In this document: one piece after another, positions 1 to 64,000 of the stretch
Layout: each line of letters begins with the position of its first letter
Position numbering within the stretch: the stretch's first letter is position 1
Notes under the pieces: model-generated
Told to the model about the DNA's origin: nothing
The model's input: only the letters and a program-made list of their open reading frames with translations
Database searches by the model: none
Made by a program: the position numbers and the translations under genes
Virus record (IMG/VR): IMGVR_UViG_3300017917_002918
Location: 32,001-96,000 of that record
Origin: a virus
Reading direction: 5' to 3' (one strand)
Length of the DNA stretch: 64,000 nt

Positions 1-9
1 AAAGGCTAT

Positions 10-231
10 GTGGATGGTAGATTTAACAGTACGAATAGTGAAATGAAAGACTTGAGAAAAGAGCTGACTGATAAAATGGAATCAGGGTTTAAAGAGATAA
101 AAACTATAATTGAGAACAAAGAAACAGTAAAAGATAATAAAAAGTGGATACTAATTAGTAGTTTAGTATCCCCTTTAATTGTTGGATTTATTTTATTAAT
201 TGCACAATATTTGTTAATGCAATCTAAATAA
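10..231 (+). CDS. Small membrane protein (coiled coil plus C-terminal TM helix), lysis-module associated; probably starts before the window
   Basis: Hydrophobic C-terminus WILISSLVSPLIVGFILLIAQYLL; directly upstream of holin-like and endolysin genes. Confidence 0.5.
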   Translation: MDGRFNSTNSEMKDLRKELTDKMESGFKEIKTIIENKETVKDNKKWILISSLVSPLIVGFILLIAQYLLMQSK

Positions 232-239
232 TAAACAAA

Positions 240-653
240 TTGAAAGCGGTGATCTCGATGGGTTTTGTTAAATCATTTTTCAGTATCGATGAAAGAAGAG
301 TTAGTTCATTGATTATAGGATTTTTTATTTTAATGGGTATTGCTGTGTACAAATCAGTTATAGGTCAAGATATACCACAAAACCTTATGACATTACTCAT
401 CGTGTTTATCACAACAATTGGTGGAGTGAATGTTATACCAGAAGTAACAAATCTTATAAGTACTAATAAACAATCAAATTATAATAATATGAACAATAGT
501 TATGGTGGTTACAGTAATTATGGTGGCTACAATTCAGGATATGGTTATGGTGGTTATGGCACAAACAATAACTATACTACTTCATATGTAAATCCGACTG
601 TACCTGTAGTTACAAGTGACGTAAATGATCCTTCCAATACAGGCAACATATAA
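240..653 (+). CDS. Putative holin with Gly/Tyr/Asn-rich tail (likely start ATG 258)
   Basis: Two predicted TM helices; immediately upstream of amidase; low-complexity NSYGGYSNYGGY tail. Confidence 0.6.
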   Translation: MKAVISMGFVKSFFSIDERRVSSLIIGFFILMGIAVYKSVIGQDIPQNLMTLLIVFITTIGGVNVIPEVTNLISTNKQSNYNNMNNSYGGYSNYGGYNSGYGYGGYGTNNNYTTSYVNPTVPVVTSDVNDPSNTGNI

Positions 654-672
654 GTGAATAGAGTGAAAGGAT

Positions 673-1617
673 GTGATGATTGTGGAAATTATCAAGAAAT
701 TAATTAAATATAATTATACTACAAAGCCAAATAGAAAGTTTTCTTTCATTTGTGTTCATGACACCGATAATGTAGATATGGGAGCAAATGCACTAATGCA
801 CTATAATTATTTTAATGAAGGTAATAAAAATGCTTCTGCTGATTTCTTCGTTGATGATAAACAAGTAATACAATTAATCGACATTGACAATGCGTATTCA
901 TGGGCGGTCGGTGATGGCTATGGTAAATACGGAATAACAAATGCTAACTCAATTAGCGTGGAGATTTGTATTAACTCAGATGGCAATTATAACACAGCAG
1001 TAATAAATACAATTGAGTTAGTTGCATATCTGATGAGGACATATAACATACCGATTGAACGTGTTGTTTCACACCACATGGCGAGCAGGAAAATTTGCCC
1101 AAAAAGTATGTATGACAACGGAAAATGGACGGGTTGGAATAAGTTTAAACGTGATTTGGCTAACTTCATAGCACCTAGCAACAACATAGTAGTTAAGTCT
1201 GCTCCGCCTCCTGCACCAGTTATAGAGCAATGGCAAATTAATACCATGAATTATTTACTTGAGAATAAATTAATTCCACCAAATCAATTTAATGCAAATA
1301 CACCTGTTACATTGGCTTTGTTTGCAGATATAATGAATGCTTATAAATATAAAGCGGGAAGCATAGATCCTATTCCATTCTTGACACAAAACGGTTATAT
1401 TAAAGATCCTCATCCTTGGAACGAATTGTTGAATTTTGAAACTTTCGGGTATATAATGATGAATAAGCTAGGTGATGGTAATGGATTAGATCCTTTGGTG
1501 TATTTACAGACAAAAAGATTTTTAAAGAGTCCAAAAGAACCAAATACTATTATAACTGTATCTGTATTGGGTGCTATATTCATGAATTGGACTAGCCTTG
1601 GTAATGTGATGCCTTGA
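673..1617 (+). CDS. N-acetylmuramoyl-L-alanine amidase (Amidase_2) endolysin
   Basis: ICVHDT, ASADFFVDD, SISVEIC, VVSHH...KICP Zn-amidase motifs; Pro-rich linker; repeated C-terminal domain. Confidence 0.9.
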   Translation: MMIVEIIKKLIKYNYTTKPNRKFSFICVHDTDNVDMGANALMHYNYFNEGNKNASADFFVDDKQVIQLIDIDNAYSWAVGDGYGKYGITNANSISVEICINSDGNYNTAVINTIELVAYLMRTYNIPIERVVSHHMASRKICPKSMYDNGKWTGWNKFKRDLANFIAPSNNIVVKSAPPPAPVIEQWQINTMNYLLENKLIPPNQFNANTPVTLALFADIMNAYKYKAGSIDPIPFLTQNGYIKDPHPWNELLNFETFGYIMMNKLGDGNGLDPLVYLQTKRFLKSPKEPNTIITVSVLGAIFMNWTSLGNVMP

Positions 1618-1622
1618 TTAAA

Positions 1623-1660
1623 ATAGCCATATGTTATAGTCGCATATGGCTATACTTTTT
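1623..1660. terminator. Intrinsic (probably bidirectional) terminator between convergent genes
   Basis: ATAGCCATATG (1623-1633) / CATATGGCTAT (1643-1653) inverted repeat followed by a T-run. Confidence 0.75.
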
Positions 1661-2279
1661 ATTCAAAATTCACACTTTTCAATCCATTCAACAATAACAA
1701 TTCCATGATTTGATATTTTTTTAATGGCGTTTTTTGACTTAACACAGCTATTACTTCGTGAATCTCAACTCGTGCAGGAAAACTGAATGTTGGAAGTTTA
1801 TCATCAAACTTAATTTTTTCTTTTTTGCTTGTAAAAGACATAGGTTTTGCTTCTTCTTTTTGTAAATCTTCTATTTTAGTAATATATTTTTGAACAATTG
1901 TACTTAAACTTTCTTCATTAGTGTTTTCTATATTATTATCTATTGGTTTTTCATTGTTACTTTCTATAATAACTTCTAATACTTTTTCTATAGCTATTTC
2001 ATCTTCTAAAGCTTCAACTTCTACTTTTCCATTAGTAATATCTATTTCTTTTTCAAGGACTTTTTCCTTTCCTAAACCTTTAGTAATAGGTTTTATCATA
2101 TCTTCTGCTTTGACTTCTGTAATACCTTTTTCAATAGGTTCTATAGTAGTGTCTACAATAGGTTCTACCTTGGTATTACTATTATCATTAACCTTTTCTC
2201 CTTCTTCTACAACCTCTGATAATTGAGCTGCTAATGCTCTACTCATTCTATCCGATACACTTGGACGTTTATTTGCCAT
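1659..2279 (-). CDS. ParA partner / centromere-binding protein (type Ib-like)
   Basis: Overlaps parA stop; long acidic disordered region and short C-terminal beta-alpha-alpha (RHH-like) segment. Confidence 0.55.
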   Translation of the reverse strand: MANKRPSVSDRMSRALAAQLSEVVEEGEKVNDNSNTKVEPIVDTTIEPIEKGITEVKAEDMIKPITKGLGKEKVLEKEIDITNGKVEVEALEDEIAIEKVLEVIIESNNEKPIDNNIENTNEESLSTIVQKYITKIEDLQKEEAKPMSFTSKKEKIKFDDKLPTFSFPARVEIHEVIAVLSQKTPLKKYQIMELLLLNGLKSVNFE

Positions 2280-3027
2280 AATTAATCACCTCTTCTGCTA
2301 ATTTCATATATGCTTGAGAGCCTTCAAATTCCATTCCTGCATATTCCATTATTGACTTGCATGCTAGACAAGAATCCGAAAATTTAATACTTCTCTTAAT
2401 AATAATACCAAATACTGGATACTTCTTTTTAAGCTCTTCGAGTATTTCTTGATGATGTTTTATTCTTCCATCGAAAAGTGCCACCAACACACCCATTAAT
2501 TCAATCTTCAAATCTAATGTCTTCTTTATTCCATTTAAAGTTTCAAATAAGATCTCCATACCTCTAAATGCTAAATACGAAGGTTCAATTGGTGCGATTA
2601 TATAATCGCTTGCTATCATTGCGTTTATTGTTAATATTCCTAATGATGGAGTATTATCTATAACAATATAATCATAGTTTTCTTTAATATGAGACAATTT
2701 TTCTCTTAAAATAAACTCCCTACCTATTTTGCTCGATATTTCGGTCTCTCCTGCTGACAAATCAATTGATGAAGGTAAAATATCAATATTATGATTATTT
2801 GTCCTCAGAATGGCTTCTGTGATGTCGCATTTTTCAGTCATAACATCATACATTGTCTTTTTTTGCTCCAAAGGTTCAAATCCAGCATAAATTGTCAAAC
2901 TTGACTGGGGATCATTATCAATCATTAAAACTTTCTTATTTAATAATGTGAGTGCATATGTCAAATTAATTGTACTGGAAGTTTTTGTAACACCACCTTT
3001 ATTATTAACCATTGAAATTACTTTCAT
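2269..3027 (-). CDS. parA: ParA/Soj family partition ATPase
   Basis: NNKGGVTKT deviant Walker A, IDNDPQ, YIVIDNTP Walker B; RBS AGGAGG supports ATG 3027 rather than 3174. Confidence 0.9.
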   Translation of the reverse strand: MKVISMVNNKGGVTKTSSTINLTYALTLLNKKVLMIDNDPQSSLTIYAGFEPLEQKKTMYDVMTEKCDITEAILRTNNHNIDILPSSIDLSAGETEISSKIGREFILREKLSHIKENYDYIVIDNTPSLGILTINAMIASDYIIAPIEPSYLAFRGMEILFETLNGIKKTLDLKIELMGVLVALFDGRIKHHQEILEELKKKYPVFGIIIKRSIKFSDSCLACKSIMEYAGMEFEGSQAYMKLAEEVINYGK

Positions 3028-3786
3028 TAACATTCCTCCTAAATATATATTACTTACATTTGCATTTGTTTTAATAATTCTTACAACATATAGTTTAGTG
3101 TATATTTTTGTAAATGTCAACATATTAATTAAATGTAATTCTTTTTGTGTAGTAACAAGTATTAATTTTAACATTGTTATTAAATTTATTATTATTATAC
3201 TAAATCATATGTTATTCTCTAAAACTTATTGATATATTATTGTTTTTATTTTTAATATTGGGAATCATTTTTGATTTACACTTATATGTACTAATACTAT
3301 GTTTATCAACACTACTACTATTATTGTTATATATGTTTCTATTAGTATTATAATAGTATTATGTTTTACTTTTTTGTTTCACATCATTATTCTTAACTAT
3401 ATTTTATTTTTTATTAATATTTGAATATTTTTGTTGTTTATTATCTTATTACTTATATTTTTTATTATTGTTATATTTATATATTTGACTTTTACATACA
3501 CTAATATTTTTAGTATTCATATATAATTGTTGTTTTGTTTTAATATTTATATATTTATTCTTAATCAATTCAAAAAACATATCACTAAACCTTTAGGTAA
3601 AACTTTAAACATATTTTTCTTCACATTTAATAATATTTTTATACTTAATGCTAATACTAAAAGTGGTTGTATCACTAATGTGATCTTAATACATAATACT
3701 ATAAATATTACTACAACTATTTTTTTCAAAGTTGCATAAACTTGAATATTATGGTACGATGTTAGAAAAATAATAGAGGTGATAAT

Positions 3787-4794
3787 ATGGCTAAAAAACC
3801 TAATGAACCACTGAAACAATACATTTCTGTTGCAAACAATAGTGAAATATATAAACTAGGTAAGGCATTAACGACTAAGGATTTCTTTTCGTCAATAGAG
3901 GGACAAGATCCTTCTGCCGAGATAAGTGATTCTAAAAAGAATATCATTATGCAGATAACCGAATATGACGTAGTTAAAAAACCTTCACTATTGATGAAGG
4001 CTACGAAAAAAGAAGAGATAGTAAACAAGGTAACTGAGAGATTAGAAAGCCTAGATCAGAATACTAGGGATGTATATTTGATATTATTTACGCATTGGAT
4101 GAAAAATAAGATTGGTGAAGGGTTAGAAGATGAGGGAAAAGCATTTATTGAGTTAGATTCTATTCATTTCGACTATAGAGGACTAAGAGGTAAAAACTTA
4201 ACTTCATCAATGGACGCACCAACTTATACTAATTACATTCAAGCAATTGATACGTTGTCTGCAACGAAGGTGAAAATAGACATAACAAAAGAAACTAATG
4301 TAGCATATGAAAAGATTAAAAGTTTAAAATGGGGAGCAGTCGAAGGATTCTTAATAAATAATCTTCGATTAATTTGGAATGATAAAAAATCTAAAGTCAT
4401 AGGTTTATTTTATGATTTGGGTCTGATAGGGGAGGCGTATACGCAACATGTTCCTCAAATTAACAACAAGTACCCAACTGCAATATTACAATTAGACTCT
4501 AAAAATTACGCTACAGCAAAGGATATAGGGAATTACCTATGTTTTCTACATCGTTGTAATGAAAATGCAAACAACAAGAAAACCATATTGGGGTTGTATA
4601 GTTTGATGATGGAAGTTAGATTTGAGGTACAATCTCGTTATGCACAGAGATGTATTGATAGATTTTTAAAGCATTTAACAAAAATTGAAGATGTATTAAT
4701 AAAGAATGGCATTGTAAGATCAATAAAAATACCAACTGATATACATTCTAAGAATTATAAAACTCAACAAATTGAAGTAAATTGGTTTTATTAA
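3787..4794 (+). CDS. Putative plasmid-type replication initiator (Rep-like)
   Basis: Divergent from parA and immediately followed by three perfect 21-bp direct repeats; family not recognised, call is contextual. Confidence 0.5.
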   Translation: MAKKPNEPLKQYISVANNSEIYKLGKALTTKDFFSSIEGQDPSAEISDSKKNIIMQITEYDVVKKPSLLMKATKKEEIVNKVTERLESLDQNTRDVYLILFTHWMKNKIGEGLEDEGKAFIELDSIHFDYRGLRGKNLTSSMDAPTYTNYIQAIDTLSATKVKIDITKETNVAYEKIKSLKWGAVEGFLINNLRLIWNDKKSKVIGLFYDLGLIGEAYTQHVPQINNKYPTAILQLDSKNYATAKDIGNYLCFLHRCNENANNKKTILGLYSLMMEVRFEVQSRYAQRCIDRFLKHLTKIEDVLIKNGIVRSIKIPTDIHSKNYKTQQIEVNWFY

Positions 4795-4805
4795 CTGTCA
4801 CCAAA

Positions 4806-4868
4806 TAAGGGATCACGATCACATTTTAAGGGATCACGATCACATTTTAAGGGATCACGATCACATTT
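4806..4868 (+). repeat. Three perfect tandem 21-bp repeats (iteron-like, putative origin)
   Basis: TAAGGGATCACGATCACATTT at 4806, 4827, 4848; no spacers. Confidence 0.85.
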
Positions 4869-5181
4869 GAAAAGTTAAAACATTGTCATGTGAACACTTT
4901 TAGGGATTTAAATGTTGGGGTATGTCTTTAAGATCTTTAAGAGAAAGTCATCCCCACTTTTCAAATGTAGTTTTTTTTGGTACACTATAAATACAAAGCC
5001 TATACAAAGAACAAACCCCATATAATCCCACTCGCCAGTGAAAGTATTATATGAGGCTCACATTTACATTTACTTATTAACTTTTTAATGTATGTATATA
5101 GTATACCACTAATTCATACATATAGTCAATATTTAAATGTCTTCTTTGTCATGGATTTTTACAGATGAGGAGGATTTTTTC

Positions 5182-6051
5182 ATGTTAGCAAAAGATACGT
5201 TTTTCAAGGGTTACGATATGATATTTGAAATGGAACTTTCCATTTATGCAAAAATGGTATATTTTTACTTAAGCAAATGTAAGAATAATGATAACACCTG
5301 TTTCCCTTGTCATTTCACAATCGCAAAGAACTGTTCCTGCGGTGTTACAAAAGTTAAAGAAGCTATAAAGGAATTGGTCGCTCATAAATTGTTACTGAAG
5401 GAAGAAAGATATACTGGAACAAAAAAGGGCAAAAACTCCCAAACGTCAAACTTATATACTGTTTATAACAAACCTCAAGAAATAGAAATTGAAAACAAAA
5501 ATGAAATAGAAGAACAACCCAAAGTAGAACCTGTTAAAATTGAAATGGTACAAGCTGAAGATAATGTTGTTCCATTTGAGAAACCAATAGAAAAAGAGAA
5601 TGTTAATTTAACGACTAGGGGGCAGTCGCAGGATGACTACAGAACTGGATCTTCATTTAACTTAACTTCTAAACCTAGTAGATCTATCTATCTATCTAAT
5701 CAAGATCATAAAGCAGAAATGATGGAAGATTTAAACTCAGTTTTTGTTAATTCACAAGTAAGTTTATATGATAAGCCGTATAAGAATATGATTACTGCGA
5801 CAATATCAAGTATGTTTTGTGATGATTCTAAGCAATCATTCAGTGCCAAACATAGATTACCGTTGAGAATTATTCAATCTCACTTAAAAGAATTAACACT
5901 CGAAACAATAGATTATGCGATATATAATTATAAACAAGAATTAGAATCAGGAAAACAAATTCATTCACCAAATAAATATTTCGCAGAATGTTTATGGACT
6001 GCTATATTAGATTATCCATTGTCTGAAATAGGCTTATATTCGGCTGTGTGA
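5182..6051 (+). CDS. Winged-HTH (HTH_36-like) replication-initiator-like protein
   Basis: LSIYAKMVYFYL...CFPCHFTIAKNCSCGVTKVKEAIKEL...SNLY N-terminal pattern; RBS GAGGAGG 5167-5173. Confidence 0.65.
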   Translation: MLAKDTFFKGYDMIFEMELSIYAKMVYFYLSKCKNNDNTCFPCHFTIAKNCSCGVTKVKEAIKELVAHKLLLKEERYTGTKKGKNSQTSNLYTVYNKPQEIEIENKNEIEEQPKVEPVKIEMVQAEDNVVPFEKPIEKENVNLTTRGQSQDDYRTGSSFNLTSKPSRSIYLSNQDHKAEMMEDLNSVFVNSQVSLYDKPYKNMITATISSMFCDDSKQSFSAKHRLPLRIIQSHLKELTLETIDYAIYNYKQELESGKQIHSPNKYFAECLWTAILDYPLSEIGLYSAV

Positions 6052-6121
6052 TGGATTTATTGGTAACTGAGCTAATTAGTCAAAATTATATTTATACCGA
6101 TAAGAGAGTGGAGAAGATGTT

Positions 6122-7045
6122 ATGTTAGATTCATTACCTAGTTATGTTGAGAATTATTTTAATTATATGACAACAATCAAAGCCAAGTCTTTTAACACCA
6201 ATCATTGTTACAGATATGATTTAATTGAGTTTTTTAATTATATGAATAACAATATTCTGTTAAATAAACTTGAACGATTAGATATGATTGTGATTGATGA
6301 TTTGAAAAGTCTTGAATTGACTGATTTTTATAATTATATCTTATATCTCAAAGCCAATAATAACCTGAAGAGTTCATCGGCAAATAGAAAATTAGCATCC
6401 ATAAAGTCACTTTTTAACTATTTATGTAACAAGGAAAAATTACTAGAAACAAATGTTACAAAAGAATTAACATACTCTCTTTTGCCAAGAAAAATACCAA
6501 TATACTTAACTCTAGAGGAGTCTAAAACACTATTGAAGTCTGTAACTGGTAAAAATAGTGAAAGGGATTTTGCTATTTTGTTACTATTTTTAACAAGCGG
6601 TATAAGGCTGTCTGAGCTTATTAATATAAAAATGAATGATATTAAGAATGATTTATTAATTGTGACTGGAAAAAGCGATAAGGAAAGAACCATACCACTG
6701 AATAAGTCATGTATTGTTGCTATTGATGAGTATTTAAAAATAAGAAGCAAACTAAATGTCAAAACAGATATATTGTTTGTTACAATTAGAAAAACTAAAA
6801 TGAGTCCAGATTCAATTCAACTATTGATGAAAAAGTATTTAAAATTATCAGAACTAAGTAACAAGTACTCGCCACATAAACTTAGACATACAGCAGCCAC
6901 TTTGATGTACAAGCAGAATGTTGATATAATCGCTCTAAAAGAATTATTAGGGCATGAGTCTATACAAACTACAGCTATATATACTCATACTGATGTCAAA
7001 AACATAAAGGATGCCCTAGATGGACACCCCTTGAACAAGAAATAA
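6122..7045 (+). CDS. XerC/XerD-family tyrosine recombinase, catalytically intact
   Basis: SGIRLSEL (R), GKSDKER (K), HKLRH, LLGHE, TTAIY (Y); N-terminal SAM-like domain. Confidence 0.92.
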   Translation: MLDSLPSYVENYFNYMTTIKAKSFNTNHCYRYDLIEFFNYMNNNILLNKLERLDMIVIDDLKSLELTDFYNYILYLKANNNLKSSSANRKLASIKSLFNYLCNKEKLLETNVTKELTYSLLPRKIPIYLTLEESKTLLKSVTGKNSERDFAILLLFLTSGIRLSELINIKMNDIKNDLLIVTGKSDKERTIPLNKSCIVAIDEYLKIRSKLNVKTDILFVTIRKTKMSPDSIQLLMKKYLKLSELSNKYSPHKLRHTAATLMYKQNVDIIALKELLGHESIQTTAIYTHTDVKNIKDALDGHPLNKK

Positions 7046-7068
7046 ATTTATAATTTAATTAGTTATAG

Positions 7069-7731
7069 CTACTTCTTACTTTTGATTTCTTTAAACTTGC
7101 TACACGTTATTATATTTTGATTACTAACACTAACTTCTTCCTGAATCCTACCTTCTACTGCTTTGTTTAGTATACTACAGTTATTTTTTAATTTAGAGCA
7201 CTTGTTACATTCATTTTCCATAAACAAATTCAAATCATTTAAATCTTTAAATATTCCGATATACTCAACAGGTGTTATAACCATTTTTATATGGGGATTT
7301 GAGCCATTATATGTAATACTATTAACTCTTTCACATGTAACATTATCATCTTCCCATATTTTACCACTTGAAGTTATACCGTCTAAAATCTCCTTCCAAT
7401 AATTGTTAGCATCCATGTCAATTCTAGGAAAAACGAAATTTGCATCTATGTAAAAATGTTGATAATCATTAGGCACTAAGAACCATCCTTGTTTCTTGAC
7501 TTCATCCTTAACATACTTTACAAATTGTTCTTTAAATTTTTTAGCATCGGCTGTAGTATACATTGATATTTGAGGGCGTAATTTGCCATTAACCTTCATC
7601 ATAAACGCACGAGGTTTAATATAATGATTGACCCCTTCTGGAATTGACGATGTTAATGTCAGCTTGCAATCTAGCTTTTCATAATAATTATCACTAATCT
7701 CTTTAATTTTTTCTTCAATTTTACTACTCAC
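7069..7731 (-). CDS. rusA: RusA-like Holliday junction resolvase
   Basis: PEGVNHY start, DMDANNYWKEILDG and WEDD acidic motifs; C-terminal CxxC. Confidence 0.7.
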   Translation of the reverse strand: MSSKIEEKIKEISDNYYEKLDCKLTLTSSIPEGVNHYIKPRAFMMKVNGKLRPQISMYTTADAKKFKEQFVKYVKDEVKKQGWFLVPNDYQHFYIDANFVFPRIDMDANNYWKEILDGITSSGKIWEDDNVTCERVNSITYNGSNPHIKMVITPVEYIGIFKDLNDLNLFMENECNKCSKLKNNCSILNKAVEGRIQEEVSVSNQNIITCSKFKEIKSKK

Positions 7732-7780
7732 TAAATTATCACATCCTATATATTATCATATTTTAATTACTAACTAACTG

Positions 7781-8017
7781 CTAACGCTCATTAAAAGCAT
7801 TAACACTCACGAATGGAACTTTTATCACAAACGTATCCATAAACGCTAACAAGCAATCTTCACACAAACAAAACTTCCCTACCAACAAATCAAATGGGCT
7901 GCCATACTTAAATCTCACTTCCATCTGATGCCTCAAATTACAATCCATAATATTCATGTTACCTTGCTCGTCCATTGGTAAAGTATTACCACATTTGTTA
8001 CATGTCAAATTGTTCAT
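7781..8017 (-). CDS. Small Zn-ribbon hypothetical protein
   Basis: CNKC...CEDC; RBS and own promoter. Confidence 0.6.
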   Translation of the reverse strand: MNNLTCNKCGNTLPMDEQGNMNIMDCNLRHQMEVRFKYGSPFDLLVGKFCLCEDCLLAFMDTFVIKVPFVSVNAFNER

Positions 8018-8047
8018 ATGAATCCTCTCTTATTCGTTTATAATTTA

Positions 8048-8075
8048 ATTATAACATGGGAAATAAAATTGTCAA
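8048..8075 (-). promoter_or_regulatory. SigA-type promoter
   Basis: TTGACA-16 bp-TATAAT with TGn extension; overlaps repeated motif. Confidence 0.75.
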
Positions 8076-8128
8076 TCAAAAAATTTAGGAATTATGCATA
8101 GAAATAATATTAATTTATAAATTACTTA

Positions 8129-8707
8129 TTAATTGCCATATGAAATGACATAAATCGTTCTAGTATGTCTACCGAAGTTTGTAGCTTCTTTATCATTACT
8201 TGTGAAAATATCTACATCGTATGTACCCACTCCACTTCCAGTATCCATGTTTGTGTATGTATTAGTAAATCCTTCAATTCTTATCTTTGTCCCATATTTC
8301 CAGTTTTTGCCCATTGCAACTGTCACACCTTCGATTACTCGTTTACCTGAACTGGTTATACCATATTCTTTGTGACTAGGATATTTGCCACATGATTCAT
8401 ATGATAAAGAATACATTGTTACACTACCCTTAAATGACGTAATATAATCGAATAGTGACCTAGTTTCCCTTACATCAAGTGAACGTGATATTGCTGTCTT
8501 TGTAACAGTAGGCATTGCTGTTGGCGTAGGATTTGTCGTTGGTACAGATGTAGTTAACTGCATAGTTATAATTGGTTTTGATGCGTTGTTATTCTTTGTA
8601 TTAACGTTCATTCTCATTGATGTGATTGCAAAATATACAATGTTAATTACCATGAAAATAAGCATTAACCTAGATATACATTTTAAAATAAAAACAGCCC
8701 CTCTCAA
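8129..8707 (-). CDS. 3D-domain cell-wall hydrolase-like membrane protein
   Basis: N-terminal TM, Thr/Pro linker, GITSSG...VA...GTKI...DTG...DVDIF. Confidence 0.8.
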   Translation of the reverse strand: MRGAVFILKCISRLMLIFMVINIVYFAITSMRMNVNTKNNNASKPIITMQLTTSVPTTNPTPTAMPTVTKTAISRSLDVRETRSLFDYITSFKGSVTMYSLSYESCGKYPSHKEYGITSSGKRVIEGVTVAMGKNWKYGTKIRIEGFTNTYTNMDTGSGVGTYDVDIFTSNDKEATNFGRHTRTIYVISYGN

Positions 8708-8765
8708 ATTGCATAATTCCTAAATAAGCAACAATCTATATAATCGAGCAATAATGCTCGTTGTT

Positions 8766-9044
8766 TTAGTTGTTTGACTCAGCAATATCGTCTATTGTTA
8801 TTTGTTGACATTTTGGAATTAATACACTTGCGATCATTGTTTTTCTTATCTTTACATTGCCATCAACGACAAATTCAACGATATAATCTATCTTATTCTT
8901 CTTGCGAGATCTTGTTACCACTTCTGCCTCAAGTCCCTTGAGTGATTCATATAAGTTGCCTATATAGATTACAAGATCTCCGATATTATGCTCATACTCA
9001 GGAACAAGTGGGTTTCTGTTTGATTTCTTTTTAGTTGTTTTCAT
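8766..9044 (-). CDS. Hypothetical protein (SH3/KOW-like)
   Basis: IGDLV pattern; operon context. Confidence 0.45.
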   Translation of the reverse strand: MKTTKKKSNRNPLVPEYEHNIGDLVIYIGNLYESLKGLEAEVVTRSRKKNKIDYIVEFVVDGNVKIRKTMIASVLIPKCQQITIDDIAESNN

Positions 9045-9050
9045 TATTAC

Positions 9051-9359
9051 TCACCACTCTTCCTTGAGAACATCTTCTATATTTTCCCACTCATAACTAC
9101 TAAATTTATTTTTGTAATTTAAAATATTTTCACCCATATGATTTAAAACATCTAATAAATCAATACATACAGTTGTATGAAATAAAATTACTTTAATACT
9201 GCCTTCCGACAAATAATCATATCCAACGATATTTGCAAATTCTTCTAATCTATCAAATTCCACATGACACCACACTTCTAATTCATCGTTTAATGATTGT
9301 ATATGGTTCTCAGTATAATCTAAAAAGTCATATAGCTTTACGTTTACTAAATCCATCAC
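9051..9359 (-). CDS. Hypothetical protein
   Basis: ORF with RBS in operon. Confidence 0.55.
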   Translation of the reverse strand: MMDLVNVKLYDFLDYTENHIQSLNDELEVWCHVEFDRLEEFANIVGYDYLSEGSIKVILFHTTVCIDLLDVLNHMGENILNYKNKFSSYEWENIEDVLKEEW

Positions 9360-9362
9360 TCA

Positions 9363-9578
9363 TCACTCCTTTTCATCCACGATATCTGCAATATTATACA
9401 AAGCATTTTTGAGATCCCGTGGACAACAGACTTGTGGTAGATTCTCAAATACTTTCTTTATGCGGTTTACCTTTTGTTTAAGAAACTCTACTTCATCTTT
9501 TAAACTTCTCACCTCTTTTTCATCGCTATTGCAAAGCTCTTCCAACAAGTGAACAATTAGCTTTCTCTTACTCATCAT
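9363..9578 (-). CDS. Hypothetical coiled-coil protein
   Basis: ORF with RBS in operon. Confidence 0.5.
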   Translation of the reverse strand: MMSKRKLIVHLLEELCNSDEKEVRSLKDEVEFLKQKVNRIKKVFENLPQVCCPRDLKNALYNIADIVDEKE

Positions 9579-9671
9579 TTACCACACTCCTCTTTGTATT
9601 AATGGATTACATACTGGTCACTTTAAAAATTACATAGGGACTGATACATCCCTATGCTTATTATAATTTAA

Positions 9672-10175
9672 TTACTTGCCACTACTACCCAATGCACCTT
9701 CGCCACGCTCTGAACTAATTGATTTTAATTCTTCATAACCAAGCTCAATAATATCTACTTTGGGTACTGGCAGCAACAATCCTTGACATATTGCTTTGGT
9801 ATATGGATACACTATGTAATCTTGACTCAGCAACTCTAATACTGAGTCGTTAGTTTCTTTTGTTATGATTACAGTTTTATCATTACCATTGTATAAACAA
9901 AAGAATATTTCACCTCTGAAGTTAGAGTCTACGACACCTGCACCTCGCTTCATACTCTTGACTCCTGTGCTCCCCCTCTCCTCAAGCACAAAAACGTACT
10001 CATCTGAAAATGCAGAAGCTATTCCCGTTGGGACTAATCTCGATGTATGTGGTTCGATTACAAAGTGTTCTGAATCGAAACAAGCGTACAAATCGTATCC
10101 TGCATCCCCACTTCTCTTGGAAGGTATTGTTGCATTTGGGTGAACCTTTGCAAAACAAAGCATCGTGTTATTCAT
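9672..10175 (-). CDS. dut: Trimeric dUTPase
   Basis: DAGYDL, ERGSTG, GVVDSNFRGE, ERGEGALGSSG motifs. Confidence 0.95.
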   Translation of the reverse strand: MNNTMLCFAKVHPNATIPSKRSGDAGYDLYACFDSEHFVIEPHTSRLVPTGIASAFSDEYVFVLEERGSTGVKSMKRGAGVVDSNFRGEIFFCLYNGNDKTVIITKETNDSVLELLSQDYIVYPYTKAICQGLLLPVPKVDIIELGYEELKSISSERGEGALGSSGK

Positions 10176-10178
10176 AAA

Positions 10179-10376
10179 TTAATTTTCCTCGCTTTCTTGA
10201 GTTATGTACAGTTGACAGCAACAATACTGATTTTCTCTAAATTCTTTACAAGGGCATATATGGTCACGAGTCCATTGTGATTCAGGAATACATGGACACA
10301 TATTTCCTGTAATTTTAAGTCTTGCTCTGATAGCGTCTACTATCTCTTTGTCTGGATTTAAGATTGTTTTCTTCAT
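10179..10376 (-). CDS. Ferredoxin:thioredoxin reductase catalytic-subunit-like protein
   Basis: CPC...CPC...CCC-x-LY cysteine pattern. Confidence 0.75.
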   Translation of the reverse strand: MKKTILNPDKEIVDAIRARLKITGNMCPCIPESQWTRDHICPCKEFRENQYCCCQLYITQESEEN

Positions 10377-10471
10377 AAATTAATATTTACTTCCTCTCAT
10401 ATATTATTATAATTTAATTATGAGACGATGTCAATAGGTTTGAACATCGACTCATAATTATTAAATTTCTG

Positions 10472-10517
10472 GTAAAAGCATAATTTTATCTTAAAACTCA
10501 ATTCGTAAAACCGTTGG
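10472..10517 (+). repeat. Extended junction site: 18-bp core plus accessory motif
   Basis: GTAAAA-GCATAA-TTTTAT, 16 bp, TAAAACCGTTGG. Confidence 0.65.
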
Positions 10518-10529
10518 TATGACTGAATT

Positions 10530-13500
10530 CTATCGAACGGGACAACTACCCGAAGCACAAGATTCATTACCAATATCCAATTCCATTTCTTCAACTTCGT
10601 ATTTACTAATTAATGATGGTACAAACGGCTTCATGTCTGCTACACGCCTGTTGTATTCTTCCTCTGTGATTGCTTCGTAAGGAAGCAGTTGATAAAATGA
10701 ATCATCCAATGATATGAATGTTAGCCCAATTACAGTATCCCAGTTGTCATATACCCACTGAACAACACCATCCCATTCATCGTTTTTGACGGAAATAGTA
10801 TTTGATGCGTTATGCTCTACATAGTTTTCCATGAACATTTTATATGTCTCTAATTGTTCAATAGCCGAAACTGTATATTTAGTTCTTCCTTGTGGAGCTT
10901 TAACTGGGAACTCTATAACCTTTGTTTTACAAGTTTCTATGTCTTGACCAACTTCGGGGAATACTGGATATCCTAAATCTTCACAAACTTTGCATAAGGG
11001 ATCTATTGCATTGATCCTAACTCTCCTAATGTAGTATTGTGAGTGTGAAAAGTGTAATCCTGGTGATACAGTCGGCAGTAGGCTCAATGTACCTTCGGGT
11101 TTTAATGCCGTTGACAATAAAGGTTTATTCAATCCTAAGTCTTTGGCATATAATTCTCCTGCTTTTACTGCTATATCACGCAACTCACTTGCTAATTCCA
11201 TCTCGTCTTTTTTTGACATTTTAGTTGCATTTATCATATCTTGCCATCCAGTTAATGAACAACCTAAAAGTCTATCTCTAACCAATGTTTTATTCCATTT
11301 AGGCAGTTCAACCTCAACAGAAGCCATTCTATAACCTGCTCTAGCAGATAGTTTTTGTGCTTCATATAGTTTTTGATTGTCTAATATTCCATCCACTACA
11401 AACGCCATAACATTTACTGTTGTAAGGTTACAGAATTCTTTTGAATCTAAAATTATTTCACCACCTATATATTTCCAGTAACAATACTTTTCTGGTAATA
11501 TGTTGGACTATCGCATAGATTATATTAATTTCAATATAATCTCCCCATCACTTAGTCTCTCACGGTCATAAAGTGATTAATTCACACCAAGTAACATGAT
11601 TTACTTGTCGTTCCGCCCTGTCACCTTGTATTAGGTTTCCAAGTCAATCAGATGAGGTTTTAAATCCACATGGTTAAGGTCTATGGATTTGTTCCCTTTG
11701 CGTTCGGATTTCTTTTTAAAGCAGCTTCCATATTGAAAAAGTTACCTTCAGCACTATGTCTGATTGTCTCAAATCTCTTTCTTAATTCATCTAAATTAGG
11801 CTTTTCATAATATGTAACTGAGTTATTGCTCATCATTCTATGAACGATATCTGGATTAGCTGACCATATACCATTTTCATCCATAGTATATAAATTACTT
11901 TTTGCATTCATTACTTCTTTGTCTGTAGAATCAAATAAACACATTTGTGCGCTTCTTCTTGTACCACCAACCACTATACCCTCTGCTATTGAATTGGCAA
12001 TATCCATCGCATCTATTGGTTTAAGTTTTTTATATGATTTATTATTTTTGGTTAATACTTTGTGTATTTTATCAATAATTTTTAATAAAGCATCGTGCCC
12101 AGAACTTTGTCCTCCGAAGGTTTTTAGGCGTTCTCCAAATGGTCTAACACTATCATAATTCATAATAATGTTGTCAATTGTCTGGAAGTCGTTATCATAA
12201 AATACTTTTAAAAATATATCAATTGCTAATGACCACGCATTTTTACTATCCCCAACATTAATTTCTATAACATTACTTATAACCGTATAATCTGTAACTT
12301 CTTTTCTTTTATGTTTGGGTAATCCTCTATATGGTTGATGAATAAGTTGAACATTCCCTCGTACTTTTGGAAGTTGCGATACAAACTTATCTTCCACAGA
12401 AAACCCTACACCGCAACCCAACATTAATAAATAACATATGTCTTTATATGCTTCGAATTCGTCAATTACTAAAAAACTGCAATTGTGTGTATGTATGCCA
12501 GATGTTAATGTAAATGAATTAGTTTTAGACTCAATTATGCAATATGTTTTTTCAAAATCTCCATTATAATTAATTTCTTCTACTATCCAATCTCTTTTTT
12601 CTGGAATTGTTTCTTTTAACAAATCATTCCAATCATGAGGTATGTATTCTTTAAATATTGAAAACGTATACGGATTTTCATATTCTCCATAATTCGAATT
12701 TGTCCTCACCGATTCAGTAACTTCTGAAGTAGGCATGCCAATCATTTCAAACAATCCTCTTATGTATTTAACTTCTTCTTCTGTTCTTTGTGTAATTCTT
12801 ATACTAGAACCGACTCTGCCATCAGTAAGCAATAATCCATATAAAAATCCCTTAATATACTGAACATTCATTGAAGTATCAGGTAATTTCTTCCATGTAT
12901 TTGGCAATTGTCTAACCATAGTACCATCCACAGTCTTATCATACCAAGTGTCTTTTGAGTAAAAATATTTTAATAGTTCTTGTTTGTGACCAATTAGTTT
13001 TACTAAACAATAATCTCTTTCTTTTTCTAGATTACCGTCGCCATAAACAATCCCATGTTGAATCCCTATTGGACACATATCTATTTTAGTTTTACAGTAA
13101 GCAGTCCTCATTTTTAGAATACTTCCAATTTTTAAATCTTCTGTTTTAATTTCTATATAATGAGTATCTTTTGGAAATTTACGAACAAACCATATGTGAT
13201 TTTTCGTAGTTTTTATTATTTTGGTAGTTTTAGTACCTTTTCTTCTGAGTTTTATTTCTACAATTTCATCTTCATCAAAGTGCTTGACTTTGGCTTCACT
13301 CCATCCACAATTGCCATCTAATATACTTACTAGTTCTCCATCTTTACAGTCTTTGAATTGACGAATTCCACCTTTACTCAAGAACTCGGTGTCTCCCGTA
13401 AAGCAATTAAACTGAGAAGCTGGGTTTGCGTAAGAAGCTTTTGTGAAACCGCTCCAAAGCGATCTACCTGACAAAAATTGTTTCAAATTAAACATATTGT

Positions 13501-14035
13501 CAAACAATTCTTGAGCTTCTTCCTTCGTAACTCCATCTACTAATCCACAGTTAAACTCTACAGCTCGTCTACAAGTCTCCCACCAATATTCTCTTCTCTT
13601 TTGCTCTGGCAACCACCTAGAATATGTTCTATAATAAACAAATTCACCAAGTGGTGTCATTGGACTAGGTTTATGTTTGTATTGGCTTATAAACTCATCA
13701 TCTAACAATTTGTATTGTGATTCAGTATCTTTATTCTCTTCCCTATTTTGATTCCTGAACTCTCTAAACAATATGTATTTCTTTGCAACATCTTTTCTAT
13801 TGCTACCCATTAACTTCTCTTCAATCATGTCTTGAATCTGCTCAACTGTCTTGATTTCATCATTCTCTACAATTTCCTTCTTAATTGACTCTGCTATGCG
13901 TTTGGATAATTTCTCATCCACGCCATCAATCGTTTCACTCATTGCTTTATTGATCACATTCACAATTCTACTAAAATCAAAGTCAACTATTCTGCCGTCA
14001 CGCTTATGTACACTACTCAATACATTTCCCTCCAC
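10530..14035 (-). CDS. nrdJ: Class II (B12-dependent) ribonucleotide reductase with ATP cone; exons 14035-11683 and 11464-10530; contains an intein
   Basis: ATP cone (KRDGR...FD), GTRRSA; splicing restores TNP-C-GEI; KPEGTLSLL; C-terminal CASGSCPVR. Confidence 0.92.
11465..11682 (-). mobile_element. Group I intron (218 nt, no ORF) in nrdJ
   Basis: Exon ends AATCCAT and pairs with GTGGATT (P1, U.G); GAGACTA and TAGTCC P7 strands; terminal G; removal gives in-frame T|GT Cys. Confidence 0.92.
12482..13405 (-). mobile_element. Intein (308 aa) with LAGLIDADG-type endonuclease domain in NrdJ
   Basis: Starts CFTGDT, block B TKNH, GIVYGDG and GLLLTDG, ends THN followed by Cys+1. Confidence 0.92.
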
Positions 14036-14271
14036 ATAATCATAATTTAATTACAGTACATTTACTTCCCAATCATCATAATACAATAGTGTTTCAGCAA
14101 TCCATACGCCTTCTGCCATTTCATATGTAAATAAAAATGATTCAGAATCATATCTAGTAAGTATTCCCTTGTATGAAATACCTGCATTAGATTTAAACAC
14201 TATCAATGTTCCCTTTTTATCATGTCTCACAAAAAATATCCCCCTTTCAACAATTTTATTATTATAATTTA

Positions 14272-14299
14272 ATTATAACATAAATTATAAATTTGTCAA
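14272..14299 (-). promoter_or_regulatory. SigA-type promoter upstream of nrdJ operon
   Basis: TTGACA-16 bp-TATAAT with TGn; overlaps repeated motif. Confidence 0.75.
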
Positions 14300-14319
14300 G
14301 AGAGGGATAAAGTATGAAG

Positions 14320-16563
14320 TTATTTGGAGCGAAGTAATTCACCTAGAAATGTGTTTCGATTAAAATTGACTTTCTTTTTCAACGCTGTATTTATTGTTTT
14401 AACATCTCCAAAATGATAACATCTTATTCTAGCTCTAGTTTGTGCTACATACATTAAATTTGAGTTAAGCATAAATGTATGTGCTTTTGGTGTAACCATT
14501 ATAACTATTGGTATAGAGCTACCTTGACTTTTGTGTGTAGAAATAGAATATGCTAGTTTTAATTGTTCTGCTGATTTCTTATCATACTCAATTAATTTAC
14601 CATCAAACTCAATTATAATAGATTTGTTGTTGATGTCTTCGATTCTGCCTATTTCACCATTTGGTACAAAAGTAACATTATCTTCCTCAAAAGCTTCTTT
14701 GTTAGGTTCATATATTTTTGCTTTATAATTGTTTGATGTTTGAATAACTAAATCATTTTTGAAAAAGGTAATATCACCAATTGTCAAACCCTTACCAAAC
14801 ATTGATTTTGCATTTGCAACTCTTTGTAGATGATTGTTGATGTTTATAGTACCATACAAGCCTTTATTATAAGATGACAATACTAATATATCTTCTGCTT
14901 TTCTTCCCTCTTGTAGTAGCTTTTTATATAAATTTACAACCTTGTCAACTATAACTTCTTGTTCAGAAGGTATGAAAACGTAACCTTTGTCCTCGCCGAA
15001 CATTTCAACTTTACCTGTATCAGCTAAGAACTTCTTTGATAATCTAGTATTAGTAGCTACAGTCATTAACCCACCAATACCATATCTGAATATCTTACTT
15101 AATGTTGTAGTTGGTACTAAATTTGAATTCATTAAGTCATGTAAGCTATTTCCAGCCCCCACTGAAGGGATTTGTGCATTATCTCCAATAATTAATAATT
15201 TAGTTCTCTTAAAGTCAATAGCCTCTATTAACCTTTTCATTAAAAATACATCAACCATTGAGAATTCATCAACAACAACAACGTCTTGGTAAAATGGCAT
15301 TAATTCATTATGAGTCCAATCATCTGGAGGCATATACCCTAACCCTCTATGAATAGTTGATGCAGGAGCATTTGCATAACCTTGTAATGTCAATGATGCT
15401 TTTCCTGTTGGTGCTAACAATATTGATGTTTTATTATTATCTTTTAACATTTGCAAAATAGTTGTTGTGGTATATGACTTTCCTGAACCGCCTGGACCAT
15501 TTAATATACAAATATTGAATCTACACAACTTTTCTATCGCACTGAATTGTTCATCGGTTAAATCATTGTTTGAATATCTACTCAAGTCGATATTCCATAT
15601 AGCATTATCTTTTAATCCATCTTTAAGTCTATTTGCTATGTATAATTCGGTTTCATATGTTGATTTTAATGCAACAAACTTTTTACTATTATCAATATGA
15701 ATATGTTTATCATTTTTAACTATATCGACAAAGTGATTTACACAATCAGGAGTTAATTTATTACACGTAGATCTTAACTCTACTATATCCATTTTTGTAT
15801 GACCATTTTTCTCATTCTCAGATAAGCAAAACATTATACATGCCTTACATCTTTGTGCCGATGTTCGCAATTCGTATCCAAAGTCAATAATTGGTTCTAG
15901 ACCTTTTTGAATATTTTGTTTTGATTGTCTTTCTAATGTTAATAATATCGTATCTGCTTTTATAAATGCAACACCTGATAAACCACATAAGCACTTATAG
16001 GGATCATTTTTTAATTCATTCTTCAATTTCTTTAAAGAAGGATATTTTTTATATATTTTCTTCAAAATAGACACATCTAATAATCCTTGAAATTCTTGTA
16101 TTAACTCTACTAATGCGAAATTATCTATTATTTTATTTTTAATTACATTAAATATGTATTCCTTGATGTGTGGTGTTTTACTCAGATCAATATCATCTAA
16201 TCTATCATTTGTCACTCTATCTACGATATCAGGATATGCATTTAAGATTGAATCCACTTGTGTAGGAGTTAGTAATTCTGACAAAAACAGCCTACTATCG
16301 TCTAGTGTTTGGGGTCTATCTCTTTTTATATTTAAAATTTTATATTGTGCTCCATATGCTCCATTTTGAAGTTCTGCTTTAACATTGTACGATATGTCTA
16401 AACCAAGGTCATGTACATTACCAAGTATTGTAACATTATCATATTTATTTAATTTAATGTTTGGATATTTGGTGGAGTCGACAATTGCACCGTAAATCTT
16501 AAAGTTTTCTCTATTACATATGCACACTCGTGGTGTACATTCAAATTCCACTATTTCTGCCAT
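14320..16563 (-). CDS. recD2: RecD2-like SF1B helicase
   Basis: GPGGSGKS, LAPTGKA, VDEFSM, IGDNAQ, AYSISTHKSQG, YVAQTRA. Confidence 0.9.
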   Translation of the reverse strand: MAEIVEFECTPRVCICNRENFKIYGAIVDSTKYPNIKLNKYDNVTILGNVHDLGLDISYNVKAELQNGAYGAQYKILNIKRDRPQTLDDSRLFLSELLTPTQVDSILNAYPDIVDRVTNDRLDDIDLSKTPHIKEYIFNVIKNKIIDNFALVELIQEFQGLLDVSILKKIYKKYPSLKKLKNELKNDPYKCLCGLSGVAFIKADTILLTLERQSKQNIQKGLEPIIDFGYELRTSAQRCKACIMFCLSENEKNGHTKMDIVELRSTCNKLTPDCVNHFVDIVKNDKHIHIDNSKKFVALKSTYETELYIANRLKDGLKDNAIWNIDLSRYSNNDLTDEQFSAIEKLCRFNICILNGPGGSGKSYTTTTILQMLKDNNKTSILLAPTGKASLTLQGYANAPASTIHRGLGYMPPDDWTHNELMPFYQDVVVVDEFSMVDVFLMKRLIEAIDFKRTKLLIIGDNAQIPSVGAGNSLHDLMNSNLVPTTTLSKIFRYGIGGLMTVATNTRLSKKFLADTGKVEMFGEDKGYVFIPSEQEVIVDKVVNLYKKLLQEGRKAEDILVLSSYNKGLYGTININNHLQRVANAKSMFGKGLTIGDITFFKNDLVIQTSNNYKAKIYEPNKEAFEEDNVTFVPNGEIGRIEDINNKSIIIEFDGKLIEYDKKSAEQLKLAYSISTHKSQGSSIPIVIMVTPKAHTFMLNSNLMYVAQTRARIRCYHFGDVKTINTALKKKVNFNRNTFLGELLRSK

Positions 16564-16589
16564 AATTACCTCCAGTTTTTATAATTTAA

Positions 16590-19037
16590 TTAATACACTT
16601 CGTAACTGTGAAGTATATCTTCTAATTCTTCAGAAGTAGTCCACTTCCCATCAACCATGATACTTTTCTTTTTTTGTTTAAATTCTAATACTTTTAAGAT
16701 ACTGAATAATTTAAATGGGTTCTCCCTAAATATTCTACCATCTTTTATTTTACTCTTGATTATTTCCCCTGTTTTCACATGTAATAATTTAACTTGTGGT
16801 TTGGTTGTATCATTTGAAGTTTTAAATTCAATTACAATATAAAATTTGTTACCTGCTGCATCATTCGTATATGTAGTATAACCTAAGTATTCTAATTCAA
16901 GTTTTATTTGTTCTTTAATAGACAGTGGTTTATTTTCAATAGACTCTAAAATCTCTCTTATGTATGAATACATATCTAATTCTCTGTATTGTGTTTTTGT
17001 AAGTTTGTTACTATATTTAACCAGAACCTCTTCATTTATCTCTAATTTATCTATATCCTTAAAAGATATTTGTTTACGAGTTGCTAAATTATAAAACATA
17101 TCAATAGTTAATAGTAATTTTTTATTTTTACCAAACCTACTAAAATAGTTTAATATTGTAAGAATTTTTAGATGTTTAGATGTTATATCGGGAATGTAAA
17201 CTGCCGACTTTAAGAAATCAATAAAATCCACAAATTCTTCTTCTAGTAATTGTATCAACTTATCACGTATTTCATCACTTACAAATTTTATTTCACTCTG
17301 AAGTTTATGTTTCTTAATTTTTGTATTATCTAAAAATTCCTGTAATCGTTTATTTGCAATATCAATGTAATATTGTTTATCTAATTCATTTGATATGGAA
17401 CAATTTGTAACGTCATCATTATAAATAAAGCAACGTTTTGGCGTATTTGATATTTTTTCAATACGAGTAGATAAAACACCTTCATTATCGATAACATCTT
17501 TAACTTTAAATACACCACTTGCGTTTTCTACGTTAGACGCATAAACTCTTAGTACTTTTTCATCTATCTTATTTTCACCATATAAAGCGTGTTTATAGAG
17601 TCTAGAAATTTTTACAATCTTTTGAAACTTACGAAAATCATCACATTCATTAATTGTATCTTCTATAGGTTTATTAGTAATGAAATTATTTATGAGTGCT
17701 TCGTTTACAATGGGTAAATCATAATCTATTTCACTTAATTTTTTTACATATGCCCCTTTTGATTTATACTTACCCTTTTCATTTATTATAATATAATTAT
17801 TTACATCTTTTTGATATATTTTATTGAATACTTCCCATTCTAAATCTAATCTAGTTCTAGCTTCCCATTCTTTAGCAATATTTTTTATTTTGTCTATATC
17901 TTCTTCTTTTTCTACTTTTAAAAATAAACCATCTGTATTTGACTGAATTAAAGTGCAATAATGTTCTATTTTTTCTATCAAATCAAGTAATAACAATTGA
18001 CCTGCCACACATACATTATTAGCCATTAATGGATCGTATAGATTGTTATATTGGTCTTTCATTGCACCATATGTACTATTGAGAACAATTTTAAAAGGTA
18101 ATTGCATTGGATTCTTTTCTGCTTTTAGTTTTAACCTAGTATCTCTGATTTCTACATATCGTGAAGGATCTGCAACATTTCTACTAATATAACCATACTC
18201 AATCATGATTGCAGGATACAATGATGCCACATCCAGACATAGAATTATACCTTCGTCTGTGTAATTGGCTACAGCTCCATGGATACCTCCCCATGCAAAG
18301 ACATGTGGAACTCCTGCTACATCTGTAACTAAACTTTTTTTATAATTCATATTCAATGGGTTTTTATACCAATCGACTATGTACTTATATTTTTCACCAA
18401 TAACCAATGTATCAGGTATGGAGATATTAAATTCATCATTTCTTTCTGTTCGCAATGCTCCTAATACATAAGCAGATAATTGTGCTTTTGTTTTGTTGAA
18501 CATTTCCATAGGTAAATCAAAAGCTTTAATTAACGACAATTGACTATCAAATTCTTCTTTTCTTAAATTAAATACTTTAATGGTCTCTTCTACGTCATGT
18601 GTACAATATTCAAGCACTTCTTCAATTTCTAAGTCAGTTAATTTTCTATTGATATTGAAGGATACTGAGGATTCTTTAATTTTTGAACCCATGAATCCTT
18701 CTAGTTGTTTGAGACTATGAAAACCTGTAGAGATATCAAAATTATTCAATGGGAACTCATTTGATTTTTTAACAACTTGAGCACCCTTTTTATCATTAAT
18801 GATTATTTCATTATTTACAAAATAGGGATCTAAACCACATAAAATACCCTTCAATATGTATTGGTCATAGTTTCTAGAATTATAACCCACCCATATATCG
18901 TCAATGTGTGCTTTGTAAAATTCTAACAACTGTGATTCATTATTGATTATTACTGTTTTATTTTTAGTTTTAATATTAATAATAACTACCATCCAATCAT
19001 GTTTAAATACTTCAAAGTCGTATGCTAATAATTGCAT
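16590..19037 (-). CDS. Family B-type DNA polymerase with 3'-5' exonuclease and DnaE-like C-terminal extension
   Basis: YDFE, GYNSRNYD, YCTHD exo motifs; DVASLYP, KIVLNSTYG, NTDG polymerase motifs; about 240 extra aa at the C-terminus. Confidence 0.85.
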   Translation of the reverse strand: MQLLAYDFEVFKHDWMVVIINIKTKNKTVIINNESQLLEFYKAHIDDIWVGYNSRNYDQYILKGILCGLDPYFVNNEIIINDKKGAQVVKKSNEFPLNNFDISTGFHSLKQLEGFMGSKIKESSVSFNINRKLTDLEIEEVLEYCTHDVEETIKVFNLRKEEFDSQLSLIKAFDLPMEMFNKTKAQLSAYVLGALRTERNDEFNISIPDTLVIGEKYKYIVDWYKNPLNMNYKKSLVTDVAGVPHVFAWGGIHGAVANYTDEGIILCLDVASLYPAIMIEYGYISRNVADPSRYVEIRDTRLKLKAEKNPMQLPFKIVLNSTYGAMKDQYNNLYDPLMANNVCVAGQLLLLDLIEKIEHYCTLIQSNTDGLFLKVEKEEDIDKIKNIAKEWEARTRLDLEWEVFNKIYQKDVNNYIIINEKGKYKSKGAYVKKLSEIDYDLPIVNEALINNFITNKPIEDTINECDDFRKFQKIVKISRLYKHALYGENKIDEKVLRVYASNVENASGVFKVKDVIDNEGVLSTRIEKISNTPKRCFIYNDDVTNCSISNELDKQYYIDIANKRLQEFLDNTKIKKHKLQSEIKFVSDEIRDKLIQLLEEEFVDFIDFLKSAVYIPDITSKHLKILTILNYFSRFGKNKKLLLTIDMFYNLATRKQISFKDIDKLEINEEVLVKYSNKLTKTQYRELDMYSYIREILESIENKPLSIKEQIKLELEYLGYTTYTNDAAGNKFYIVIEFKTSNDTTKPQVKLLHVKTGEIIKSKIKDGRIFRENPFKLFSILKVLEFKQKKKSIMVDGKWTTSEELEDILHSYEVY

Positions 19038-19082
19038 AATTTATCTCTCCTCTCTCCTTTCATAATATAAAATCATAATTTA

Positions 19083-19110
19083 ATTATATCATACATCAAT
19101 ATATTGTCAA
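19083..19110 (-). promoter_or_regulatory. SigA-type promoter upstream of polymerase
   Basis: TTGACA-16 bp-TATAAT with TGn; overlaps repeated motif. Confidence 0.75.
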
Positions 19111-19154
19111 ACATACCAAGCGATCTCAGTTAATGACCACTCGGTATGCGATAT

Positions 19155-20279
19155 TTAGAGATCTAACATCCACGATAAATCCTCATCTTCTTTGCTATTA
19201 TTATTTTTATTAGCATTTATCTTGTCTAAATATTCTCCGTAAGGTTTATGTAATCGAGCAGAATAACCACTCAAATTAGCAAAGTAATATGAATTATAGT
19301 CACTCACTTCTTCCCACCATATTTTATCACTCTTTGTTTTAGCATATTCCACTTCTTTTCTATTTATTTCTGTAAGTGTTGATATTATATCTGATTTTAA
19401 AGTTTTAATTTCAATTTCATTGAATGGTATTTCAACATGGCAATCATCAAATATGTATTTAGCTTTTATATCATCTGGTAAAAATTCAATACTATTTGTT
19501 GATACTAACATATTCACATAATCTTCGATTTCTTGCTCAGTATATCGTTTTGTTTTCTTGAGCCACATTGTAACATTAGCTTTTAGCGAAGAACCTATTT
19601 CATTTCTCGCAATTTCCCTAGATGTAATTTTACCATTTGCTTGTTGTTGCTCAACTGTAACATACTTTAAAAAATTCCATCTAATTTTAATATTCTCTAA
19701 CGGGACTCCCAACTGTCGCAAGGCTTCGGCGTATAGTACGAGTTGCCCTTTTTCAGAATCGATCTTCTTACCTTTGTATATAGATGATGTTTTGAAGTCT
19801 GTTATAACAAATATATCACCTTCTCTATGTATACAATCTATATAACCTTGAAATAAGTATTCACCGATTTTAACAACTATAAATCTCTCTAAATCCACTT
19901 TTCTAGTCATAACATTATGGTGTCTAAAGAAATGTCGTATGCACTCTTCATATTTTTTGGCTATAACTGCATTTTTATCAGCGTTACTACGATCATATTT
20001 CAATTCAGCTAAATTAAACATATCTAATTCTGACTCATATTGTGATATCATATCTTCATATTTTATTTTATTAGTGTAAAATTCTTCCATTATATTATGG
20101 CAGGTGTTCCCACTAAACGAATAGATCGAATCATTTCTATCTTCCTGTATTTTTGCGACATATTTCAAATAATACTCATATTTTGATGTTTTATATGTAT
20201 GATAGCGTGACCATGACCAAATTTGATCGACCTTATATTTCTTTTTTATTTTCTCTAATTCTTCACTGGTTTTTCGCAT
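19155..20279 (-). CDS. PD-(D/E)XK exonuclease (RecB/AddB-like)
   Basis: WSWSR, GNTCH, GYIDC, ITDFKT, QLVLY. Confidence 0.85.
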   Translation of the reverse strand: MRKTSEELEKIKKKYKVDQIWSWSRYHTYKTSKYEYYLKYVAKIQEDRNDSIYSFSGNTCHNIMEEFYTNKIKYEDMISQYESELDMFNLAELKYDRSNADKNAVIAKKYEECIRHFFRHHNVMTRKVDLERFIVVKIGEYLFQGYIDCIHREGDIFVITDFKTSSIYKGKKIDSEKGQLVLYAEALRQLGVPLENIKIRWNFLKYVTVEQQQANGKITSREIARNEIGSSLKANVTMWLKKTKRYTEQEIEDYVNMLVSTNSIEFLPDDIKAKYIFDDCHVEIPFNEIEIKTLKSDIISTLTEINRKEVEYAKTKSDKIWWEEVSDYNSYYFANLSGYSARLHKPYGEYLDKINANKNNNSKEDEDLSWMLDL

Positions 20280-20304
20280 AAAATTATCCTTTCATATTCA
20301 TATT

Positions 20305-21411
20305 TTAATTATGTTCTGATTCTTTTAAAAACTCTCTATGTTCTTTATCATCATAGGCTACCTTATATTTAAACATAAAATTATAAAGCTTATTCGGTAA
20401 ATCACTTGATGAATCTTTCTTGCCAAGTAATTTCCATCTGTCAAACATATAATAAACATTTCTAATACCATAAAACTTCTCACAAGTAGCTCTAGTATGT
20501 TTAAGCGATATATCATTATCCCAAGAGATTATTATATCTACATTTAGTGATATTAAAATTCTAACTTGTTCTTGTGATAGTTCATGACCACCAGATGCCA
20601 CACAAGTTTTGTCATTTCTAGAGTGACGTTTTAAAACTCCTTTTTGACCTTCAAGTACAACAACATATCCAGCTTCTTGTATGTGTTTATAATTTTCATT
20701 TAGTCCATATAAATTTAAACCTCTTGAAAAAGGCTTTATTGCTAAATATTTAGGTATATCAAGCATCGAATATTCTTTCACAACAGTTCGCCCAATAATA
20801 CCCACGAAGGAATATCTATCCCCACACCAATATCGTTCAGGGAATATAATTCTTTTCTTTGTGTCAGAATATCCAATCGCAAACTCTTTACAAGTCCAAG
20901 GCATTATACCATCTTCACGTATTAGATTTATATGTGGTAGTGGTATATAATCTTTTAAAATCTCCTCATCGTATATAGGAATATCATTTACATTACAAAT
21001 ATCTCTTTTCTTTTTTATTCTTTTGAATATCTCCAAAGGATCTATTTTGTCTTTTGTAATGTTCTTTTTGGCATTATATTTAAATTGTAAACCTAACACC
21101 TTGTGTAAATATTTATTTGCCTCAGAAAAGTTAATATCTTTTATAGTCTGACACAAAGAGAATATATCCCCTTTTGTGGTCATGTCGGGATTATAAATCC
21201 TACAGAACAAATCATCTTTACGAACTGACACTGAATCTGTGCTAGAGTGACCATTTAATCCTGCTCGATATTCGTTACTAAACTCTTTGATATGATGACA
21301 TTCTAGACTTTCTAAAATGTCAACAATTTTATCATTATTTATTATATATTGTTTTAATTCTATAGCATCCACTGGTTCACCACCCATTACCAATCTTGAA
21401 TTATATAACAA
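20305..21411 (-). CDS. dnaG: DNA primase (TOPRIM; SPbeta YorJ-like)
   Basis: RIIFP, GIIGR, LYGL, VLEG, ISWDND; next to helicase. Confidence 0.8.
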   Translation of the reverse strand: MLYNSRLVMGGEPVDAIELKQYIINNDKIVDILESLECHHIKEFSNEYRAGLNGHSSTDSVSVRKDDLFCRIYNPDMTTKGDIFSLCQTIKDINFSEANKYLHKVLGLQFKYNAKKNITKDKIDPLEIFKRIKKKRDICNVNDIPIYDEEILKDYIPLPHINLIREDGIMPWTCKEFAIGYSDTKKRIIFPERYWCGDRYSFVGIIGRTVVKEYSMLDIPKYLAIKPFSRGLNLYGLNENYKHIQEAGYVVVLEGQKGVLKRHSRNDKTCVASGGHELSQEQVRILISLNVDIIISWDNDISLKHTRATCEKFYGIRNVYYMFDRWKLLGKKDSSSDLPNKLYNFMFKYKVAYDDKEHREFLKESEHN

Positions 21412-22925
21412 ATTCCCAATTCTTTATATATATTGGTACTTAAATTATGTTCTGCTATTATTTGATATGGTTGTGTTTCACCAAATCTATTTTTGGTTAT
21501 AAAAATTATCACATAGTGTTTATTTTTATCTAATTTAAAAGGGATCTTTGATTTTTTATTCTTACCTTCAAACCTATATCCCGTTATTTCATGTTTACCA
21601 CCTTCCAATTCATCATCAAAAGGAGAACGGATCATTATATTTACAGATGAGACATCAACTATAGACTTTGCGTTCCCGATAGCCTCATTCGTCAAATATC
21701 GCTGTTTAATAGATGCTTTGGTTAACTGATAATTCACCCAAAGGCTTACATTTTTTGCACTAGGCTTAACAGTGTCATATAACTCAACCATGTCTCTTTG
21801 CATTTCCAACCATACATTTTCAGTTCTGCTATCTGAGCTACTTTTAAGAGTGTCTAATAAGAAAAACTTACACCCCATACTTGCATACTTTTTTATAATC
21901 TTTATTGCAATTTTAGTAGTATATCGTTCCAGAGGGATTATTGTAATATTCTTTCTCTCTTTCTTTTCCTCTAACCATTCAGCACATTTACGCAATAACA
22001 CCATGGTGTCTTCATCAAAATTACCATTTCTTAACACATGTTTTTTTAATTCTTGTTTAAATATGTTATTAGCAACCCATATTAACATTTCCTTTTGAAT
22101 CTTTGTCTGATCTTCTTCGTTGATAATAATGCACATTTTTTCATCGTGTTCTATTATAGAAGGTAATAACCATCTAATTGCAGTAGTTGTTTTACCCACA
22201 CCACTACCTGCTCCTAGCATATTTATATGTCCCAAATTACATCCTGATATAAGTTGATTTAACAGAGGGGAATCACATAAAGGTAAGCCAACATTTTTAC
22301 CTTGATTTAACTCATCTATCAACTCATTTAAGTTTTCACACAAATTATAACTTTTCACTTCACCATCAACATTTAAAAATAAATGATTTAACTTAGCCTC
22401 GTATTCACTATAAATTTCTTCAGCACTCATATCTGCGAATTTACTCAATTTACCTTGTACAGGGAATTTCATTTTTAATAATTCAATTACTACATTCCAC
22501 TTTTTTAATTCTCGCACATATCCTGACATATTCTCTTCTTTGATATATGACTTAGCATTTTCAATTGTTTCATATCCACCATATTCATTATATTTTGATT
22601 TTAATTTAGGATGTTTGTCTAAATATAATCCTACAGTAATTTCATCGAGAACATGTTTCTTTTCGTTAACAAGTAAATCTTTTGCTACAGCAAAATATAC
22701 TTTCCATATATTATTACTGAAATCTTCTAATTTTAATTCGTAATTATGTATCGTGTCTGGCAAAGAATATATAATCGAAACGATATTCGCTTCAGATGCC
22801 AACTTATATTCTCGAACCTTTTTCATTGTGTCTACTAATTCTTGTTCAAATGCTGACAGTTCTATTTGATTTGTTGAATTATTTTTCATTTTACTTGTTT
22901 TACCTGTTTTATTTTTAGCCACCAA
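21387..22925 (-). CDS. dnaB: DnaB-like replicative helicase (SPbeta YorI-like)
   Basis: GAGSGVGKT, FLLDTLK, NYQL, ITKNRFG. Confidence 0.85.
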   Translation of the reverse strand: MVAKNKTGKTSKMKNNSTNQIELSAFEQELVDTMKKVREYKLASEANIVSIIYSLPDTIHNYELKLEDFSNNIWKVYFAVAKDLLVNEKKHVLDEITVGLYLDKHPKLKSKYNEYGGYETIENAKSYIKEENMSGYVRELKKWNVVIELLKMKFPVQGKLSKFADMSAEEIYSEYEAKLNHLFLNVDGEVKSYNLCENLNELIDELNQGKNVGLPLCDSPLLNQLISGCNLGHINMLGAGSGVGKTTTAIRWLLPSIIEHDEKMCIIINEEDQTKIQKEMLIWVANNIFKQELKKHVLRNGNFDEDTMVLLRKCAEWLEEKKERKNITIIPLERYTTKIAIKIIKKYASMGCKFFLLDTLKSSSDSRTENVWLEMQRDMVELYDTVKPSAKNVSLWVNYQLTKASIKQRYLTNEAIGNAKSIVDVSSVNIMIRSPFDDELEGGKHEITGYRFEGKNKKSKIPFKLDKNKHYVIIFITKNRFGETQPYQIIAEHNLSTNIYKELGICYIIQDW

Positions 22926-23384
22926 TCACCACAGCCCTTCTAAGTCAGAATTATGCACATCCACACTAGCTTTTCTATACTCTGCAATTTCACTATTCAT
23001 GTAACTCACATCTAGTGATTCCGTTTTTTCTTTGCTCTTATTTGCTTTTTTAAGCCTAATAACCACATCATTTATTTCGTTTTCTATAAACACCATTGCC
23101 GAATTAAATTTATGGCTTTCGTCTTTGAATTTAATGTCATTAACCTTAAACCAGTTTAATATCTTTGGCTTACACACCTTAAATGTGTATAAAATATCTT
23201 TAAATTCATAATTTGCCATTGGTTTTGCTTTTGTGTTCCGCATAAACTGACCCTTACTTAAGCCCTGTAGACGTAAAACTACATTTTTTGAAAGTTTCAT
23301 ATCTTTGTCATAACCCATTATTTCTTTTCTTACGTATTCGTATAATTCGTCCCAGTCTGCTTTTTCTTGTTTTGACCACGCCAT
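22926..23384 (-). CDS. Conserved replication-operon protein (YorH-like position)
   Basis: Synteny with the SPbeta-like replication operon. Confidence 0.5.
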   Translation of the reverse strand: MAWSKQEKADWDELYEYVRKEIMGYDKDMKLSKNVVLRLQGLSKGQFMRNTKAKPMANYEFKDILYTFKVCKPKILNWFKVNDIKFKDESHKFNSAMVFIENEINDVVIRLKKANKSKEKTESLDVSYMNSEIAEYRKASVDVHNSDLEGLW

Positions 23385-23520
23385 AAAATCACCTCAATTA
23401 ATTAGAATATATTATCATAATTTAATTATAAACTATTTGTGAGATGTTGTCAATCTTAATACTTCATAACAAAAAAATAAGAGAGCTTTTGACACTCTCT
23501 TATGATATGTAGTAGAGTTA

Positions 23521-24651
23521 TTATTTAATTAAACTCAATAATTCTCTAGCCTGTGCGACATCTTCAACTTTAGCAGGACTGAGTAATCCAAATTCTTTTG
23601 CTTTAGCAACCAATGGTTTTAATTTAGTTGTATCTGTTTTATTAATTTTTATAAAACTAGAAATTTGTTCTATTATATTTTCAACTTCTTGTTTATCAAC
23701 TTCAGCTTGCTTTGCTAGTACATTTTTCTCTACTAACTCTTCTTTAACCTTGTCTTGGTCAATCTTTGTATCTTCGATTGATTTAGCACCATTTTGTTTT
23801 TCATGTTCCATTTTAATAGCATTTTCGATTGCTTTAATGAACTCATCTGAGTTGAGTGATATACAATCTGTTATTTCTGAAAATCTTGATTTTGAATCAA
23901 TATTAAAATTATCATCTCTAAATGTTATGATTCTTGATTCATTTGAAATACTACCCTTGATTTCGTCTTTTTTATTAGAACCAACCCCAACCTTTTTGCC
24001 AGTTTTAATTTGTGTGATTTCTCTATTTATAGATGCCACACCTAGTACATGTAGCTTTGTTTTAATAGCATTAAAATATCTATGCGACATATTAGTGGTT
24101 AACATATCATATTCTAAACCTGTTGATACATCGGTCATTGTTCTTTTTTTCGTATGACCTAATATAAACATACTAATTCCAACTTTTTTTAGTTGCCATA
24201 TTTTTTCTAATATGAGTTCTATAGCTTTGTCTTCACCACCCATATAGCCCCCAAAAGCAGCTTTTATTGACTTGACAGGCTTATCTGGATTTTGTCTATT
24301 ATGTAATCTAATTACTTCTGGTTCGGCAATTCTGAATAATTCATCCAGAGTATCGTAAACGATAACTTTTAAATCTTTGTATGCCGTTAATTTATTTTCT
24401 ATTATGTAATTTGTAACTTCATCAAATGTATCCCAATCTGGAATATCTTCATACATAGCTCCTGCAATTGCATCTATACCATCTTCTAAACCTACATTGA
24501 AAATAAGGTAGCCGTCTTCTCCCACAAGTCTTTCACATACTTCCTTTGCCAGAGAACTCTTTCCAATTCCTGATTCACCGATTACTGCCAAATTATAAGC
24601 TAATGGGTCTACTTTTATTACATTCTTTTTACCAAATTTTCTCTCAGCCAA
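23521..24651 (-). CDS. AAA_24/Sak4-like ATPase (YorG-like)
   Basis: GESGIGKS, IVYDTLD, LGH. Confidence 0.75.
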   Translation of the reverse strand: MAERKFGKKNVIKVDPLAYNLAVIGESGIGKSSLAKEVCERLVGEDGYLIFNVGLEDGIDAIAGAMYEDIPDWDTFDEVTNYIIENKLTAYKDLKVIVYDTLDELFRIAEPEVIRLHNRQNPDKPVKSIKAAFGGYMGGEDKAIELILEKIWQLKKVGISMFILGHTKKRTMTDVSTGLEYDMLTTNMSHRYFNAIKTKLHVLGVASINREITQIKTGKKVGVGSNKKDEIKGSISNESRIITFRDDNFNIDSKSRFSEITDCISLNSDEFIKAIENAIKMEHEKQNGAKSIEDTKIDQDKVKEELVEKNVLAKQAEVDKQEVENIIEQISSFIKINKTDTTKLKPLVAKAKEFGLLSPAKVEDVAQARELLSLIK

Positions 24652-24744
24652 ATCAATTCCTCCTAATAATTTTATTAATAATCATAATTTAACTATCAGG
24701 ATGAAATATTAATTATCCACCCTGATAATTTTAAACTCTCACAT

Positions 24745-25983
24745 TTAATCCAATAATGCATTCATCCACTCATCTTCATCAACGTCTACTTCATCATCGT
24801 CCTCTGTGTCAACTACAACTTTTTTGGTGGTCGTTTTCTTATCTTCTACTTCTGCAACGATCTCCTCAACATCTTCTTCTTCAGTTTCAAACATGAAGTC
24901 AAATATTAAATCATCTTCGGAGTATTTTTCTTCTGTTTTCATTATAGTCGGCTTCTTATTCTCGTCGTTGCCTACCATTTTAATAGCAGGTCTTCTGATT
25001 ATTAATCTTTTCTCTCTATCACCACGAACTACAAGTGTTGCTAGTGCATCCTCTAATGTGTATGCTCCCATTTCAATTAACTCTTTAATCTCATCTGGAA
25101 GATCATCTTCAGTTAGCGTCGTAGTGCTTGCACCTTCCACTATATCACCTTCTAATGTAATTTCAGTAATACCCTTTTTAACTTTTAATACACTATCTAA
25201 GAACTTCTTTGTTTTTTCAACATCTGATTTATTTACTTCTAATTCCATTATTTTATTAAATGGAATATTGGTTTTTACTTCTTTGTCTCCCCACATTTTT
25301 ATGTAATCAACAATTTTTACATTGATTGGGTATACTGCTTTTTGCTTATCCAATTTGCCAATACTATCTTTATCTAATAGTACAGTTTGTGTAAAAGATG
25401 CTTTGTATTTAGCAGGGTCATCAACTTTTGACAAGAATATACTTTTGATTTCCTTTTTCATTTGTACATTACCGTCATACATTGAATACTTAAATTCACC
25501 TTTAACATTGATAACCATTCCTGCTTTTAGATGCTCTTGTACATATGCTATAGCATCATAAGCTGATAAGAATTTCTTTGTATATGTAACTTCTTTTTTA
25601 TCTTTGTTAATTACTTTTTCAAGTCCCACTTTAATGAAACACTTTTCACCAATAGTTTCCAAAACTTCTTCATCGAACCTATCATCCCAATCAATTGTAA
25701 ATTGAGTTCCCCAATCATCTTGTTTTTTCTTGTTGTCATCTTCTTTAACACCGTGTACATATAGAACATTATCTCTAGTAGCTCCATATCCACCCATTAA
25801 TTCAGAATAAACAATATTACCATTTCCACAATTAACACCTAGATTTAGTGAATTGTAAACCCAGTCACTTTTTGTTGAAGATTGATCCATTTTGAATGTA
25901 AAATCAGTAATTTGTGCCTCACCAATTAGTTGGAATTCTGACGTACCTTTTTTTAAAGGTATTTTTTCTTCAATTTTAGCCAT
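24745..25983 (-). CDS. Putative ssDNA-binding protein (YorF-like) with acidic tail
   Basis: Beta-rich body, very acidic C-terminus, upstream of Sak4-like ATPase. Confidence 0.55.
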   Translation of the reverse strand: MAKIEEKIPLKKGTSEFQLIGEAQITDFTFKMDQSSTKSDWVYNSLNLGVNCGNGNIVYSELMGGYGATRDNVLYVHGVKEDDNKKKQDDWGTQFTIDWDDRFDEEVLETIGEKCFIKVGLEKVINKDKKEVTYTKKFLSAYDAIAYVQEHLKAGMVINVKGEFKYSMYDGNVQMKKEIKSIFLSKVDDPAKYKASFTQTVLLDKDSIGKLDKQKAVYPINVKIVDYIKMWGDKEVKTNIPFNKIMELEVNKSDVEKTKKFLDSVLKVKKGITEITLEGDIVEGASTTTLTEDDLPDEIKELIEMGAYTLEDALATLVVRGDREKRLIIRRPAIKMVGNDENKKPTIMKTEEKYSEDDLIFDFMFETEEEDVEEIVAEVEDKKTTTKKVVVDTEDDDEVDVDEDEWMNALLD

Positions 25984-26105
25984 GTAAAATCCTCCATTAT
26001 CATATTTTAATTTTTTTTATTACTTGAACAAACTAACCATTATTTCTAATTATAACATATCTCATATTTTTGTCAAGACATTATCATAATTTAATTACTA
26101 ACGAT

Positions 26106-26288
26106 TTAATCTTCATTCTCAATCTTATCTACCACATAATTTTCTATCTTATGTAACAATTGCTTTGCTTCTAAAATTAATGACACTAGTTCTGTATCTG
26201 TAATTTCTTCTGCATTAGTCATCTTATCAACTACATAACCCACTCCGTCTTCATCAATTGCCATTTGCAATGACACATATTCATCCAT
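26106..26288 (-). CDS. Hypothetical protein
   Basis: ORF with RBS and own promoter (26339-26366). Confidence 0.55.
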   Translation of the reverse strand: MDEYVSLQMAIDEDGVGYVVDKMTNAEEITDTELVSLILEAKQLLHKIENYVVDKIENED

Positions 26289-26384
26289 AGCATATTTCTC
26301 CTTTCTTTAAGTTTTCGTAACTCATAACTCTTAATTTAATTATATCACTACAAAAACAATTGTCAATATGTTATCATAAATTAA

Positions 26385-26936
26385 TTATTTGCCGAACATT
26401 TTATCATAAGCTCCACCTTTACGGTGAATGTAATCTTGATGCTCTGAGGGATGTTTCAAGTCTATCATGTTCCACCATTCATTATTACCACCATATGAAC
26501 AAGGTATTATATGATGAGCATCATATTTCTGACCTTTCATTCTAATTATTTTACCATGCTTATTCTTCACATTCTCATCATATGTCTTCCACGGTCTACC
26601 ATACTGATTCTCGAATTCCTGAATAATATTATGTTTCGCACCATTGAACTCTCGCCTATGTTGTTTATTTTCTGTTGTAGACAATTTATTATAGATATAA
26701 TGCTCAATATGGTATTTAATTTCAGCTATTTGTTTATCAGGCAGTTTATGACCACAAGCATACTCTATCTCATTGATATAATCCTGAAACAATAAATCAA
26801 ACTTAATACTTGATCTTCTGGTGTCCTTATCTCGCTCCTTTCTCTTGTCTGTTTTGGCGTTAATACTTTGCCAAAATGAAGTCATGAATTCTTTGTGGGT
26901 CTGTCTTGGTTTCTCTAGCAATAACATAGTTTCCAT
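26385..26936 (-). CDS. HNH-type nuclease
   Basis: YDAHHIIP-x-GGNNEWWN...EHQDYIH; RBS supports ATG 26936. Confidence 0.75.
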   Translation of the reverse strand: METMLLLEKPRQTHKEFMTSFWQSINAKTDKRKERDKDTRRSSIKFDLLFQDYINEIEYACGHKLPDKQIAEIKYHIEHYIYNKLSTTENKQHRREFNGAKHNIIQEFENQYGRPWKTYDENVKNKHGKIIRMKGQKYDAHHIIPCSYGGNNEWWNMIDLKHPSEHQDYIHRKGGAYDKMFGK

Positions 26937-27007
26937 CGATGTTGCTCCTTTGAAGTTTATATAGATAACACAAAACACTAGGAGTTATCCCAGTGCTTTG
27001 TTTGATC

Positions 27008-27193
27008 TTATAGTTTTTTAATTTCATTGACAAAGTTGATTACGCGTTGTTTCATTTCTCTATCGTCAAAGGTCAAGAAATCATCTTCCTTATCGGCTAA
27101 CTCGTTATGTAAGAATTTCACTTCTCTTAGCACATTATCCAAATTTAAGTGTCCACTTATTGTCATGAAGTTATAATCATTTATTGTACTCAT
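27008..27193 (-). CDS. Hypothetical protein
   Basis: Coupled to upstream ORF. Confidence 0.5.
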   Translation of the reverse strand: MSTINDYNFMTISGHLNLDNVLREVKFLHNELADKEDDFLTFDDREMKQRVINFVNEIKKL

Positions 27194-27843
27194 AATTTAG
27201 TTATCTCCAATCCAATTAACTCCGTAAAATACGGTAATTTTATAATCCAATCACAAACTTTGTGCCATTCAGGTAATTGATGATTTTTGCGTTGGTGATA
27301 TATGTTTAGCAATTGCTGATAGTTTGTATTTATTGTTCGTCTTTGTAAGAAAGATTCAGGTAAGTTCTTTTTTAGTTCGATTTTATGAGCAATTCTATCT
27401 TCTCGATTTGTAGCTGACTTGTATGCGTTTAAGACTAAGTTCAAGTCGCACAATGTCGATTGAAAGATATTACTCTCGAACATATCTTGAGTAATTTCCT
27501 CATTTCTCATTAAAGTGTGCATCGTAGAACAAGAAATTTTTTCCAAATGTTTGTACGTATCCATTTCAGCCCATATATATCTCGGTAGTACTAAATCTAC
27601 CCAAACTTGAATCATTCTCAAATGTTTGCAATGTTCTGAGCCTGCTTTTGTTAATTTTTGCGATAATTTTCGATCTGCTTCACCTAAAGCAAATCCCTCA
27701 ATATTAATATTCTTACTTAAAGTATTATGAGTACAAAAATCTTTATTTATACTATCACTTTTACTCCAACTGTCCATTGGATTCCTACATGCCCTCAATG
27801 ACGCTTCAAATCCAAATACCTGCGTATGCTCAATTTTCATCAT
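27190..27843 (-). CDS. ThyX-like protein (divergent)
   Basis: EH-KHLR...PRYIWAE-DTY...SCSTMH...LPESFLQRRT...NY...R-NH-LPEW resembles the ThyX fold but lacks the canonical RHRxxS motif. Confidence 0.5.
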   Translation of the reverse strand: MMKIEHTQVFGFEASLRACRNPMDSWSKSDSINKDFCTHNTLSKNINIEGFALGEADRKLSQKLTKAGSEHCKHLRMIQVWVDLVLPRYIWAEMDTYKHLEKISCSTMHTLMRNEEITQDMFESNIFQSTLCDLNLVLNAYKSATNREDRIAHKIELKKNLPESFLQRRTINTNYQQLLNIYHQRKNHQLPEWHKVCDWIIKLPYFTELIGLEITKL

Positions 27844-28183
27844 TGTCCTCCGATTCTACATATTCGCTATTCCAACAATGATCACAACTATGTGTCTCAT
27901 CACATCTATTTTTTACACCAAAAATTTCTCTTAGACAATAATCATCAATAACGAGTTCCATATTACACTTTGGAAATTTCTCTTTAAACACACTTGCATA
28001 AGTTTTGACAGGATTTTTTTTTGCCCATTTTTCAACTATAGCAACAGCTTCTTTTGTGTGATTTTCCATAAGTTCCATGCACACAATACCATATGCATTG
28101 TTAGTACGTTCCATCTTACAATCACTACAAATTACATTTTTACACATTCTCTGCCTAGTTTTTACATATTCAACAGCATCCAT
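27830..28183 (-). CDS. Cys-rich phage hypothetical protein
   Basis: RMC...CSDC...VEKWAK-NP-KT...C-HCWN pattern. Confidence 0.6.
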   Translation of the reverse strand: MDAVEYVKTRQRMCKNVICSDCKMERTNNAYGIVCMELMENHTKEAVAIVEKWAKKNPVKTYASVFKEKFPKCNMELVIDDYCLREIFGVKNRCDETHSCDHCWNSEYVESEDNDEN

Positions 28184-28358
28184 TTTAACTTCTCCTTTAT
28201 ATTCATATTTTAATTTATATTATTGCTCTTTCAATAACTCTTGTTTAGCCAGCTCTAACTCTAACTTAGTTATCCTATTCATTAACGCAACAATAACTTT
28301 GTCTTGTTCCTCGATTTGTTTGTTCGCAATTTCTAGCTTCTGCGTTACCGTCACATTA

Positions 28359-28727
28359 TCACTCCTTTACCACCTCGATCATACCAACCAAATTCTTATA
28401 TGGTATTATATTAAATCCAAATTCTTCACCACTAATCACTATATGATTAGCAGGAGAAAAGTTTTGCATGTATCCTTGAATCATTTTTACAGTATGTATC
28501 ATTATTTCACCACTTGGACTCATTGGATGATACCAAAGAACAAACTCTCTGCCATCTAAACTATGGAATTTGGTCTGTTTTAATTTGTCCTTATTTAACT
28601 TAGTATCTTTACTTTGCTCAGTAGTATTAGTTTTACCCGTCATAAGCAAATCTACATCAGCAACATAATCAGTCACTAACCTACTTAGTTCCTTTTCCAA
28701 AAGCGACATTATTTTTTCGTTGTCCAT
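28359..28727 (-). CDS. Hypothetical protein
   Basis: ORF with RBS. Confidence 0.55.
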   Translation of the reverse strand: MDNEKIMSLLEKELSRLVTDYVADVDLLMTGKTNTTEQSKDTKLNKDKLKQTKFHSLDGREFVLWYHPMSPSGEIMIHTVKMIQGYMQNFSPANHIVISGEEFGFNIIPYKNLVGMIEVVKE

Positions 28728-28770
28728 AATTTACACTCCTTTAATTGTATTTTGATTTCAAACATGTTTC

Positions 28771-29019
28771 TTATTTATCACAATAACTTATAGTAATCTC
28801 AACATTACTTCCATAAATTTCTGTGAATGTAACTTGACCAGCGAACACGATATAGTCTCTCCCACTAATCAACTTCCTGTTAAACTCAAACCACAGCCAC
28901 TTATAATGTTTTTTGCCAAGCCAATAGTATCTAGGTGATGATGTCGTTGTCTGATTGATGCTTCCATCACAATAATACTGTGTTAACTCGATACTGCACA
29001 ATTTCGGTATCAGATTCAT
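28771..29019 (-). CDS. Hypothetical protein
   Basis: ORF with RBS and promoter (29059-29086). Confidence 0.55.
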   Translation of the reverse strand: MNLIPKLCSIELTQYYCDGSINQTTTSSPRYYWLGKKHYKWLWFEFNRKLISGRDYIVFAGQVTFTEIYGSNVEITISYCDK

Positions 29020-29103
29020 AAATTCTCCTTTACTAAAACAAACGAACGTTATAATTTAATTATATCATGCATTTAATAATTGTCAAACTGTAGTCATATC
29101 ATG

Positions 29104-30015
29104 TCATTTGGGCAGAAAACCTCGCATTTGAAATATCGCCAAATCTTTTTCTTTGGCTTCAACCATTATATCAACATCATTTACGTACCTACCAGATAAC
29201 ATTATCAATCCTATTGCATATACTATATCATCATAGGTGATATAATCAGCATGACTCCTGTCATCCACCTTGCCCTTACCACTTGACATATGAATTTTTG
29301 GCTTCTTACTACCCCATGTGTCAAAAATCATATCAACGTATTCTTCTATGACATATCCACCAGTGTTACACCTATGATGGTGAACATCTAGCACCATTGG
29401 TATATTTAACTTTTGACAAAGTGTTAAAACATCTACAATATTAAAACTCTTATCATCATTCTCCAAATGAATCTTATTTTGAATTTGTTTTGGTAGTCTG
29501 TAAAAGCTTTCTTCAAATCTTAACATAGCTAAAGACTTATCTCCATATGCACCACCAACATGAAGCAATATAGTATCAAATCCCAATAGCTCACACAAAG
29601 TATTATGATATACTAAATCTTTTAAACTACTTTGAAACACTTCTTCTCGTGGTGAGTTAATAAGTGTGAATTGGTCAGGATGAGTACTACAACGAATATT
29701 GCTTGCACTAATATATGACTTAATTTTACCACACAATTCTAACACATCACTATCATTTGCCCAGTCCCATTCAGTTTGTAATGTCGCTAATGGAATCAAA
29801 TCTGAACTAAAGCGATATACATTAATGTTATTGCTTACGCAAAACTCCAGTATCTTGTATGTATTAGATAGGTTAGTAAGAGTGCGACTTTTTAACTCTT
29901 TAATGGCATTGGTGGGATCTTGTGACAATAGTTTAAGATATTGTGTCCTCGTCATTGTACGAAACGAGCCATCCTTACCTAATGTTTTACTCATACAGCA
30001 TAAACCAAAATTCAT
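29104..30015 (-). CDS. uvsE: UV damage endonuclease
   Basis: YRFSSDLIP, STHPDQF, LHVGGAYG, LENDD, LDVHHH, KIHMS, SHAD, MVEAKEKD. Confidence 0.93.
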   Translation of the reverse strand: MNFGLCCMSKTLGKDGSFRTMTRTQYLKLLSQDPTNAIKELKSRTLTNLSNTYKILEFCVSNNINVYRFSSDLIPLATLQTEWDWANDSDVLELCGKIKSYISASNIRCSTHPDQFTLINSPREEVFQSSLKDLVYHNTLCELLGFDTILLHVGGAYGDKSLAMLRFEESFYRLPKQIQNKIHLENDDKSFNIVDVLTLCQKLNIPMVLDVHHHRCNTGGYVIEEYVDMIFDTWGSKKPKIHMSSGKGKVDDRSHADYITYDDIVYAIGLIMLSGRYVNDVDIMVEAKEKDLAIFQMRGFLPK

Positions 30016-30167
30016 AGAACCAACTCCTTGTTATTTAATATAATAATAGTATAACATCTTAATGTAAATAATGCAATACTAATTATCATAATTTAATTAC
30101 AAGGAGCTGTTTTATGTTATTAAGGTTAATGTATACAACAAGTATCCATGTTTATAAAATTCTCGTT

Positions 30168-30299
30168 TTAGGCAAACAAAGCGGGGATTAAGAATGCCCA
30201 CAAACAAGTGGCATCTTTTGTTATAAACAGAGCAACTAAAATGACTATTCCTGTCACAAGCCACACCACAGCTTCATTATAATTATTTCTTAAACTCAT
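30168..30299 (-). CDS. 43-aa membrane peptide (not in ORF track) lying between two junction sites
   Basis: MSLRNNYNEAVVWLVTGIVILVALFITKDATCLWAFLIPALFA; RBS AAGGAG; sites at 30154-30171 and 30321-30338. Confidence 0.65.
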   Translation of the reverse strand: MSLRNNYNEAVVWLVTGIVILVALFITKDATCLWAFLIPALFA

Positions 30300-30320
30300 A
30301 AAAACACTCCTTCCTTTCAC

Positions 30321-30366
30321 ACAAAAGTTTGAATTTATCACAATTTGTGATTACTATAAACCTTGA
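30321..30366 (+). repeat. Extended junction site: 18-bp core plus accessory motif
   Basis: ACAAAA-GTTTGA-ATTTAT, 16 bp, TATAAACCTTGA. Confidence 0.6.
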
Positions 30367-30423
30367 TACAAGCCAACTATGAAAAATCAAAAAATTGACC
30401 TGTATCACAACTTTAGCCTAAAA

Positions 30424-30873
30424 TTATTTCAACATTGCTTCAATCTCGTCAATTTCTAACTCAATTTTCTTCTCATTTGATAACATCTGGCTTAATTTAT
30501 CTTCCATGAGTTTCAACTTTTTCTCTTCTTCTTTCCTTGATAAAACTTCTAGTTTAGCCTTAATATCTTCAATCCAAAGGTTAATGTTGTACCCACTAAT
30601 TTTCCATTCTTCTAGTAATCCTAATTCTGTTGCAGAGTTTTTGTATCCAGTTAATACGACTAAGATAAGAATAAGTTGATCCTTTGTCAATGTGTTTATA
30701 TTATGACTCTCACCACTTAGAATAAGCATACAGTTTGTTATAGGTGTAAATCTTTTGATTCCATCAATCTTTTCTCTCTTTTCACTAATTTGCTTCTTTA
30801 ACAATAGTATCTTTTCATCATTTTTAATATTTGACATTTTAATGTATCCTCCTATAAAATTTACCATTCGCAA
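30424..30873 (-). CDS. Hypothetical coiled-coil protein
   Basis: Coupled to upstream 368-aa ORF. Confidence 0.6.
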   Translation of the reverse strand: MRMVNFIGGYIKMSNIKNDEKILLLKKQISEKREKIDGIKRFTPITNCMLILSGESHNINTLTKDQLILILVVLTGYKNSATELGLLEEWKISGYNINLWIEDIKAKLEVLSRKEEEKKLKLMEDKLSQMLSNEKKIELEIDEIEAMLK

Positions 30874-31945
30874 GATATTCGTTTTTGTACATAGGTTTTA
30901 CTATGTTGAAAAGCTCTTCAATGGTTTCAGTTGTTTCAGTTGTTTCAGTTCCCGCACAGTAAGTACCTTTGATTTTACTTTCATATGATCTTGATTGATA
31001 GTAACTTAATTCGCACTCAATCTTCTCAAAATTGTAAAAATAAAACCATCTTCGCTTTTCAAATATTTCAACAACTTCATCTAATGTATATGGGACGTAT
31101 TCATCTTTACTTGCGTCATACGGTGAATAAGCAATATTACTCTCAAGTTTTTCAAATAATTCTGCATAATTTTCTACGCAATCTGTAGATACTACCTCTA
31201 TGAATCTATCACCCAAACCTTTAAGTTGAATAGTAGTCATATGTAATGTATCACTATAATCAGATTTGTGTTCTCTGGTGAAGTAGTGGTGTTTGCCCTT
31301 GTTCACGTTTTTACGAACACACTCAGTGGTAGTGTACGTGCGTCCTCGCCAATCTGTTCTGTTACAAGGTACATATTCATATTCATTCTTATAATAATCA
31401 AATCTACCCATATAAATCCATTCATCATTGTTTTTTGCTCTGTAAGTTGCTCCGATAATTAAATCCTTTGCTTTGATTGTGTTTCTTTCATGCAGGATTT
31501 CATTATATTTACTAATTGCTTGATAGTCTGGGGATTCCACTGGTACTAAAACTAAATCCTTATTGCTCCACGCATAGATGAAATCGCCTTCTAGACCCTT
31601 ACCTTTAGTTGATGTGGCATTTTCTAGAACATACAATAGATTCTCAATTGTAATTTCAAACTCAAATCCTCTGGGATCGTATACTCTTACATAAGCTTGC
31701 CTATGATTCCAGTCTGAAACATAATCACCAACTTTCTTGTTTAACACAAATCCTGAAGTTGGCACATTGTCAAACTCTTGAGGTTCGATCTTCTCATCCC
31801 TCCAACTTTCCCATGATTTCTCTTTACGTAACTTACCTTTTTCATCAAAGTATATTATGTATGCTAATTGCTTAGTGTATGTATCACTTCTGTTTTGGAA
31901 GCCTACTTTAATCTTCTTTGGCACAAAAATATTTGTATTCATCAT
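30839..31945 (-). CDS. Hypothetical phage protein
   Basis: Long ORF with RBS; no function recognised. Confidence 0.65.
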   Translation of the reverse strand: MMNTNIFVPKKIKVGFQNRSDTYTKQLAYIIYFDEKGKLRKEKSWESWRDEKIEPQEFDNVPTSGFVLNKKVGDYVSDWNHRQAYVRVYDPRGFEFEITIENLLYVLENATSTKGKGLEGDFIYAWSNKDLVLVPVESPDYQAISKYNEILHERNTIKAKDLIIGATYRAKNNDEWIYMGRFDYYKNEYEYVPCNRTDWRGRTYTTTECVRKNVNKGKHHYFTREHKSDYSDTLHMTTIQLKGLGDRFIEVVSTDCVENYAELFEKLESNIAYSPYDASKDEYVPYTLDEVVEIFEKRRWFYFYNFEKIECELSYYQSRSYESKIKGTYCAGTETTETTETIEELFNIVKPMYKNEYLANGKFYRRIH

Positions 31946-31961
31946 TAATCCTTTCTTAACT

Positions 31962-32801
31962 TTAATAATTTGTAATTAACACTTCTTGCTCACTCCCGCT
32001 CTTATCTTTCTTTTGGTAATTACAATTTTTATAATTATAATTTAATTTATGTACATTGTATTTCGATGACCAATCTATTAGCCATTCAGTCCGTAGTATA
32101 TTGGACATTGCAAACTTAATCCCACCACTATTTAATTTATCCAAAAACTCAAATAATTCTAAATCTGAATTTTTATTCCAACCACCATTTTCATTATATG
32201 AAGCAATTGTAGCTGAGTAAGGTGGATCTGCGTACACAAAATCATCTTTCTTAATTATGCTAATTGGAAGTGTTACAAAGTCTTTTGATATGAATTTTAT
32301 ATTTTTCTTATTAATATGGTTTACAAAAGTAACAAATTTTTGTTCTAATGTAGCATTAAAACTACTTCTATTTTTTCCAAAAGGCATATTAAATTGTCCC
32401 TGTTTATTGAATCTTATTTGATTATTAAATCCATAACAGATTAAAGTGTAAAGTATATCCCAGTTTTTATTTCCATTATTATAAGCTTCTCTTAATTTTA
32501 GATATCCTTCTTGATTTTCTTTTGATAACGAATATTCATTAATTAAACTATGTATCATATTTGTCATTTCTAAACTACTATATATCTTACAGGCATTCAA
32601 AAATTCAATTAACTGTGGCATAATATCATTTGCTATGATTCTATTAGCATTTACATTTATTGATACATTACATCCACCACAAAATAAATCATAAAATGTA
32701 TCTATGTTTTCTGGGAACAGTGGTATTATTTGTGGAAGCAATTTATACTTGCCACCTGTATAATTTAAACAGGATTTTATGTATTGATTATTGTTATTCA
32801 T
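31962..32801 (-). CDS. Dam-like (D12 class) DNA adenine methyltransferase
   Basis: NYTGGK, DLFCGG, RFN...FNMPFG, YADPPY. Confidence 0.9.
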   Translation of the reverse strand: MNNNNQYIKSCLNYTGGKYKLLPQIIPLFPENIDTFYDLFCGGCNVSINVNANRIIANDIMPQLIEFLNACKIYSSLEMTNMIHSLINEYSLSKENQEGYLKLREAYNNGNKNWDILYTLICYGFNNQIRFNKQGQFNMPFGKNRSSFNATLEQKFVTFVNHINKKNIKFISKDFVTLPISIIKKDDFVYADPPYSATIASYNENGGWNKNSDLELFEFLDKLNSGGIKFAMSNILRTEWLIDWSSKYNVHKLNYNYKNCNYQKKDKSGSEQEVLITNY

Positions 32802-32809
32802 TTACCCAC

Positions 32810-33151
32810 CTACCTTTTCATATTTACATTACCACCTGCATCAACTCCACCTTCAACCTTACCACAATGGACATTTCCACCAGCGTCTACATTTTTATAC
32901 ACATCGCCACAGTGTACATTGCCACCAGCTTCAACATCACCTTTAACATTTCCATTAATAGTAGCATTTCCACCTGTTGACAATGATGCTAAATCACCTT
33001 CAAATTTAATTTCCACTATTCCATTATACTTATCTCCAACTTGAGTACCACCAACATATATTGAATTGTTATTTATCACAATATTAGACGAACCGTTAGT
33101 TTCATATCGTACATGATTTATATATATTGCACACATATTAATTACCTCCAA
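32810..33151 (-). CDS. Beta-helix-like repeat protein
   Basis: Repeated V(E/D)AGGNV(HCG) units. Confidence 0.55.
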   Translation of the reverse strand: MEVINMCAIYINHVRYETNGSSNIVINNNSIYVGGTQVGDKYNGIVEIKFEGDLASLSTGGNATINGNVKGDVEAGGNVHCGDVYKNVDAGGNVHCGKVEGGVDAGGNVNMKR

Positions 33152-33167
33152 TTTTATATTTTAATTA

Positions 33168-33488
33168 TTAATCATTGATTCGTGTACATTTAAAATCAAA
33201 CATCTTACTCTTCCTATAATAGTCTACCTCATAGCAATCCAGATCGGCTAACTCTAGCAACCTAATCACATCATCACACATGGTGAAACTGAGATATGGC
33301 ATTTTAACGATTACAACGCCCGAACCATATCTCTCACTTGTCCAACCAATATTAGCTTTCTCTTTCTTGATGTTGTCATATACTTCTTTGATTTTAACCT
33401 TATGTAGCTCTTTCTTGTCTTCTGACAGATTTTTAATCCGTTGATGTGACTCTAATAATTTAATTAATCTTGAAAATATATAATTCAC
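33168..33488 (-). CDS. Hypothetical protein
   Basis: ORF with RBS. Confidence 0.5.
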   Translation of the reverse strand: MNYIFSRLIKLLESHQRIKNLSEDKKELHKVKIKEVYDNIKKEKANIGWTSERYGSGVVIVKMPYLSFTMCDDVIRLLELADLDCYEVDYYRKSKMFDFKCTRIND

Positions 33489-33562
33489 ACCTCTCTAATT
33501 TAAATTTGTCACTCCCCTAAAAAAATAATAATATATTAATATTATCATAATTTAATTACTTG

Positions 33563-34102
33563 TCAATAGTCTTTCGTTAAACTCCAATCTTCAACTAATC
33601 TCTTTGGTAACTTACTTTGCTTAACTACAACATTTGGTTCAGCATACATAATTTCACGTTCACCTGTAGTTTCATTGATCATCATTAACCATGTAGCCGA
33701 TAGTCCTTCTGGCATATATAATCCATTTGGATCTGCTTGAGGGATTGTTACATTTCCTCCACCACTTTGACCATATTCTAGAATTTGTTGTGGATTTGTA
33801 TATTGAACACTATAAGGCAATCCATACCCAAAACATTTACCTAAATATATAAACTTACCATTCATTGCCTGTGTGTAAGCAAAACAAACTAATTTACTAT
33901 TATCTCTTAACTCGAATATTTCTTTAGCCATTTTCTTTTCATAAAATTCTTTTATATTTGGCATACCTATTTGATTATTCATTTGATTCAATGCTTGTTT
34001 TGTCTGTTGCGTTTGCTTCTCTTCTGCGGTTGGTTTGTACTCTCCACAACCTACAAACAACAATGATAATACTAAGCTTAGTGCAATAATATATTTTTTC
34101 AT
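33563..34102 (-). CDS. Lipoprotein
   Basis: Signal peptide with lipobox FVGC. Confidence 0.75.
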   Translation of the reverse strand: MKKYIIALSLVLSLLFVGCGEYKPTAEEKQTQQTKQALNQMNNQIGMPNIKEFYEKKMAKEIFELRDNSKLVCFAYTQAMNGKFIYLGKCFGYGLPYSVQYTNPQQILEYGQSGGGNVTIPQADPNGLYMPEGLSATWLMMINETTGEREIMYAEPNVVVKQSKLPKRLVEDWSLTKDY

Positions 34103-34103
34103 A

Positions 34104-34442
34104 TTAATATCCTCCTCTCATTCTTCTTAGAAATTCCTTTAGTGACTCATCTTTTAGTGTCTCAATGTCAAAATCAGCATATTTACTCCTAATTAAATTA
34201 GCTATTGCCATTCTTGCTGTTTCATCTTTTTCTTTTTCCATTTCAAATCTATACTTTGCTAAATCACTTGCCATTCCTTCAATATAAGTTTTATTCTCTT
34301 TAAAGATTTCTCTTTCAACATTAGCTCTTTCAACGCCAAAATATTTGTAGAATTGTAAATCTACCAAACCTAGTCCTGCTGATAAAGCAATTACTAACAC
34401 AAATGCTAAAATTGACAATCCAATACCTTTTAAAATATTCAT
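34104..34442 (-). CDS. Membrane-anchored protein paired with lipoprotein
   Basis: N-terminal TM helix; RBS GGAGG supports ATG 34442. Confidence 0.6.
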   Translation of the reverse strand: MNILKGIGLSILAFVLVIALSAGLGLVDLQFYKYFGVERANVEREIFKENKTYIEGMASDLAKYRFEMEKEKDETARMAIANLIRSKYADFDIETLKDESLKEFLRRMRGGY

Positions 34443-34795
34443 TTTATCTCCTCCGACTTGATTAATTTGTTTATATTTTTTCCACACTTCAAAACAAAAT
34501 CTTCGCTCATATCGACTTGATAATCCATTTTAGTTACAACTTCATCATTAATTCTAATTGCATTTTGCATTATCATTCTTCTTGCGGATGATTTTGATGG
34601 ACATATTTCTTCCCTTAATAACAATTCAATTATATTCATAGTGTTTGTATTACCATCCTTTCTCTTATCAGTTAGTTTCCACAATCCATATTTATAATGG
34701 AATATTTTATTTTCAGTCTCTATCCTCAATTCAGAACACAAAGCTACAATTAGCATTACAATTGATCCTATTGCCAGATATGTCATATTAATCAC
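34439..34795 (-). CDS. S4 RNA-binding domain protein (TyrRS C-terminal-like)
   Basis: IIELL...SKSSARRMIMQNAIRINDEVV...LKCGK. Confidence 0.7.
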   Translation of the reverse strand: MINMTYLAIGSIVMLIVALCSELRIETENKIFHYKYGLWKLTDKRKDGNTNTMNIIELLLREEICPSKSSARRMIMQNAIRINDEVVTKMDYQVDMSEDFVLKCGKNINKLIKSEEIK

Positions 34796-34820
34796 CCGAA
34801 CCTTTCTTCCCTTTTAATTA

Positions 34821-35090
34821 TTATTGCACTACGTACCAATCTTCCGCAAGGATACTATCGGTAGATGGAGTATAAGGACTAACTTTGCCATCAACATTCC
34901 TAATTGCAAAATATGCATTGTACTTAACCATATCTCCAAATTCCTTTTTTGCTACTTCTGTCCTAGCGGGATAAGAATTTTCAGGTACATAATACACAAA
35001 TACGTCTTCCCTCCATTGTTTGCGAGATACTTTGAATCCTTGTTTCATAGCTACAACTGCCTCTCCAAATGTTTCAATACAAGGTATCAT
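34821..35090 (-). CDS. DUF2829 / Tad2-like protein
   Basis: FGEA...KQG-KV-RKQW...PS-DSILAEDW signature. Confidence 0.75.
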   Translation of the reverse strand: MIPCIETFGEAVVAMKQGFKVSRKQWREDVFVYYVPENSYPARTEVAKKEFGDMVKYNAYFAIRNVDGKVSPYTPSTDSILAEDWYVVQ

Positions 35091-35106
35091 TTCTTCATTT
35101 CTCCTT

Positions 35107-35508
35107 TTAATTTAATTTAACTATATATCTAATCAGAGAATTATTCTCTGCTAACCTAATTAAGTGTTCCAAAATATAATCTTTACTATCATAGAACGCT
35201 ACCAATACAGCAACATCATCGTCTTGTATTACATACTCAACCATTTTTTCATTCCTGATATATCCTGCTCTGGACTTGTGTTCTTCCCATTTAATAGGGA
35301 ATTTAGTAGTCCATATACCAAATTCTCTCCCTAAATCCCAAGCCATGTAGTCTATAGTATATGAACCACCTGTAACAAACTCTAAATTGAACTGTGTGAT
35401 GTTGTGATTACTCTTTTTCAACTCTTTCATAATATCCAATACAGTTTTCCTGAAAAAAGAGTAATCACTAAAGTTTCTTGAACCTATAATTATAATTCTC
35501 ATACTCAA
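35107..35508 (-). CDS. DUF2493/YspA-like SLOG protein
   Basis: IIIGSRNFSDY...W..H..RAGYIRNEKM...VAFYD. Confidence 0.7.
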   Translation of the reverse strand: MSMRIIIIGSRNFSDYSFFRKTVLDIMKELKKSNHNITQFNLEFVTGGSYTIDYMAWDLGREFGIWTTKFPIKWEEHKSRAGYIRNEKMVEYVIQDDDVAVLVAFYDSKDYILEHLIRLAENNSLIRYIVKLN

Positions 35509-35710
35509 TCACCACTTCGTCTTCATAATAGGCTTAAACACATTATTGCTAACCAAACTACCTAATACATTGCTTTTCATTTTTGACTTATTGCTACTAA
35601 GGCTCATATCATAATCATAAATACAATGACTACATGTTTGAACAACTTTTCTATTCATTGTATTAGAAGGCTCAAACTCAACATTACCACATGACATGCA
35701 GAACACTGTA

Positions 35711-36025
35711 TCATACATAATTTACCCTACCTTTCTCTAGTTCCTCTTTTGCCTTGTAGAGTATACGTTGTGAGTTTCGCAATATATCGCTATCTGTTTC
35801 ACTCATGAATTGCCATTTATCACGAACGTTCATAACTAAGAATACTGCCTCTAAGGCTTCAACTAACTCTTCGTTTTGTGTCTTTAGTCTGTCAATTTCC
35901 ATTCCAGTGTTCATTGCTATAGAATTACTCAAATCAGACAAGCACTTGTTTCTTTGCTCTAGTTGTTTAATCCTTTGCAATAAATCGAACACATCATGCA
36001 TACCATTATCGCTCATAACATCCAC
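35711..36025 (-). CDS. Hypothetical coiled-coil protein
   Basis: ORF in operon. Confidence 0.5.
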   Translation of the reverse strand: MDVMSDNGMHDVFDLLQRIKQLEQRNKCLSDLSNSIAMNTGMEIDRLKTQNEELVEALEAVFLVMNVRDKWQFMSETDSDILRNSQRILYKAKEELEKGRVNYV

Positions 36026-36036
36026 CTCACTATGTA

Positions 36037-36417
36037 TTATTTTATTTTTTTGAAATCTGTTACCTCTATTGGTGCTTCCAATTCGGCTTTTGAATCTGAA
36101 AATACAACTCTTTTCTTTAACTTATCTTTCATATTCTTTAACTTTTGTCTATCAACTAACTTACCGATTAATCCCTTTTTGTGCTTTGATAAATTGGTAC
36201 TAAGTTCCTTAAAGTATACTTCTACAGCAGCTAATGGAGCTGACAATGCTTCTCTTTCTGCGTACAGTCTCTTATAATCTTCAAATGCAACTTCCTTGTC
36301 TTGATTATTTAGTAGGTCGAAATTCTTGTCGATTAGATTTAATTGATTGTCTAGTTTTACAATCTTCTCGATACTTTCCTCTACCATTTTAACTGCATTT
36401 AGCACATCATTTCTCAT
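36037..36417 (-). CDS. Hypothetical protein
   Basis: ORF with RBS. Confidence 0.55.
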   Translation of the reverse strand: MRNDVLNAVKMVEESIEKIVKLDNQLNLIDKNFDLLNNQDKEVAFEDYKRLYAEREALSAPLAAVEVYFKELSTNLSKHKKGLIGKLVDRQKLKNMKDKLKKRVVFSDSKAELEAPIEVTDFKKIK

Positions 36418-36450
36418 AAAAAGTCCCCCTTTAATTTTTATATTATTGTT

Positions 36451-37224
36451 TTATTGTTTCTTGGCATTCATTATTTCTTTATACCCTTTGCTTATTGTGC
36501 TAATTATATAATTTCTAGTTTTTTCACTTGCCCAATCAGGTCTTTGTCCATACCTTGACACATAGCAGGTTAAATCAACTCCCGATAAACCTAGTGATTT
36601 ACCTTTGTTGTAGTATCTAACCAATTCTGGCATTTGATAGGTTGCATTATATGTCACATCATATAGCTTATTTTTATCGGCATTAGGATGTGAAAATGTA
36701 TTAACCTGAAATATACCTCTTGAGTCTTCTTTTGCTGTTAGAGTTCTGCATTTTGGATTAAATGAAGATTCATACTTTGCGATAGGATACCACACCGTTT
36801 CAGGAAGTCCTTCTTTATCTCCAACTTCTTTCAAAGCATCAAACACCCATTGTGGACATGTTAATTTAGTATAATCATAACCTCTTGCTTCCGAACCCCT
36901 ATTAACCAATACTACAACTGGTTTAGACGTTGTACCTATTGGACTAACTAAATTTGATAAGTTTGATGTAGGTGATGGAGCAGGATTTGATACTACTGAC
37001 ATCATAATATTCGTAGGTGTATTTATTGTTTTTGGAACTTCAGAAGCCTTAACCTTATCATCATAATCTGGTAGCAAACCTGCCAATGTAACTCCTGCAA
37101 TCATAGCTGGTACAATAAACTTAAATGAAACACTATTGCTTGGTTTGACGGGTTTACCATTTGCACGTTCTATCTTAATCATTTTCGTCACATCCTCTCT
37201 AATTAAATTCAATTTGTTTAACAT
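36451..37224 (-). CDS. Lytic transglycosylase (SLT-like), membrane-anchored
   Basis: IAKYESSFNP, GIFQVN, TM segment and Ser/Pro linker. Confidence 0.8.
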   Translation of the reverse strand: MLNKLNLIREDVTKMIKIERANGKPVKPSNSVSFKFIVPAMIAGVTLAGLLPDYDDKVKASEVPKTINTPTNIMMSVVSNPAPSPTSNLSNLVSPIGTTSKPVVVLVNRGSEARGYDYTKLTCPQWVFDALKEVGDKEGLPETVWYPIAKYESSFNPKCRTLTAKEDSRGIFQVNTFSHPNADKNKLYDVTYNATYQMPELVRYYNKGKSLGLSGVDLTCYVSRYGQRPDWASEKTRNYIISTISKGYKEIMNAKKQ

Positions 37225-37717
37225 CCGATTTGTTGTTCACAATAGCTTCATATCTACGTTGAAAATCTCTTAATGACAAAATTAAATCTTTTTGGTTCAT
37301 GTGAGCCATACCCGTTACCAAATCATCTGCTGTCAATGTTTCAAATTTATATGTATTGAAGTAGTCAGCAACACTTTTGTTACCCTTATATCTAACATAA
37401 GCAAGGTATATATTACCCTCAGACTTTATAAGTGCTTTGTTATATGCTTCAAAAATCTGTTTAAGTGAATCCTCTGTGATTTGCTTCTTGTCTATTAATG
37501 CCAATGCAACATTTTTGTCCAAACCTACTTCATCAGCTTTAGCTTCTATTATTCTTTGTGCAACTGAGCATTCATCGCCTATGGACATTCCAGCTTTGAT
37601 TTGAGTTAATCCTTTGTCACCATAGGTTTCTTGGTAAGAGAATTTGGCTGACAACACAATAAATGCTACTGCTATAATTGTTACAACTGCGATTGATAAT
37701 TTTTTCATAATTAACAC
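37199..37717 (-). CDS. Secreted/membrane protein, possibly degenerate SLT-like
   Basis: Signal/TM segment; adjacent to SLT gene. Confidence 0.5.
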   Translation of the reverse strand: MLIMKKLSIAVVTIIAVAFIVLSAKFSYQETYGDKGLTQIKAGMSIGDECSVAQRIIEAKADEVGLDKNVALALIDKKQITEDSLKQIFEAYNKALIKSEGNIYLAYVRYKGNKSVADYFNTYKFETLTADDLVTGMAHMNQKDLILSLRDFQRRYEAIVNNKSDVKQIEFN

Positions 37718-38259
37718 CCCTTTTTATAATTTAATTTAGTTATATTGGTTATATTGTTACTTATGTATTATTTTGTTTTGTTCTTATCTTCCTCATAACA
37801 CTTAGGTGAACATACCCTAGGATTTATAGGTTGTCCTTTACACCAACAATTCCAACCAGAACAGTGATACTCAGCTTCCCATGTGAATGAATTCTTACAC
37901 ACCTTACAATTAGTTATGCACTTTGTCATTGTCATAAACTTTTCACCCACTCTACTGTATAGTATATAATCGCTGCAATAAATACTAGTGTTAGTAAAAC
38001 TGAATTTACAGCTATACACCAGTATAAAATCATTAATATAGACTCCATGATTTACACCACCTTTTCACGAAGTATTGGAATTAATATATTCTTGCCCATA
38101 GTTCGTATGTAATGTGCTTCAGGATCTCTCTTGCTTATTGTATACATTATGCTTAATGCGTTTTTAACAAGTTCCTCTGGTGTTCGATTATAGTGCTCAC
38201 ACATTCCAAAAATCAGCCTTTCCTCATCTTCATTTAATTTGACATTAATCTCCATTAGC

Positions 38260-38619
38260 TCAATCATCATAATTATCCCTCCAATTCCTTTGAAAACTCT
38301 TACCTCTTCTTGATATTCCAAGTTCTGCGCTATATTGTCGTAACCTCATTGAATACTCTGGAAACATCTTTGTTTGTTCTTTACTCTCAAAAATATTAGT
38401 TATAAGACACCTTTCATCATCTACAACTACTCTCATATTACCTATTAAATAAACAGATTTTGTTGGACTAATATCTCTGTATAATCCGAGTTCATCACAG
38501 GTTTTTATATGTGCAGTCAATCTTCTTTTTGGTAATTCGCCAGTATGGTCGATCAATGCTCCATTATGCAATCTCTCATACTCCTTCAATGCTTTAAAGC
38601 TAATTTTAAATGGTTGCAT
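38260..38619 (-). CDS. Hypothetical protein
   Basis: ORF with RBS. Confidence 0.5.
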   Translation of the reverse strand: MQPFKISFKALKEYERLHNGALIDHTGELPKRRLTAHIKTCDELGLYRDISPTKSVYLIGNMRVVVDDERCLITNIFESKEQTKMFPEYSMRLRQYSAELGISRRGKSFQRNWRDNYDD

Positions 38620-38728
38620 AATTATCAGCTCCTTATTGGTTGATTTTTCATTACTGGATTTTTAAACAATAACCACAAAGTTACAACTACCACTATTACC
38701 TTTAAAACTAGAGCCTCACTCATCGTAA

Positions 38729-38926
38729 TCACCCCACCAATCTTTGTTCTTTGCACATATTGAGTGCTATTCCAAAAACCCTTATGAAATCTCGCATTGT
38801 CGGATTTGAATAATGATATGTAATATCTGCATTTGCACTTCTTAAAGCAAATTCATATTGTCCCTGTGTCATTTGACCAAATTCACTTTCCATTATTGAT
38901 TTTGAAATATTCCACTTTCTAATCAT
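38729..38926 (-). CDS. Hypothetical protein
   Basis: ORF with RBS GGAGG. Confidence 0.5.
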   Translation of the reverse strand: MIRKWNISKSIMESEFGQMTQGQYEFALRSANADITYHYSNPTMRDFIRVFGIALNMCKEQRLVG

Positions 38927-39236
38927 AAGCCACCTCCATAATCATAATTTAATTACAAATTCTTTTAAATTAATTGAAAACAATTCATACTATCCAATTA
39001 ACCCACTTTATAACTTGATTACTTTACATTGCTATAGTTTGCTAATTCTTCTGTCGATTTAAAAGAATATCTGAAGGGTCTTTTCACCCGAACATAGAAT
39101 TAAATCTATTTAAAGAGTTTTCTTAACTCCATAATTTAATTATACAGCATAGGAAATATATTGTCAATACTATTATCATAATTTAACTATATAAAATAAA
39201 AATAGGGAGAATAATTCTCCCTATACCTTACCATGA

Positions 39237-41234
39237 TTAAAATAAATCAATTCCGACAAACTCCATGAATTCAATTTCATTCATGATTTGTACACCATGC
39301 TTCTGTGCATCTTGACTCTTTTTACTACCCGAACCCTTATCATTTGATACCAATATGTTTGTTTTAGCTGATACAGATCCAGTATTCTTCGCTCCAAGTG
39401 AAACGATTAATTCTTCAAGTTTCTTCCTTGGTTTATAATGAACAAAATCACCTGTGATACAAATAACCATACCTGATAAGTCCTTTAATCCTGTATTCTT
39501 GTTCTCTACAGGTTTCTTTATATTAACAATACCTGTCAATTCTATAAGGTCTTGAATGTATGTGTTAAAGTACCAGTTATATATGGAATCATGTGTCGTA
39601 GTACCAAAATCCTCTATAACAGTAAAGTCAAATCTATTAACTAAGGCACTCAAGAATTTGTCCATATCATGATTCAAATGTTTTGCAATTGCCTTAGATG
39701 CTGACCTACCGATTAATGGTATACTTTGCGAATAGATTACTCTATACATTTCAGTATCTTTAGCTTTTTCAATTGATTCAATTAATTTATTGTATGATTT
39801 AGTTCCAAATCCATCCATTTTAATGATTTGAGCCTTGTATTGTTCGAGTTTAAATATATCATTAAATTTCTTAATAAAGCCTTTCTCAACTAATTTTTCG
39901 AGTGTCTGTTCACTCAATCCATCTATGTTCATTGCATCCCTAGAAACAAAGTGTGATAATTTCTTTATAAATTTAGCTGAACAATTTTCATTTGTACAAA
40001 TTAATACTTTACTCGCATTGTCTTGTCTGATCTCTACCTCACCTTTACAAACAGGACACTCACAAGGAATAACAATGTTATTGCTTCTCGTACTATTTTC
40101 TACAACTTGAGGTATGATTTGATTTGCCTTAATTACACCAATTGAATCACCTATACCAAGCTCTAATTCTTCCATAATACTAATATTATGCAGACTTGCT
40201 CTAGACACAGTAGTACCATCTATTTCAACTGGCTCAAATATAGCAACTGGTGTGATATAATTCTTGCCACAACTCCACTCTATATCTAACAATTTGGTTT
40301 CGCTTACTTCATCCTCAAACTTATATGCTAGACTATCTAGTTTGTGATGTGAAGTTGCACCCAACGTCTCACTATACGACACTGATTCATAACTAATTAC
40401 TAGACCATCAATGGGTAATCCTCGTTGTTGAGCTATCCATTTCATATCTGCAATACATGTTTCAAGAACTGTTGAATTTGGATCTTTATTGTCTTTTTCA
40501 TACTCTTTATTATACTTCATATTATATATTGTCCAGAATCCTTGTGAGCCTAACCACTCTAATCTTTCTGACTTATAATCGGGTAGTTCCATTTCACATT
40601 CAAGCACACTGAACGCATAAAAGTATACATGTCTGTCAGCACAGTTTTTACTATTTAATTGTCTAACACTACCAGATGTAAGGTTTCTAGGATTTTTATA
40701 CTTTTCTTCGTCAGGCAACTTAGAATTAATCATTTCAAAATCATTGTAATGAATTACTGCTTCACCTGTTACAACAAGTCTACCTTGATATGGTATAGAT
40801 AATGGGATGTTTTTAAACGTCTTTACATTCTGTGTGATTTCTTCGCCAATTGTTCCTGAGCCTCGTGATGATCCTTCAATTAATTTCCCATTCTCATATA
40901 CAAGTTTTACAGTTAGTCCGTCAGCTTTAGTCATAACGAGCACATCTTTATCACCTATAAACATTGACAAAGCATCTATTGATTTTGTTTTGTCTAGACT
41001 CAAAAGTGGCACAGAATGTTCTATTTTGTTTAATTTACTTGTCACTTCGTAACCCACGGTAATTGTTGGGCTATTAGAGATTACATAACCTGTTTCTTTT
41101 TCAAGCTGTGATAGTTCGTCAAAAAGCTTGTCATAGTCGGAATCACTAACTGTCGGTTGTGCAAGGTTATAATACTCGTGACGATATTGATTCAATTCAT
41201 TTGCCAATTCATTAATTCTCTGTATTTTCTCCAT
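39237..41234 (-). CDS. ligA: NAD-dependent DNA ligase
   Basis: KADG adenylation motif, NPRN, DGLV, C4 Zn finger, HhH, C-terminal BRCT. Confidence 0.95.
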   Translation of the reverse strand: MEKIQRINELANELNQYRHEYYNLAQPTVSDSDYDKLFDELSQLEKETGYVISNSPTITVGYEVTSKLNKIEHSVPLLSLDKTKSIDALSMFIGDKDVLVMTKADGLTVKLVYENGKLIEGSSRGSGTIGEEITQNVKTFKNIPLSIPYQGRLVVTGEAVIHYNDFEMINSKLPDEEKYKNPRNLTSGSVRQLNSKNCADRHVYFYAFSVLECEMELPDYKSERLEWLGSQGFWTIYNMKYNKEYEKDNKDPNSTVLETCIADMKWIAQQRGLPIDGLVISYESVSYSETLGATSHHKLDSLAYKFEDEVSETKLLDIEWSCGKNYITPVAIFEPVEIDGTTVSRASLHNISIMEELELGIGDSIGVIKANQIIPQVVENSTRSNNIVIPCECPVCKGEVEIRQDNASKVLICTNENCSAKFIKKLSHFVSRDAMNIDGLSEQTLEKLVEKGFIKKFNDIFKLEQYKAQIIKMDGFGTKSYNKLIESIEKAKDTEMYRVIYSQSIPLIGRSASKAIAKHLNHDMDKFLSALVNRFDFTVIEDFGTTTHDSIYNWYFNTYIQDLIELTGIVNIKKPVENKNTGLKDLSGMVICITGDFVHYKPRKKLEELIVSLGAKNTGSVSAKTNILVSNDKGSGSKKSQDAQKHGVQIMNEIEFMEFVGIDLF

Positions 41235-41271
41235 TTTTAAATCTCCTTATTTTGATTATTATTTTATATTA

Positions 41272-42225
41272 TCATAAATTAAATACTAGGTCAATTATTT
41301 TATCCTTTACATTTCCATTAATTGGATTTCCTCCAGCCGAAAAATGACCTCCACCGCCCATTTGTTTGGCTACGACACTCACATCCACCTTACCAGTACC
41401 TCTATAGCTTACTGCATAGGATGGATTAATCATTGCAACAAAATCTATATCAGGATTTAACTTACACAATGTGTTACCTAATTCAGATGTATACATCTCA
41501 GAGAATACAATTCCAACATTATAACCCATTATTTCTCTCTTGATTATGTATTTGTTTTTAGTTTCAATATACTTGTCAATATCACGTTGTCTATACTCTA
41601 ATAGTTTTAAATCAAATTTATTCAACTTTACAGCTACTTCATTTTTGATCTGTATCTCAATTTTAGACACAAACTCATCTCTACCAATTATGTACAATAA
41701 ATCGTTAAATTGTTTTGGTGTTACATCGTTATATTTTGTTTGCCATAACCATGTGTCATATTTTCTAACTATTTCACAATATGAGCGCAATCTGTCATAC
41801 ATATCTTTGTTCATTTCACTTAATTCCCACATGCGATTAAGACAATTGAGAAACAAACTAGTACCACATGTCAATTCACCATTAACTTCAACAAGAACTC
41901 CTGCCCAATCATAGTTATTCAAGTATTCTGCTGTTTTGTGGTGATCTCGTAATGTTACCATATTGCACAGTCTATGTACTTTATTTGGTGTTATTGTTAC
42001 TTCAGATTCTATTAACTCTGCTACTTCCACACTCACCGACAAATCAGTTATGTACACATGATCATAAGCTAAATATTCTTTGTTAGTAATGAATCTTTGT
42101 ACCTTTTCATTAATATCTCCTGGATGTGCATATTCAATGTCTACATCTTTGTTGTAGACTACTTTTGCAACAATTCCACATGAAATACCATCTAAATCGC
42201 TGTCTGTAAATAATTTAACTTTCAT
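41272..42225 (-). CDS. DHH/DHHA1 phosphoesterase (NrnB-like)
   Basis: DSDLDG, ITDL, DHH, GGGH. Confidence 0.85.
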   Translation of the reverse strand: MKVKLFTDSDLDGISCGIVAKVVYNKDVDIEYAHPGDINEKVQRFITNKEYLAYDHVYITDLSVSVEVAELIESEVTITPNKVHRLCNMVTLRDHHKTAEYLNNYDWAGVLVEVNGELTCGTSLFLNCLNRMWELSEMNKDMYDRLRSYCEIVRKYDTWLWQTKYNDVTPKQFNDLLYIIGRDEFVSKIEIQIKNEVAVKLNKFDLKLLEYRQRDIDKYIETKNKYIIKREIMGYNVGIVFSEMYTSELGNTLCKLNPDIDFVAMINPSYAVSYRGTGKVDVSVVAKQMGGGGHFSAGGNPINGNVKDKIIDLVFNL

Positions 42226-42318
42226 AAAGTCACCATCCTTTTCTTTGTTATAGAAAAATTCTCTTACATTAATTATAACATAAGAGAATTTAAAGTCAAT
42301 ATTATCATAATTTAATTA

Positions 42319-43980
42319 TCAACTAATTTTAAATAAATTTTCAAATATTTTTTCTAAGACATCGACCACTATACTGTTTCCTGCGCACTTATACATTTGT
42401 GTCCTAGACATACCGACCGCCTTACACTTTTCCACATCTTCGTCCGTAAAGCCCATCAAACGCCATGCTTCTTTTTCTGTAAGTTTTCTAATCCTGTATT
42501 GTGGAGTTAAATATTTAAGAGGATCTTTGTATTCTCTTGATGATATGCATGGTAGAATATGTTCACTACTATAAACCCTGTTGTTATGTTCGTATCCATC
42601 TCCTAATGAGCCAATTTGTTTGCAGCTATTAGTATGGTCTATTATCTTTGGAGAATCAGTTCTGTTAAGTATTGTAGGACTTATACCATTCGAACTATAA
42701 ACCCTACGCTGACGTTCATTGTCGTTTATTATATCTAGTGGTATATCAAACTGCTTAATAATTTCATTTGGTTCAAGTATCTTAATTTCCTGATTGCCAC
42801 CAGTTACGGTGGTTATTGTTGGTGAACATCCTTCAGAGGAGTATACACGTTTTAGATAATCATGACCATTGATATTATCTAGTCTACCAATGCAATCACA
42901 CTCGTTATCATTAAGTAATACACCATGTCTATCTTGTGCCGTAAGTGTAAACATGGAATCACCATCTTCCTTAAATCGTCTACCATTTTGTCTTTTATTT
43001 ACTCTGTCTGGTGTTATACATGGAATAGCAATATGTGTTCTTTGTCCATGATTATCTAGTCCTTTATGATAATTTGAATCAATGCAATTTGATATGTCGC
43101 TAGTTTGAATCCTTAACTTTTCATGGTCTTGTAATACTGGTGATTGATTGTGTAATTGATCCTGCTGTTTTAAAGTTTCTATTAATTTCTTAGTTTTTTC
43201 TTCGCTTATGTAATATTTTTCATCTACTTCTTTTTCAAGAAAATCTTTAAGTCTTAATCCATTGTCAAAAGGTTCTGGGAATTGAAATGTACCATCATCT
43301 ATATCTTTTCTAATACTAACTATGTAAATTCTTCTTCTATTTTGTGGTACGCCATAATTTTTTGAATTTAAGACTTTGTGATAATTGTTATACCCAACTT
43401 CTTCTAAATCAAATAAAATTGATTCAAATTCATTTTTAAATTTCTTATGTGTCAAAGCTTCTACATTTTCAATAATTGAATACTTAGGTTTATTATATTT
43501 TAATATTCTCAATCCATCGTAATATAATCCGCTTCTTGTTTTATTACCTTCTTCGTCTACAAATCCTTTTTGTTCCCCCGCAATGCTGATATCCTGACAA
43601 CAAAATCCCCATGACATCAAATCAAATTCGGGCAATATTTTTTCATCAATATCAATTATGCTCCCTAAATTTTTACTTCTTTTGTTTGCATTATATAATT
43701 GTCTAAGTTTATCAGGCTTTATTTTATTTTTATCACATGGTTTTTTACCATCTGTTGTAAATGTAAAGCTTTCTAATTCCTTCAATATTTCATCTTTGCT
43801 CATATCTCTAGAATAATCAATACCATCATTTGTATGTATTGCATCATATGATATTATTGCATTTACATCCCATTCTGATATACCAATCATTTCATAATCA
43901 ATGTCTAGGTTTGTCAAAGATCGTTCGAACGCTCCAATTCCTGAAAAAAGAGATAATACTTTTAATTTATTTAACATCAT
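42319..43980 (-). CDS. DNA cytosine-C5 methyltransferase with long multi-module variable region
   Basis: FSGIG, GFCCQD, ENV, QNRRR, GNS; repeated RVYSS modules. Confidence 0.9.
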   Translation of the reverse strand: MMLNKLKVLSLFSGIGAFERSLTNLDIDYEMIGISEWDVNAIISYDAIHTNDGIDYSRDMSKDEILKELESFTFTTDGKKPCDKNKIKPDKLRQLYNANKRSKNLGSIIDIDEKILPEFDLMSWGFCCQDISIAGEQKGFVDEEGNKTRSGLYYDGLRILKYNKPKYSIIENVEALTHKKFKNEFESILFDLEEVGYNNYHKVLNSKNYGVPQNRRRIYIVSIRKDIDDGTFQFPEPFDNGLRLKDFLEKEVDEKYYISEEKTKKLIETLKQQDQLHNQSPVLQDHEKLRIQTSDISNCIDSNYHKGLDNHGQRTHIAIPCITPDRVNKRQNGRRFKEDGDSMFTLTAQDRHGVLLNDNECDCIGRLDNINGHDYLKRVYSSEGCSPTITTVTGGNQEIKILEPNEIIKQFDIPLDIINDNERQRRVYSSNGISPTILNRTDSPKIIDHTNSCKQIGSLGDGYEHNNRVYSSEHILPCISSREYKDPLKYLTPQYRIRKLTEKEAWRLMGFTDEDVEKCKAVGMSRTQMYKCAGNSIVVDVLEKIFENLFKIS

Positions 43981-44124
43981 TTCATCCTCCGATGTGTTGT
44001 TATACTACTTATTAATTTTAATGCCTCAGAACGCCTCGTAGGGCTTCCTAAATTTTTACAAAATAGATTTAAATTAATATAATTTATCATAATTTAATTA
44101 TTAATTATTTTACAAAAATTTCAT

Positions 44125-44170
44125 GTAAAACTGTTAATTTAGCTGAATTTTTGTGACCTAAAACCGTTGA
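44125..44170 (+). repeat. Extended junction site: 18-bp core plus accessory motif
   Basis: GTAAAA-CTGTTA-ATTTAG, 16 bp, TAAAACCGTTGA. Confidence 0.65.
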
Positions 44171-44183
44171 CACATCTATGTTG

Positions 44184-45200
44184 TTAAATATTACCAATGT
44201 CACTATTTAATGAATTTTTGTGATTTTCTATCCTAATATTTGCCAAATTAAAATATGTTTCATCCATTTCAAACCCTATGTAATTTCTATTAGTATTAAC
44301 ACATGCAATGGCTGTAGTCCCACTTCCCATAAATGGATCAAATATTGTCATATATTCATCACTGCTGTGTTTTATTATATTTTCAATTAATTCAACTGGT
44401 TTTGGTGTAATGTGTCCATGCTTGGGTGCAGGAGGATATAACCATACATTACTATTAGCCCTCAAATCTTCTTTAACTGTAGCTGTATTAAATTTATATC
44501 TTAAATCTTCATATTCTCTTCTTAAATCTTCATATTCTCTAAACCCAGCCCATTTATTAATATTTAGTTTGTCTACCATTTCTTGATAAACTTCTTTTGT
44601 GCCTAAATCCCATTGGGTTGTTTTCCAGTAAAAAGAATGTTCGGCTTTTCTATGTCCTAATTGCTCATTGATTTTTTTTAGTCCCAACCCTATGTATTCT
44701 TGTAAATCTTTAAAATATTTTCTTAATGAAGAGAAGTTATTGGTGTCCAGCATCACAGTATTTAATCCAGTTTCATCTTGAAAGGTATAATACAATATAT
44801 ATTCGGTGAAACCATTATAATAATTTCTCATCATATCAATACTTAATCTTTGCTGAACATATCCGTAATTTTTAAAATTTGGATCAATTTTATTCCATGT
44901 TATCAATTGTTTAAATACAAATTTACTATTTTTATTCAGCCAATTTTGCAATTCTACAATCTGCATAAAATCATTGTGAAAGAAATAAAAACTACCATTG
45001 TCTTTCAATACTCTTTGACATTCAGTAAACACCTTACCCATAAAATCTATGTAATCACTTTTATTTTTCCATTTATCCCATCGCTTATCTTTCCCAATGT
45101 TATATGGAGGATCTGCAACTATTAAATCGATACTCTTGTTTGGCATCAGTTTCATACCCTCTAAACAATCCTGATTATATATTTTATTTATCTCTAACAA
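44184..45200 (-). CDS. Beta-class N4/N6 DNA methyltransferase
   Basis: ADPPY precedes DPFMGSGTT; H-TPKP. Confidence 0.9.
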   Translation of the reverse strand: MLEINKIYNQDCLEGMKLMPNKSIDLIVADPPYNIGKDKRWDKWKNKSDYIDFMGKVFTECQRVLKDNGSFYFFHNDFMQIVELQNWLNKNSKFVFKQLITWNKIDPNFKNYGYVQQRLSIDMMRNYYNGFTEYILYYTFQDETGLNTVMLDTNNFSSLRKYFKDLQEYIGLGLKKINEQLGHRKAEHSFYWKTTQWDLGTKEVYQEMVDKLNINKWAGFREYEDLRREYEDLRYKFNTATVKEDLRANSNVWLYPPAPKHGHITPKPVELIENIIKHSSDEYMTIFDPFMGSGTTAIACVNTNRNYIGFEMDETYFNLANIRIENHKNSLNSDIGNI

Positions 45201-45236
45201 ATCAATTCACCTCATTATTATTTTTTGATTACATAA

Positions 45237-45485
45237 TCAAATACTCGTTTTATTTCGATTTCCCCTACTAAGCTCATCGAGGTTATCTTTTAAATTACAA
45301 TAATGAACATTAGAAAAACTAAGTTTTACCATACCTTCATGTCTTAACCAGCCTGTATTTTTCTCTAGTAATTCAATATCATATGATGTTTCACCATTTA
45401 CTTTATTAATTTTTGTTATTTTACACTTTTTGCCATAGTATTCGTTATCCATATTGATATAAAGTATATCGCCTATATTCCTCAT
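45237..45485 (-). CDS. Hypothetical cassette-like ORF
   Basis: Bounded by sites 45498 and 45236; C-terminus NKTSI is encoded by the site. Confidence 0.6.
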   Translation of the reverse strand: MRNIGDILYINMDNEYYGKKCKITKINKVNGETSYDIELLEKNTGWLRHEGMVKLSFSNVHYCNLKDNLDELSRGNRNKTSI

Positions 45486-45515
45486 AATAACCCTCCTATA
45501 AAAATTCGATTTTAT

Positions 45516-45722
45516 TTACAATCTTCTTCCACACATAGGACAAAAATTTATTCTTTTATCTATACCAAAATTTACTTCTAATTCATTGCTATCAACTGTT
45601 TTAACTCTTATATGTCTTAATTTTGGAATAAATATTATATCTAAACTTCTTATAGTTCCATCTGATGATTTATAATCTTCAAGAATTGTTTGTTCAACAT
45701 TACAGTAATCGCAGTCACACAT
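45516..45722 (-). CDS. Small Zn-ribbon protein
   Basis: CDYC...INFCPMCGRRL. Confidence 0.65.
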   Translation of the reverse strand: MCDCDYCNVEQTILEDYKSSDGTIRSLDIIFIPKLRHIRVKTVDSNELEVNFGIDKRINFCPMCGRRL

Positions 45723-45752
45723 TAATATATTTCCTCCTCATCAAATCTTACC

Positions 45753-46598
45753 TTATTGTATTTCTGGTATTTGTTCTTTTATGTATTTATAAACGTGCCA
45801 TTGTAATAAATTCGGAGTAGCAGTCATTGGATATATTTCTTCCCAAATGACATCTTTTAATAGGCTTATTATTATTTCTTTATATTCTTTTTTATTGATT
45901 TTTATAAAAAACTCTTTAGCGTATTGCCTATCATTGTCTGATAAGAACCCACCTAATTTCAGTCCATTTTGACCAGTTCCCCATGCAAGTATTCTAATGT
46001 CATAATCAAAAATATCTTTAGTTATTACTTTTTGTCTTTTGGGGTTGCTATTTTTTATACTTTCCCTTATTTCCCTTATTTCCATTATTTCCATTATTTT
46101 ATAATTTTGTTTTTTATTTAATCCATTGTAGGGTCTTTTATAAATATTAAAACAACAATGCACTTTTCGATCACTATATTGTCTTATTCCCAAATCCTCA
46201 CTATGTATTAAATCAAATTTATATATTGATTGAGTGTTATTTAATTGGCTAATTGGAAGTATAAATGCCACATAATCCGACAATTCAAAAGACTTATTAC
46301 AAAACGCCTTAGTTAAATTATTTTTATTCCCATATGGGGGATTTCCGATTACACACCTTCCAGATTTATATTTCAAATCATTTATTAAATAATCTTGTTT
46401 AATAATTCTATCGTCTTCTGGTTCTATATCATAAGCTAAAGTTTCTTTTGGCAAATAATTCAGAAACACACCTGCTCCTGCACTCGGTTCTATGTATTCT
46501 GATATATTTTGCTCACCTATTATTTCTTTTGTTTTATTAACTATGTATTCTGCTAACTCTTGCGGAGTATAATATTTATCATTCAATATTTTAGCCAT
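45753..46598 (-). CDS. Amino-methyltransferase (N6-adenine, gamma-like), paralogue 1
   Basis: DKYYTP, EPSAGAG, IGNPPYG, AFILP. Confidence 0.8.
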   Translation of the reverse strand: MAKILNDKYYTPQELAEYIVNKTKEIIGEQNISEYIEPSAGAGVFLNYLPKETLAYDIEPEDDRIIKQDYLINDLKYKSGRCVIGNPPYGNKNNLTKAFCNKSFELSDYVAFILPISQLNNTQSIYKFDLIHSEDLGIRQYSDRKVHCCFNIYKRPYNGLNKKQNYKIMEIMEIREIRESIKNSNPKRQKVITKDIFDYDIRILAWGTGQNGLKLGGFLSDNDRQYAKEFFIKINKKEYKEIIISLLKDVIWEEIYPMTATPNLLQWHVYKYIKEQIPEIQ

Positions 46599-46667
46599 AA
46601 TATACCTCCATTATTATTTTTATTCTTATATTTTGATTATTTAACTTCTGATCAAATCTTACTTTTA

Positions 46668-47051
46668 TTACCATGTGATTGTGGGATAAATTTCTTCACA
46701 TTTTCCATTTTTAAAAACCCATCTCCACAAATTATCATCTTCTCCACTCATTTCAATATATGAATCCTCTTCAACGTAAGGAGCTATAGAATTAAATATT
46801 TCTAAATCATCACCTAGTTTTTCTCCTGAGAAATAATCAATTTTATAATCGCCATTTGTATTTTCAACTAGAGGGTATCTAATTTCTTCAAATGCTTCTT
46901 CTATGGTTTCACAATCTAAAATTGTATCAATATCTACCCACATTAATTTTTCCTTAGTTTTAACAAAATCTTTTAATGCTTTCAAAACAAAATTGGCATT
47001 TTCTTTCTTTATAACAAATCTAATTTCGTTACTTTCTATACAATATCCCAT
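46668..47051 (-). CDS. Hypothetical cassette-like ORF
   Basis: Bounded by sites 47067 and 46651. Confidence 0.6.
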   Translation of the reverse strand: MGYCIESNEIRFVIKKENANFVLKALKDFVKTKEKLMWVDIDTILDCETIEEAFEEIRYPLVENTNGDYKIDYFSGEKLGDDLEIFNSIAPYVEEDSYIEMSGEDDNLWRWVFKNGKCEEIYPTITW

Positions 47052-47080
47052 AATAAACCTCTCCTTATAAATACTTAAAT

Positions 47081-47878
47081 TTATTGTATTTCTGGTATGT
47101 ATTTTTTCAACACATCATTAATGTGAAATTGTTGAATTTTTAACATTGCAATACAGTTTAATTCTTTTTTCCAGTCTACATTTTTCAAAACATTAATTAT
47201 TTCGTTTTCTAAGACTTTGTTGTTGATAATTATTTTGTATTCAGCAGAATAACTCTCATTATCATTTAATATTTTTCCTGCGGAAGAATCTCCCCAATAA
47301 CACATTCTAATATTGTAATCTTTGATTGCATTAAACTTTTTACTATCTTGTCTTACTATGGTGATGTCTTTTAATTTATTTTTTTGCTTTTTATTAAACT
47401 CTCCGTTTTCAGGTCTTTTATAAATATTAAAACAACAATGTAAATCTATATTAGAATATGTTTGAACTCCTAAATCTTCACTATGTATTAAATCAAATTC
47501 ATATAAACTATTTGTATTATTTAATTGGCTTATAGGTAGTATAAAAGCTACATAATCACTGAGTTCTATTGCTTTTTTGTAAAATTTTTGTGCCATATGC
47601 ATATTTCTTCCGTATGGAGGATTTCCTATAATTAATCTTCCCCATAAATATCCGCACCCCAACTCCAAAAAATCTTGTCTTTTTATTGTAGGATGCTCAG
47701 GTTCAATATCATATGCCCAACATAATGACGGAACATTTAAACTAAAGCTTCCATTCCCTGCCGATGGTTCTATAACTTCAGAAATATTTTCTTCACCTAT
47801 GATTTCATAGGTTTTATCAATACAATATTGTGCTAAATCAACAGAAGTATAATATTTGTCTAATGCTATTTTGCTCAT
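47081..47878 (-). CDS. Amino-methyltransferase (N6-adenine, gamma-like), paralogue 2
   Basis: DKYYT, EPSAGNG, IGNPPYG, AFILP. Confidence 0.8.
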   Translation of the reverse strand: MSKIALDKYYTSVDLAQYCIDKTYEIIGEENISEVIEPSAGNGSFSLNVPSLCWAYDIEPEHPTIKRQDFLELGCGYLWGRLIIGNPPYGRNMHMAQKFYKKAIELSDYVAFILPISQLNNTNSLYEFDLIHSEDLGVQTYSNIDLHCCFNIYKRPENGEFNKKQKNKLKDITIVRQDSKKFNAIKDYNIRMCYWGDSSAGKILNDNESYSAEYKIIINNKVLENEIINVLKNVDWKKELNCIAMLKIQQFHINDVLKKYIPEIQ

Positions 47879-47939
47879 ATTACTTCTCCTATCATTATTT
47901 TTATATTTTGATTATATAAAATACAATAAATTCCACAAT

Positions 47940-48167
47940 TTATTTACTTCTAAATTCTTTCATATATTCAATAGTTTCTTCTGTTAAGGGCTTACCATTT
48001 ACCATGTGATTTAAAAATTCTTGTAATTGTTCTATTTTTACCCAATATTTAGATGGGGCTTTCAACCACCAATTAGAAGTCTCACATTTCTTAAATTCAT
48101 TAATAACATCCAATGCTATCATTAATTCTTTTATGTCTCGTTTTGACTTTAGAAAGTCAGTAATCAT
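47940..48167 (-). CDS. Hypothetical cassette-like ORF
   Basis: Bounded by sites 48183 and 47926. Confidence 0.6.
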   Translation of the reverse strand: MITDFLKSKRDIKELMIALDVINEFKKCETSNWWLKAPSKYWVKIEQLQEFLNHMVNGKPLTEETIEYMKEFRSK

Positions 48168-48196
48168 ATAAATTACCTCCTTATAAATTCACAATT

Positions 48197-48595
48197 TTAT
48201 ACACTCTTTTTTATGGTTTCCAAAATTCTATCGCTCAAAGAATACGAAAGGGCTTCTATTATTTTATCATTATAAGAGTCATCTTCGATTTGTTGTATTT
48301 TTGTAATTAATAATTCAGGATTATCTTGTAAGTATTTTTCTATTATTGCCCCACCCCCACACTCCATAACTTTAAAAATAAAATAACTTTCTTCTTCTAT
48401 TGATTCTTTCACCCTATTACTCAGTTCCTCTTTATACAATGGGATTAAGTCACGAATTAACCCATCTCTTATGCTTTCTGTGATAAGTTCAGCCAAATAC
48501 TTTTGTCCTATATTGGCAATTTTGTTTCTCAATTCAGAAATTATTATTTCTTTAATTTCAAACCTGTCTAAGTAATTTTCGATATTTATATCCAC
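48197..48595 (-). CDS. Hypothetical cassette-like ORF
   Basis: Bounded by sites 48613 and 48183. Confidence 0.6.
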   Translation of the reverse strand: MDINIENYLDRFEIKEIIISELRNKIANIGQKYLAELITESIRDGLIRDLIPLYKEELSNRVKESIEEESYFIFKVMECGGGAIIEKYLQDNPELLITKIQQIEDDSYNDKIIEALSYSLSDRILETIKKSV

Positions 48596-48625
48596 AAATA
48601 TTCACCATCCTTATAAATTCATAAT

Positions 48626-48910
48626 TTATCTATATTCCCATTCATTTGTTTCCTCGTTAAATATCATAAAAGCTCTATCCATAATACACTTCTTATCATC
48701 TAAATTCCAAAGTTCCTGTAAATTATCTCTTTCAGAATTAGTATCTGTGTCGATAGACGTTAATTTATTGTCTTTTTCGGACTCTTCTCTTACTTCAATG
48801 AGAATTTTTAATGCATCCAATACATCTCCGTTAAAATCATCTGGTAAATTTAGCACTAACTCCCTTATGTAAAATATTTTTTTTGATTTCATATTATCCT
48901 CCTTATTCAA
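48626..48910 (-). CDS. Hypothetical protein
   Basis: Stop codon lies inside site 48613. Confidence 0.55.
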   Translation of the reverse strand: MNKEDNMKSKKIFYIRELVLNLPDDFNGDVLDALKILIEVREESEKDNKLTSIDTDTNSERDNLQELWNLDDKKCIMDRAFMIFNEETNEWEYR

Positions 48911-49226
48911 TATCTGGTAATTCGATAGTCTTACCAGCCATCATATGTGTACAATCTGACAAGTATTCAATTATCCCATCTGTTACGAATGAATGACAAA
49001 CTTCTGTTACATACTCACCTTCCCACCCTTTAGGAGCTGGATTTTCATTACTGTAACCTTTAGGATGTTTCCATTTAACTAACATTGATGCCCTAAATGT
49101 TGGGTTATTAACGTCACCATTAAACGCCCATCTACTATCAAACATATGGCTTCTTCTACAAGCAGGACATTCTATTAGATAGTAAATTGTGCCGTCATTG
49201 TTGATTCCTTTTAATACTTTTGACAT
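48903..49226 (-). CDS. DUF6527-like Cys/His metal-binding protein
   Basis: CPAC...H...W-FNGD...PTF..S...CHSFVTDG-I-YL-DCTH..AG. Confidence 0.6.
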   Translation of the reverse strand: MSKVLKGINNDGTIYYLIECPACRRSHMFDSRWAFNGDVNNPTFRASMLVKWKHPKGYSNENPAPKGWEGEYVTEVCHSFVTDGIIEYLSDCTHMMAGKTIELPDIE

Positions 49227-49360
49227 GTTGTTCTCCTTATAAAGTTCATGATTTATTGCATCCCTACATATCTGTATTCGGCAAGATCATCTAGTGCCTT
49301 CTTTGTTCTTTTACACTTATTTTTATATCTACTAATATTCCTCTTATAACTCATCAAATA

Positions 49361-49609
49361 TCACCTTTTTCTATACAATTTAGCTATTCCCAGTATCTTT
49401 TTATTCAAATCAGCTCTTTTCTCATCAGAAATAGTATAGCTATATACTGTCATAAAATCTCCAACCATAATCTCTGTGTTTCCATATTCAAATGTTTCAG
49501 AGTATAAATTACAATTTGTACAACTATATTTAAACTCTACTTCTGATTGTTCGTCTGAATAACTATAAACTTTTATTAAATCTTTATCACATATTGGACA
49601 TTTAATCAT
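49361..49609 (-). CDS. Small Zn-ribbon protein
   Basis: CPIC...CTNC. Confidence 0.55.
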   Translation of the reverse strand: MIKCPICDKDLIKVYSYSDEQSEVEFKYSCTNCNLYSETFEYGNTEIMVGDFMTVYSYTISDEKRADLNKKILGIAKLYRKR

Positions 49610-49797
49610 CGCAATTCTCCCAAAACTCTATCATAACTATTCCATGTAAGTTTAATTACTCTTCTATCACCATTAGTTGAATATACAACTTCTGCTTCTG
49701 AGCTACACTTTGAACATCTTAGCCAATCTATTCTAACTGAGATGTCATTCACATCATTATAGCAAGCCATTTCTGTTTTACATTTTATACATTTCAT
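49606..49797 (-). CDS. Small Zn-ribbon protein
   Basis: CIKC...CSKC. Confidence 0.55.
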   Translation of the reverse strand: MKCIKCKTEMACYNDVNDISVRIDWLRCSKCSSEAEVVYSTNGDRRVIKLTWNSYDRVLGELR

Positions 49798-49837
49798 GAG
49801 TTCGCATCCTCCTGATCAAATACTTCATTTATTGTTA

Positions 49838-50152
49838 TTACTTATAAAATATCTTTCTACAATCTGGACACTTCCACATCTGTTTGATTACTGAGTCACT
49901 AAACTTCTCACAATAACCTGTATTAAAAATGTTTTCATGATTACACATCTCTTGTGTTAATCGCCTTAATTGTTCAGTTCTGTTTTTTATTCCATTTTGA
50001 ATCTCTTCAATGTGATTTTCTAATTTTGGAATGATACTATCTAAGTGTTTCTTTGCACAAATAGGGCACAGTGACTTTTCTTTGCAACGTCCAATAGGAT
50101 AAATCTTCTTTGTTTCAGTGCCACACCAATTACAAAATACCATTAATCTCAC
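49838..50152 (-). CDS. Zn-ribbon/coiled-coil protein
   Basis: CNWC, CPIC, CPDC. Confidence 0.55.
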   Translation of the reverse strand: MRLMVFCNWCGTETKKIYPIGRCKEKSLCPICAKKHLDSIIPKLENHIEEIQNGIKNRTEQLRRLTQEMCNHENIFNTGYCEKFSDSVIKQMWKCPDCRKIFYK

Positions 50153-50182
50153 ACTCCAATCAATTTGTTTTATCTTGTTTTT

Positions 50183-50350
50183 TTAATACTCCCAATGTCC
50201 CCAGTAAAATGTTACCAGATAACTCCCACAGTCTTTACAATAAAGACTGAATTCCACTTCGATTGTATCATTTTCGTCTTTAGTTGTTTTAATGTTTCTT
50301 TTTTCATGATTAGTAGAATTGCATTTATGACATGTATAAGTATCTATCAC
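50183..50350 (-). CDS. 55-aa Zn-ribbon protein (not in ORF track)
   Basis: GTG start after AAGGAG; CHKC...CKDC. Confidence 0.55.
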   Translation of the reverse strand: MIDTYTCHKCNSTNHEKRNIKTTKDENDTIEVEFSLYCKDCGSYLVTFYWGHWEY

Positions 50351-50364
50351 ACAACCATCTCCTT

Positions 50365-50410
50365 ATAAAACATAGATTTTACTTGCTTTTACGATCTCTA
50401 AAACTCTTAT
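50365..50410 (+). repeat. Extended junction site: 18-bp core plus accessory motif
   Basis: ATAAAA-CATAGA-TTTTAC, 16 bp, TAAAACTCTTAT. Confidence 0.6.
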
Positions 50411-51345
50411 GTATCAACATTATTATTTTTTAATAAATTATCTACAATGAGCTTAACGACATTTAAACTCATAGCATTTCCAAATAGTCTATATGCCTGT
50501 GTATCACTAACAACAATCTTATATGTATCGGGCAAACCCTGTAGTCTAGCACATTCTCTAGGAGTTAATCTTCTTAGATTCGTCTTGCCAATTGGGTTGT
50601 ATTCTGTGTGATAATAATTGTCTTGACTTGCCCTGTGCATTTTGAATAATGTTGAACATAGCGGTCTTGCTATTTTTAAATCTGTCTCTGGGTTTGCATC
50701 CCAACCACCTGTCCCTCTGCTTAAAACTGTTTTTAACATTTTTTCTGTAAGATAGTATTTATCATCTACCTTTGGTTCAAGTAAATCTTGAACACTCAAA
50801 TTGATGGATTGGTGTTTAGGAAACTCAAAATTAAATTCACCAAAATCTTTATGTTGTCCAATAATATAAACTCTCCGTCTTGTGTGTGGTATTCCGTAAT
50901 CCGAAGTATTTAAAATTTTATAACTAATATTATAATTTAATTCAAACAGTTCTTTTACAATTTTAAAATCATTTTTATTATTTGAAGTTGTTAGTTTTTG
51001 AACATTTTCAAATATAAAATATCTAGGTAATTTATAATTTAGTATGCGTATGTAATCATAAAACAACTTACTAGCACTCCCTTTTAATCCCATCCCATCT
51101 TTCTTCATTAAAGATATGTCAGTACATGGACTTCCACCTATCAAAATATCAAAATCAGGCAATTCCTTTTCATTAATTTGTGTAATATCCCCATAATTTT
51201 GTCTATTGGGGAAGTTTTCATTATAATTTTTTTCTGCATAAATATCTATTTCAGAATATCCAACGCAATCAGCATATAAATCTAAAGCCATACCACCTAT
51301 TCCAGTACCAGAAAATAATTCAAAATATTTTAATTTACCCATCAC
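50407..51345 (-). CDS. DNA cytosine-C5 methyltransferase
   Basis: FSGTG, GSPCTD, ENV, RRRVY, GNA. Confidence 0.9.
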   Translation of the reverse strand: MMGKLKYFELFSGTGIGGMALDLYADCVGYSEIDIYAEKNYNENFPNRQNYGDITQINEKELPDFDILIGGSPCTDISLMKKDGMGLKGSASKLFYDYIRILNYKLPRYFIFENVQKLTTSNNKNDFKIVKELFELNYNISYKILNTSDYGIPHTRRRVYIIGQHKDFGEFNFEFPKHQSINLSVQDLLEPKVDDKYYLTEKMLKTVLSRGTGGWDANPETDLKIARPLCSTLFKMHRASQDNYYHTEYNPIGKTNLRRLTPRECARLQGLPDTYKIVVSDTQAYRLFGNAMSLNVVKLIVDNLLKNNNVDT

Positions 51346-51395
51346 TTTTCTCCTACTATCATTTTTTAACTCACCATCCCAATAAAATATTCCTT

Positions 51396-51698
51396 TTACT
51401 TATTTTTTAATTCTTGCAATAAATAACTGTAATGTATTATAAGAGCTTCATTTTCTGCGATTTCTTTTTTGTATTTTTCATTATCTCTAATACAGATATC
51501 TATAATATCACTATACTGTCTTATTAAATCATCTTTATTGGGTTGAATTGTTTCGATTCTCACATATTCTTTGTAGCACGTTGGACACATATTGTAGGGA
51601 AGCCTACTTGTCATATATTGAAAATATTTATTGCAAATTTTACAATGACACATAAATAACACCACTCTTTTATTTTTAATTTGATTTATTCTTGCCAA
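51396..51698 (-). CDS. Zn-ribbon/coiled-coil protein
   Basis: CKIC...CPTC; stop codon inside site 51382. Confidence 0.55.
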   Translation of the reverse strand: MARINQIKNKRVVLFMCHCKICNKYFQYMTSRLPYNMCPTCYKEYVRIETIQPNKDDLIRQYSDIIDICIRDNEKYKKEIAENEALIIHYSYLLQELKNK

Positions 51699-51855
51699 AG
51701 TTACCAGAGCAATTCCATACTACACCCACAGAACCGAATACTCGCTCAATCTTCTCATTACCACACTTAGGACATTGTTTTAGCGGAATTTGACTCATTT
51801 TTAACTCTAACTCTATTTCACCACAAGTCTCGCACTTAAACTCATATGTAGCCAT
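51676..51855 (-). CDS. FmdB-family Zn-ribbon protein (59 aa, not in ORF track)
   Basis: MATYEFKCETCG...CPKCG...ERVF. Confidence 0.7.
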   Translation of the reverse strand: MATYEFKCETCGEIELELKMSQIPLKQCPKCGNEKIERVFGSVGVVWNCSGNFGKNKSN

Positions 51856-52316
51856 CTTTTTACCTCACATTTCTTTCATATTATAATTATCTCTAACATG
51901 GTCACTAATGATTTGTATTTGACTCATCACAAATTCATCATTGGCTATAGTAGGATGCAATCTCGCCGTACAAGTTAATTCCTTACCCATTTGTTTGTAT
52001 TTGCCATAATTAAACAGCAGTATCACCAGTGGTATTTCTGTACGATTCTTTGTCAATAGTTTTTGCAATAATTTAAATATCATAATTCAATTAACCTCGT
52101 TTCAAATTAATATTATTGTTTAATTATGTCCTACAGTCTATATAGCCCTGTTTTACAATAGTATCAAACTCTTTTTTGCTTAGAGTCATGTAATATTCGT
52201 TAGAGTGTTCAAATTGCATATAGTACACGACAATTCCGAAAGCTCCGCCACGATAATGGCTTGTTAGTCTTAATTTAGAATCAACTATTGTTATCACTCC
52301 AATCTCATGAGCAGTT

Positions 52317-52631
52317 TTAATCTACAAATTCATAATCTGTCCATCCAAGTTCACAATATTTCTGCTTTATTTTTGCAATCTCCAACCATCTAGTTTCATT
52401 ATTTATCCTACGTGGTGTATAAACACGCCAATTTGCCACATAATCCGAATCTTCACACATATATTCGATTGAAAATTTAGTCTTGCGATGTCCCTTTAAA
52501 TAGAAAAACTTATTGCCAATCTTCTCAACGGTTGCTTCTTCAATATGATCAATGATATCGTCTGTTATATATCGAGATTTATTATTTATTGGTTTCAAAT
52601 ATACTATTTGACCAACTTTGAGTTTTTCCAT
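52317..52631 (-). CDS. Hypothetical beta-barrel-like protein
   Basis: LKVGQIVY...VEKIGNKF pattern. Confidence 0.5.
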   Translation of the reverse strand: MEKLKVGQIVYLKPINNKSRYITDDIIDHIEEATVEKIGNKFFYLKGHRKTKFSIEYMCEDSDYVANWRVYTPRRINNETRWLEIAKIKQKYCELGWTDYEFVD

Positions 52632-52668
52632 ATCAACATCATCCTTTTTAATCTATTTTAACACATGT

Positions 52669-52920
52669 TTATTTACCAGTGAGATAATCTAATCTAGATT
52701 CCACTTCGTCCCATTCACCACAATTATTGTCTTCTGCCCATTCATCATCTGGATTCCATTTAAAACCATCGTCATCTATTACCAATACAGATATTTTTCC
52801 GCATTCATTAATATTTCCAAACGAATAATAAGCATTAAGAATATGTTCGTCTACTTCTGATTGTAGGCATTCCTGATTGTATACTTCTTCATTAAATAAA
52901 TACCCTATAACTCTCGCCAC
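52669..52920 (-). CDS. Hypothetical acidic protein
   Basis: ORF just downstream of site 52943. Confidence 0.5.
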   Translation of the reverse strand: MARVIGYLFNEEVYNQECLQSEVDEHILNAYYSFGNINECGKISVLVIDDDGFKWNPDDEWAEDNNCGEWDEVESRLDYLTGK

Positions 52921-53618
52921 ATTTATACCCCCAATATTCCAAATAAAATTTAGTTTTTACACACTTTAAATTTCAGCTTCATCGAATCCATTCTTAATTA
53001 CATTGTCACTAAAGCTAACGCCCTTTAAAAAATCTACAAATAAATCTACAACATCATGAATATCCTCATATTCATCAAATGTCTTTGATACAGTTACAAC
53101 TCTACCATCTGCCTCTACATATTGAAAGCTATAAGTTGTTCTATTGTTTTCCATCTCAATCATTTTTACACCATCCTTATATAATTATTTATCACCTGTT
53201 TGCCATAACCACGCCAAACAATAACCCAAAAATCCAAACGCTCCGAACGAAAACACACCAGTGTTATAAGAAATTAACGCATCAAATATGTAAAACAAAA
53301 GCCATAATGTTAAACCTTTTGCTAGTGAGTATTTACGTAATTTATCCAATATGATTTTCACAAAAATCACCTCACTCTTTACTCAGTCATATAAGTTAAT
53401 AACCCACCATAACAATACCAACATTGCCATTAGAAAATATACAATGATTAATACTAAATTTGCATATGCAATTATAATAAACGGGAACAGCATATAACTA
53501 TACTTTCTGAAGCTATTTAGATTGTTGGTAGGTGTGTGCAGAAAGTGAATTAAATTATGTATTACCAAGAATCCTACTGCACTTAGTAATATTCCTGCAA
53601 AATACAAATCGTAATACA

Positions 53619-53828
53619 TCATTCACACACCTTTGCAACAGTAAATATTATTAAAATAAGAACAACTAATGCTATTGGAATCAATATTGGACTTAATACC
53701 CACCACCATGACCAAGCTATGAAGTTTGTTAACTTCAGCCCAATGAATAGAATTGTGAGTAATCCCAAAAATCCTATTCCACCACTATTATTGCTACTAT
53801 TATTGTTTGATGTCGCCATGAAAATCAT
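53619..53828 (-). CDS. Small two-TM membrane protein
   Basis: GGIGFLGLLTILFIGLKLT-FI-WSWWWVLSP. Confidence 0.7.
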   Translation of the reverse strand: MIFMATSNNNSSNNSGGIGFLGLLTILFIGLKLTNFIAWSWWWVLSPILIPIALVVLILIIFTVAKVCE

Positions 53829-53844
53829 CTCCTTTACCTTGTTA

Positions 53845-54106
53845 TGTGGCTATATAATCATAAGTTAATTACAAACCCTGAATCTCTGCACGAGCTAAAG
53901 CTCGGCAGGTTCTTACATACTATTCAACTTCTATAATAAATCTCGATTTATTATCACTTTATTATCACTAATTGATTTCTGTAAGACTTTCACTAACAAG
54001 AGTTACAACTAACTCATTGACGTTAGTATATAGGCTCAATTCAAAACCTGTTTCATATCTATATTACATTTTTCAACGCATTATTTAAGTAAATCACATA
54101 GCCACA
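53845..54106 (-). ncRNA. Orphan TnpB-type omega-RNA-like locus (IS200/IS605 right-end scaffold plus about 18-nt guide position) closed by a 15-bp stem
   Basis: Right-end hairpin CTGCCGAGCTTTAGCTCGTGCAG then AGATTCAG; loop TGAATT (54043-54038) complementary to GATTCA (53884-53879), a pseudoknot; further hairpins; no tnpA/tnpB adjacent. Confidence 0.65.
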
Positions 54107-54121
54107 CTTGGTTATATATTA

Positions 54122-54150
54122 ATATTACACTACTTATGTTGAATTGTCAA
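54122..54150 (-). promoter_or_regulatory. SigA-type promoter driving the ncRNA locus
   Basis: TTGACA-17 bp-TAATAT; repeated motif just upstream (54161). Confidence 0.65.
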
Positions 54151-54176
54151 TATAATTATCATAATTTAATTATAAA

Positions 54177-54368
54177 TCACTTATTTTTACCAATTCCCAT
54201 GATTTTACCTGTAATGAACGACATAACAAGCACATACACAGTAACGGCAACCCATGTCGGAAGTATGTACAGTAATTGAGCTACACCCATAATGATTGCT
54301 AGAATTGGTACAGTAACTAACAAACCCATACCTGTTGTTTTGAAAAATGACTTAATTTTATTCATCAT
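54177..54368 (-). CDS. Small membrane protein
   Basis: Two hydrophobic helices. Confidence 0.55.
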   Translation of the reverse strand: MMNKIKSFFKTTGMGLLVTVPILAIIMGVAQLLYILPTWVAVTVYVLVMSFITGKIMGIGKNK

Positions 54369-54369
54369 A

Positions 54370-54747
54370 TTACTTTTCTCCTTTCGGGTTTAATTTATAA
54401 AACTCTTTAATTTCGTTATATGTACTACCAATTACATTTTTAAAATCATTAACTTCATTAATCGCTTTCTTGAATAGCTTCTCTTTAACTGTCAGGTTAT
54501 AAGCACCAATTGATATTGCTAACCAATCACCATAATATCCAGTCCATTTCCACGTGTTAGTATTTTTATCAAGCAATTCTAATTCCATTTGTGAATCTTT
54601 AACTACAGCTCTAACATAATCATTAAACATTACAATAGTTGACCTAGGTTCAACTTTTTTTCTTTTAACTTCACCATCTTCAGTTATTTCTTCCATATCT
54701 TCAATTTCAACTTGATCTAAATCATCTCTTTCATCATCCATAACCAT
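54370..54747 (-). CDS. Hypothetical protein
   Basis: ORF with RBS. Confidence 0.55.
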   Translation of the reverse strand: MVMDDERDDLDQVEIEDMEEITEDGEVKRKKVEPRSTIVMFNDYVRAVVKDSQMELELLDKNTNTWKWTGYYGDWLAISIGAYNLTVKEKLFKKAINEVNDFKNVIGSTYNEIKEFYKLNPKGEK

Positions 54748-54764
54748 ACCTCCATAGTCTTATT

Positions 54765-55340
54765 TTAATTACAGCATTTGCATTTTACGTCAAACAAATC
54801 ATTTACAAATATTTCAGCGGAGTCCTTTAGTTTACTTAAATCTCCGTCGTTTTGAACTATGTAATCATATGCGAAGTCAAACACATTTGCATCTGCTTCG
54901 TTGGTTAAAATCTGTGATATTCTTGAGTTTACCACAAGCACTGTCACAACTTCATCCTCATTGAATTGGTCTTTTAGTTTTTGAATCTCAATTGGTTCAC
55001 GAATATGAACGCATATGATTGACCTATCTGAATTGAGTCTCACCAATCTAAAATCAGATATTCTTTTCATCATATACTTCAATGGTGAATCATAATATTT
55101 TGTTGCTAAGTCCTTTAGCTCAGCTAAGAAACTTCTATCACGCTCATATTTACAACCATTCCACCCTAATATTTTTCCTGCAAACTTCACTTCGTCTACA
55201 CTTGAATAGTTTTCTACATAGCAGACCTCGCCTAGTAGTTTCGAAAATGTATCTTTACCTGTACCACCAGAACCATTAAGTATTACAATTTTTTGCACAT
55301 TATCACATCCTTTACAAGAATAAAATATCCAACCTCTCAA
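54765..55340 (-). CDS. P-loop nucleotide kinase (dNMP-kinase-like)
   Basis: ILNGSGGTGKDT, HIREP-E, N-AD..V. Confidence 0.65.
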   Translation of the reverse strand: MRGWIFYSCKGCDNVQKIVILNGSGGTGKDTFSKLLGEVCYVENYSSVDEVKFAGKILGWNGCKYERDRSFLAELKDLATKYYDSPLKYMMKRISDFRLVRLNSDRSIICVHIREPIEIQKLKDQFNEDEVVTVLVVNSRISQILTNEADANVFDFAYDYIVQNDGDLSKLKDSAEIFVNDLFDVKCKCCN

Positions 55341-55673
55341 TCATTTCATTAATACTTAGTTCCTTGTTCAGTCTTTCCCTGAAGATAGCTCGCAAGCTAT
55401 CACCTTCAGTTCTACTTACTCTTACATCTAACCAACCATCCTTTTGCCTTATTTCAGCGTACTCATCTTTTTCGGTTATTACCCTAATCTTCTTTAACTC
55501 AACTTCTTGAACAATCTCAATTATATGTTTAACACTTACCATTACTATTGTTATACCTCCATAATCATATTTTAATTACTATAACTAATTATAACATAAT
55601 TGCGAATGTTGTCAAGAGAAAATGAAAAAAACAACAACATATTTCAATTATATATTGTTGCTTTTTCGTGATC

Positions 55674-55946
55674 TCACTCAGAAAACACAATCACGCTTCC
55701 ATTTAATAGTACCAATGTTACAGCATTTAACATATCATCATATTCACACTTTACAATGTCACTAATGATAATACTCATGTCTGCGTAATCCTTCGTACTT
55801 CCAAAATACAGAATCAAATCTTGAACATCATAATAGAAATCTTCCAAAATAATGTTACCCATAATTCCTGTTACTAAGTTCATTGTTACTGATTTTCCTT
55901 TAAGGTTAGACAAACCTTCTGACAAAATCTTCTGATATGTAGTCAT
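55674..55946 (-). CDS. Hypothetical protein
   Basis: ORF with RBS. Confidence 0.5.
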   Translation of the reverse strand: MTTYQKILSEGLSNLKGKSVTMNLVTGIMGNIILEDFYYDVQDLILYFGSTKDYADMSIIISDIVKCEYDDMLNAVTLVLLNGSVIVFSE

Positions 55947-56003
55947 AATAACACCTCTTAAATATTATATTTTAATTATATGTAAAGAAAGGCAAAGCCT
56001 TTC

Positions 56004-56948
56004 CTATAGCATCTCTTGTAGTCTCGCCTTAGTCTTCGTCCAGTAACCAGCACTATAGCCAAATCTCTCATTAATTACAATCCAATCTTCCTTGTCTAGC
56101 TCGCCTTTCTCTTCCTTGATTTGTTTAGCCATGTCTAGCATACCTGAGTACCACATTCCTGTAACAGTCCAGTATTGATTTCCCCAATATTGCTTAATTC
56201 TATTCAACCTTGCAGTTATGTTTGTTGCTTTAATTGCTCCTTCACATTGTCTAGCGGCAACTCTCAACACGTAATCTGTTTTTGTTATGACATAATGATT
56301 AGATTTAAGATCTGGTGAATCCTCCCCATTATTCTTATAGTAGAATTCCTCATCTAATGCTCTCCTAATGTAATCTATAGCCAAATCGGACACTATAATC
56401 TTTCTAGTTTCACCATTGTTTTTAGTTAACGTCAATTCATTTGAAATAAATCCTACATCTGACTCTTTTAAGTTGATAATCTCTTCTGCATCTTCACCTT
56501 TAACACCTTCAAATGGCAATATCAAACATAATGCATCCTGTGCATTAACACATGAACCTGCAATTTCTTCTAATTCTGCACGGGTAACGTATTTCTTTCC
56601 CTGTATATTTACATCTACATACTTTAATAAATCTTCATAACCACCTATGCCTTGCAAATAATTAACTTTTGTTTCAATATATCCTTCTTTGTTCGCAAAG
56701 TCTAGGTATATTTTTAACACAGATAATACACTTGCTACAGCCTGAACACTACCATTACAATAACTTTTCAACAAAGAATCTAATTCATTATTGTCCATCT
56801 CATATATGTCTTTATTAAGCATTGATTCTGTTTCATAAGATTTTTGAAGAATGTACTTATAATAAATTTGTGTACTTGCAGAGTAATTTTCCAAAAATCT
56901 ATTTTTAAAATCTTGATTATACAAGACTTGACTTAAATATTTGTTCAT
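56004..56948 (-). CDS. Integrase-fold repressor, SPbeta MrpR/YopR (SroF)-like
   Basis: YN..K.RFL, E...NKDIY, YLDFA, YVT..EL...VNAQD...L.FEGV.G...E...L, Y.KNG pattern; lacks HxxR. Confidence 0.75.
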   Translation of the reverse strand: MNKYLSQVLYNQDFKNRFLENYSASTQIYYKYILQKSYETESMLNKDIYEMDNNELDSLLKSYCNGSVQAVASVLSVLKIYLDFANKEGYIETKVNYLQGIGGYEDLLKYVDVNIQGKKYVTRAELEEIAGSCVNAQDALCLILPFEGVKGEDAEEIINLKESDVGFISNELTLTKNNGETRKIIVSDLAIDYIRRALDEEFYYKNNGEDSPDLKSNHYVITKTDYVLRVAARQCEGAIKATNITARLNRIKQYWGNQYWTVTGMWYSGMLDMAKQIKEEKGELDKEDWIVINERFGYSAGYWTKTKARLQEML

Positions 56949-56973
56949 AATTTCAAATCCCTTCTATACTATA

Positions 56974-58260
56974 TTAGTTATTATTAATATTTTCAGATAT
57001 AATATCGACCAATTTTTTCATGCTCTGTTTATTGATACTTTTTATATCACTAATATTAATTTTGCTATTTAACGAATCGTTGTCTAGCAACTCTAATATA
57101 ATATCTTCCCAATTCCCCATTTCATAAGTAGCATATATTAAACAAATATAATATGCCCAAGTAGTTTGTTCTACTGCCACCTTGATCAAATCTTGTTTCA
57201 ACTCTATAATGTGATTCAATCCATCAATGATACGCTTACTATACTTTACAATATCTAGTCTTTCCTTTGGTTCAAAAGTATATTCAATTGCATCAGCTAG
57301 TATATCAAATGCAACAAATGCTTTACCTTTTTTGATCATGAAGTCATCAAACGATACTAAACCTTTGAGGTATGAATTAGAATTCTCATTGATCTTCTTA
57401 ACTATTAAATTTGAAATACTATCTGAGTTCAATGATTTAATATATTTCTTATTCATTTTGTTCTTCTTATCTTCTTGAACAATATACCTTCTTGCCTTAT
57501 CTAAGTCAAAATTTGTGATACTCACACCTGTTCTAAACTCAACATTAGGATTCTCTTGTACAGCATAAATCATGCCTAAACTTCTATGGAATCCATCAAG
57601 AATATTTGTTTCTCCTGCATATATAGTAAGAGTTTTTTCTTTCTCATTATATTCAAATTGTTCCTCGCCACTTTGCATTATGTTAAAAGTGATATAGTTT
57701 GATATAAATTTAGAAGAAAGAATATCTTTCTTTATTTCTTGAATAGATGTCTTATTGATATCTATTTCTTCGATAATCTTGTCTTTATATTCCTTCTTCT
57801 TCAGTGCTCTCTGTGTTTCGGGATTGTATATGATAACTCGTCTACTATATAGTTCAGCTATCTCTTGAGCAGTCATATATGTTACCCACATGTCTGAATT
57901 AATCTTCTCTACATTTTTAAATACAATCGGATATTTTGACTTTCCCTCAATATCAGCCTTCCAATTGTCACCTTCCTTGATTTCAAGTTCTGTAAAGAAC
58001 TTTTCTGGATTGATTCTTTCTTCACTCGTAGCTTCATATAATGATTTTGTAAATATATACAACATAACTTGACTAATTGTATTAATTGGTGTTAGTAACA
58101 TCAAAATCGAATTAGCATCACCAGCTAATAAGTTATGTCCCTTGAATATGTCTGCTACCTTCATTTTAACATGCCTATTCTTTGCATATTCACTAATCAT
58201 TATTGTTAATTCTTTCTCTAATACGTCTCTTTTTGTTCTCATAATTAATATATCCTCCAT
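56974..58260 (-). CDS. DGQHR/DndB-like protein, SPbeta YopQ (SroE)-like
   Basis: YNPETQR and ILDGFHR motifs; immediately upstream of MrpR-like gene. Confidence 0.7.
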   Translation of the reverse strand: MEDILIMRTKRDVLEKELTIMISEYAKNRHVKMKVADIFKGHNLLAGDANSILMLLTPINTISQVMLYIFTKSLYEATSEERINPEKFFTELEIKEGDNWKADIEGKSKYPIVFKNVEKINSDMWVTYMTAQEIAELYSRRVIIYNPETQRALKKKEYKDKIIEEIDINKTSIQEIKKDILSSKFISNYITFNIMQSGEEQFEYNEKEKTLTIYAGETNILDGFHRSLGMIYAVQENPNVEFRTGVSITNFDLDKARRYIVQEDKKNKMNKKYIKSLNSDSISNLIVKKINENSNSYLKGLVSFDDFMIKKGKAFVAFDILADAIEYTFEPKERLDIVKYSKRIIDGLNHIIELKQDLIKVAVEQTTWAYYICLIYATYEMGNWEDIILELLDNDSLNSKINISDIKSINKQSMKKLVDIISENINNN

Positions 58261-58402
58261 TATTAAATTTGCATCTATAATTAGTTTATAATATTATTGG
58301 CACTAAGTCAATAATATATGTATAAAAAAGGAAAATTAATTTATGTTCATAGATTTACTAATTGACATATTATCATATGCTCGTATATTGCGTCAAGAAT
58401 AA

Positions 58403-58705
58403 TTAAATCATAGCGTACAATTTAATTAATTTAGTATCCATTCCCTTACGATTTAAGACATAATCATCATGACGTTGTATGTAATCAAATACATCTGACA
58501 AATCATAATACTCTCTGTCCCACATGTGCTGATAATGATATTCTTTTGTGTTTCGTCTTGTATTCTTATGCATTAATTGAAATATATCATCATATATATC
58601 CACTTTCCACGAGTCTAATTTTGAGGACACAAGAACTACGTTTTGTAGCACTTGCACCCTAAAACCATAACTCATTGCTAATGTTACAACATCTGTCTCA
58701 CACAC
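58403..58705 (-). CDS. Hypothetical protein
   Basis: ORF downstream of MazF-like gene. Confidence 0.5.
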   Translation of the reverse strand: MCETDVVTLAMSYGFRVQVLQNVVLVSSKLDSWKVDIYDDIFQLMHKNTRRNTKEYHYQHMWDREYYDLSDVFDYIQRHDDYVLNRKGMDTKLIKLYAMI

Positions 58706-58726
58706 AATATAATAAACACCTGCTTT

Positions 58727-59314
58727 CTATACATATACTAATTCTTTTGTTTTAAAATACTCTTTAGTTTCCTTTATAACTTCTTTATAATCTCTGCCTA
58801 ATTTTGCACAATACTCCATTAATTCTTTCATTAGTAATTGTTTAGCTTTTATTTGTTGATTTAATTGTTTAGCCAATATATCCAACTGCCTAATACTAAG
58901 CATTATTTCCCTGACATATTCAAAATTCAAACTCATAATTTGATTATTGATACCGACTTGAATCATTACTGCATTTTCAAGTTGTGCCATGGTAGTTTCT
59001 GTAACTTCGCCAATTTTAAATTTTAATCTAGATTTGTCTATAGTTTGTGATTGTTCACACAACGCTATTGATTCTGATTTCAAACCCGAATCTAAACCCA
59101 CTAACACATGAGTTGGAACTTTTTTCATTTTATTTATGTTTGATGATAATGGTATCACCGTAATTGTTGGACTATAAGTATTACATTTATTGTTGCTTAA
59201 ACAAATTACTGGTCTTAAACCTTGTTGAATACTGGTTTTTTCTGAACTACTCATATAATTCAAATCTGCAAACCATATTTCACCCCTTTTTATTGTTGTA
59301 ATTGTGCTGCTCAT
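58727..59314 (-). CDS. PemK/MazF-family endoribonuclease-like protein with helical C-terminal extension
   Basis: IKRGEIWFADL...QGLRPVICLSN...SPTITVIPLSS...S.ALCEQ..TIDK.RL..KIG. Confidence 0.85.
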   Translation of the reverse strand: MSSTITTIKRGEIWFADLNYMSSSEKTSIQQGLRPVICLSNNKCNTYSPTITVIPLSSNINKMKKVPTHVLVGLDSGLKSESIALCEQSQTIDKSRLKFKIGEVTETTMAQLENAVMIQVGINNQIMSLNFEYVREIMLSIRQLDILAKQLNQQIKAKQLLMKELMEYCAKLGRDYKEVIKETKEYFKTKELVYV

Positions 59315-59440
59315 ACTACCAAACTCCCTTCAAATCATCTTATAATTAATTTATTGTTGCTTCTTGAAACTATAATACCACCAAATTATTACAATGTCAA
59401 CAAAAAAGATCATAAATTAATTATAAGATTTTTAATTTTA

Positions 59441-59743
59441 TTAAATTAACTGTTGAAGCTCCTCTCTAACATCGTCATCGAGGATATCTCCGACCATATC
59501 ATTTAATTTAACTAACATCGACTTGAGTTTATTATATGCAATAATTGAATCGTTATACATTAATTTGGCAGATTCAACATCATTTTTTAATTTTATAACT
59601 TCTTGCTGAAGTTGATACATTTCTAAAGTTTTGAAGGGTAGATATGATTGTAATTGCAATTGCAATTGATATATGTGAGATAATAGCTCATGTTCTCTAT
59701 CTGCTGTTATCTGTGGTGATTTATTCTCTAATTCTTCTGACAT
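59441..59743 (-). CDS. Hypothetical coiled-coil protein
   Basis: ORF in operon. Confidence 0.5.
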   Translation of the reverse strand: MSEELENKSPQITADREHELLSHIYQLQLQLQSYLPFKTLEMYQLQQEVIKLKNDVESAKLMYNDSIIAYNKLKSMLVKLNDMVGDILDDDVREELQQLI

Positions 59744-59745
59744 AG

Positions 59746-59949
59746 TTACATCACTTCCTGTACTTGATTATTCATTATTTTAATATGTTCTTTGTCATCT
59801 TTCCAAACATATTCGACTCTGTAATCGCATTTGACACACCATCCTAATTTACCATTCGTTGCAATTTGATTCAAGCAATTAGGACATTTTTCGTTTCTGT
59901 ACCAACAAGTATGCAATGTATTGTCCATTACTTTATCACTCCAATTCAT
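59746..59949 (-). CDS. Small Zn-ribbon protein
   Basis: CPNC...CVKC. Confidence 0.5.
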   Translation of the reverse strand: MNWSDKVMDNTLHTCWYRNEKCPNCLNQIATNGKLGWCVKCDYRVEYVWKDDKEHIKIMNNQVQEVM

Positions 59950-59952
59950 ACT

Positions 59953-60156
59953 TTATTTATTCCACGTCTCGGATATTTCACCCGTTGCACCACAATTATT
60001 GCAATAAACAGGGTAGGTTTCCACATCTTTTGCCATGCCTTTTAAATATGTAATTTCACCGAATTTTACTTTTGGACTTTTGCATTTAGGACAATATATG
60101 AGAGTCCCTTCGAATCCAAACCACCAATTACTAATTGCTTTATATATTGATTTCAC
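59953..60156 (-). CDS. Small Zn-ribbon protein (Lar-like pattern)
   Basis: CPKC...V-CNNCGATG. Confidence 0.5.
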   Translation of the reverse strand: MKSIYKAISNWWFGFEGTLIYCPKCKSPKVKFGEITYLKGMAKDVETYPVYCNNCGATGEISETWNK

Positions 60157-60792
60157 AGATAATACACCTACGCTTTCACATTTAATTTTGCAAAACTGTT
60201 CTTGCAGTAATCTTTAGCCTTTTTTAATGCTATTTTCCTATCTTTATCACCAATCCCGAAAACTTCGATATGGGAATATCCAGTCCTAACCAAACAAAAC
60301 CAACCATTTTCATTGATAAAATCGTACTGTCTCATAGCTTTATCACCTCATAAATTTCTCATTTTATTATCCTTTTATCTAATAAAAGAAATAATTTATT
60401 GTTATTTCAACCTACCCAATATTGATAATATTGTCCATATACACACTATAGTTCCAGCTAAATAAATGTAAGACGAAATATAATTTTTTCTTAAACTATA
60501 TTTAATGGCAAGTATGCTAAAAATTAATTGTAATATAAATAATATAAATACCATCACTCAACACTCCCATCTTCAATTTTAACATCCCATGATTCTGAGT
60601 CTGTTGAATAAATCACAAATTGTTGCTGAAATTCATCTTCAGGCACTTCTATTACTAACACATCAAGTTTAATACTACGTATTACGGCGTAATCTCTAGG
60701 TAAATATCCCTTGAATTTAAATGATACTTTCATTCCTACTTTTAATATGTCCTCATCCCAAACTAATATAGGTATCATTTTTTGCTTAGTCA

Positions 60793-61011
60793 TTACTCAC
60801 CACGCTCCTTATCCTTCTCTGCCTTACAAAACTCTTCAAAGCTTAGTACATCGGTATCAATCAAATCATCTATACCTCCAGTTAATAAGTCCAACAAATA
60901 TGCATCATACTTGTCTCTCATTACTATAAGATCGCCTCTCTTACTTAGTGTACCTTTTTCTGCTGAATCAATTGTTGTGATTGAGCTTCCATTTACAAAT
61001 TCTATTTTCAT
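60793..61011 (-). CDS. Hypothetical protein
   Basis: RBS abuts site 61023. Confidence 0.55.
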   Translation of the reverse strand: MKIEFVNGSSITTIDSAEKGTLSKRGDLIVMRDKYDAYLLDLLTGGIDDLIDTDVLSFEEFCKAEKDKERGE

Positions 61012-61760
61012 ACATACTCCTTATAAAATCAGCATTTTACTGTAGTTAATTTGTTCTCTTTTCATAAAATTTAATGATGTTGTATATCATTTTTAAAACA
61101 TTATCGGCTGTTATTTCTTTTTCTGTAGCTTCAAGCACAAGAGACATAATTGTTGTTCTAAAAACATAGTTTTTTTCAAAAAATTCCTTGTAATCATTAT
61201 TAGAATTAATTAATAGCTCAACTTCAGAAGTTTTCATAATTCACATCTCTTTTATATTACTGACTAATTTGTTTTTTACAAGAGATAGTCCGTAAAGATT
61301 CAAATTTTCAAAATCCACAGGTGAACTATCTAGGTACTCAAAATATTTTGCTTCCGCACAGCTAGGAGAACAATAAAATTCAGTCAACCATTTGCTATAC
61401 TCAACTTCCATACCTTTAACCAATACAACTTTACATTGTCCACATAATATATTTTTACTCATATTAATTATTAACCCCCTGTTTTATCTTCTTTTACAGA
61501 ATAATATTATATCAATTTAATATTGAATATTAAACTACCAATAAATTAATTAATTTGGAATTTCACAGAGTCTATTTACTATTTCGTAAAACATATTAAG
61601 ACATTCAGAGCTACAAAATTTTCCATGAGATAATATTTCAACATAGTTAGTTTCATCATCACACATTAAGCATTTGTCATATTTGTCTTTTTTCATTAAC
61701 ATATATATCCCCATATCATTATCTGTAAATTTCAACATTATCACCATCCTTATTATTAAA

Positions 61761-62021
61761 TTATACCTTATAAACCAAGTGTCTTATTTCCTTGTGTGTT
61801 ACAGTGGTTATGATACAGCTTAATTTATAATTAGTTACTACTAAATCTGAAATAATACATTCTTTGGGAATACTAATTCCATAACAATGACCAATTACAG
61901 ATGATCTTTTTATTGCTATTTTATTTTTAATCTCTTCAACATAACTTTCCCAACTCTCCACTTCAATTACTCTTGATTGAAAATCTTGATCATATATATT
62001 TGTTTCAATGACCATAATCAT
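61761..62021 (-). CDS. Hypothetical protein
   Basis: RBS abuts site 62038. Confidence 0.5.
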   Translation of the reverse strand: MIMVIETNIYDQDFQSRVIEVESWESYVEEIKNKIAIKRSSVIGHCYGISIPKECIISDLVVTNYKLSCIITTVTHKEIRHLVYKV

Positions 62022-62054
62022 CTAAATCACCATCCTTATAAATTCGTTCTTTTA

Positions 62055-62318
62055 TTACAATTTTAGCTTCTTTAGTTCCTTTATTAATTTGTTTACTTCT
62101 TTGACACAAAATTCTTCTAATCCACCAGCTTCTTCGATCTCATCGCTAGAATCTAATTCAGAATTATATATCTGAATTCCTATGAACTCTATTATAGACA
62201 CAAACCCATCTGTTATTAGATCAAATCTAAATCTACTAAAATTATCTTCTTTTCCAAAAAGTCTTATTTCAAAAAGTCTATCATTTAAATTAGATACCAC
62301 ATCTACTTCATTTATCAT
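62055..62318 (-). CDS. Hypothetical cassette-like ORF
   Basis: Bounded by sites 62334 and 62038. Confidence 0.6.
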   Translation of the reverse strand: MINEVDVVSNLNDRLFEIRLFGKEDNFSRFRFDLITDGFVSIIEFIGIQIYNSELDSSDEIEEAGGLEEFCVKEVNKLIKELKKLKL

Positions 62319-62350
62319 TTAAATCACCTCTCGATCAAATCATGTTTTTA

Positions 62351-62806
62351 TTACGTTATTTTGCGAAAGAAATCCCAAGGTAAAGACTTTGTTTTAACTG
62401 TGGTAGATGGTGGAACTGGTTCAGATTTCTTTGTTTTTTCTTTATTAACAAAATCCAATATCTTCTCAGTTAATTGCATTGCTCCTTCTGTTGTGTGAAA
62501 AACCAAACCTCGCTCATAATTCCTATTATCAAACCCATCATCCTGCCAAGTAAGCTGAGTATAACCTTTATTATCGTCAATGCTTGTAAGATAATAAATA
62601 TCCCCTACTTTGGGCTTTCCGATTTTTCTTACCGTTATAAAGCCTCTGATTAAATCCAGTAAAACATCATCGTTTCTATCGCCATTTTTATCTTCTACTC
62701 CATCTTCGGTCATTTTAAATATTAAATTATCCATAAACTCATTGATTCCAAATAATTCTCCTAATTCTAAATCAAACATTTTGGCTATTTGTTCCATTCT
62801 CTCCAT
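62351..62806 (-). CDS. Hypothetical phage protein
   Basis: Stop codon overlaps site 62334. Confidence 0.55.
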   Translation of the reverse strand: MERMEQIAKMFDLELGELFGINEFMDNLIFKMTEDGVEDKNGDRNDDVLLDLIRGFITVRKIGKPKVGDIYYLTSIDDNKGYTQLTWQDDGFDNRNYERGLVFHTTEGAMQLTEKILDFVNKEKTKKSEPVPPSTTVKTKSLPWDFFRKIT

Positions 62807-63319
62807 CTAAACCATCTCCTTTTAAGTACTTTTCATAATATTCCTGCTTCTAAATATGCCTTACTTATGTTTTCAGCATTATTAACTATATTAATCATTT
62901 CTTTTGCTCTTAGCTCAATTTCTTCGTTTGACTTACATTGTTCAAGTATTTCTAAAATAATTTTCATAAAATCATGTTTATCCATAACAACAATCTCCTT
63001 TATACCCTCTTCCCGATCTGAATGTCGGAAACATATTTTGCTACCGATCTTAATGTCGGGAGCACACTTACCGATAAAATGAAAGTTTTACAATATTTAC
63101 TTCACATTACTTGAAGCATTAAACTCACGATTCTCATTAACTATTTTCTCCATAATATGTAACAATGCTTGATAATTGCATTTACCACATGACTTATTGC
63201 TACTTCCGAACTCGCATGGTAAACATTGCTCATTAACCACTTGATTAAACAATAAATCCATTTTTTCTTTAATGTTCTTTTCCATAATTCACCTCGTTAT
63301 CATGATTTAATTATATATT

Positions 63320-63431
63320 GAGAGTAGAAGGGATTCGAACCCTCACTATATGCACCTTACCCTACTAACCACCTGTGCATATCGCCCGTGCAGACCCACG
63401 CAACTGCTTTTACCATTTAGCAACTACTCTC
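63320..63431 (-). ncRNA. tRNA-like RNA (112 nt) with aberrant anticodon and variable region
   Basis: GAGAGTAG/CTACTCTC terminal stem, D-arm GCT-AAATGGTAAA-AGC, T-arm GAGGG-TTCGAAT-CCCTT; no 7-nt anticodon loop; no encoded CCA. Confidence 0.7.
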
Positions 63432-63449
63432 ATATATAATCATAATTTA

Positions 63450-63477
63450 ATTATAAACTATTTAATTAAAATGTCAA
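63450..63477 (-). promoter_or_regulatory. SigA-type promoter for tRNA-like RNA
   Basis: TTGACA-16 bp-TATAAT; overlaps repeated motif. Confidence 0.75.
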
Positions 63478-63517
63478 TAGTTTATGCTGTTATTTTTACG
63501 GTTTATCATTATTCCTC

Positions 63518-63814
63518 TCAACCATAGATTGCATTAAATTCACTTTCCCATTGTTGACAGTTAGAAATACCACTACCTTTCACAAATATCTCTAATCCTG
63601 TTAAACCACATATAGTTTTGTCATGCAATATCATATTAATACATGTTGCACATGATTTTGTAGCTTCATTATAGAAACACTTTTCCTCATGCTTTTGTGC
63701 TTCTTTTTCTTTTGCATAAGATTTCTTACAAAAATCACATTTAAATCTAATGATTTGTTTCGGCATTATGAATCTCCTCTCTATTGTTGTATGTATCTCT
63801 GTACTCAGCACCAA
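63518..63814 (-). CDS. Cys/His-rich zinc-finger protein
   Basis: CDFC...HEEKC...CATC. Confidence 0.55.
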   Translation of the reverse strand: MVLSTEIHTTIERRFIMPKQIIRFKCDFCKKSYAKEKEAQKHEEKCFYNEATKSCATCINMILHDKTICGLTGLEIFVKGSGISNCQQWESEFNAIYG

Positions 63815-64000
63815 CCCATATTAAAAACGCAACCATTTTCCATCCATGTTGCTCAATATCTGTAACAAGTAGATCCACCAACTTCCATGTGTCAGGATGC
63901 ATTTTAAACTTATCTTTGTGCCTGTCCCAATATTTCTTAGGATCTGCGTTTGTCCATGGATCTTTATTATACGCTTGACCTGCTGCTTTCCAGTCACAAA

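Follow-up and report, generated by a model that had tools for sequence, protein, structure and literature searches.

Known elements at gene boundaries

Gene shuffling mediated by promoter-early stem-loops (PeSLs) in T4-type phages is the closest known analogue of the dyad-bounded exchange treated here (Arbiol et al. 2010, PMC2839356; Comeau et al. 2014, PMC4122927). PeSLs and dyads are both short conserved intergenic motifs within hyperplastic regions of small, non-essential genes, and at both of them insertions, deletions, and replacements are seen between close relatives—in the case of the dyads, between SPbeta-like phages. Exchange at PeSLs is attributed to homologous recombination between copies, as is here proposed for the dyads, and mini-circles have been shown for PeSLs (PMC2839356; PMC4122927). 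The elements as such differ: a PeSL combines a terminator stem-loop with a sigma-70-like promoter, and its copies are alike, whereas a dyad is an 18-bp, promoterless, intra-operon element without a stable stem, each copy of which bears its own centre.

Integrons are arrays of co-oriented promoterless ORFs, each followed by a site, an organisation to which the dyad arrays, with mostly promoterless genes and sites at part of their junctions, correspond only in part. In both, the variable middle of the site lies between short inverted ends that are conserved, and a stop codon is often located in or beside the site. However, the integron integrase is encoded beside attI and Pc at the end of the array, an arrangement that the arrays of the focal genome do not show. 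An attC site is a folded imperfect palindrome of 57–141 nt with extrahelical bases, whereas a dyad comprises 18 bp with a 6-nt centre and no significant fold; and the middle of an integron site travels with its cassette, while the dyad centre is tied, among relatives, to its position in the array.

A third element is the SPBRE of Bacillus phage SPbeta, the operator of the MrpR (YopR) system (Kohm et al. 2023, PMC10516654). Like the dyad it is short, AT-rich, and found repeatedly in intergenic DNA; the protein that binds it has the tyrosine-recombinase fold. We read it as ATACA-N7-TGTAT, often just 5' of a Shine-Dalgarno (SD) sequence. It differs from the dyad in sequence and spacing, in its approximately ten near-identical copies, and in its position at promoters; dyads, which read TAAAW-N6-WTTTA inside operons, therefore fall outside the SPBRE definition. 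Within SPbeta, the junction dyad is a distinct element and more numerous than SPBRE.

The spacer variants of lox and FRT and the Xer/dif core sites bear inverted arms around a spacer of 6–8 bp. The known core sites of tyrosine recombinases have arms of 11–13 bp and a defined enzyme, and heterospecific sites recombine solely with partners of the same spacer, which allows for exchange between genomes without deletion within one. Dyad arms, on the contrary, measure 6 bp, one of them also serves as a stop codon, and the sites have no linked enzyme; arms of about 9–13 bp that are symmetric beyond the inner 6 bp were not found in the dyads. For lambdoid phages, boundary or linker sequences at gene junctions were reportedly described within the modular theory by Susskind and Botstein in 1978 and by Clark et al. 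in 2001. The idea that short conserved sequences at gene boundaries guide module exchange is shared, but the homology of such linkers comes in irregular stretches and shows no defined dyad, no fixed spacing, and no position-specific centre.

The dyad of the focal genome

The focal phage genome comprises 167,401 bp, with dyads concentrated among its small early genes. In the window—the stretch of 64,000 nucleotides analysed here—the pattern RTMAAW-N6-WTTTAB yields 36 strand matches at 23 distinct places, compared with 5.81 ± 2.64 matches (maximum 15) in 100 dinucleotide shuffles. The region 44125–63091 makes up 30% of the window and contains 18 of the 23 places (binomial p = 2e-6). If the shuffling is restricted to the 35 intergenic stretches of this region, which are 75% A+T, 15 sites are observed against 0.25 expected (500 rounds, maximum 2), and the enrichment is thus not a composition effect. 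The spacing between the arms is fixed at 6, with variants of 5 or 7 being almost absent: for TAAAW-Nk-WTTTAT in the whole genome, k = 6 is the sole peak with 19/21 matches, as opposed to 1–8 elsewhere between k = 2 and k = 12. The preliminary description of this locus had reported enrichment at gene junctions and conserved arms around centres that nearly all differ, and both observations hold; its six example sites are all present at the coordinates given there, and no two centres in the focal genome are identical. Its statement that the core replication genes are devoid of sites agrees with their complete absence from 10.5–30 kb of the window. The small genes at 26–44 kb bear two weak sites only, and the pattern matches at 44125 and 54789 are probably due to chance. 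A second cluster is located beyond the window at 124.5–125.7 kb of the genome, on the opposite DNA strand, and in both clusters the dyad orientation tracks the coding strand.

Along the coding strand, the order is stop codon, dyad, SD, and start, with the consensus being a stop, R-TAAAW, six variable nucleotides, WTTTAT, 0–20 nt, and the SD. A spacing-6 dyad is found at 16 of 50 co-directional junctions, and degenerate dyads occupy two to three more (48613–48629 with spacing 5; 45740–45756). Sites at 16–19 of 50 junctions divide co-oriented, mostly promoterless genes into units of one to four or more ORFs. The TAA of the left arm serves as the real stop or as an in-frame back-up stop at 12 of 16 sites (minus strand; p = 8e-4), and the SD lies 0–3 nt past the right arm at 11 of 17 dyads, which bears out the earlier remark that one arm often supplies or abuts the TAA and the other precedes the SD.

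The sites listed here all lie on the minus strand. The right arm of the dyad at 45236..45253 (ATAAAA-cgagta-TTTGAT) contains the TGA with which the upstream ORF ends; at 45498..45515 (ATAAAA-tcgaat-TTTTAT), a TAA stop stands immediately before and the SD immediately after the dyad; and at 46651..46668 (ATAAAA-gtaaga-TTTGAT), tandem TAATAA stops accompany a dyad that precedes methyltransferase-like gene A. The TAA in the left arm forms the stop of 47081–47878 at 47067..47084 (ATAAAT-ttaagt-ATTTAT) and that of 47940–48167 at 47926..47943 (ATAAAT-tgtgga-ATTTAT). AAGGAGG comes after the dyad at 48183..48200 (ATAAAA-ttgtga-ATTTAT), and AAGGAG after the variant at 49239..49256 (ATAAAT-catgaa-CTTTAT); a further variant at 48613..48629 (ATAAAT-tatga-ATTTAT) has a 5-nt centre. 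A C5 methyltransferase gene lies upstream of the dyad at 50365..50382 (GTAAAA-tctatg-TTTTAT), and the dyad at 51382..51399 (GTAAAA-ggaata-TTTTAT) precedes this gene together with its leader ORF of 6 codons. The dyad at 60350..60367 (ATAAAA-tgagaa-ATTTAT), upstream of the gene 60168–60335, stands in tandem with 60382..60399 (ATAAAT-tatttc-TTTTAT) in an ORF-free gap. The remaining sites are 49815..49832 (ATAAAT-gaagta-TTTGAT), 52943..52960 (GTAAAA-actaaa-TTTTAT), 61023..61040 (GTAAAA-tgctga-TTTTAT), 62038..62055 (ATAAAA-gaacga-ATTTAT), 62334..62351 (ATAAAA-acatga-TTTGAT), and 63074..63091 (GTAAAA-ctttca-TTTTAT).

The geometry is 6-6-6—inverted arms around a 6-nt centre, with spacing 6 alone being enriched—and the arms are not mirror images of each other: TTTGAT forms the right arm in 5 of 18 dyads, while the left arm never bears TCA. 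According to column counts, no mirrored conservation extends outside the 18 bp, with the SD as right flank and coding sequence as left flank. TTTATAAGGA is found solely alongside a left arm, which makes the junction one repeated module. Junction RNAs (n=8) fold at −1.2 to −5.6 kcal/mol (z −1.45 to +0.62) and hence no better than shuffles, and covariation of the inner arm pair is absent (11 of 18 pairs vs 10.3 expected). In the promoter scan, consensus sigma-A-type promoters are placed in other, longer gaps than the dyads; the arrays contain several such internal promoters, with the dyads located inside the operons and restricted to these early-type arrays.

This strict placement on the coding strand, between stop and SD and within operons, together with the use of in-frame stops, the unequal arms, the unstructured junction RNAs, and the confinement to early-type arrays with consensus sigma-A promoters, speaks for a role in expression. 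The dyad could accordingly be a pure intercistronic signal—serving as a stop/restart spacer, as a site of RNA processing, or as the binding target of a translational or transcriptional regulator of early genes—a possible but somewhat doubtful reading in our judgement. A ProQ-like RNA-binding domain, which is encoded among the small genes, would fit it, and in T4, RegA and RegB are precedents for the control of early mRNA at ribosome-binding sites (review PMC3014915). Nevertheless, no regulator was identified, with a search of 42 small proteins for HTH domains finding none.

Dyads in other phages

For the focal genome, the best ligase match has 59% and the best YopQ-like match 56% identity, and a close relative was present in none of the collections searched. 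At least five other large IMG/VR phages have dyad-filled junctions, as does Bacillus phage SPbeta. Across five IMG/VR records other than the focal one, the exact pattern is counted 19, 32, 16, 7, and 8 times; a backwards control pattern matches there 0–1 times, and the dyads are placed as in the focal genome. For SPbeta, spacing 6 yields 22/28 matches compared with 2–8 at other spacings. The in-frame use of stops at dyads is likewise seen outside the focal genome.

These data bear on the notion that the dyad is no unit of its own and merely arises where a TAA stop, an AT-rich leader, and a strong SD meet. The TAA within the left arm and the AAGGAGG that often abuts the right arm would agree with such a by-product. 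It is contradicted by the intergenic-only shuffles, by the enrichment of spacing 6 alone, and by the recurrence of the 18-mer family in unrelated phages against 0–1 matches of the reversed control; further, other small-gene arrays of the focal genome and its relatives do not bear the dyad. This explanation was rejected as highly improbable. The distant relatives L141, L142, and L144–L147 carry similar small-gene arrays without the dyad, which is therefore not required for arrays of such type.

Gene replacement at dyads in the SPbeta group

As the focal genome has no close relative, breakpoints were analysed in five dyad-bearing SPbeta-like Bacillus phages: SPbeta, phi3T, Goe11, Goe13, and Goe14. 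Centres at equivalent positions are identical between these genomes, and same-centre dyads recur at an equal position of the array while being joined to different left, right, or both genes. In array 1, 17 centres are common to at least two of the five genomes; 13 of these have flanks of at least two kinds, and three of the four left/right combinations occur at 7. Neither flank is alike in 36 of 115 same-centre pairs, where about one identical centre is expected by chance. Array 2 replicates this result (9 of 13 centres; neither flank alike in 10 of 40 pairs). Each centre persists as an identity island of 18–30 bp while the genes on both sides are replaced, and in an unbiased scan for isolated identity islands, dyads make up a main class.

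Breakpoints are located at 30 of 38 dyad junctions vs 46 of 83 other junctions (p = 0.015), a comparison confounded by region because the dyads are located in variable arrays, and with p-values that—as all those of this group—are inflated by the non-independence of genome pairs. Compared with intergenic DNA, breakpoints are over-represented 2.5–4 times in dyad windows. Thus, breakpoints in these relatives do not avoid the dyads, at which the same centres meet different neighbours. Left-arm variants are associated with the left flank (OR 3.0, p = 0.019) but not with the right one (p = 0.39); for right-arm variants, the association is with the right flank (OR 7.3, p = 6e-4), the left one showing none (p = 0.24). 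This segregation of arm variants with the flank on their own side places the crossovers inside the dyad, between the arms.

Judged from these genome comparisons, dyads behave as boundaries of exchangeable promoterless modules of RBS and ORF in SPbeta-like phages. The movable units suggested in the preliminary description are retained to this extent; the mechanism suggested for them is not, and for the focal genome itself there is no close relative to compare. If the dyad were a pure signal, the reassortment would be passive, with selection retaining the signal whenever unrelated recombination replaces a neighbouring gene. This leaves unexplained why position-specific centres survive the replacement of both neighbours (36 of 115 and 10 of 40 pairs), why arm variants track their own flank, and why the spacing is held at 6.

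We consider it about an even chance that the gene-boundary dyads of early operons are crossover islands at which RBS+ORF modules are exchanged by homology-guided recombination. The islands would be the crossover points for promoterless modules swapped between co-infecting relatives. As no two dyads of one genome have the same centre, there is little uninterrupted identity between neighbours, and exchange between the equivalent positions of two genomes would hence be favoured over deletions within one genome. Less firmly, general or phage-encoded homology-guided recombination, rather than an integron-type integrase, may act on these short islands, as has been proposed for PeSLs in T4-type phages. 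The arms are probably kept constant because they would also act in expression, be it as an A/U-rich, unstructured stop-and-restart spacer or as a binding site for a protein; the RNA folding is compatible with an open spacer, with nothing positive shown by it. Several points weigh against crossover islands: any conserved functional element between variable genes will resemble an island, 18–30 bp is short for efficient homologous recombination, distant relatives have comparable arrays that lack the dyad, and a paralogous unit of the focal genome (see below) bears no dyad at its 3' end. In SPbeta and its relatives, the dyads mark positions at which neighbouring genes were swapped, with no recombinase tied to them.

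Recombinases and the dyad

An alternative, which we regard as unlikely, is a dedicated site-specific cassette exchange, a refined form of the idea in the preliminary description: a phage tyrosine recombinase would bind both 6-bp arms, with strand exchange taking place over the 6-bp centre and differing centres being heterospecific. Centres would then serve as position addresses, and the system would be a natural recombinase-mediated cassette exchange between co-infecting SPbeta-like or related phages, in which the unit between two addressed dyads could be swapped between genomes with these centres in common, without deleting or scrambling the array. Inverted arms around a 6-bp spacer fit a tyrosine recombinase, as do the conservation of the arms across unrelated phages, centres that vary within a genome yet are kept per position between relatives, and crossovers placed between the arms. 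A precedent is MrpR, a protein of the tyrosine-recombinase fold that binds SPBRE, a 15–17-bp dyad of similar size (PMC10516654); however, only SPBRE peaks are seen in ChAP-seq of SPbeta MrpR (PMC10516654). The dyad arms fall far short of known catalytic core sites in length, the outer flanks are asymmetric, and a left arm constrained as stop codon, together with an orientation that follows the coding strand, indicates a role in the transcript.

All dyad-rich records examined encode at least two PF00589 (Phage_integrase) genes, and the focal genome bears three in addition to an MrpR-like gene. Yet the dyad-poor relatives L141 and L142 likewise have at least two PF00589 genes, and both recombinase genes (integrase and MrpR-like) are present there while dyad enrichment is absent. 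Nor do the dyad phages share a recombinase lineage: the XerC/D-like tyrosine recombinase of the window (6122..7045, plus strand), which had been put forward as candidate enzyme, is merely 23% identical to SPbeta YopP and YomM, is encoded 37 kb away from the array, and is linked to the dyads by no result. With 90 bits against a cut-off of 265, it does not qualify under the integron-integrase model TIGR02249, which the MrpR-like protein does not match at all; the best models are XerC/XerD, both below cut-off. Membership among integrons was hence rejected, as the TIGR02249 search found no IntI-type integrase in the window, no attC fold is present, and no integrase is located at the array end. The integron-like tyrosine-recombinase mechanism initially proposed is further disfavoured by the 6-bp arms, the asymmetric flanks, the nature of the recombinase-fold protein in the array, and the relatives that keep their recombinases without dyads.

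This in-array protein (56004..56948, minus strand; Pfam PF22822/PF22823, MrpR_N_CB and MrpR_C_cat), encoded co-directionally in the middle of the array, shares 27% identity with SPbeta YopR (E = 2e-21) and is probably the master repressor of the phage rather than the cassette recombinase. MrpR (YopR) of SPbeta is a non-recombining repressor, and its target element differs from the dyad (PMC10516654). Its YopQ-like/DndB-like (DGQHR) partner (56974..58260, minus strand; 29% identity with SPbeta YopQ, E = 1e-37) lies adjacent, as in the lysogeny module of SPbeta. A MazF/PemK-like gene (58727..59314, minus strand) belongs to a four-gene core conserved among the relatives L141–L143.

The 55-aa gene at 60168..60335 (minus strand) has a 69%-identical paralogue at 125702–125869 of the genome (plus strand), and the homology reaches from the dyad through RBS and ORF up to the stop codon, the unit bearing no dyad at its 3' end. 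The two dyads, one in each array, are identical in 12 of 12 arm positions and in 2 of 6 centre positions, and the pair counts in favour of module exchange at the dyads. A TAATTAAATTATGATAAT motif at promoters is the likelier counterpart of SPBRE in the focal genome.

The dyad as a repeated junction module

The virus record is complete (167,401 bp; 31% G+C; direct terminal repeats), the window covers its bases 32001–96000, and across window 7–64 kb it is the minus strand that codes for genes. At 44–64 kb, about 50 mostly small ORFs are arranged in operons under consensus sigma-A-type promoters (in a promoter scan, for example, at window 63477, 59400, 55615, and 54150). The dyad—an 18-bp site RTMAAW-N6-WTTTAB of two 6-bp arms around a 6-nt center—lies here between the stop codon of one gene and the Shine–Dalgarno sequence (SD) of the next. 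Its enrichment, asserted in the preliminary description, is borne out by 36 strand matches at 23 places versus 5.8 ± 2.6 in shuffled sequence, with 18 of these places in 44–63 kb (p = 2e-6) and a genome-wide spacing scan showing its sole peak at 6 nt. The small-gene arrays at window 26–44 kb are without the motif. Shuffling the regional intergenic DNA alone (75% A+T) yields 0.25 expected against 15 observed sites; hence, the motif is not an effect of base composition, and a mere by-product of stop codon plus leader is ruled out.

On the coding strand, the consensus reads as an upstream A-run, R-TAAAW, the 6-nt center, WTTTAT, and AAGGAGG, with the start codon 7–9 nt further on; centers are purine-rich and frequently end in GA. 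Such a site occupies 16 of the 50 junctions, and degenerate forms occur at 2–3 more. At 12 of 16 sites (p = 8e-4), the TAA of the left arm provides the stop codon or a second one in frame, and TTTGAT is found in five of 18 right arms while TCA is found in no left arm. Hence, the two halves are not equivalent, and the left one serves as stop codon. Within the focal genome TTTATAAGGA is always accompanied by a left arm and occurs nowhere without one, so that the junction of about 27 nt is a single repeated module. A second cluster at genome 124.5–125.7 kb lies on the opposite DNA strand, where the orientation again follows the genes.

Several known types of element do not account for the dyad. 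Junction RNAs fold no better than shuffles and the inner (W/W) arm pair shows no covariation, so that an RNA or ssDNA hairpin is rejected; the TTTGAT variants would also break its stem. A promoter is rejected as well: inspection of the aligned sites reveals no partner hexamer, and if the left arm is read as a −10-like box, the T at its sixth position lacks conservation. An Rfam search gave no match at dyad sites.

Occurrence in other phages

GenBank phages include no close relative of the focal genome by megablast or blastn, protein searches in IMG/VR returned only ligase relatives at 40%, and the best identity in a search of 5.8 billion proteins was 56–59%. An IMG/VR scan with the strict form of the dyad gave single hits, whose loci were fetched and recounted before whole records were searched; several of the fetched loci held many spacing-6 dyads on recount. 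In five whole records, exact ATAAAA-N6-TTTTAT occurs 19, 32, 16, 7, and 8 times and the backwards-read pattern 0–1 times, with the dyads again 3′ of a stop, 5′ of an SD, and among small genes. Two of the dyad-rich records encode a DnaE-type polymerase, which in one adjoins RecJ and a RecD2-like helicase and so resembles the replication module of the Bacillus phage SPbeta. In SPbeta (NC_001884), spacing 6 gives 22/28 matches, versus 2–8 at other spacings, and the yoq–yot arrays carry about 15 coding-strand junction dyads. On the contrary, 25 loci of other phages of about 155 kb and 31% G+C lack a spacing-6 peak, which marks the dyad as lineage-restricted rather than general to AT-rich phages.

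These data point to a dyad that the model prophage SPbeta has in common with its relatives and with several large phages known only from uncultivated records. A full-text literature search, which covered SPbeta papers other than the 1999 genome paper by Lazarevic et al., returned the SPbeta repeated element (SPBRE) and LexA boxes and no description of the dyad; in the SPbeta GenBank record, few of the sites are annotated, as stem-loops.

Proposed exchange of gene modules at dyads

Phage mosaics join at gene boundaries, and it has long been asked how far this reflects guided exchange as opposed to selection acting on random joints. The main documented guiding sequences are the promoter-early stem-loops (PeSLs) of T4-type phages (PMC2839356, PMC4122927). 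Compared with these, the dyad is much smaller and more regular, with 18 bp, constant arms, and a position-specific center.

The question of exchange can be put to the SPbeta group, in which dyads can be named by their centers and identical centers return at equivalent array positions across genomes. In a first array, SPbeta 110.8–134.4 kb was compared with phi3T, Goe11, Goe13, and Goe14, each genome having 12–16 coding-strand dyads. Whether breakpoints fall at the sites was a check put forward in the preliminary description; here, at least two genomes share 17 centers, of which 13 adjoin more than one left and/or right flank type. Three of the four left/right flank combinations are realized at seven of the 17. 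Of the 115 same-center pairs, 33 agree in both flanks, 26 in the left flank alone, 20 in the right flank alone, and 36 in no flank; chance would give about one identical center. A second array (SPbeta 82.2–101.2 kb versus phi3T, Goe11, and Goe13) replicates this pattern, with multiple flank types at 9 of 13 centers and neither flank alike in 10 of 40 pairs.

Homology breakpoints were found at 30 of 38 dyad junctions versus 46 of 83 others (p = 0.015)—a comparison confounded by the position of dyads in variable arrays, and a p-value that is optimistic because the counts use overlapping genome pairs. Breakpoints in dyad windows are over-represented 2.5–4 times relative to intergenic DNA. When short exact islands set between unrelated flanks were scanned for in an unbiased way, the main classes were dyads, another leader motif, and SPBRE. 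Among orthologous dyads with a base difference in an arm, left-arm variants track the left flank (OR 3.0, p = 0.019) but show no such link to the right flank, and right-arm variants track the right flank (OR 7.3, p = 6e-4) but show none to the left, with p-values optimistic for the same reason; hence, many crossovers lie between the arms. In these alignments, dyads behave as boundaries of exchangeable RBS+ORF modules, with crossovers that seem to fall inside them. The data also point to a reassortment of accessory genes around the dyad, including the set of DNA methyltransferases in the window.

As to mechanism, PeSLs set a precedent for homology-guided exchange (PMC2839356, PMC4122927), and the dyads might likewise act as 18–30-bp islands of homology, whose arms would be conserved because they act in expression or bind a protein; we favor this reading and consider its chances about even. 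Its main rival, a passive regulatory element, appears possible though rather doubtful. Bacillus subtilis 168 is a host for SPbeta, phi3T, and the Goe phages, which opens the idea of guided exchange to direct test at the bench.

The focal genome itself offers only one informative case, a 55-aa gene with a copy in each array (69% identity). Homology of this pair begins at the dyad and extends as far as the stop codon, with arms identical at 12 of 12 positions and centers at 2 of 6, and a 3′ dyad is absent from both copies.

In the SPbeta-group loci (L154–L161), a further junction module, TTAGAATAAAAATAAAATTAGTGGAGG, is found repeatedly on either side of dyads and also between unrelated genes, and TCTAA or TCTAG closes many of the upstream genes, flush against the dyad. 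Outside the window, two adjacent small genes have as their leader a perfect 41-bp direct repeat at genome ~124530–124570 and ~124768–124808 (+), which comprises a small hairpin, an SD, and ATGA. BLASTP gives no match between these two, and the repeat thus brackets one 67-aa ORF; homologous exchange could loop out a gene from this arrangement.

Recombinase-fold proteins

A dedicated recombinase, for which the centers would be heterospecific addresses, is an improbable alternative to homology-guided exchange. Every dyad-rich record does carry at least two integrase-family genes. The focal genome bears three of the Phage_integrase family, an MrpR-like gene, and one resolvase adjoining a TnpB-like ORF (integrase-family and resolvase genes at whole-genome coordinates 997–1515 (+), 38506–38997 (+), 131738–132235 (−), and 117915–118307 (−)). 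However, no shared enzyme lineage came to light, and dyad-poor relatives carry such genes as well: the distant relatives L141 and L142 have a further integrase among small-gene arrays of equal density, yet no spacing-6 peak. For the 307-aa Xer-like protein (window 6122–7045 (+)), orthology with SPbeta YopP or YomM was dismissed, the similarity being at family level only.

The preliminary description had proposed an integron-like cassette system. Its cassette part stands insofar as flank reassortment in the SPbeta group shows sites that bound exchangeable RBS+ORF modules; its integron part is not supported, as the integron-integrase model fits neither recombinase-fold protein of the window. Nor is attC-like travel of the site with its cassette seen for the dyad-flanked C5 methyltransferase, whose closest homologue (79% identity, on the 214-kb phage contig L144) is without flanking dyads.

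The second recombinase-fold protein, encoded within the array (56004–56948 (−)), is a homologue of SPbeta YopR, and its upstream neighbor, a DndB/DGQHR-like gene (56974–58260 (−)), is one of SPbeta YopQ. YopR (MrpR) has a tyrosine-recombinase fold, has lost recombinase function, and acts as master repressor on SPBRE (PMC10516654). Fold and gene position led us to consider the dyad as an operator of the MrpR-like protein. This is unlikely, because ChAP-seq peaks in SPbeta lie only at SPBRE (PMC10516654) and the MrpR-like gene is present in only one of five dyad-rich records.

The core of MazF-like gene (58727–59314 (−)), small ORF, YopQ/DndB-like gene, and YopR/MrpR-like gene (56004–59314 (−)) is kept in the distant relatives L141, L142, and L143 and parallels the yopQ–yopR lysogeny module of SPbeta. 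Even so, the focal phage carries terminal repeats, and its window shows no evident integration module.

Second motif and further genes of the region

SPBRE, which is separate from the dyad and reads as ATACA-N7-TGTAT in SPbeta, lies at promoters—a placement matched in the focal phage by a second motif, TAATTAAATTATGATAAT. It outnumbers the dyad with 76 genome-wide matches (14-mer core, at most two mismatches), among others at window 7766, 14050, 14272, 16589, 19083, 23425, 26094, 26384, 30096, 33555, 39186, 42315, 44097, 54169, 55575, 63310, and 63450. At consensus sigma-A-type promoters, the motif sits shortly before the −35 box or is fused with the −10 box; other copies directly precede an SD. 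A likely role is that of an operator for the MrpR-like repressor, the alternative being a promoter element specific to the phage.

Genes for DNA methyltransferases or methyltransferase-like proteins number five within 9 kb (42319–43980, 44184–45200, 45753–46598, 47081–47878, and 50407–51345, all (−)). Two encode C5 enzymes with 41% identity to each other and one an N6/N4 enzyme; the remaining two are Eco57I-like genes that form a diverged tandem pair and share an identical 18-nt 3′ end and a conserved TAATCAAAATATAA leader. At 49% amino-acid identity, this duplication is too old for placing its ends and was discarded as a breakpoint test. A mini-ORF of six codons (51342–51362 (−)) is driven by the dyad and SD at 51382, and its TGA overlaps the ATG of a C5 methyltransferase (TGATG); this looks like translational coupling via a leader peptide.

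The 44–64 kb region also contains a dNMP-kinase-like gene. A domain search of 42 small ORFs at 45237–63814 (−) gave one Phage_ProQ_C_like match (E = 6e-11), one zinc-ribbon, and no HTH domain. ARAGORN reports no tRNA within the window, and at 63320–63430 (−) the Rfam tRNA model matches with 40.4 bits over 111 nt for its 71 positions; this tRNA probably contains an insert or intron.

Follow-up and report, generated by a model that had tools for sequence, protein, structure and literature searches.

A 350-bp gap separating the minus-strand ORFs 54177-54368 and 53619-53828 holds an element that raises the question of whether a guide RNA is encoded there, which protein could use it, and what the two complementary arms that enclose it contribute. 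The window, i.e., the whole stretch of DNA analyzed here (64,000 nt), corresponds to G000:32001-96000, where G000 denotes a virus record of 167,401 bp that carries terminal repeats. Read along the minus strand, the locus was found to consist, in this order, of a 19-nt motif, a promoter, a 16-nt arm, a strongly structured stretch of approximately 230 nt, the complementary arm, a ribosome-binding site, and a gene. The first-pass annotation had proposed a stand-alone guide RNA gene of the TnpB omega-RNA type, acting in trans with a TnpB- or TldR-like protein or serving as a decoy for host TnpB, and every feature that it listed was recovered on the minus strand to within ≤1 nt.

To begin with the protein, comparison of the region with the whole phage genome by BLAST revealed a second scaffold copy (copy B, G000:23584-23801) with 88% identity including an indel; the window scaffold and copy B are about 95% identical, or ~5% diverged. 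The 3' end of a 498-aa ORF (G000:22123-23610), 62 kb away from the window copy, is exactly where copy B is located. The ORF showed a weak match to OrfB_IS605 in Pfam, below the Pfam threshold, and homologues of its product number in the thousands in Clostridia and Tissierellia, some of them being annotated as transposase. In an hhalign comparison, the clade of the 498-aa protein matched the two canonical TnpBs of the phage with 96% probability. The comparison placed D239, E349, and D445 on the RuvC D-E-D triad, and these residues were invariant in the clade, in which the zinc-finger cysteines have been lost. A Foldseek search with an AF2 model of mediocre quality (pLDDT 62) listed ISDra2 TnpB and Cas12f (E 6e-7), together with Cas12m, LaTranC (structure 9jfo), and Fanzor, among its top matches, and a PDB sequence search with the TnpB profile detected no relative, which indicated that the clade is divergent. 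Judging from the sequence and the model, the 498-aa protein is a predicted divergent TnpB that keeps the RuvC triad. It was the only match when the genome was scanned with the clade profile, and the phage carries three tnpB genes, the other two being canonical, together with no Y1 transposase (TnpA) anywhere in its genome. The earlier statement that tnpA, tnpB, and a left end are missing was borne out within the window but fell short for the genome, in which a search of the remaining phage sequence for TnpB turned up the cognate 498-aa enzyme with its triad kept. A nuclease-dead partner of the TldR type was not supported, given the retained D239/E349/D445 and the canonical nature of the other two phage TnpBs.

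The element to which copy B belongs (element B) could be delimited as G000:21370-23783, 2,414 nt in length and bounded by TTAC| and TTCAG|. Its excision at the second TTAC, and only at that one, restores a 135-aa frame of a tail-region gene. The left-end hairpin of element B carries the same GCTTTAGC loop as the right-end hairpin of the window copy, and the promoters of element B are of the same type as that of the window locus.

The scaffold family was delineated from 80 bacterial loci that encode relatives of the 498-aa TnpB. In nearly all of them the scaffold directly follows tnpB; the scaffolds terminate with TCAG, for the most part within GAGnnTCAG, and divergence between the loci begins there. 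In one MAG, five identical elements that lie in unrelated surroundings all have TTAC| as their left and TTCAG| as their right boundary. These boundaries correspond to the classic IS608-type arrangement, in which TTAC is the target and TAM and the guide comes from the right flank. The consensus structure built from 36 of the bacterial scaffolds was supported by compensatory changes at 34 of the 47 model pairs and was 94% paired, versus about 40% in slid controls. Many copies of the 498-aa TnpB family were also noticed in bacteria related to the likely host.

The window scaffold was then scored with a covariance model (R1) made from 36 bacterial tnpB 3' flanks, from which both phage copies had been left out. 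The segment 54092-53875 was aligned over the full length of the model (positions 1-206) with 143.6 bits (E 6e-32), as compared with 155.5 bits for the tnpB-linked copy of the phage and 71-200 bits for the tnpB-linked scaffolds of bacteria. BLAST and the covariance model thus both matched the window scaffold to tnpB 3' flanks, in agreement with the omega-RNA-like identity proposed from the letters alone, and the minimum free energy of the region (-73.9 kcal/mol) was far below that of shuffled sequences (z = -5.1). The Rfam search, run with the gathering threshold over the window and with an E-value threshold over both scaffold copies, yielded no family for either. A group I intron, 6S RNA, Y-RNA, and a retron ncRNA, all of them ideas suggested by the closing stem, were discarded on the grounds that none had an Rfam match and that the omega-RNA model fits.

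The omega-RNA scaffold delimited by BLAST, cmsearch, and alignments comprises 211 nt (53878-54088, minus strand), with helices 1-8, a pseudoknot, and the right-end hairpin, and closes with GAGATTCAG. Every internal hairpin noted at first reading turned out to be a covarying helix of the family model. Helix 1 (54032-54049) is the hairpin AGGTTT-TGAATT-GAGCCT, whose family counterpart is 99.5% paired with compensatory changes and whose loop supplies the 5' strand of the pseudoknot; helix 8 (53886-53908) is the right-end hairpin CTGCCGAGCTTTAGCTCGTGCAG, with compensatory changes at seven of eight pairs. The 3' strand of the pseudoknot, GATTCA (53879-53884), lies within the right-end terminal motif. 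In the window copy it can pair with the loop TGAATT (54043-54038 with 53884-53879), as had been suspected, and this pairing equals a covarying family helix that is 98% paired in the 36 relatives and shows compensatory changes at three of its six pairs. The cmsearch alignment of the window copy contained just two non-canonical pairs, one in helix 7 and one in helix 8. An 11-nt tandem duplication (AGTGATAATAA twice, 53948-53969), which neither copy B nor any relative shows in the alignments, is situated at helix 7, where cmsearch placed 15 extra nt in the loop; this loop is the length-variable place of the family (columns 170-184 of alignment A5). The scaffold is closed by the right-end motif TTCAG at 53878, directly after which the similarity to copy B is lost. 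By all these comparisons, the assignment of 54088-53878 as a full-length, structurally intact TnpB omega-RNA scaffold is essentially certain.

The junctions of the scaffold bear on how it came to this site. Its 5' end is formed by the last 30 nt of the tnpB reading frame (…LNNALKNVI*), and within these ten codons both differences from copy B are synonymous. The homology starts right next to TTAC (54089-54092, minus strand), which is the family target known from the MAG elements and element B. The left-end hairpin (of the CCTCCACGCTTTAGCGTGTGAGG type) is absent between this tetranucleotide and the scaffold. A TTAC would be expected at the window junction by chance with a frequency of roughly 2%, and coincidence is made less likely by a viral locus (L160) in which TTAC is independently fused straight to the scaffold. 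Relative to copy B, the window copy displays about nine substitutions in addition to the duplication. Three of the substitutions fall at paired positions, and in all three the pair is kept in the window copy, at one of them where copy B itself is mismatched; compared with the structured core, the 5' part, which is unstructured, has an approximately 3-fold higher density of substitutions. The reading that we favor, with a probability of about 0.58, is that the window copy represents a left-end-less, omega-RNA-only, PATE-like remnant of the TTAC-specific IS200/IS605-type TnpB element of this phage. It looks as though the element inserted at TTAC and everything from its left boundary to the 3' end of tnpB was subsequently lost. 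In the absence of both Y1 TnpA and a left end, the copy cannot excise, so that a role in transposon retention is moot except in co-infection. Since the copy is only ~5% diverged from copy B, its intactness may just reflect youth and need not mean, as the first-pass annotation had it, that the locus is more than a scar. The duplication is of the slippage type known from unconstrained DNA, and binding by TnpB might be impaired by it.

Upstream of the scaffold, an unrelated 63-aa ORF followed by a promoter occupies the place of tnpB. The promoter scan confirmed the previously noted promoter as a sigma-70-type TTGACA-17-TAATAT (54122-54150, minus strand; 10/12 match) with a predicted start at ~54115. 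Directly upstream of its -35 box lies a copy (54155-54173) of a phage-wide 19-nt motif with the consensus GTAATTAAATTATGATAAT, and this combination of motif and TTGACA is common to 15 promoters of the phage genome. The leader of the window locus measures 302 nt as compared with a median of 65 nt for these promoters, the scaffold making up most of the extra length. On the other side, the ribosome-binding site AAAGGAG and the first downstream gene (53619-53835 together), which encodes a small membrane protein of 66-69 aa, were read from the ORF list. No terminator-like site was found in 53000-55000, and nothing separates the scaffold from the downstream gene. The promoter is thus considered to serve the genes for small membrane proteins as well, the scaffold RNA being their 5' leader unless it is processed. 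The notion of an RNA gene with its own promoter accordingly did not hold, the promoter being an ordinary one of the phage with no terminator ahead of the next genes. The annotations of homologues of the downstream small membrane protein describe phage proteins of the Tmemb_185A/PF10269 type, and this protein alone gave a match among the INPHARED phages in the near and distant modes. Of the neighboring proteins, that of 125 aa was an ORFan among 5.8 billion proteins, and that of 69 aa belonged to a huge family with no close orthologue. No relatives of the neighboring proteins were found in IMG/VR, and the large viral contigs that carry the scaffold have nothing else in common with the window. 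Consequently, searches of INPHARED, IMG/VR, and the protein collections revealed no related phage with this locus.

The position of the guide was assigned to the 20 nt directly 3' of TTCAG, GGTTTGTAATTAACTTATGA (53858-53877, minus strand), on the basis of the sharp loss of homology right after the right-end motif, a feature that the window copy has in common with each of the 80 bacterial loci. The guides of the two scaffolds are ATCTTACAATCC... and GGTTTGTAATTA..., that of the window copy beginning with GGTTTGTAATTAACTT. The stretch previously described as 18 free nucleotides corresponds to guide positions 1-18 (53877-53860), which indeed lie outside the closing stem. Guide positions 6-20 fall within another copy of the 19-nt motif (53872-53854) with one or two mismatches, and the TAM-proximal positions 1-5 lie outside it. 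A whole-genome scan for the motif retrieved 76 copies with ≤4 mismatches and 48 with ≤3, which are co-oriented with genes and placed ahead of TTGACA boxes or ribosome-binding sites. On the simplest reading, the guide would be native 3' flank, the element having landed 5 nt before a motif copy upstream of the next gene. As for targets, no motif copy in the phage genome has TTAC in the guide register; no TTAC site of the phage has fewer than 7 mismatches to the 20-nt guide or fewer than 2 to its first 12 nt; and none of the sites nearest to the guide is a motif copy. A search for TTAC plus guide returned a single 18-mer in the viral contigs, which diverges straight after and was judged to be chance, and nothing in three MAGs or in the 401 genomes that came from the class to which a Tissierellaceae MAG belongs. 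Its own site in the unoccupied state is, so far as sequence can tell, the only fit for the window guide, as with any IS605 element.

The arms that enclose the element do form a stem, one slightly longer than the 15 bp with three G.U pairs first described. In the MFE fold, the 5' arm GTGTGGCTATGTGATT (54092-54107), a piece of the left flank not covered by the omega-RNA homology, forms 16 bp including four G.U pairs with the 3' arm GATTATATAGCCACAT (53844-53859). Such a stem occurred in 1 of 20,000 random flank pairs of the same geometry from this genome (empirical P about 5e-5), and the four non-Watson-Crick positions are all G.U on the transcribed strand and A.C on the other, from which selection on the stem at the RNA level was inferred. 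When the flanks were joined without the scaffold, they folded to a hairpin of -23.9 kcal/mol. The stem is off perfect complementarity at 4 of 16 positions, which, set against a scaffold ~5% off copy B, may indicate that the insertion is the younger of the two. The closing stem, built from the flanks, is thus probably a leader hairpin that predates the element and now holds it in its loop, and it may additionally bound or stabilize the guide RNA.

These properties of the stem also speak for a reading in which the scaffold is a mere passenger in the loop of a cis-acting leader, where the stem would serve as an mRNA-stabilizing or RNase III-type processing hairpin or, in another form of the idea, would have been co-opted to free the RNA from the mRNA. 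Its highly non-random occurrence, its RNA-compatible wobble positions, the stability of the joined flanks, and its proportionally greater divergence relative to the scaffold are all in its favor. However, no stem of more than 10 bp was found around the 48 other motif copies, which leaves such a hairpin without precedent in this genome; none of the eight other orphan scaffolds has a comparable stem; and 16 bp with four wobble pairs are short for RNase III. We consequently regard this reading as improbable. The same arms could instead be seen as terminal inverted repeats of a 264-bp MITE-like non-autonomous transposon with an 8-bp target duplication (TAACCAAG / TAACAAGG), given that they make up an imperfect inverted repeat and that the sequences directly outside them agree at 6 of 8 positions. 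This was rejected, with hardly any probability left to it, because the arms have no other copy in the genome. In addition, the 35 matches obtained in a metagenome scan for the 5' arm plus TTAC were all unrelated chance hits, the 3' arm overlaps the native phage motif, and the mismatches are RNA-compatible on one strand only. As to the guide, its resemblance to the motif that precedes the TTGACA boxes or ribosome-binding sites of many genes could mean that it steers a TnpB- or TldR-like protein to phage promoters, or else that host TnpB is titrated by the RNA, this family being abundant in relatives of the likely bacterial host. Both the regulator and the decoy are very unlikely because the RuvC domain is intact, unlike that of TldR, and no motif target flanked by a TAM, or even a close TTAC site, exists in the phage genome; the TAM-proximal guide positions are not motif, and the motif at this site is most simply native sequence upstream of the next gene, as elsewhere. 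The decoy proposed by the first-pass annotation found no support. Just as doubtful is the related idea that the guide was exapted and retained for its likeness to the motif, such that the phage TnpB or a host homologue would be directed to many phage promoters as an RNA-guided timing switch, with the stem controlling exposure of the guide.

For the PATE-like remnant that we favor, the most likely consequence, with odds somewhat better than even, is that its RNA is bound and used by the co-resident TnpB. The RNA would be made as the 5' leader of the operon for small membrane proteins, would be bound in trans by the phage TnpB, as suggested by the scaffold being about 95% identical to the cognate one, and would be trimmed by TnpB processing and cellular RNases. 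A second guide, GGTTTGTAATTAACTT..., would thereby become available to the phage nuclease, and this guide is nothing but the sequence natively located 3' of the insertion. This guide would match its own site only when unoccupied, where TTAC is followed directly by the guide sequence, and the phage itself would thus be immune. An insert-free allele, for instance that of a co-infecting relative, would be cut and then repaired from the occupied copy, resulting in homing or retention. With three tnpB genes and no Y1 transposase in the phage, such a guide would be of benefit in co-infection rather than for transposon retention.

Alternatively, the locus could be an inert relic, namely an IS605-type insertion in a gene leader that lost its left end and tnpB through deletion and is passively transcribed with no consequence, its intact look being due to youth or to homogenization with copy B by gene conversion. 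The roughly 9 substitutions and the 11-nt slippage duplication relative to copy B fit such a relic, as do the missing left end in a phage that lacks TnpA, the failure to find a target for the guide in the phage, the viral contigs, or the 401 genomes, and the similar truncated copies scattered over other viral contigs. On the other hand, the scaffold is intact, as are its pseudoknot and terminal motif, and scores like functional tnpB-linked copies, and the structured core has only about a third of the substitution density of the unstructured 5' part. Moreover, the cognate TnpB resides in the same phage, is apparently active, and has the same promoter type, so that binding would be hard to avoid if both were expressed. 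Taken together, an inert relic is possible but rather unlikely.

The closest known counterparts are the PATEs, palindrome-associated transposable elements that derive from IS200/IS605 and lack protein genes; they often encode omega-RNAs that need a TnpB in trans, for which the TnpB of other elements has been proposed (Meers et al., 2023, PMC10055086); in other TnpB systems, an omega-RNA supplied in trans was as active as one in cis (10.1101/2023.11.20.567912). Like the omega-RNAs of PATEs, the window copy is a tnpB-less right-end scaffold with its cognate TnpB elsewhere in the genome, lies directly 3' of the family target TTAC, and takes as guide whatever flanks the right end; the true PATEs of this scaffold family are at the viral loci L140 and L157. 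It differs from them in having a right-end hairpin but no left-end hairpin, so that TnpA cannot mobilize it, in the direct fusion of its TTAC with the final 30 nt of tnpB, in its location within a gene leader downstream of a phage promoter, and in its enclosure by a flank-built 16-bp stem, which other orphans lack. With the cis-encoded omega-RNAs (reRNAs) of the ISDra2/IS608 type, the family shares a scaffold that overlaps the 3' end of tnpB, a multi-helix fold with a guide-adjacent pseudoknot, an end at the right-end cleavage motif with the guide immediately 3', and a TAM equal to the target site TTAC. However, tnpB is missing at the window copy save for its last 30 nt, and the cognate TnpB is divergent (498 aa, zinc-finger cysteines lost).

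Two further comparisons are instructive. TldRs are nuclease-dead TnpB repressors, some of which are phage-borne (10.1101/2023.11.30.569447), and the window RNA resembles their guide RNAs as an omega-RNA-derived guide RNA in a phage whose guide is similar to promoter-associated sequence, but its partner has an intact RuvC, there is no TAM-flanked promoter target, and the guide is explained by the insertion site. As with TranC and the type V tracrRNA-crRNA pairs, in which the omega-RNA is split, a promoter-driven scaffold is uncoupled from the 3' end of tnpB; in contrast to them, the window copy has a single guide with no repeats after the scaffold, and the nuclease gene is far away. The locus is thus a known kind of transposon leftover and not a new system, and what is new here is its left-end-less, promoter-driven, stem-enclosed, phage-borne form.

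Even so, it offers a clean natural case in which one phage has a TnpB nuclease and an unlinked, promoter-driven second guide RNA scaffold. Should the RNA be loaded, the phage nuclease would be naturally multiplexed, and the extra guide would cut only insert-free alleles. RNA-guided marker exclusion or homing between co-infecting phages, which has no more than the status of a possibility in a recent review (PMC13565253), would in that case become directly testable. If the locus is only a relic, its value is limited to having a structured 5' leader annotated correctly.

When IMG/VR was scanned for a pattern of two conserved scaffold blocks, 30 loci were retrieved, and at least eight of the scaffolds found there have no tnpB. 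Two PATEs with full left and right ends reside on one contig (L140), and in a further PATE (L157) an internal promoter is placed 8 nt ahead of helix 1. The left ends are partly deleted at the orphan scaffolds L142, L143, and L149, the first of which shares its viral contig with a full element (L133). Upstream of another orphan (L145), neither a left end nor TTAC could be recognized within 200 nt, and L160, mentioned above, is left-end-less. Within the same TnpB clade, PATEs, a promoter-bearing PATE, left-end-less remnants, and mini-arrays constitute a graded series leading from a transposon guide RNA to a separate guide gene. The mini-arrays were observed at two loci of this clade (L066 and L049), where a promoter, a scaffold, and a repeat-spacer array with a 61-nt period precede the gene.

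The phage was found to carry three tnpB genes, all outside the window (positions are those of the complete virus record, G000): two, at G000:5.4-6.5 kb and 115.7-116.9 kb, are canonical with a zinc ribbon, and one, at 22.1-23.6 kb, is a divergent gene of 498 aa (G000:22117-23613, corresponding to L002:34-1530 in a stretch of this genome). No Y1 TnpA was found in the phage, and mobilization would therefore need host transposases. The clade of the 498-aa TnpB has members in the thousands, scores under the Pfam gathering score, and gave no sequence match in the PDB; none of the four zinc-finger cysteines is kept in it, and the RuvC triad is retained. The closest relative of this TnpB (77% identity) is carried by a 6,970-bp Logan contig from SRR24297604 (L011), on a phage-like fragment that may be a distant relative of the window's phage, where its neighbors are a gene for an anti-Pycsar Apyc1-like MBL-fold protein and one of the Bro-N type.

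Within the same clade, two Ruminococcus sp. MAG contigs (L066:1326-1760 and L049:2100-2470) were shown to have an arrangement of promoter, scaffold and repeats immediately 5' of the TnpB homologues. In both, a TTGACA-17-TATAAT promoter is followed by a scaffold copy, which scored ~95 bits with R1, the covariance model built from 36 bacterial tnpB-linked scaffolds, and lacks the usual TTCAG end, and then by three to four direct repeats with a period of 61 nt and spacers of ~33 nt, each repeat unit consisting of the right-end hairpin plus GTGTCAG. No scaffold was present 3' of the tnpB gene in either contig. This organization resembles a mini-array of CRISPR or TranC type emerging within the 498-aa TnpB clade.

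The closest parallel in architecture to the orphan scaffold of the window was identified on a different viral contig (IMG/VR contig 3300029825_000032; L160:9182-9560), in which an orphan scaffold, surrounded by tRNA-like sequences, has TTAC joined directly to a tnpB 3' remnant. As for the window copy itself, its guide (53877-53860) and that of the scaffold at the 3' end of the 498-aa TnpB gene (G000:23784-23801) are identical in register at 11 of 18 positions, against ~5.5 expected, an agreement that could reflect chance, target preference or common ancestry of the flanks. The 8 nt immediately outside the arms of its closing stem, TAACCAAG (window 54115-54108) and TAACAAGG (53843-53836), are identical at six of eight positions and resemble a target-site duplication, but no further copies of the stem arms were found. 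The 3' arm (53856-53845) could alternatively pair, at 10 of 12 positions, with 54038-54027, namely the 3' strand of helix 1 and the following TATATA. The pseudoknot hairpin would face competition from such pairing, which might act as a switch or be due to chance.

Across the whole genome, a 19-nt motif, GTAATTAAATTATGATAAT, containing the palindrome ATAATT-A-AATTAT, occurs in 48 copies at ≤3 mismatches and 76 at ≤4, for example at window 54173-54155, 53872-53854 and 26098-26080 (G000 58098), as well as within the IS605-type element (G000:21430). The motif has the same orientation as the genes and is located 3-5 nt 5' of a TTGACA box or immediately 5' of a ribosome-binding site, and it may serve as an UP element, an operator, or a promoter for a phage factor. 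Unusually long leaders were predicted for the motif-plus-TTGACA promoters at G000:58366 (355 nt; window ~26366), 71167 (212 nt; window ~39167) and 162828 (205 nt), in which further non-coding RNAs might be hidden.

The gene downstream of the scaffold, at window 53619-53828, has relatives among small phage membrane proteins of the Tmemb_185A/PF10269 type. Its translation more likely starts at position 53819, an ATG that is preceded by GGAG at a distance of 9 nt and gives a product of 66 aa, than at 53828.
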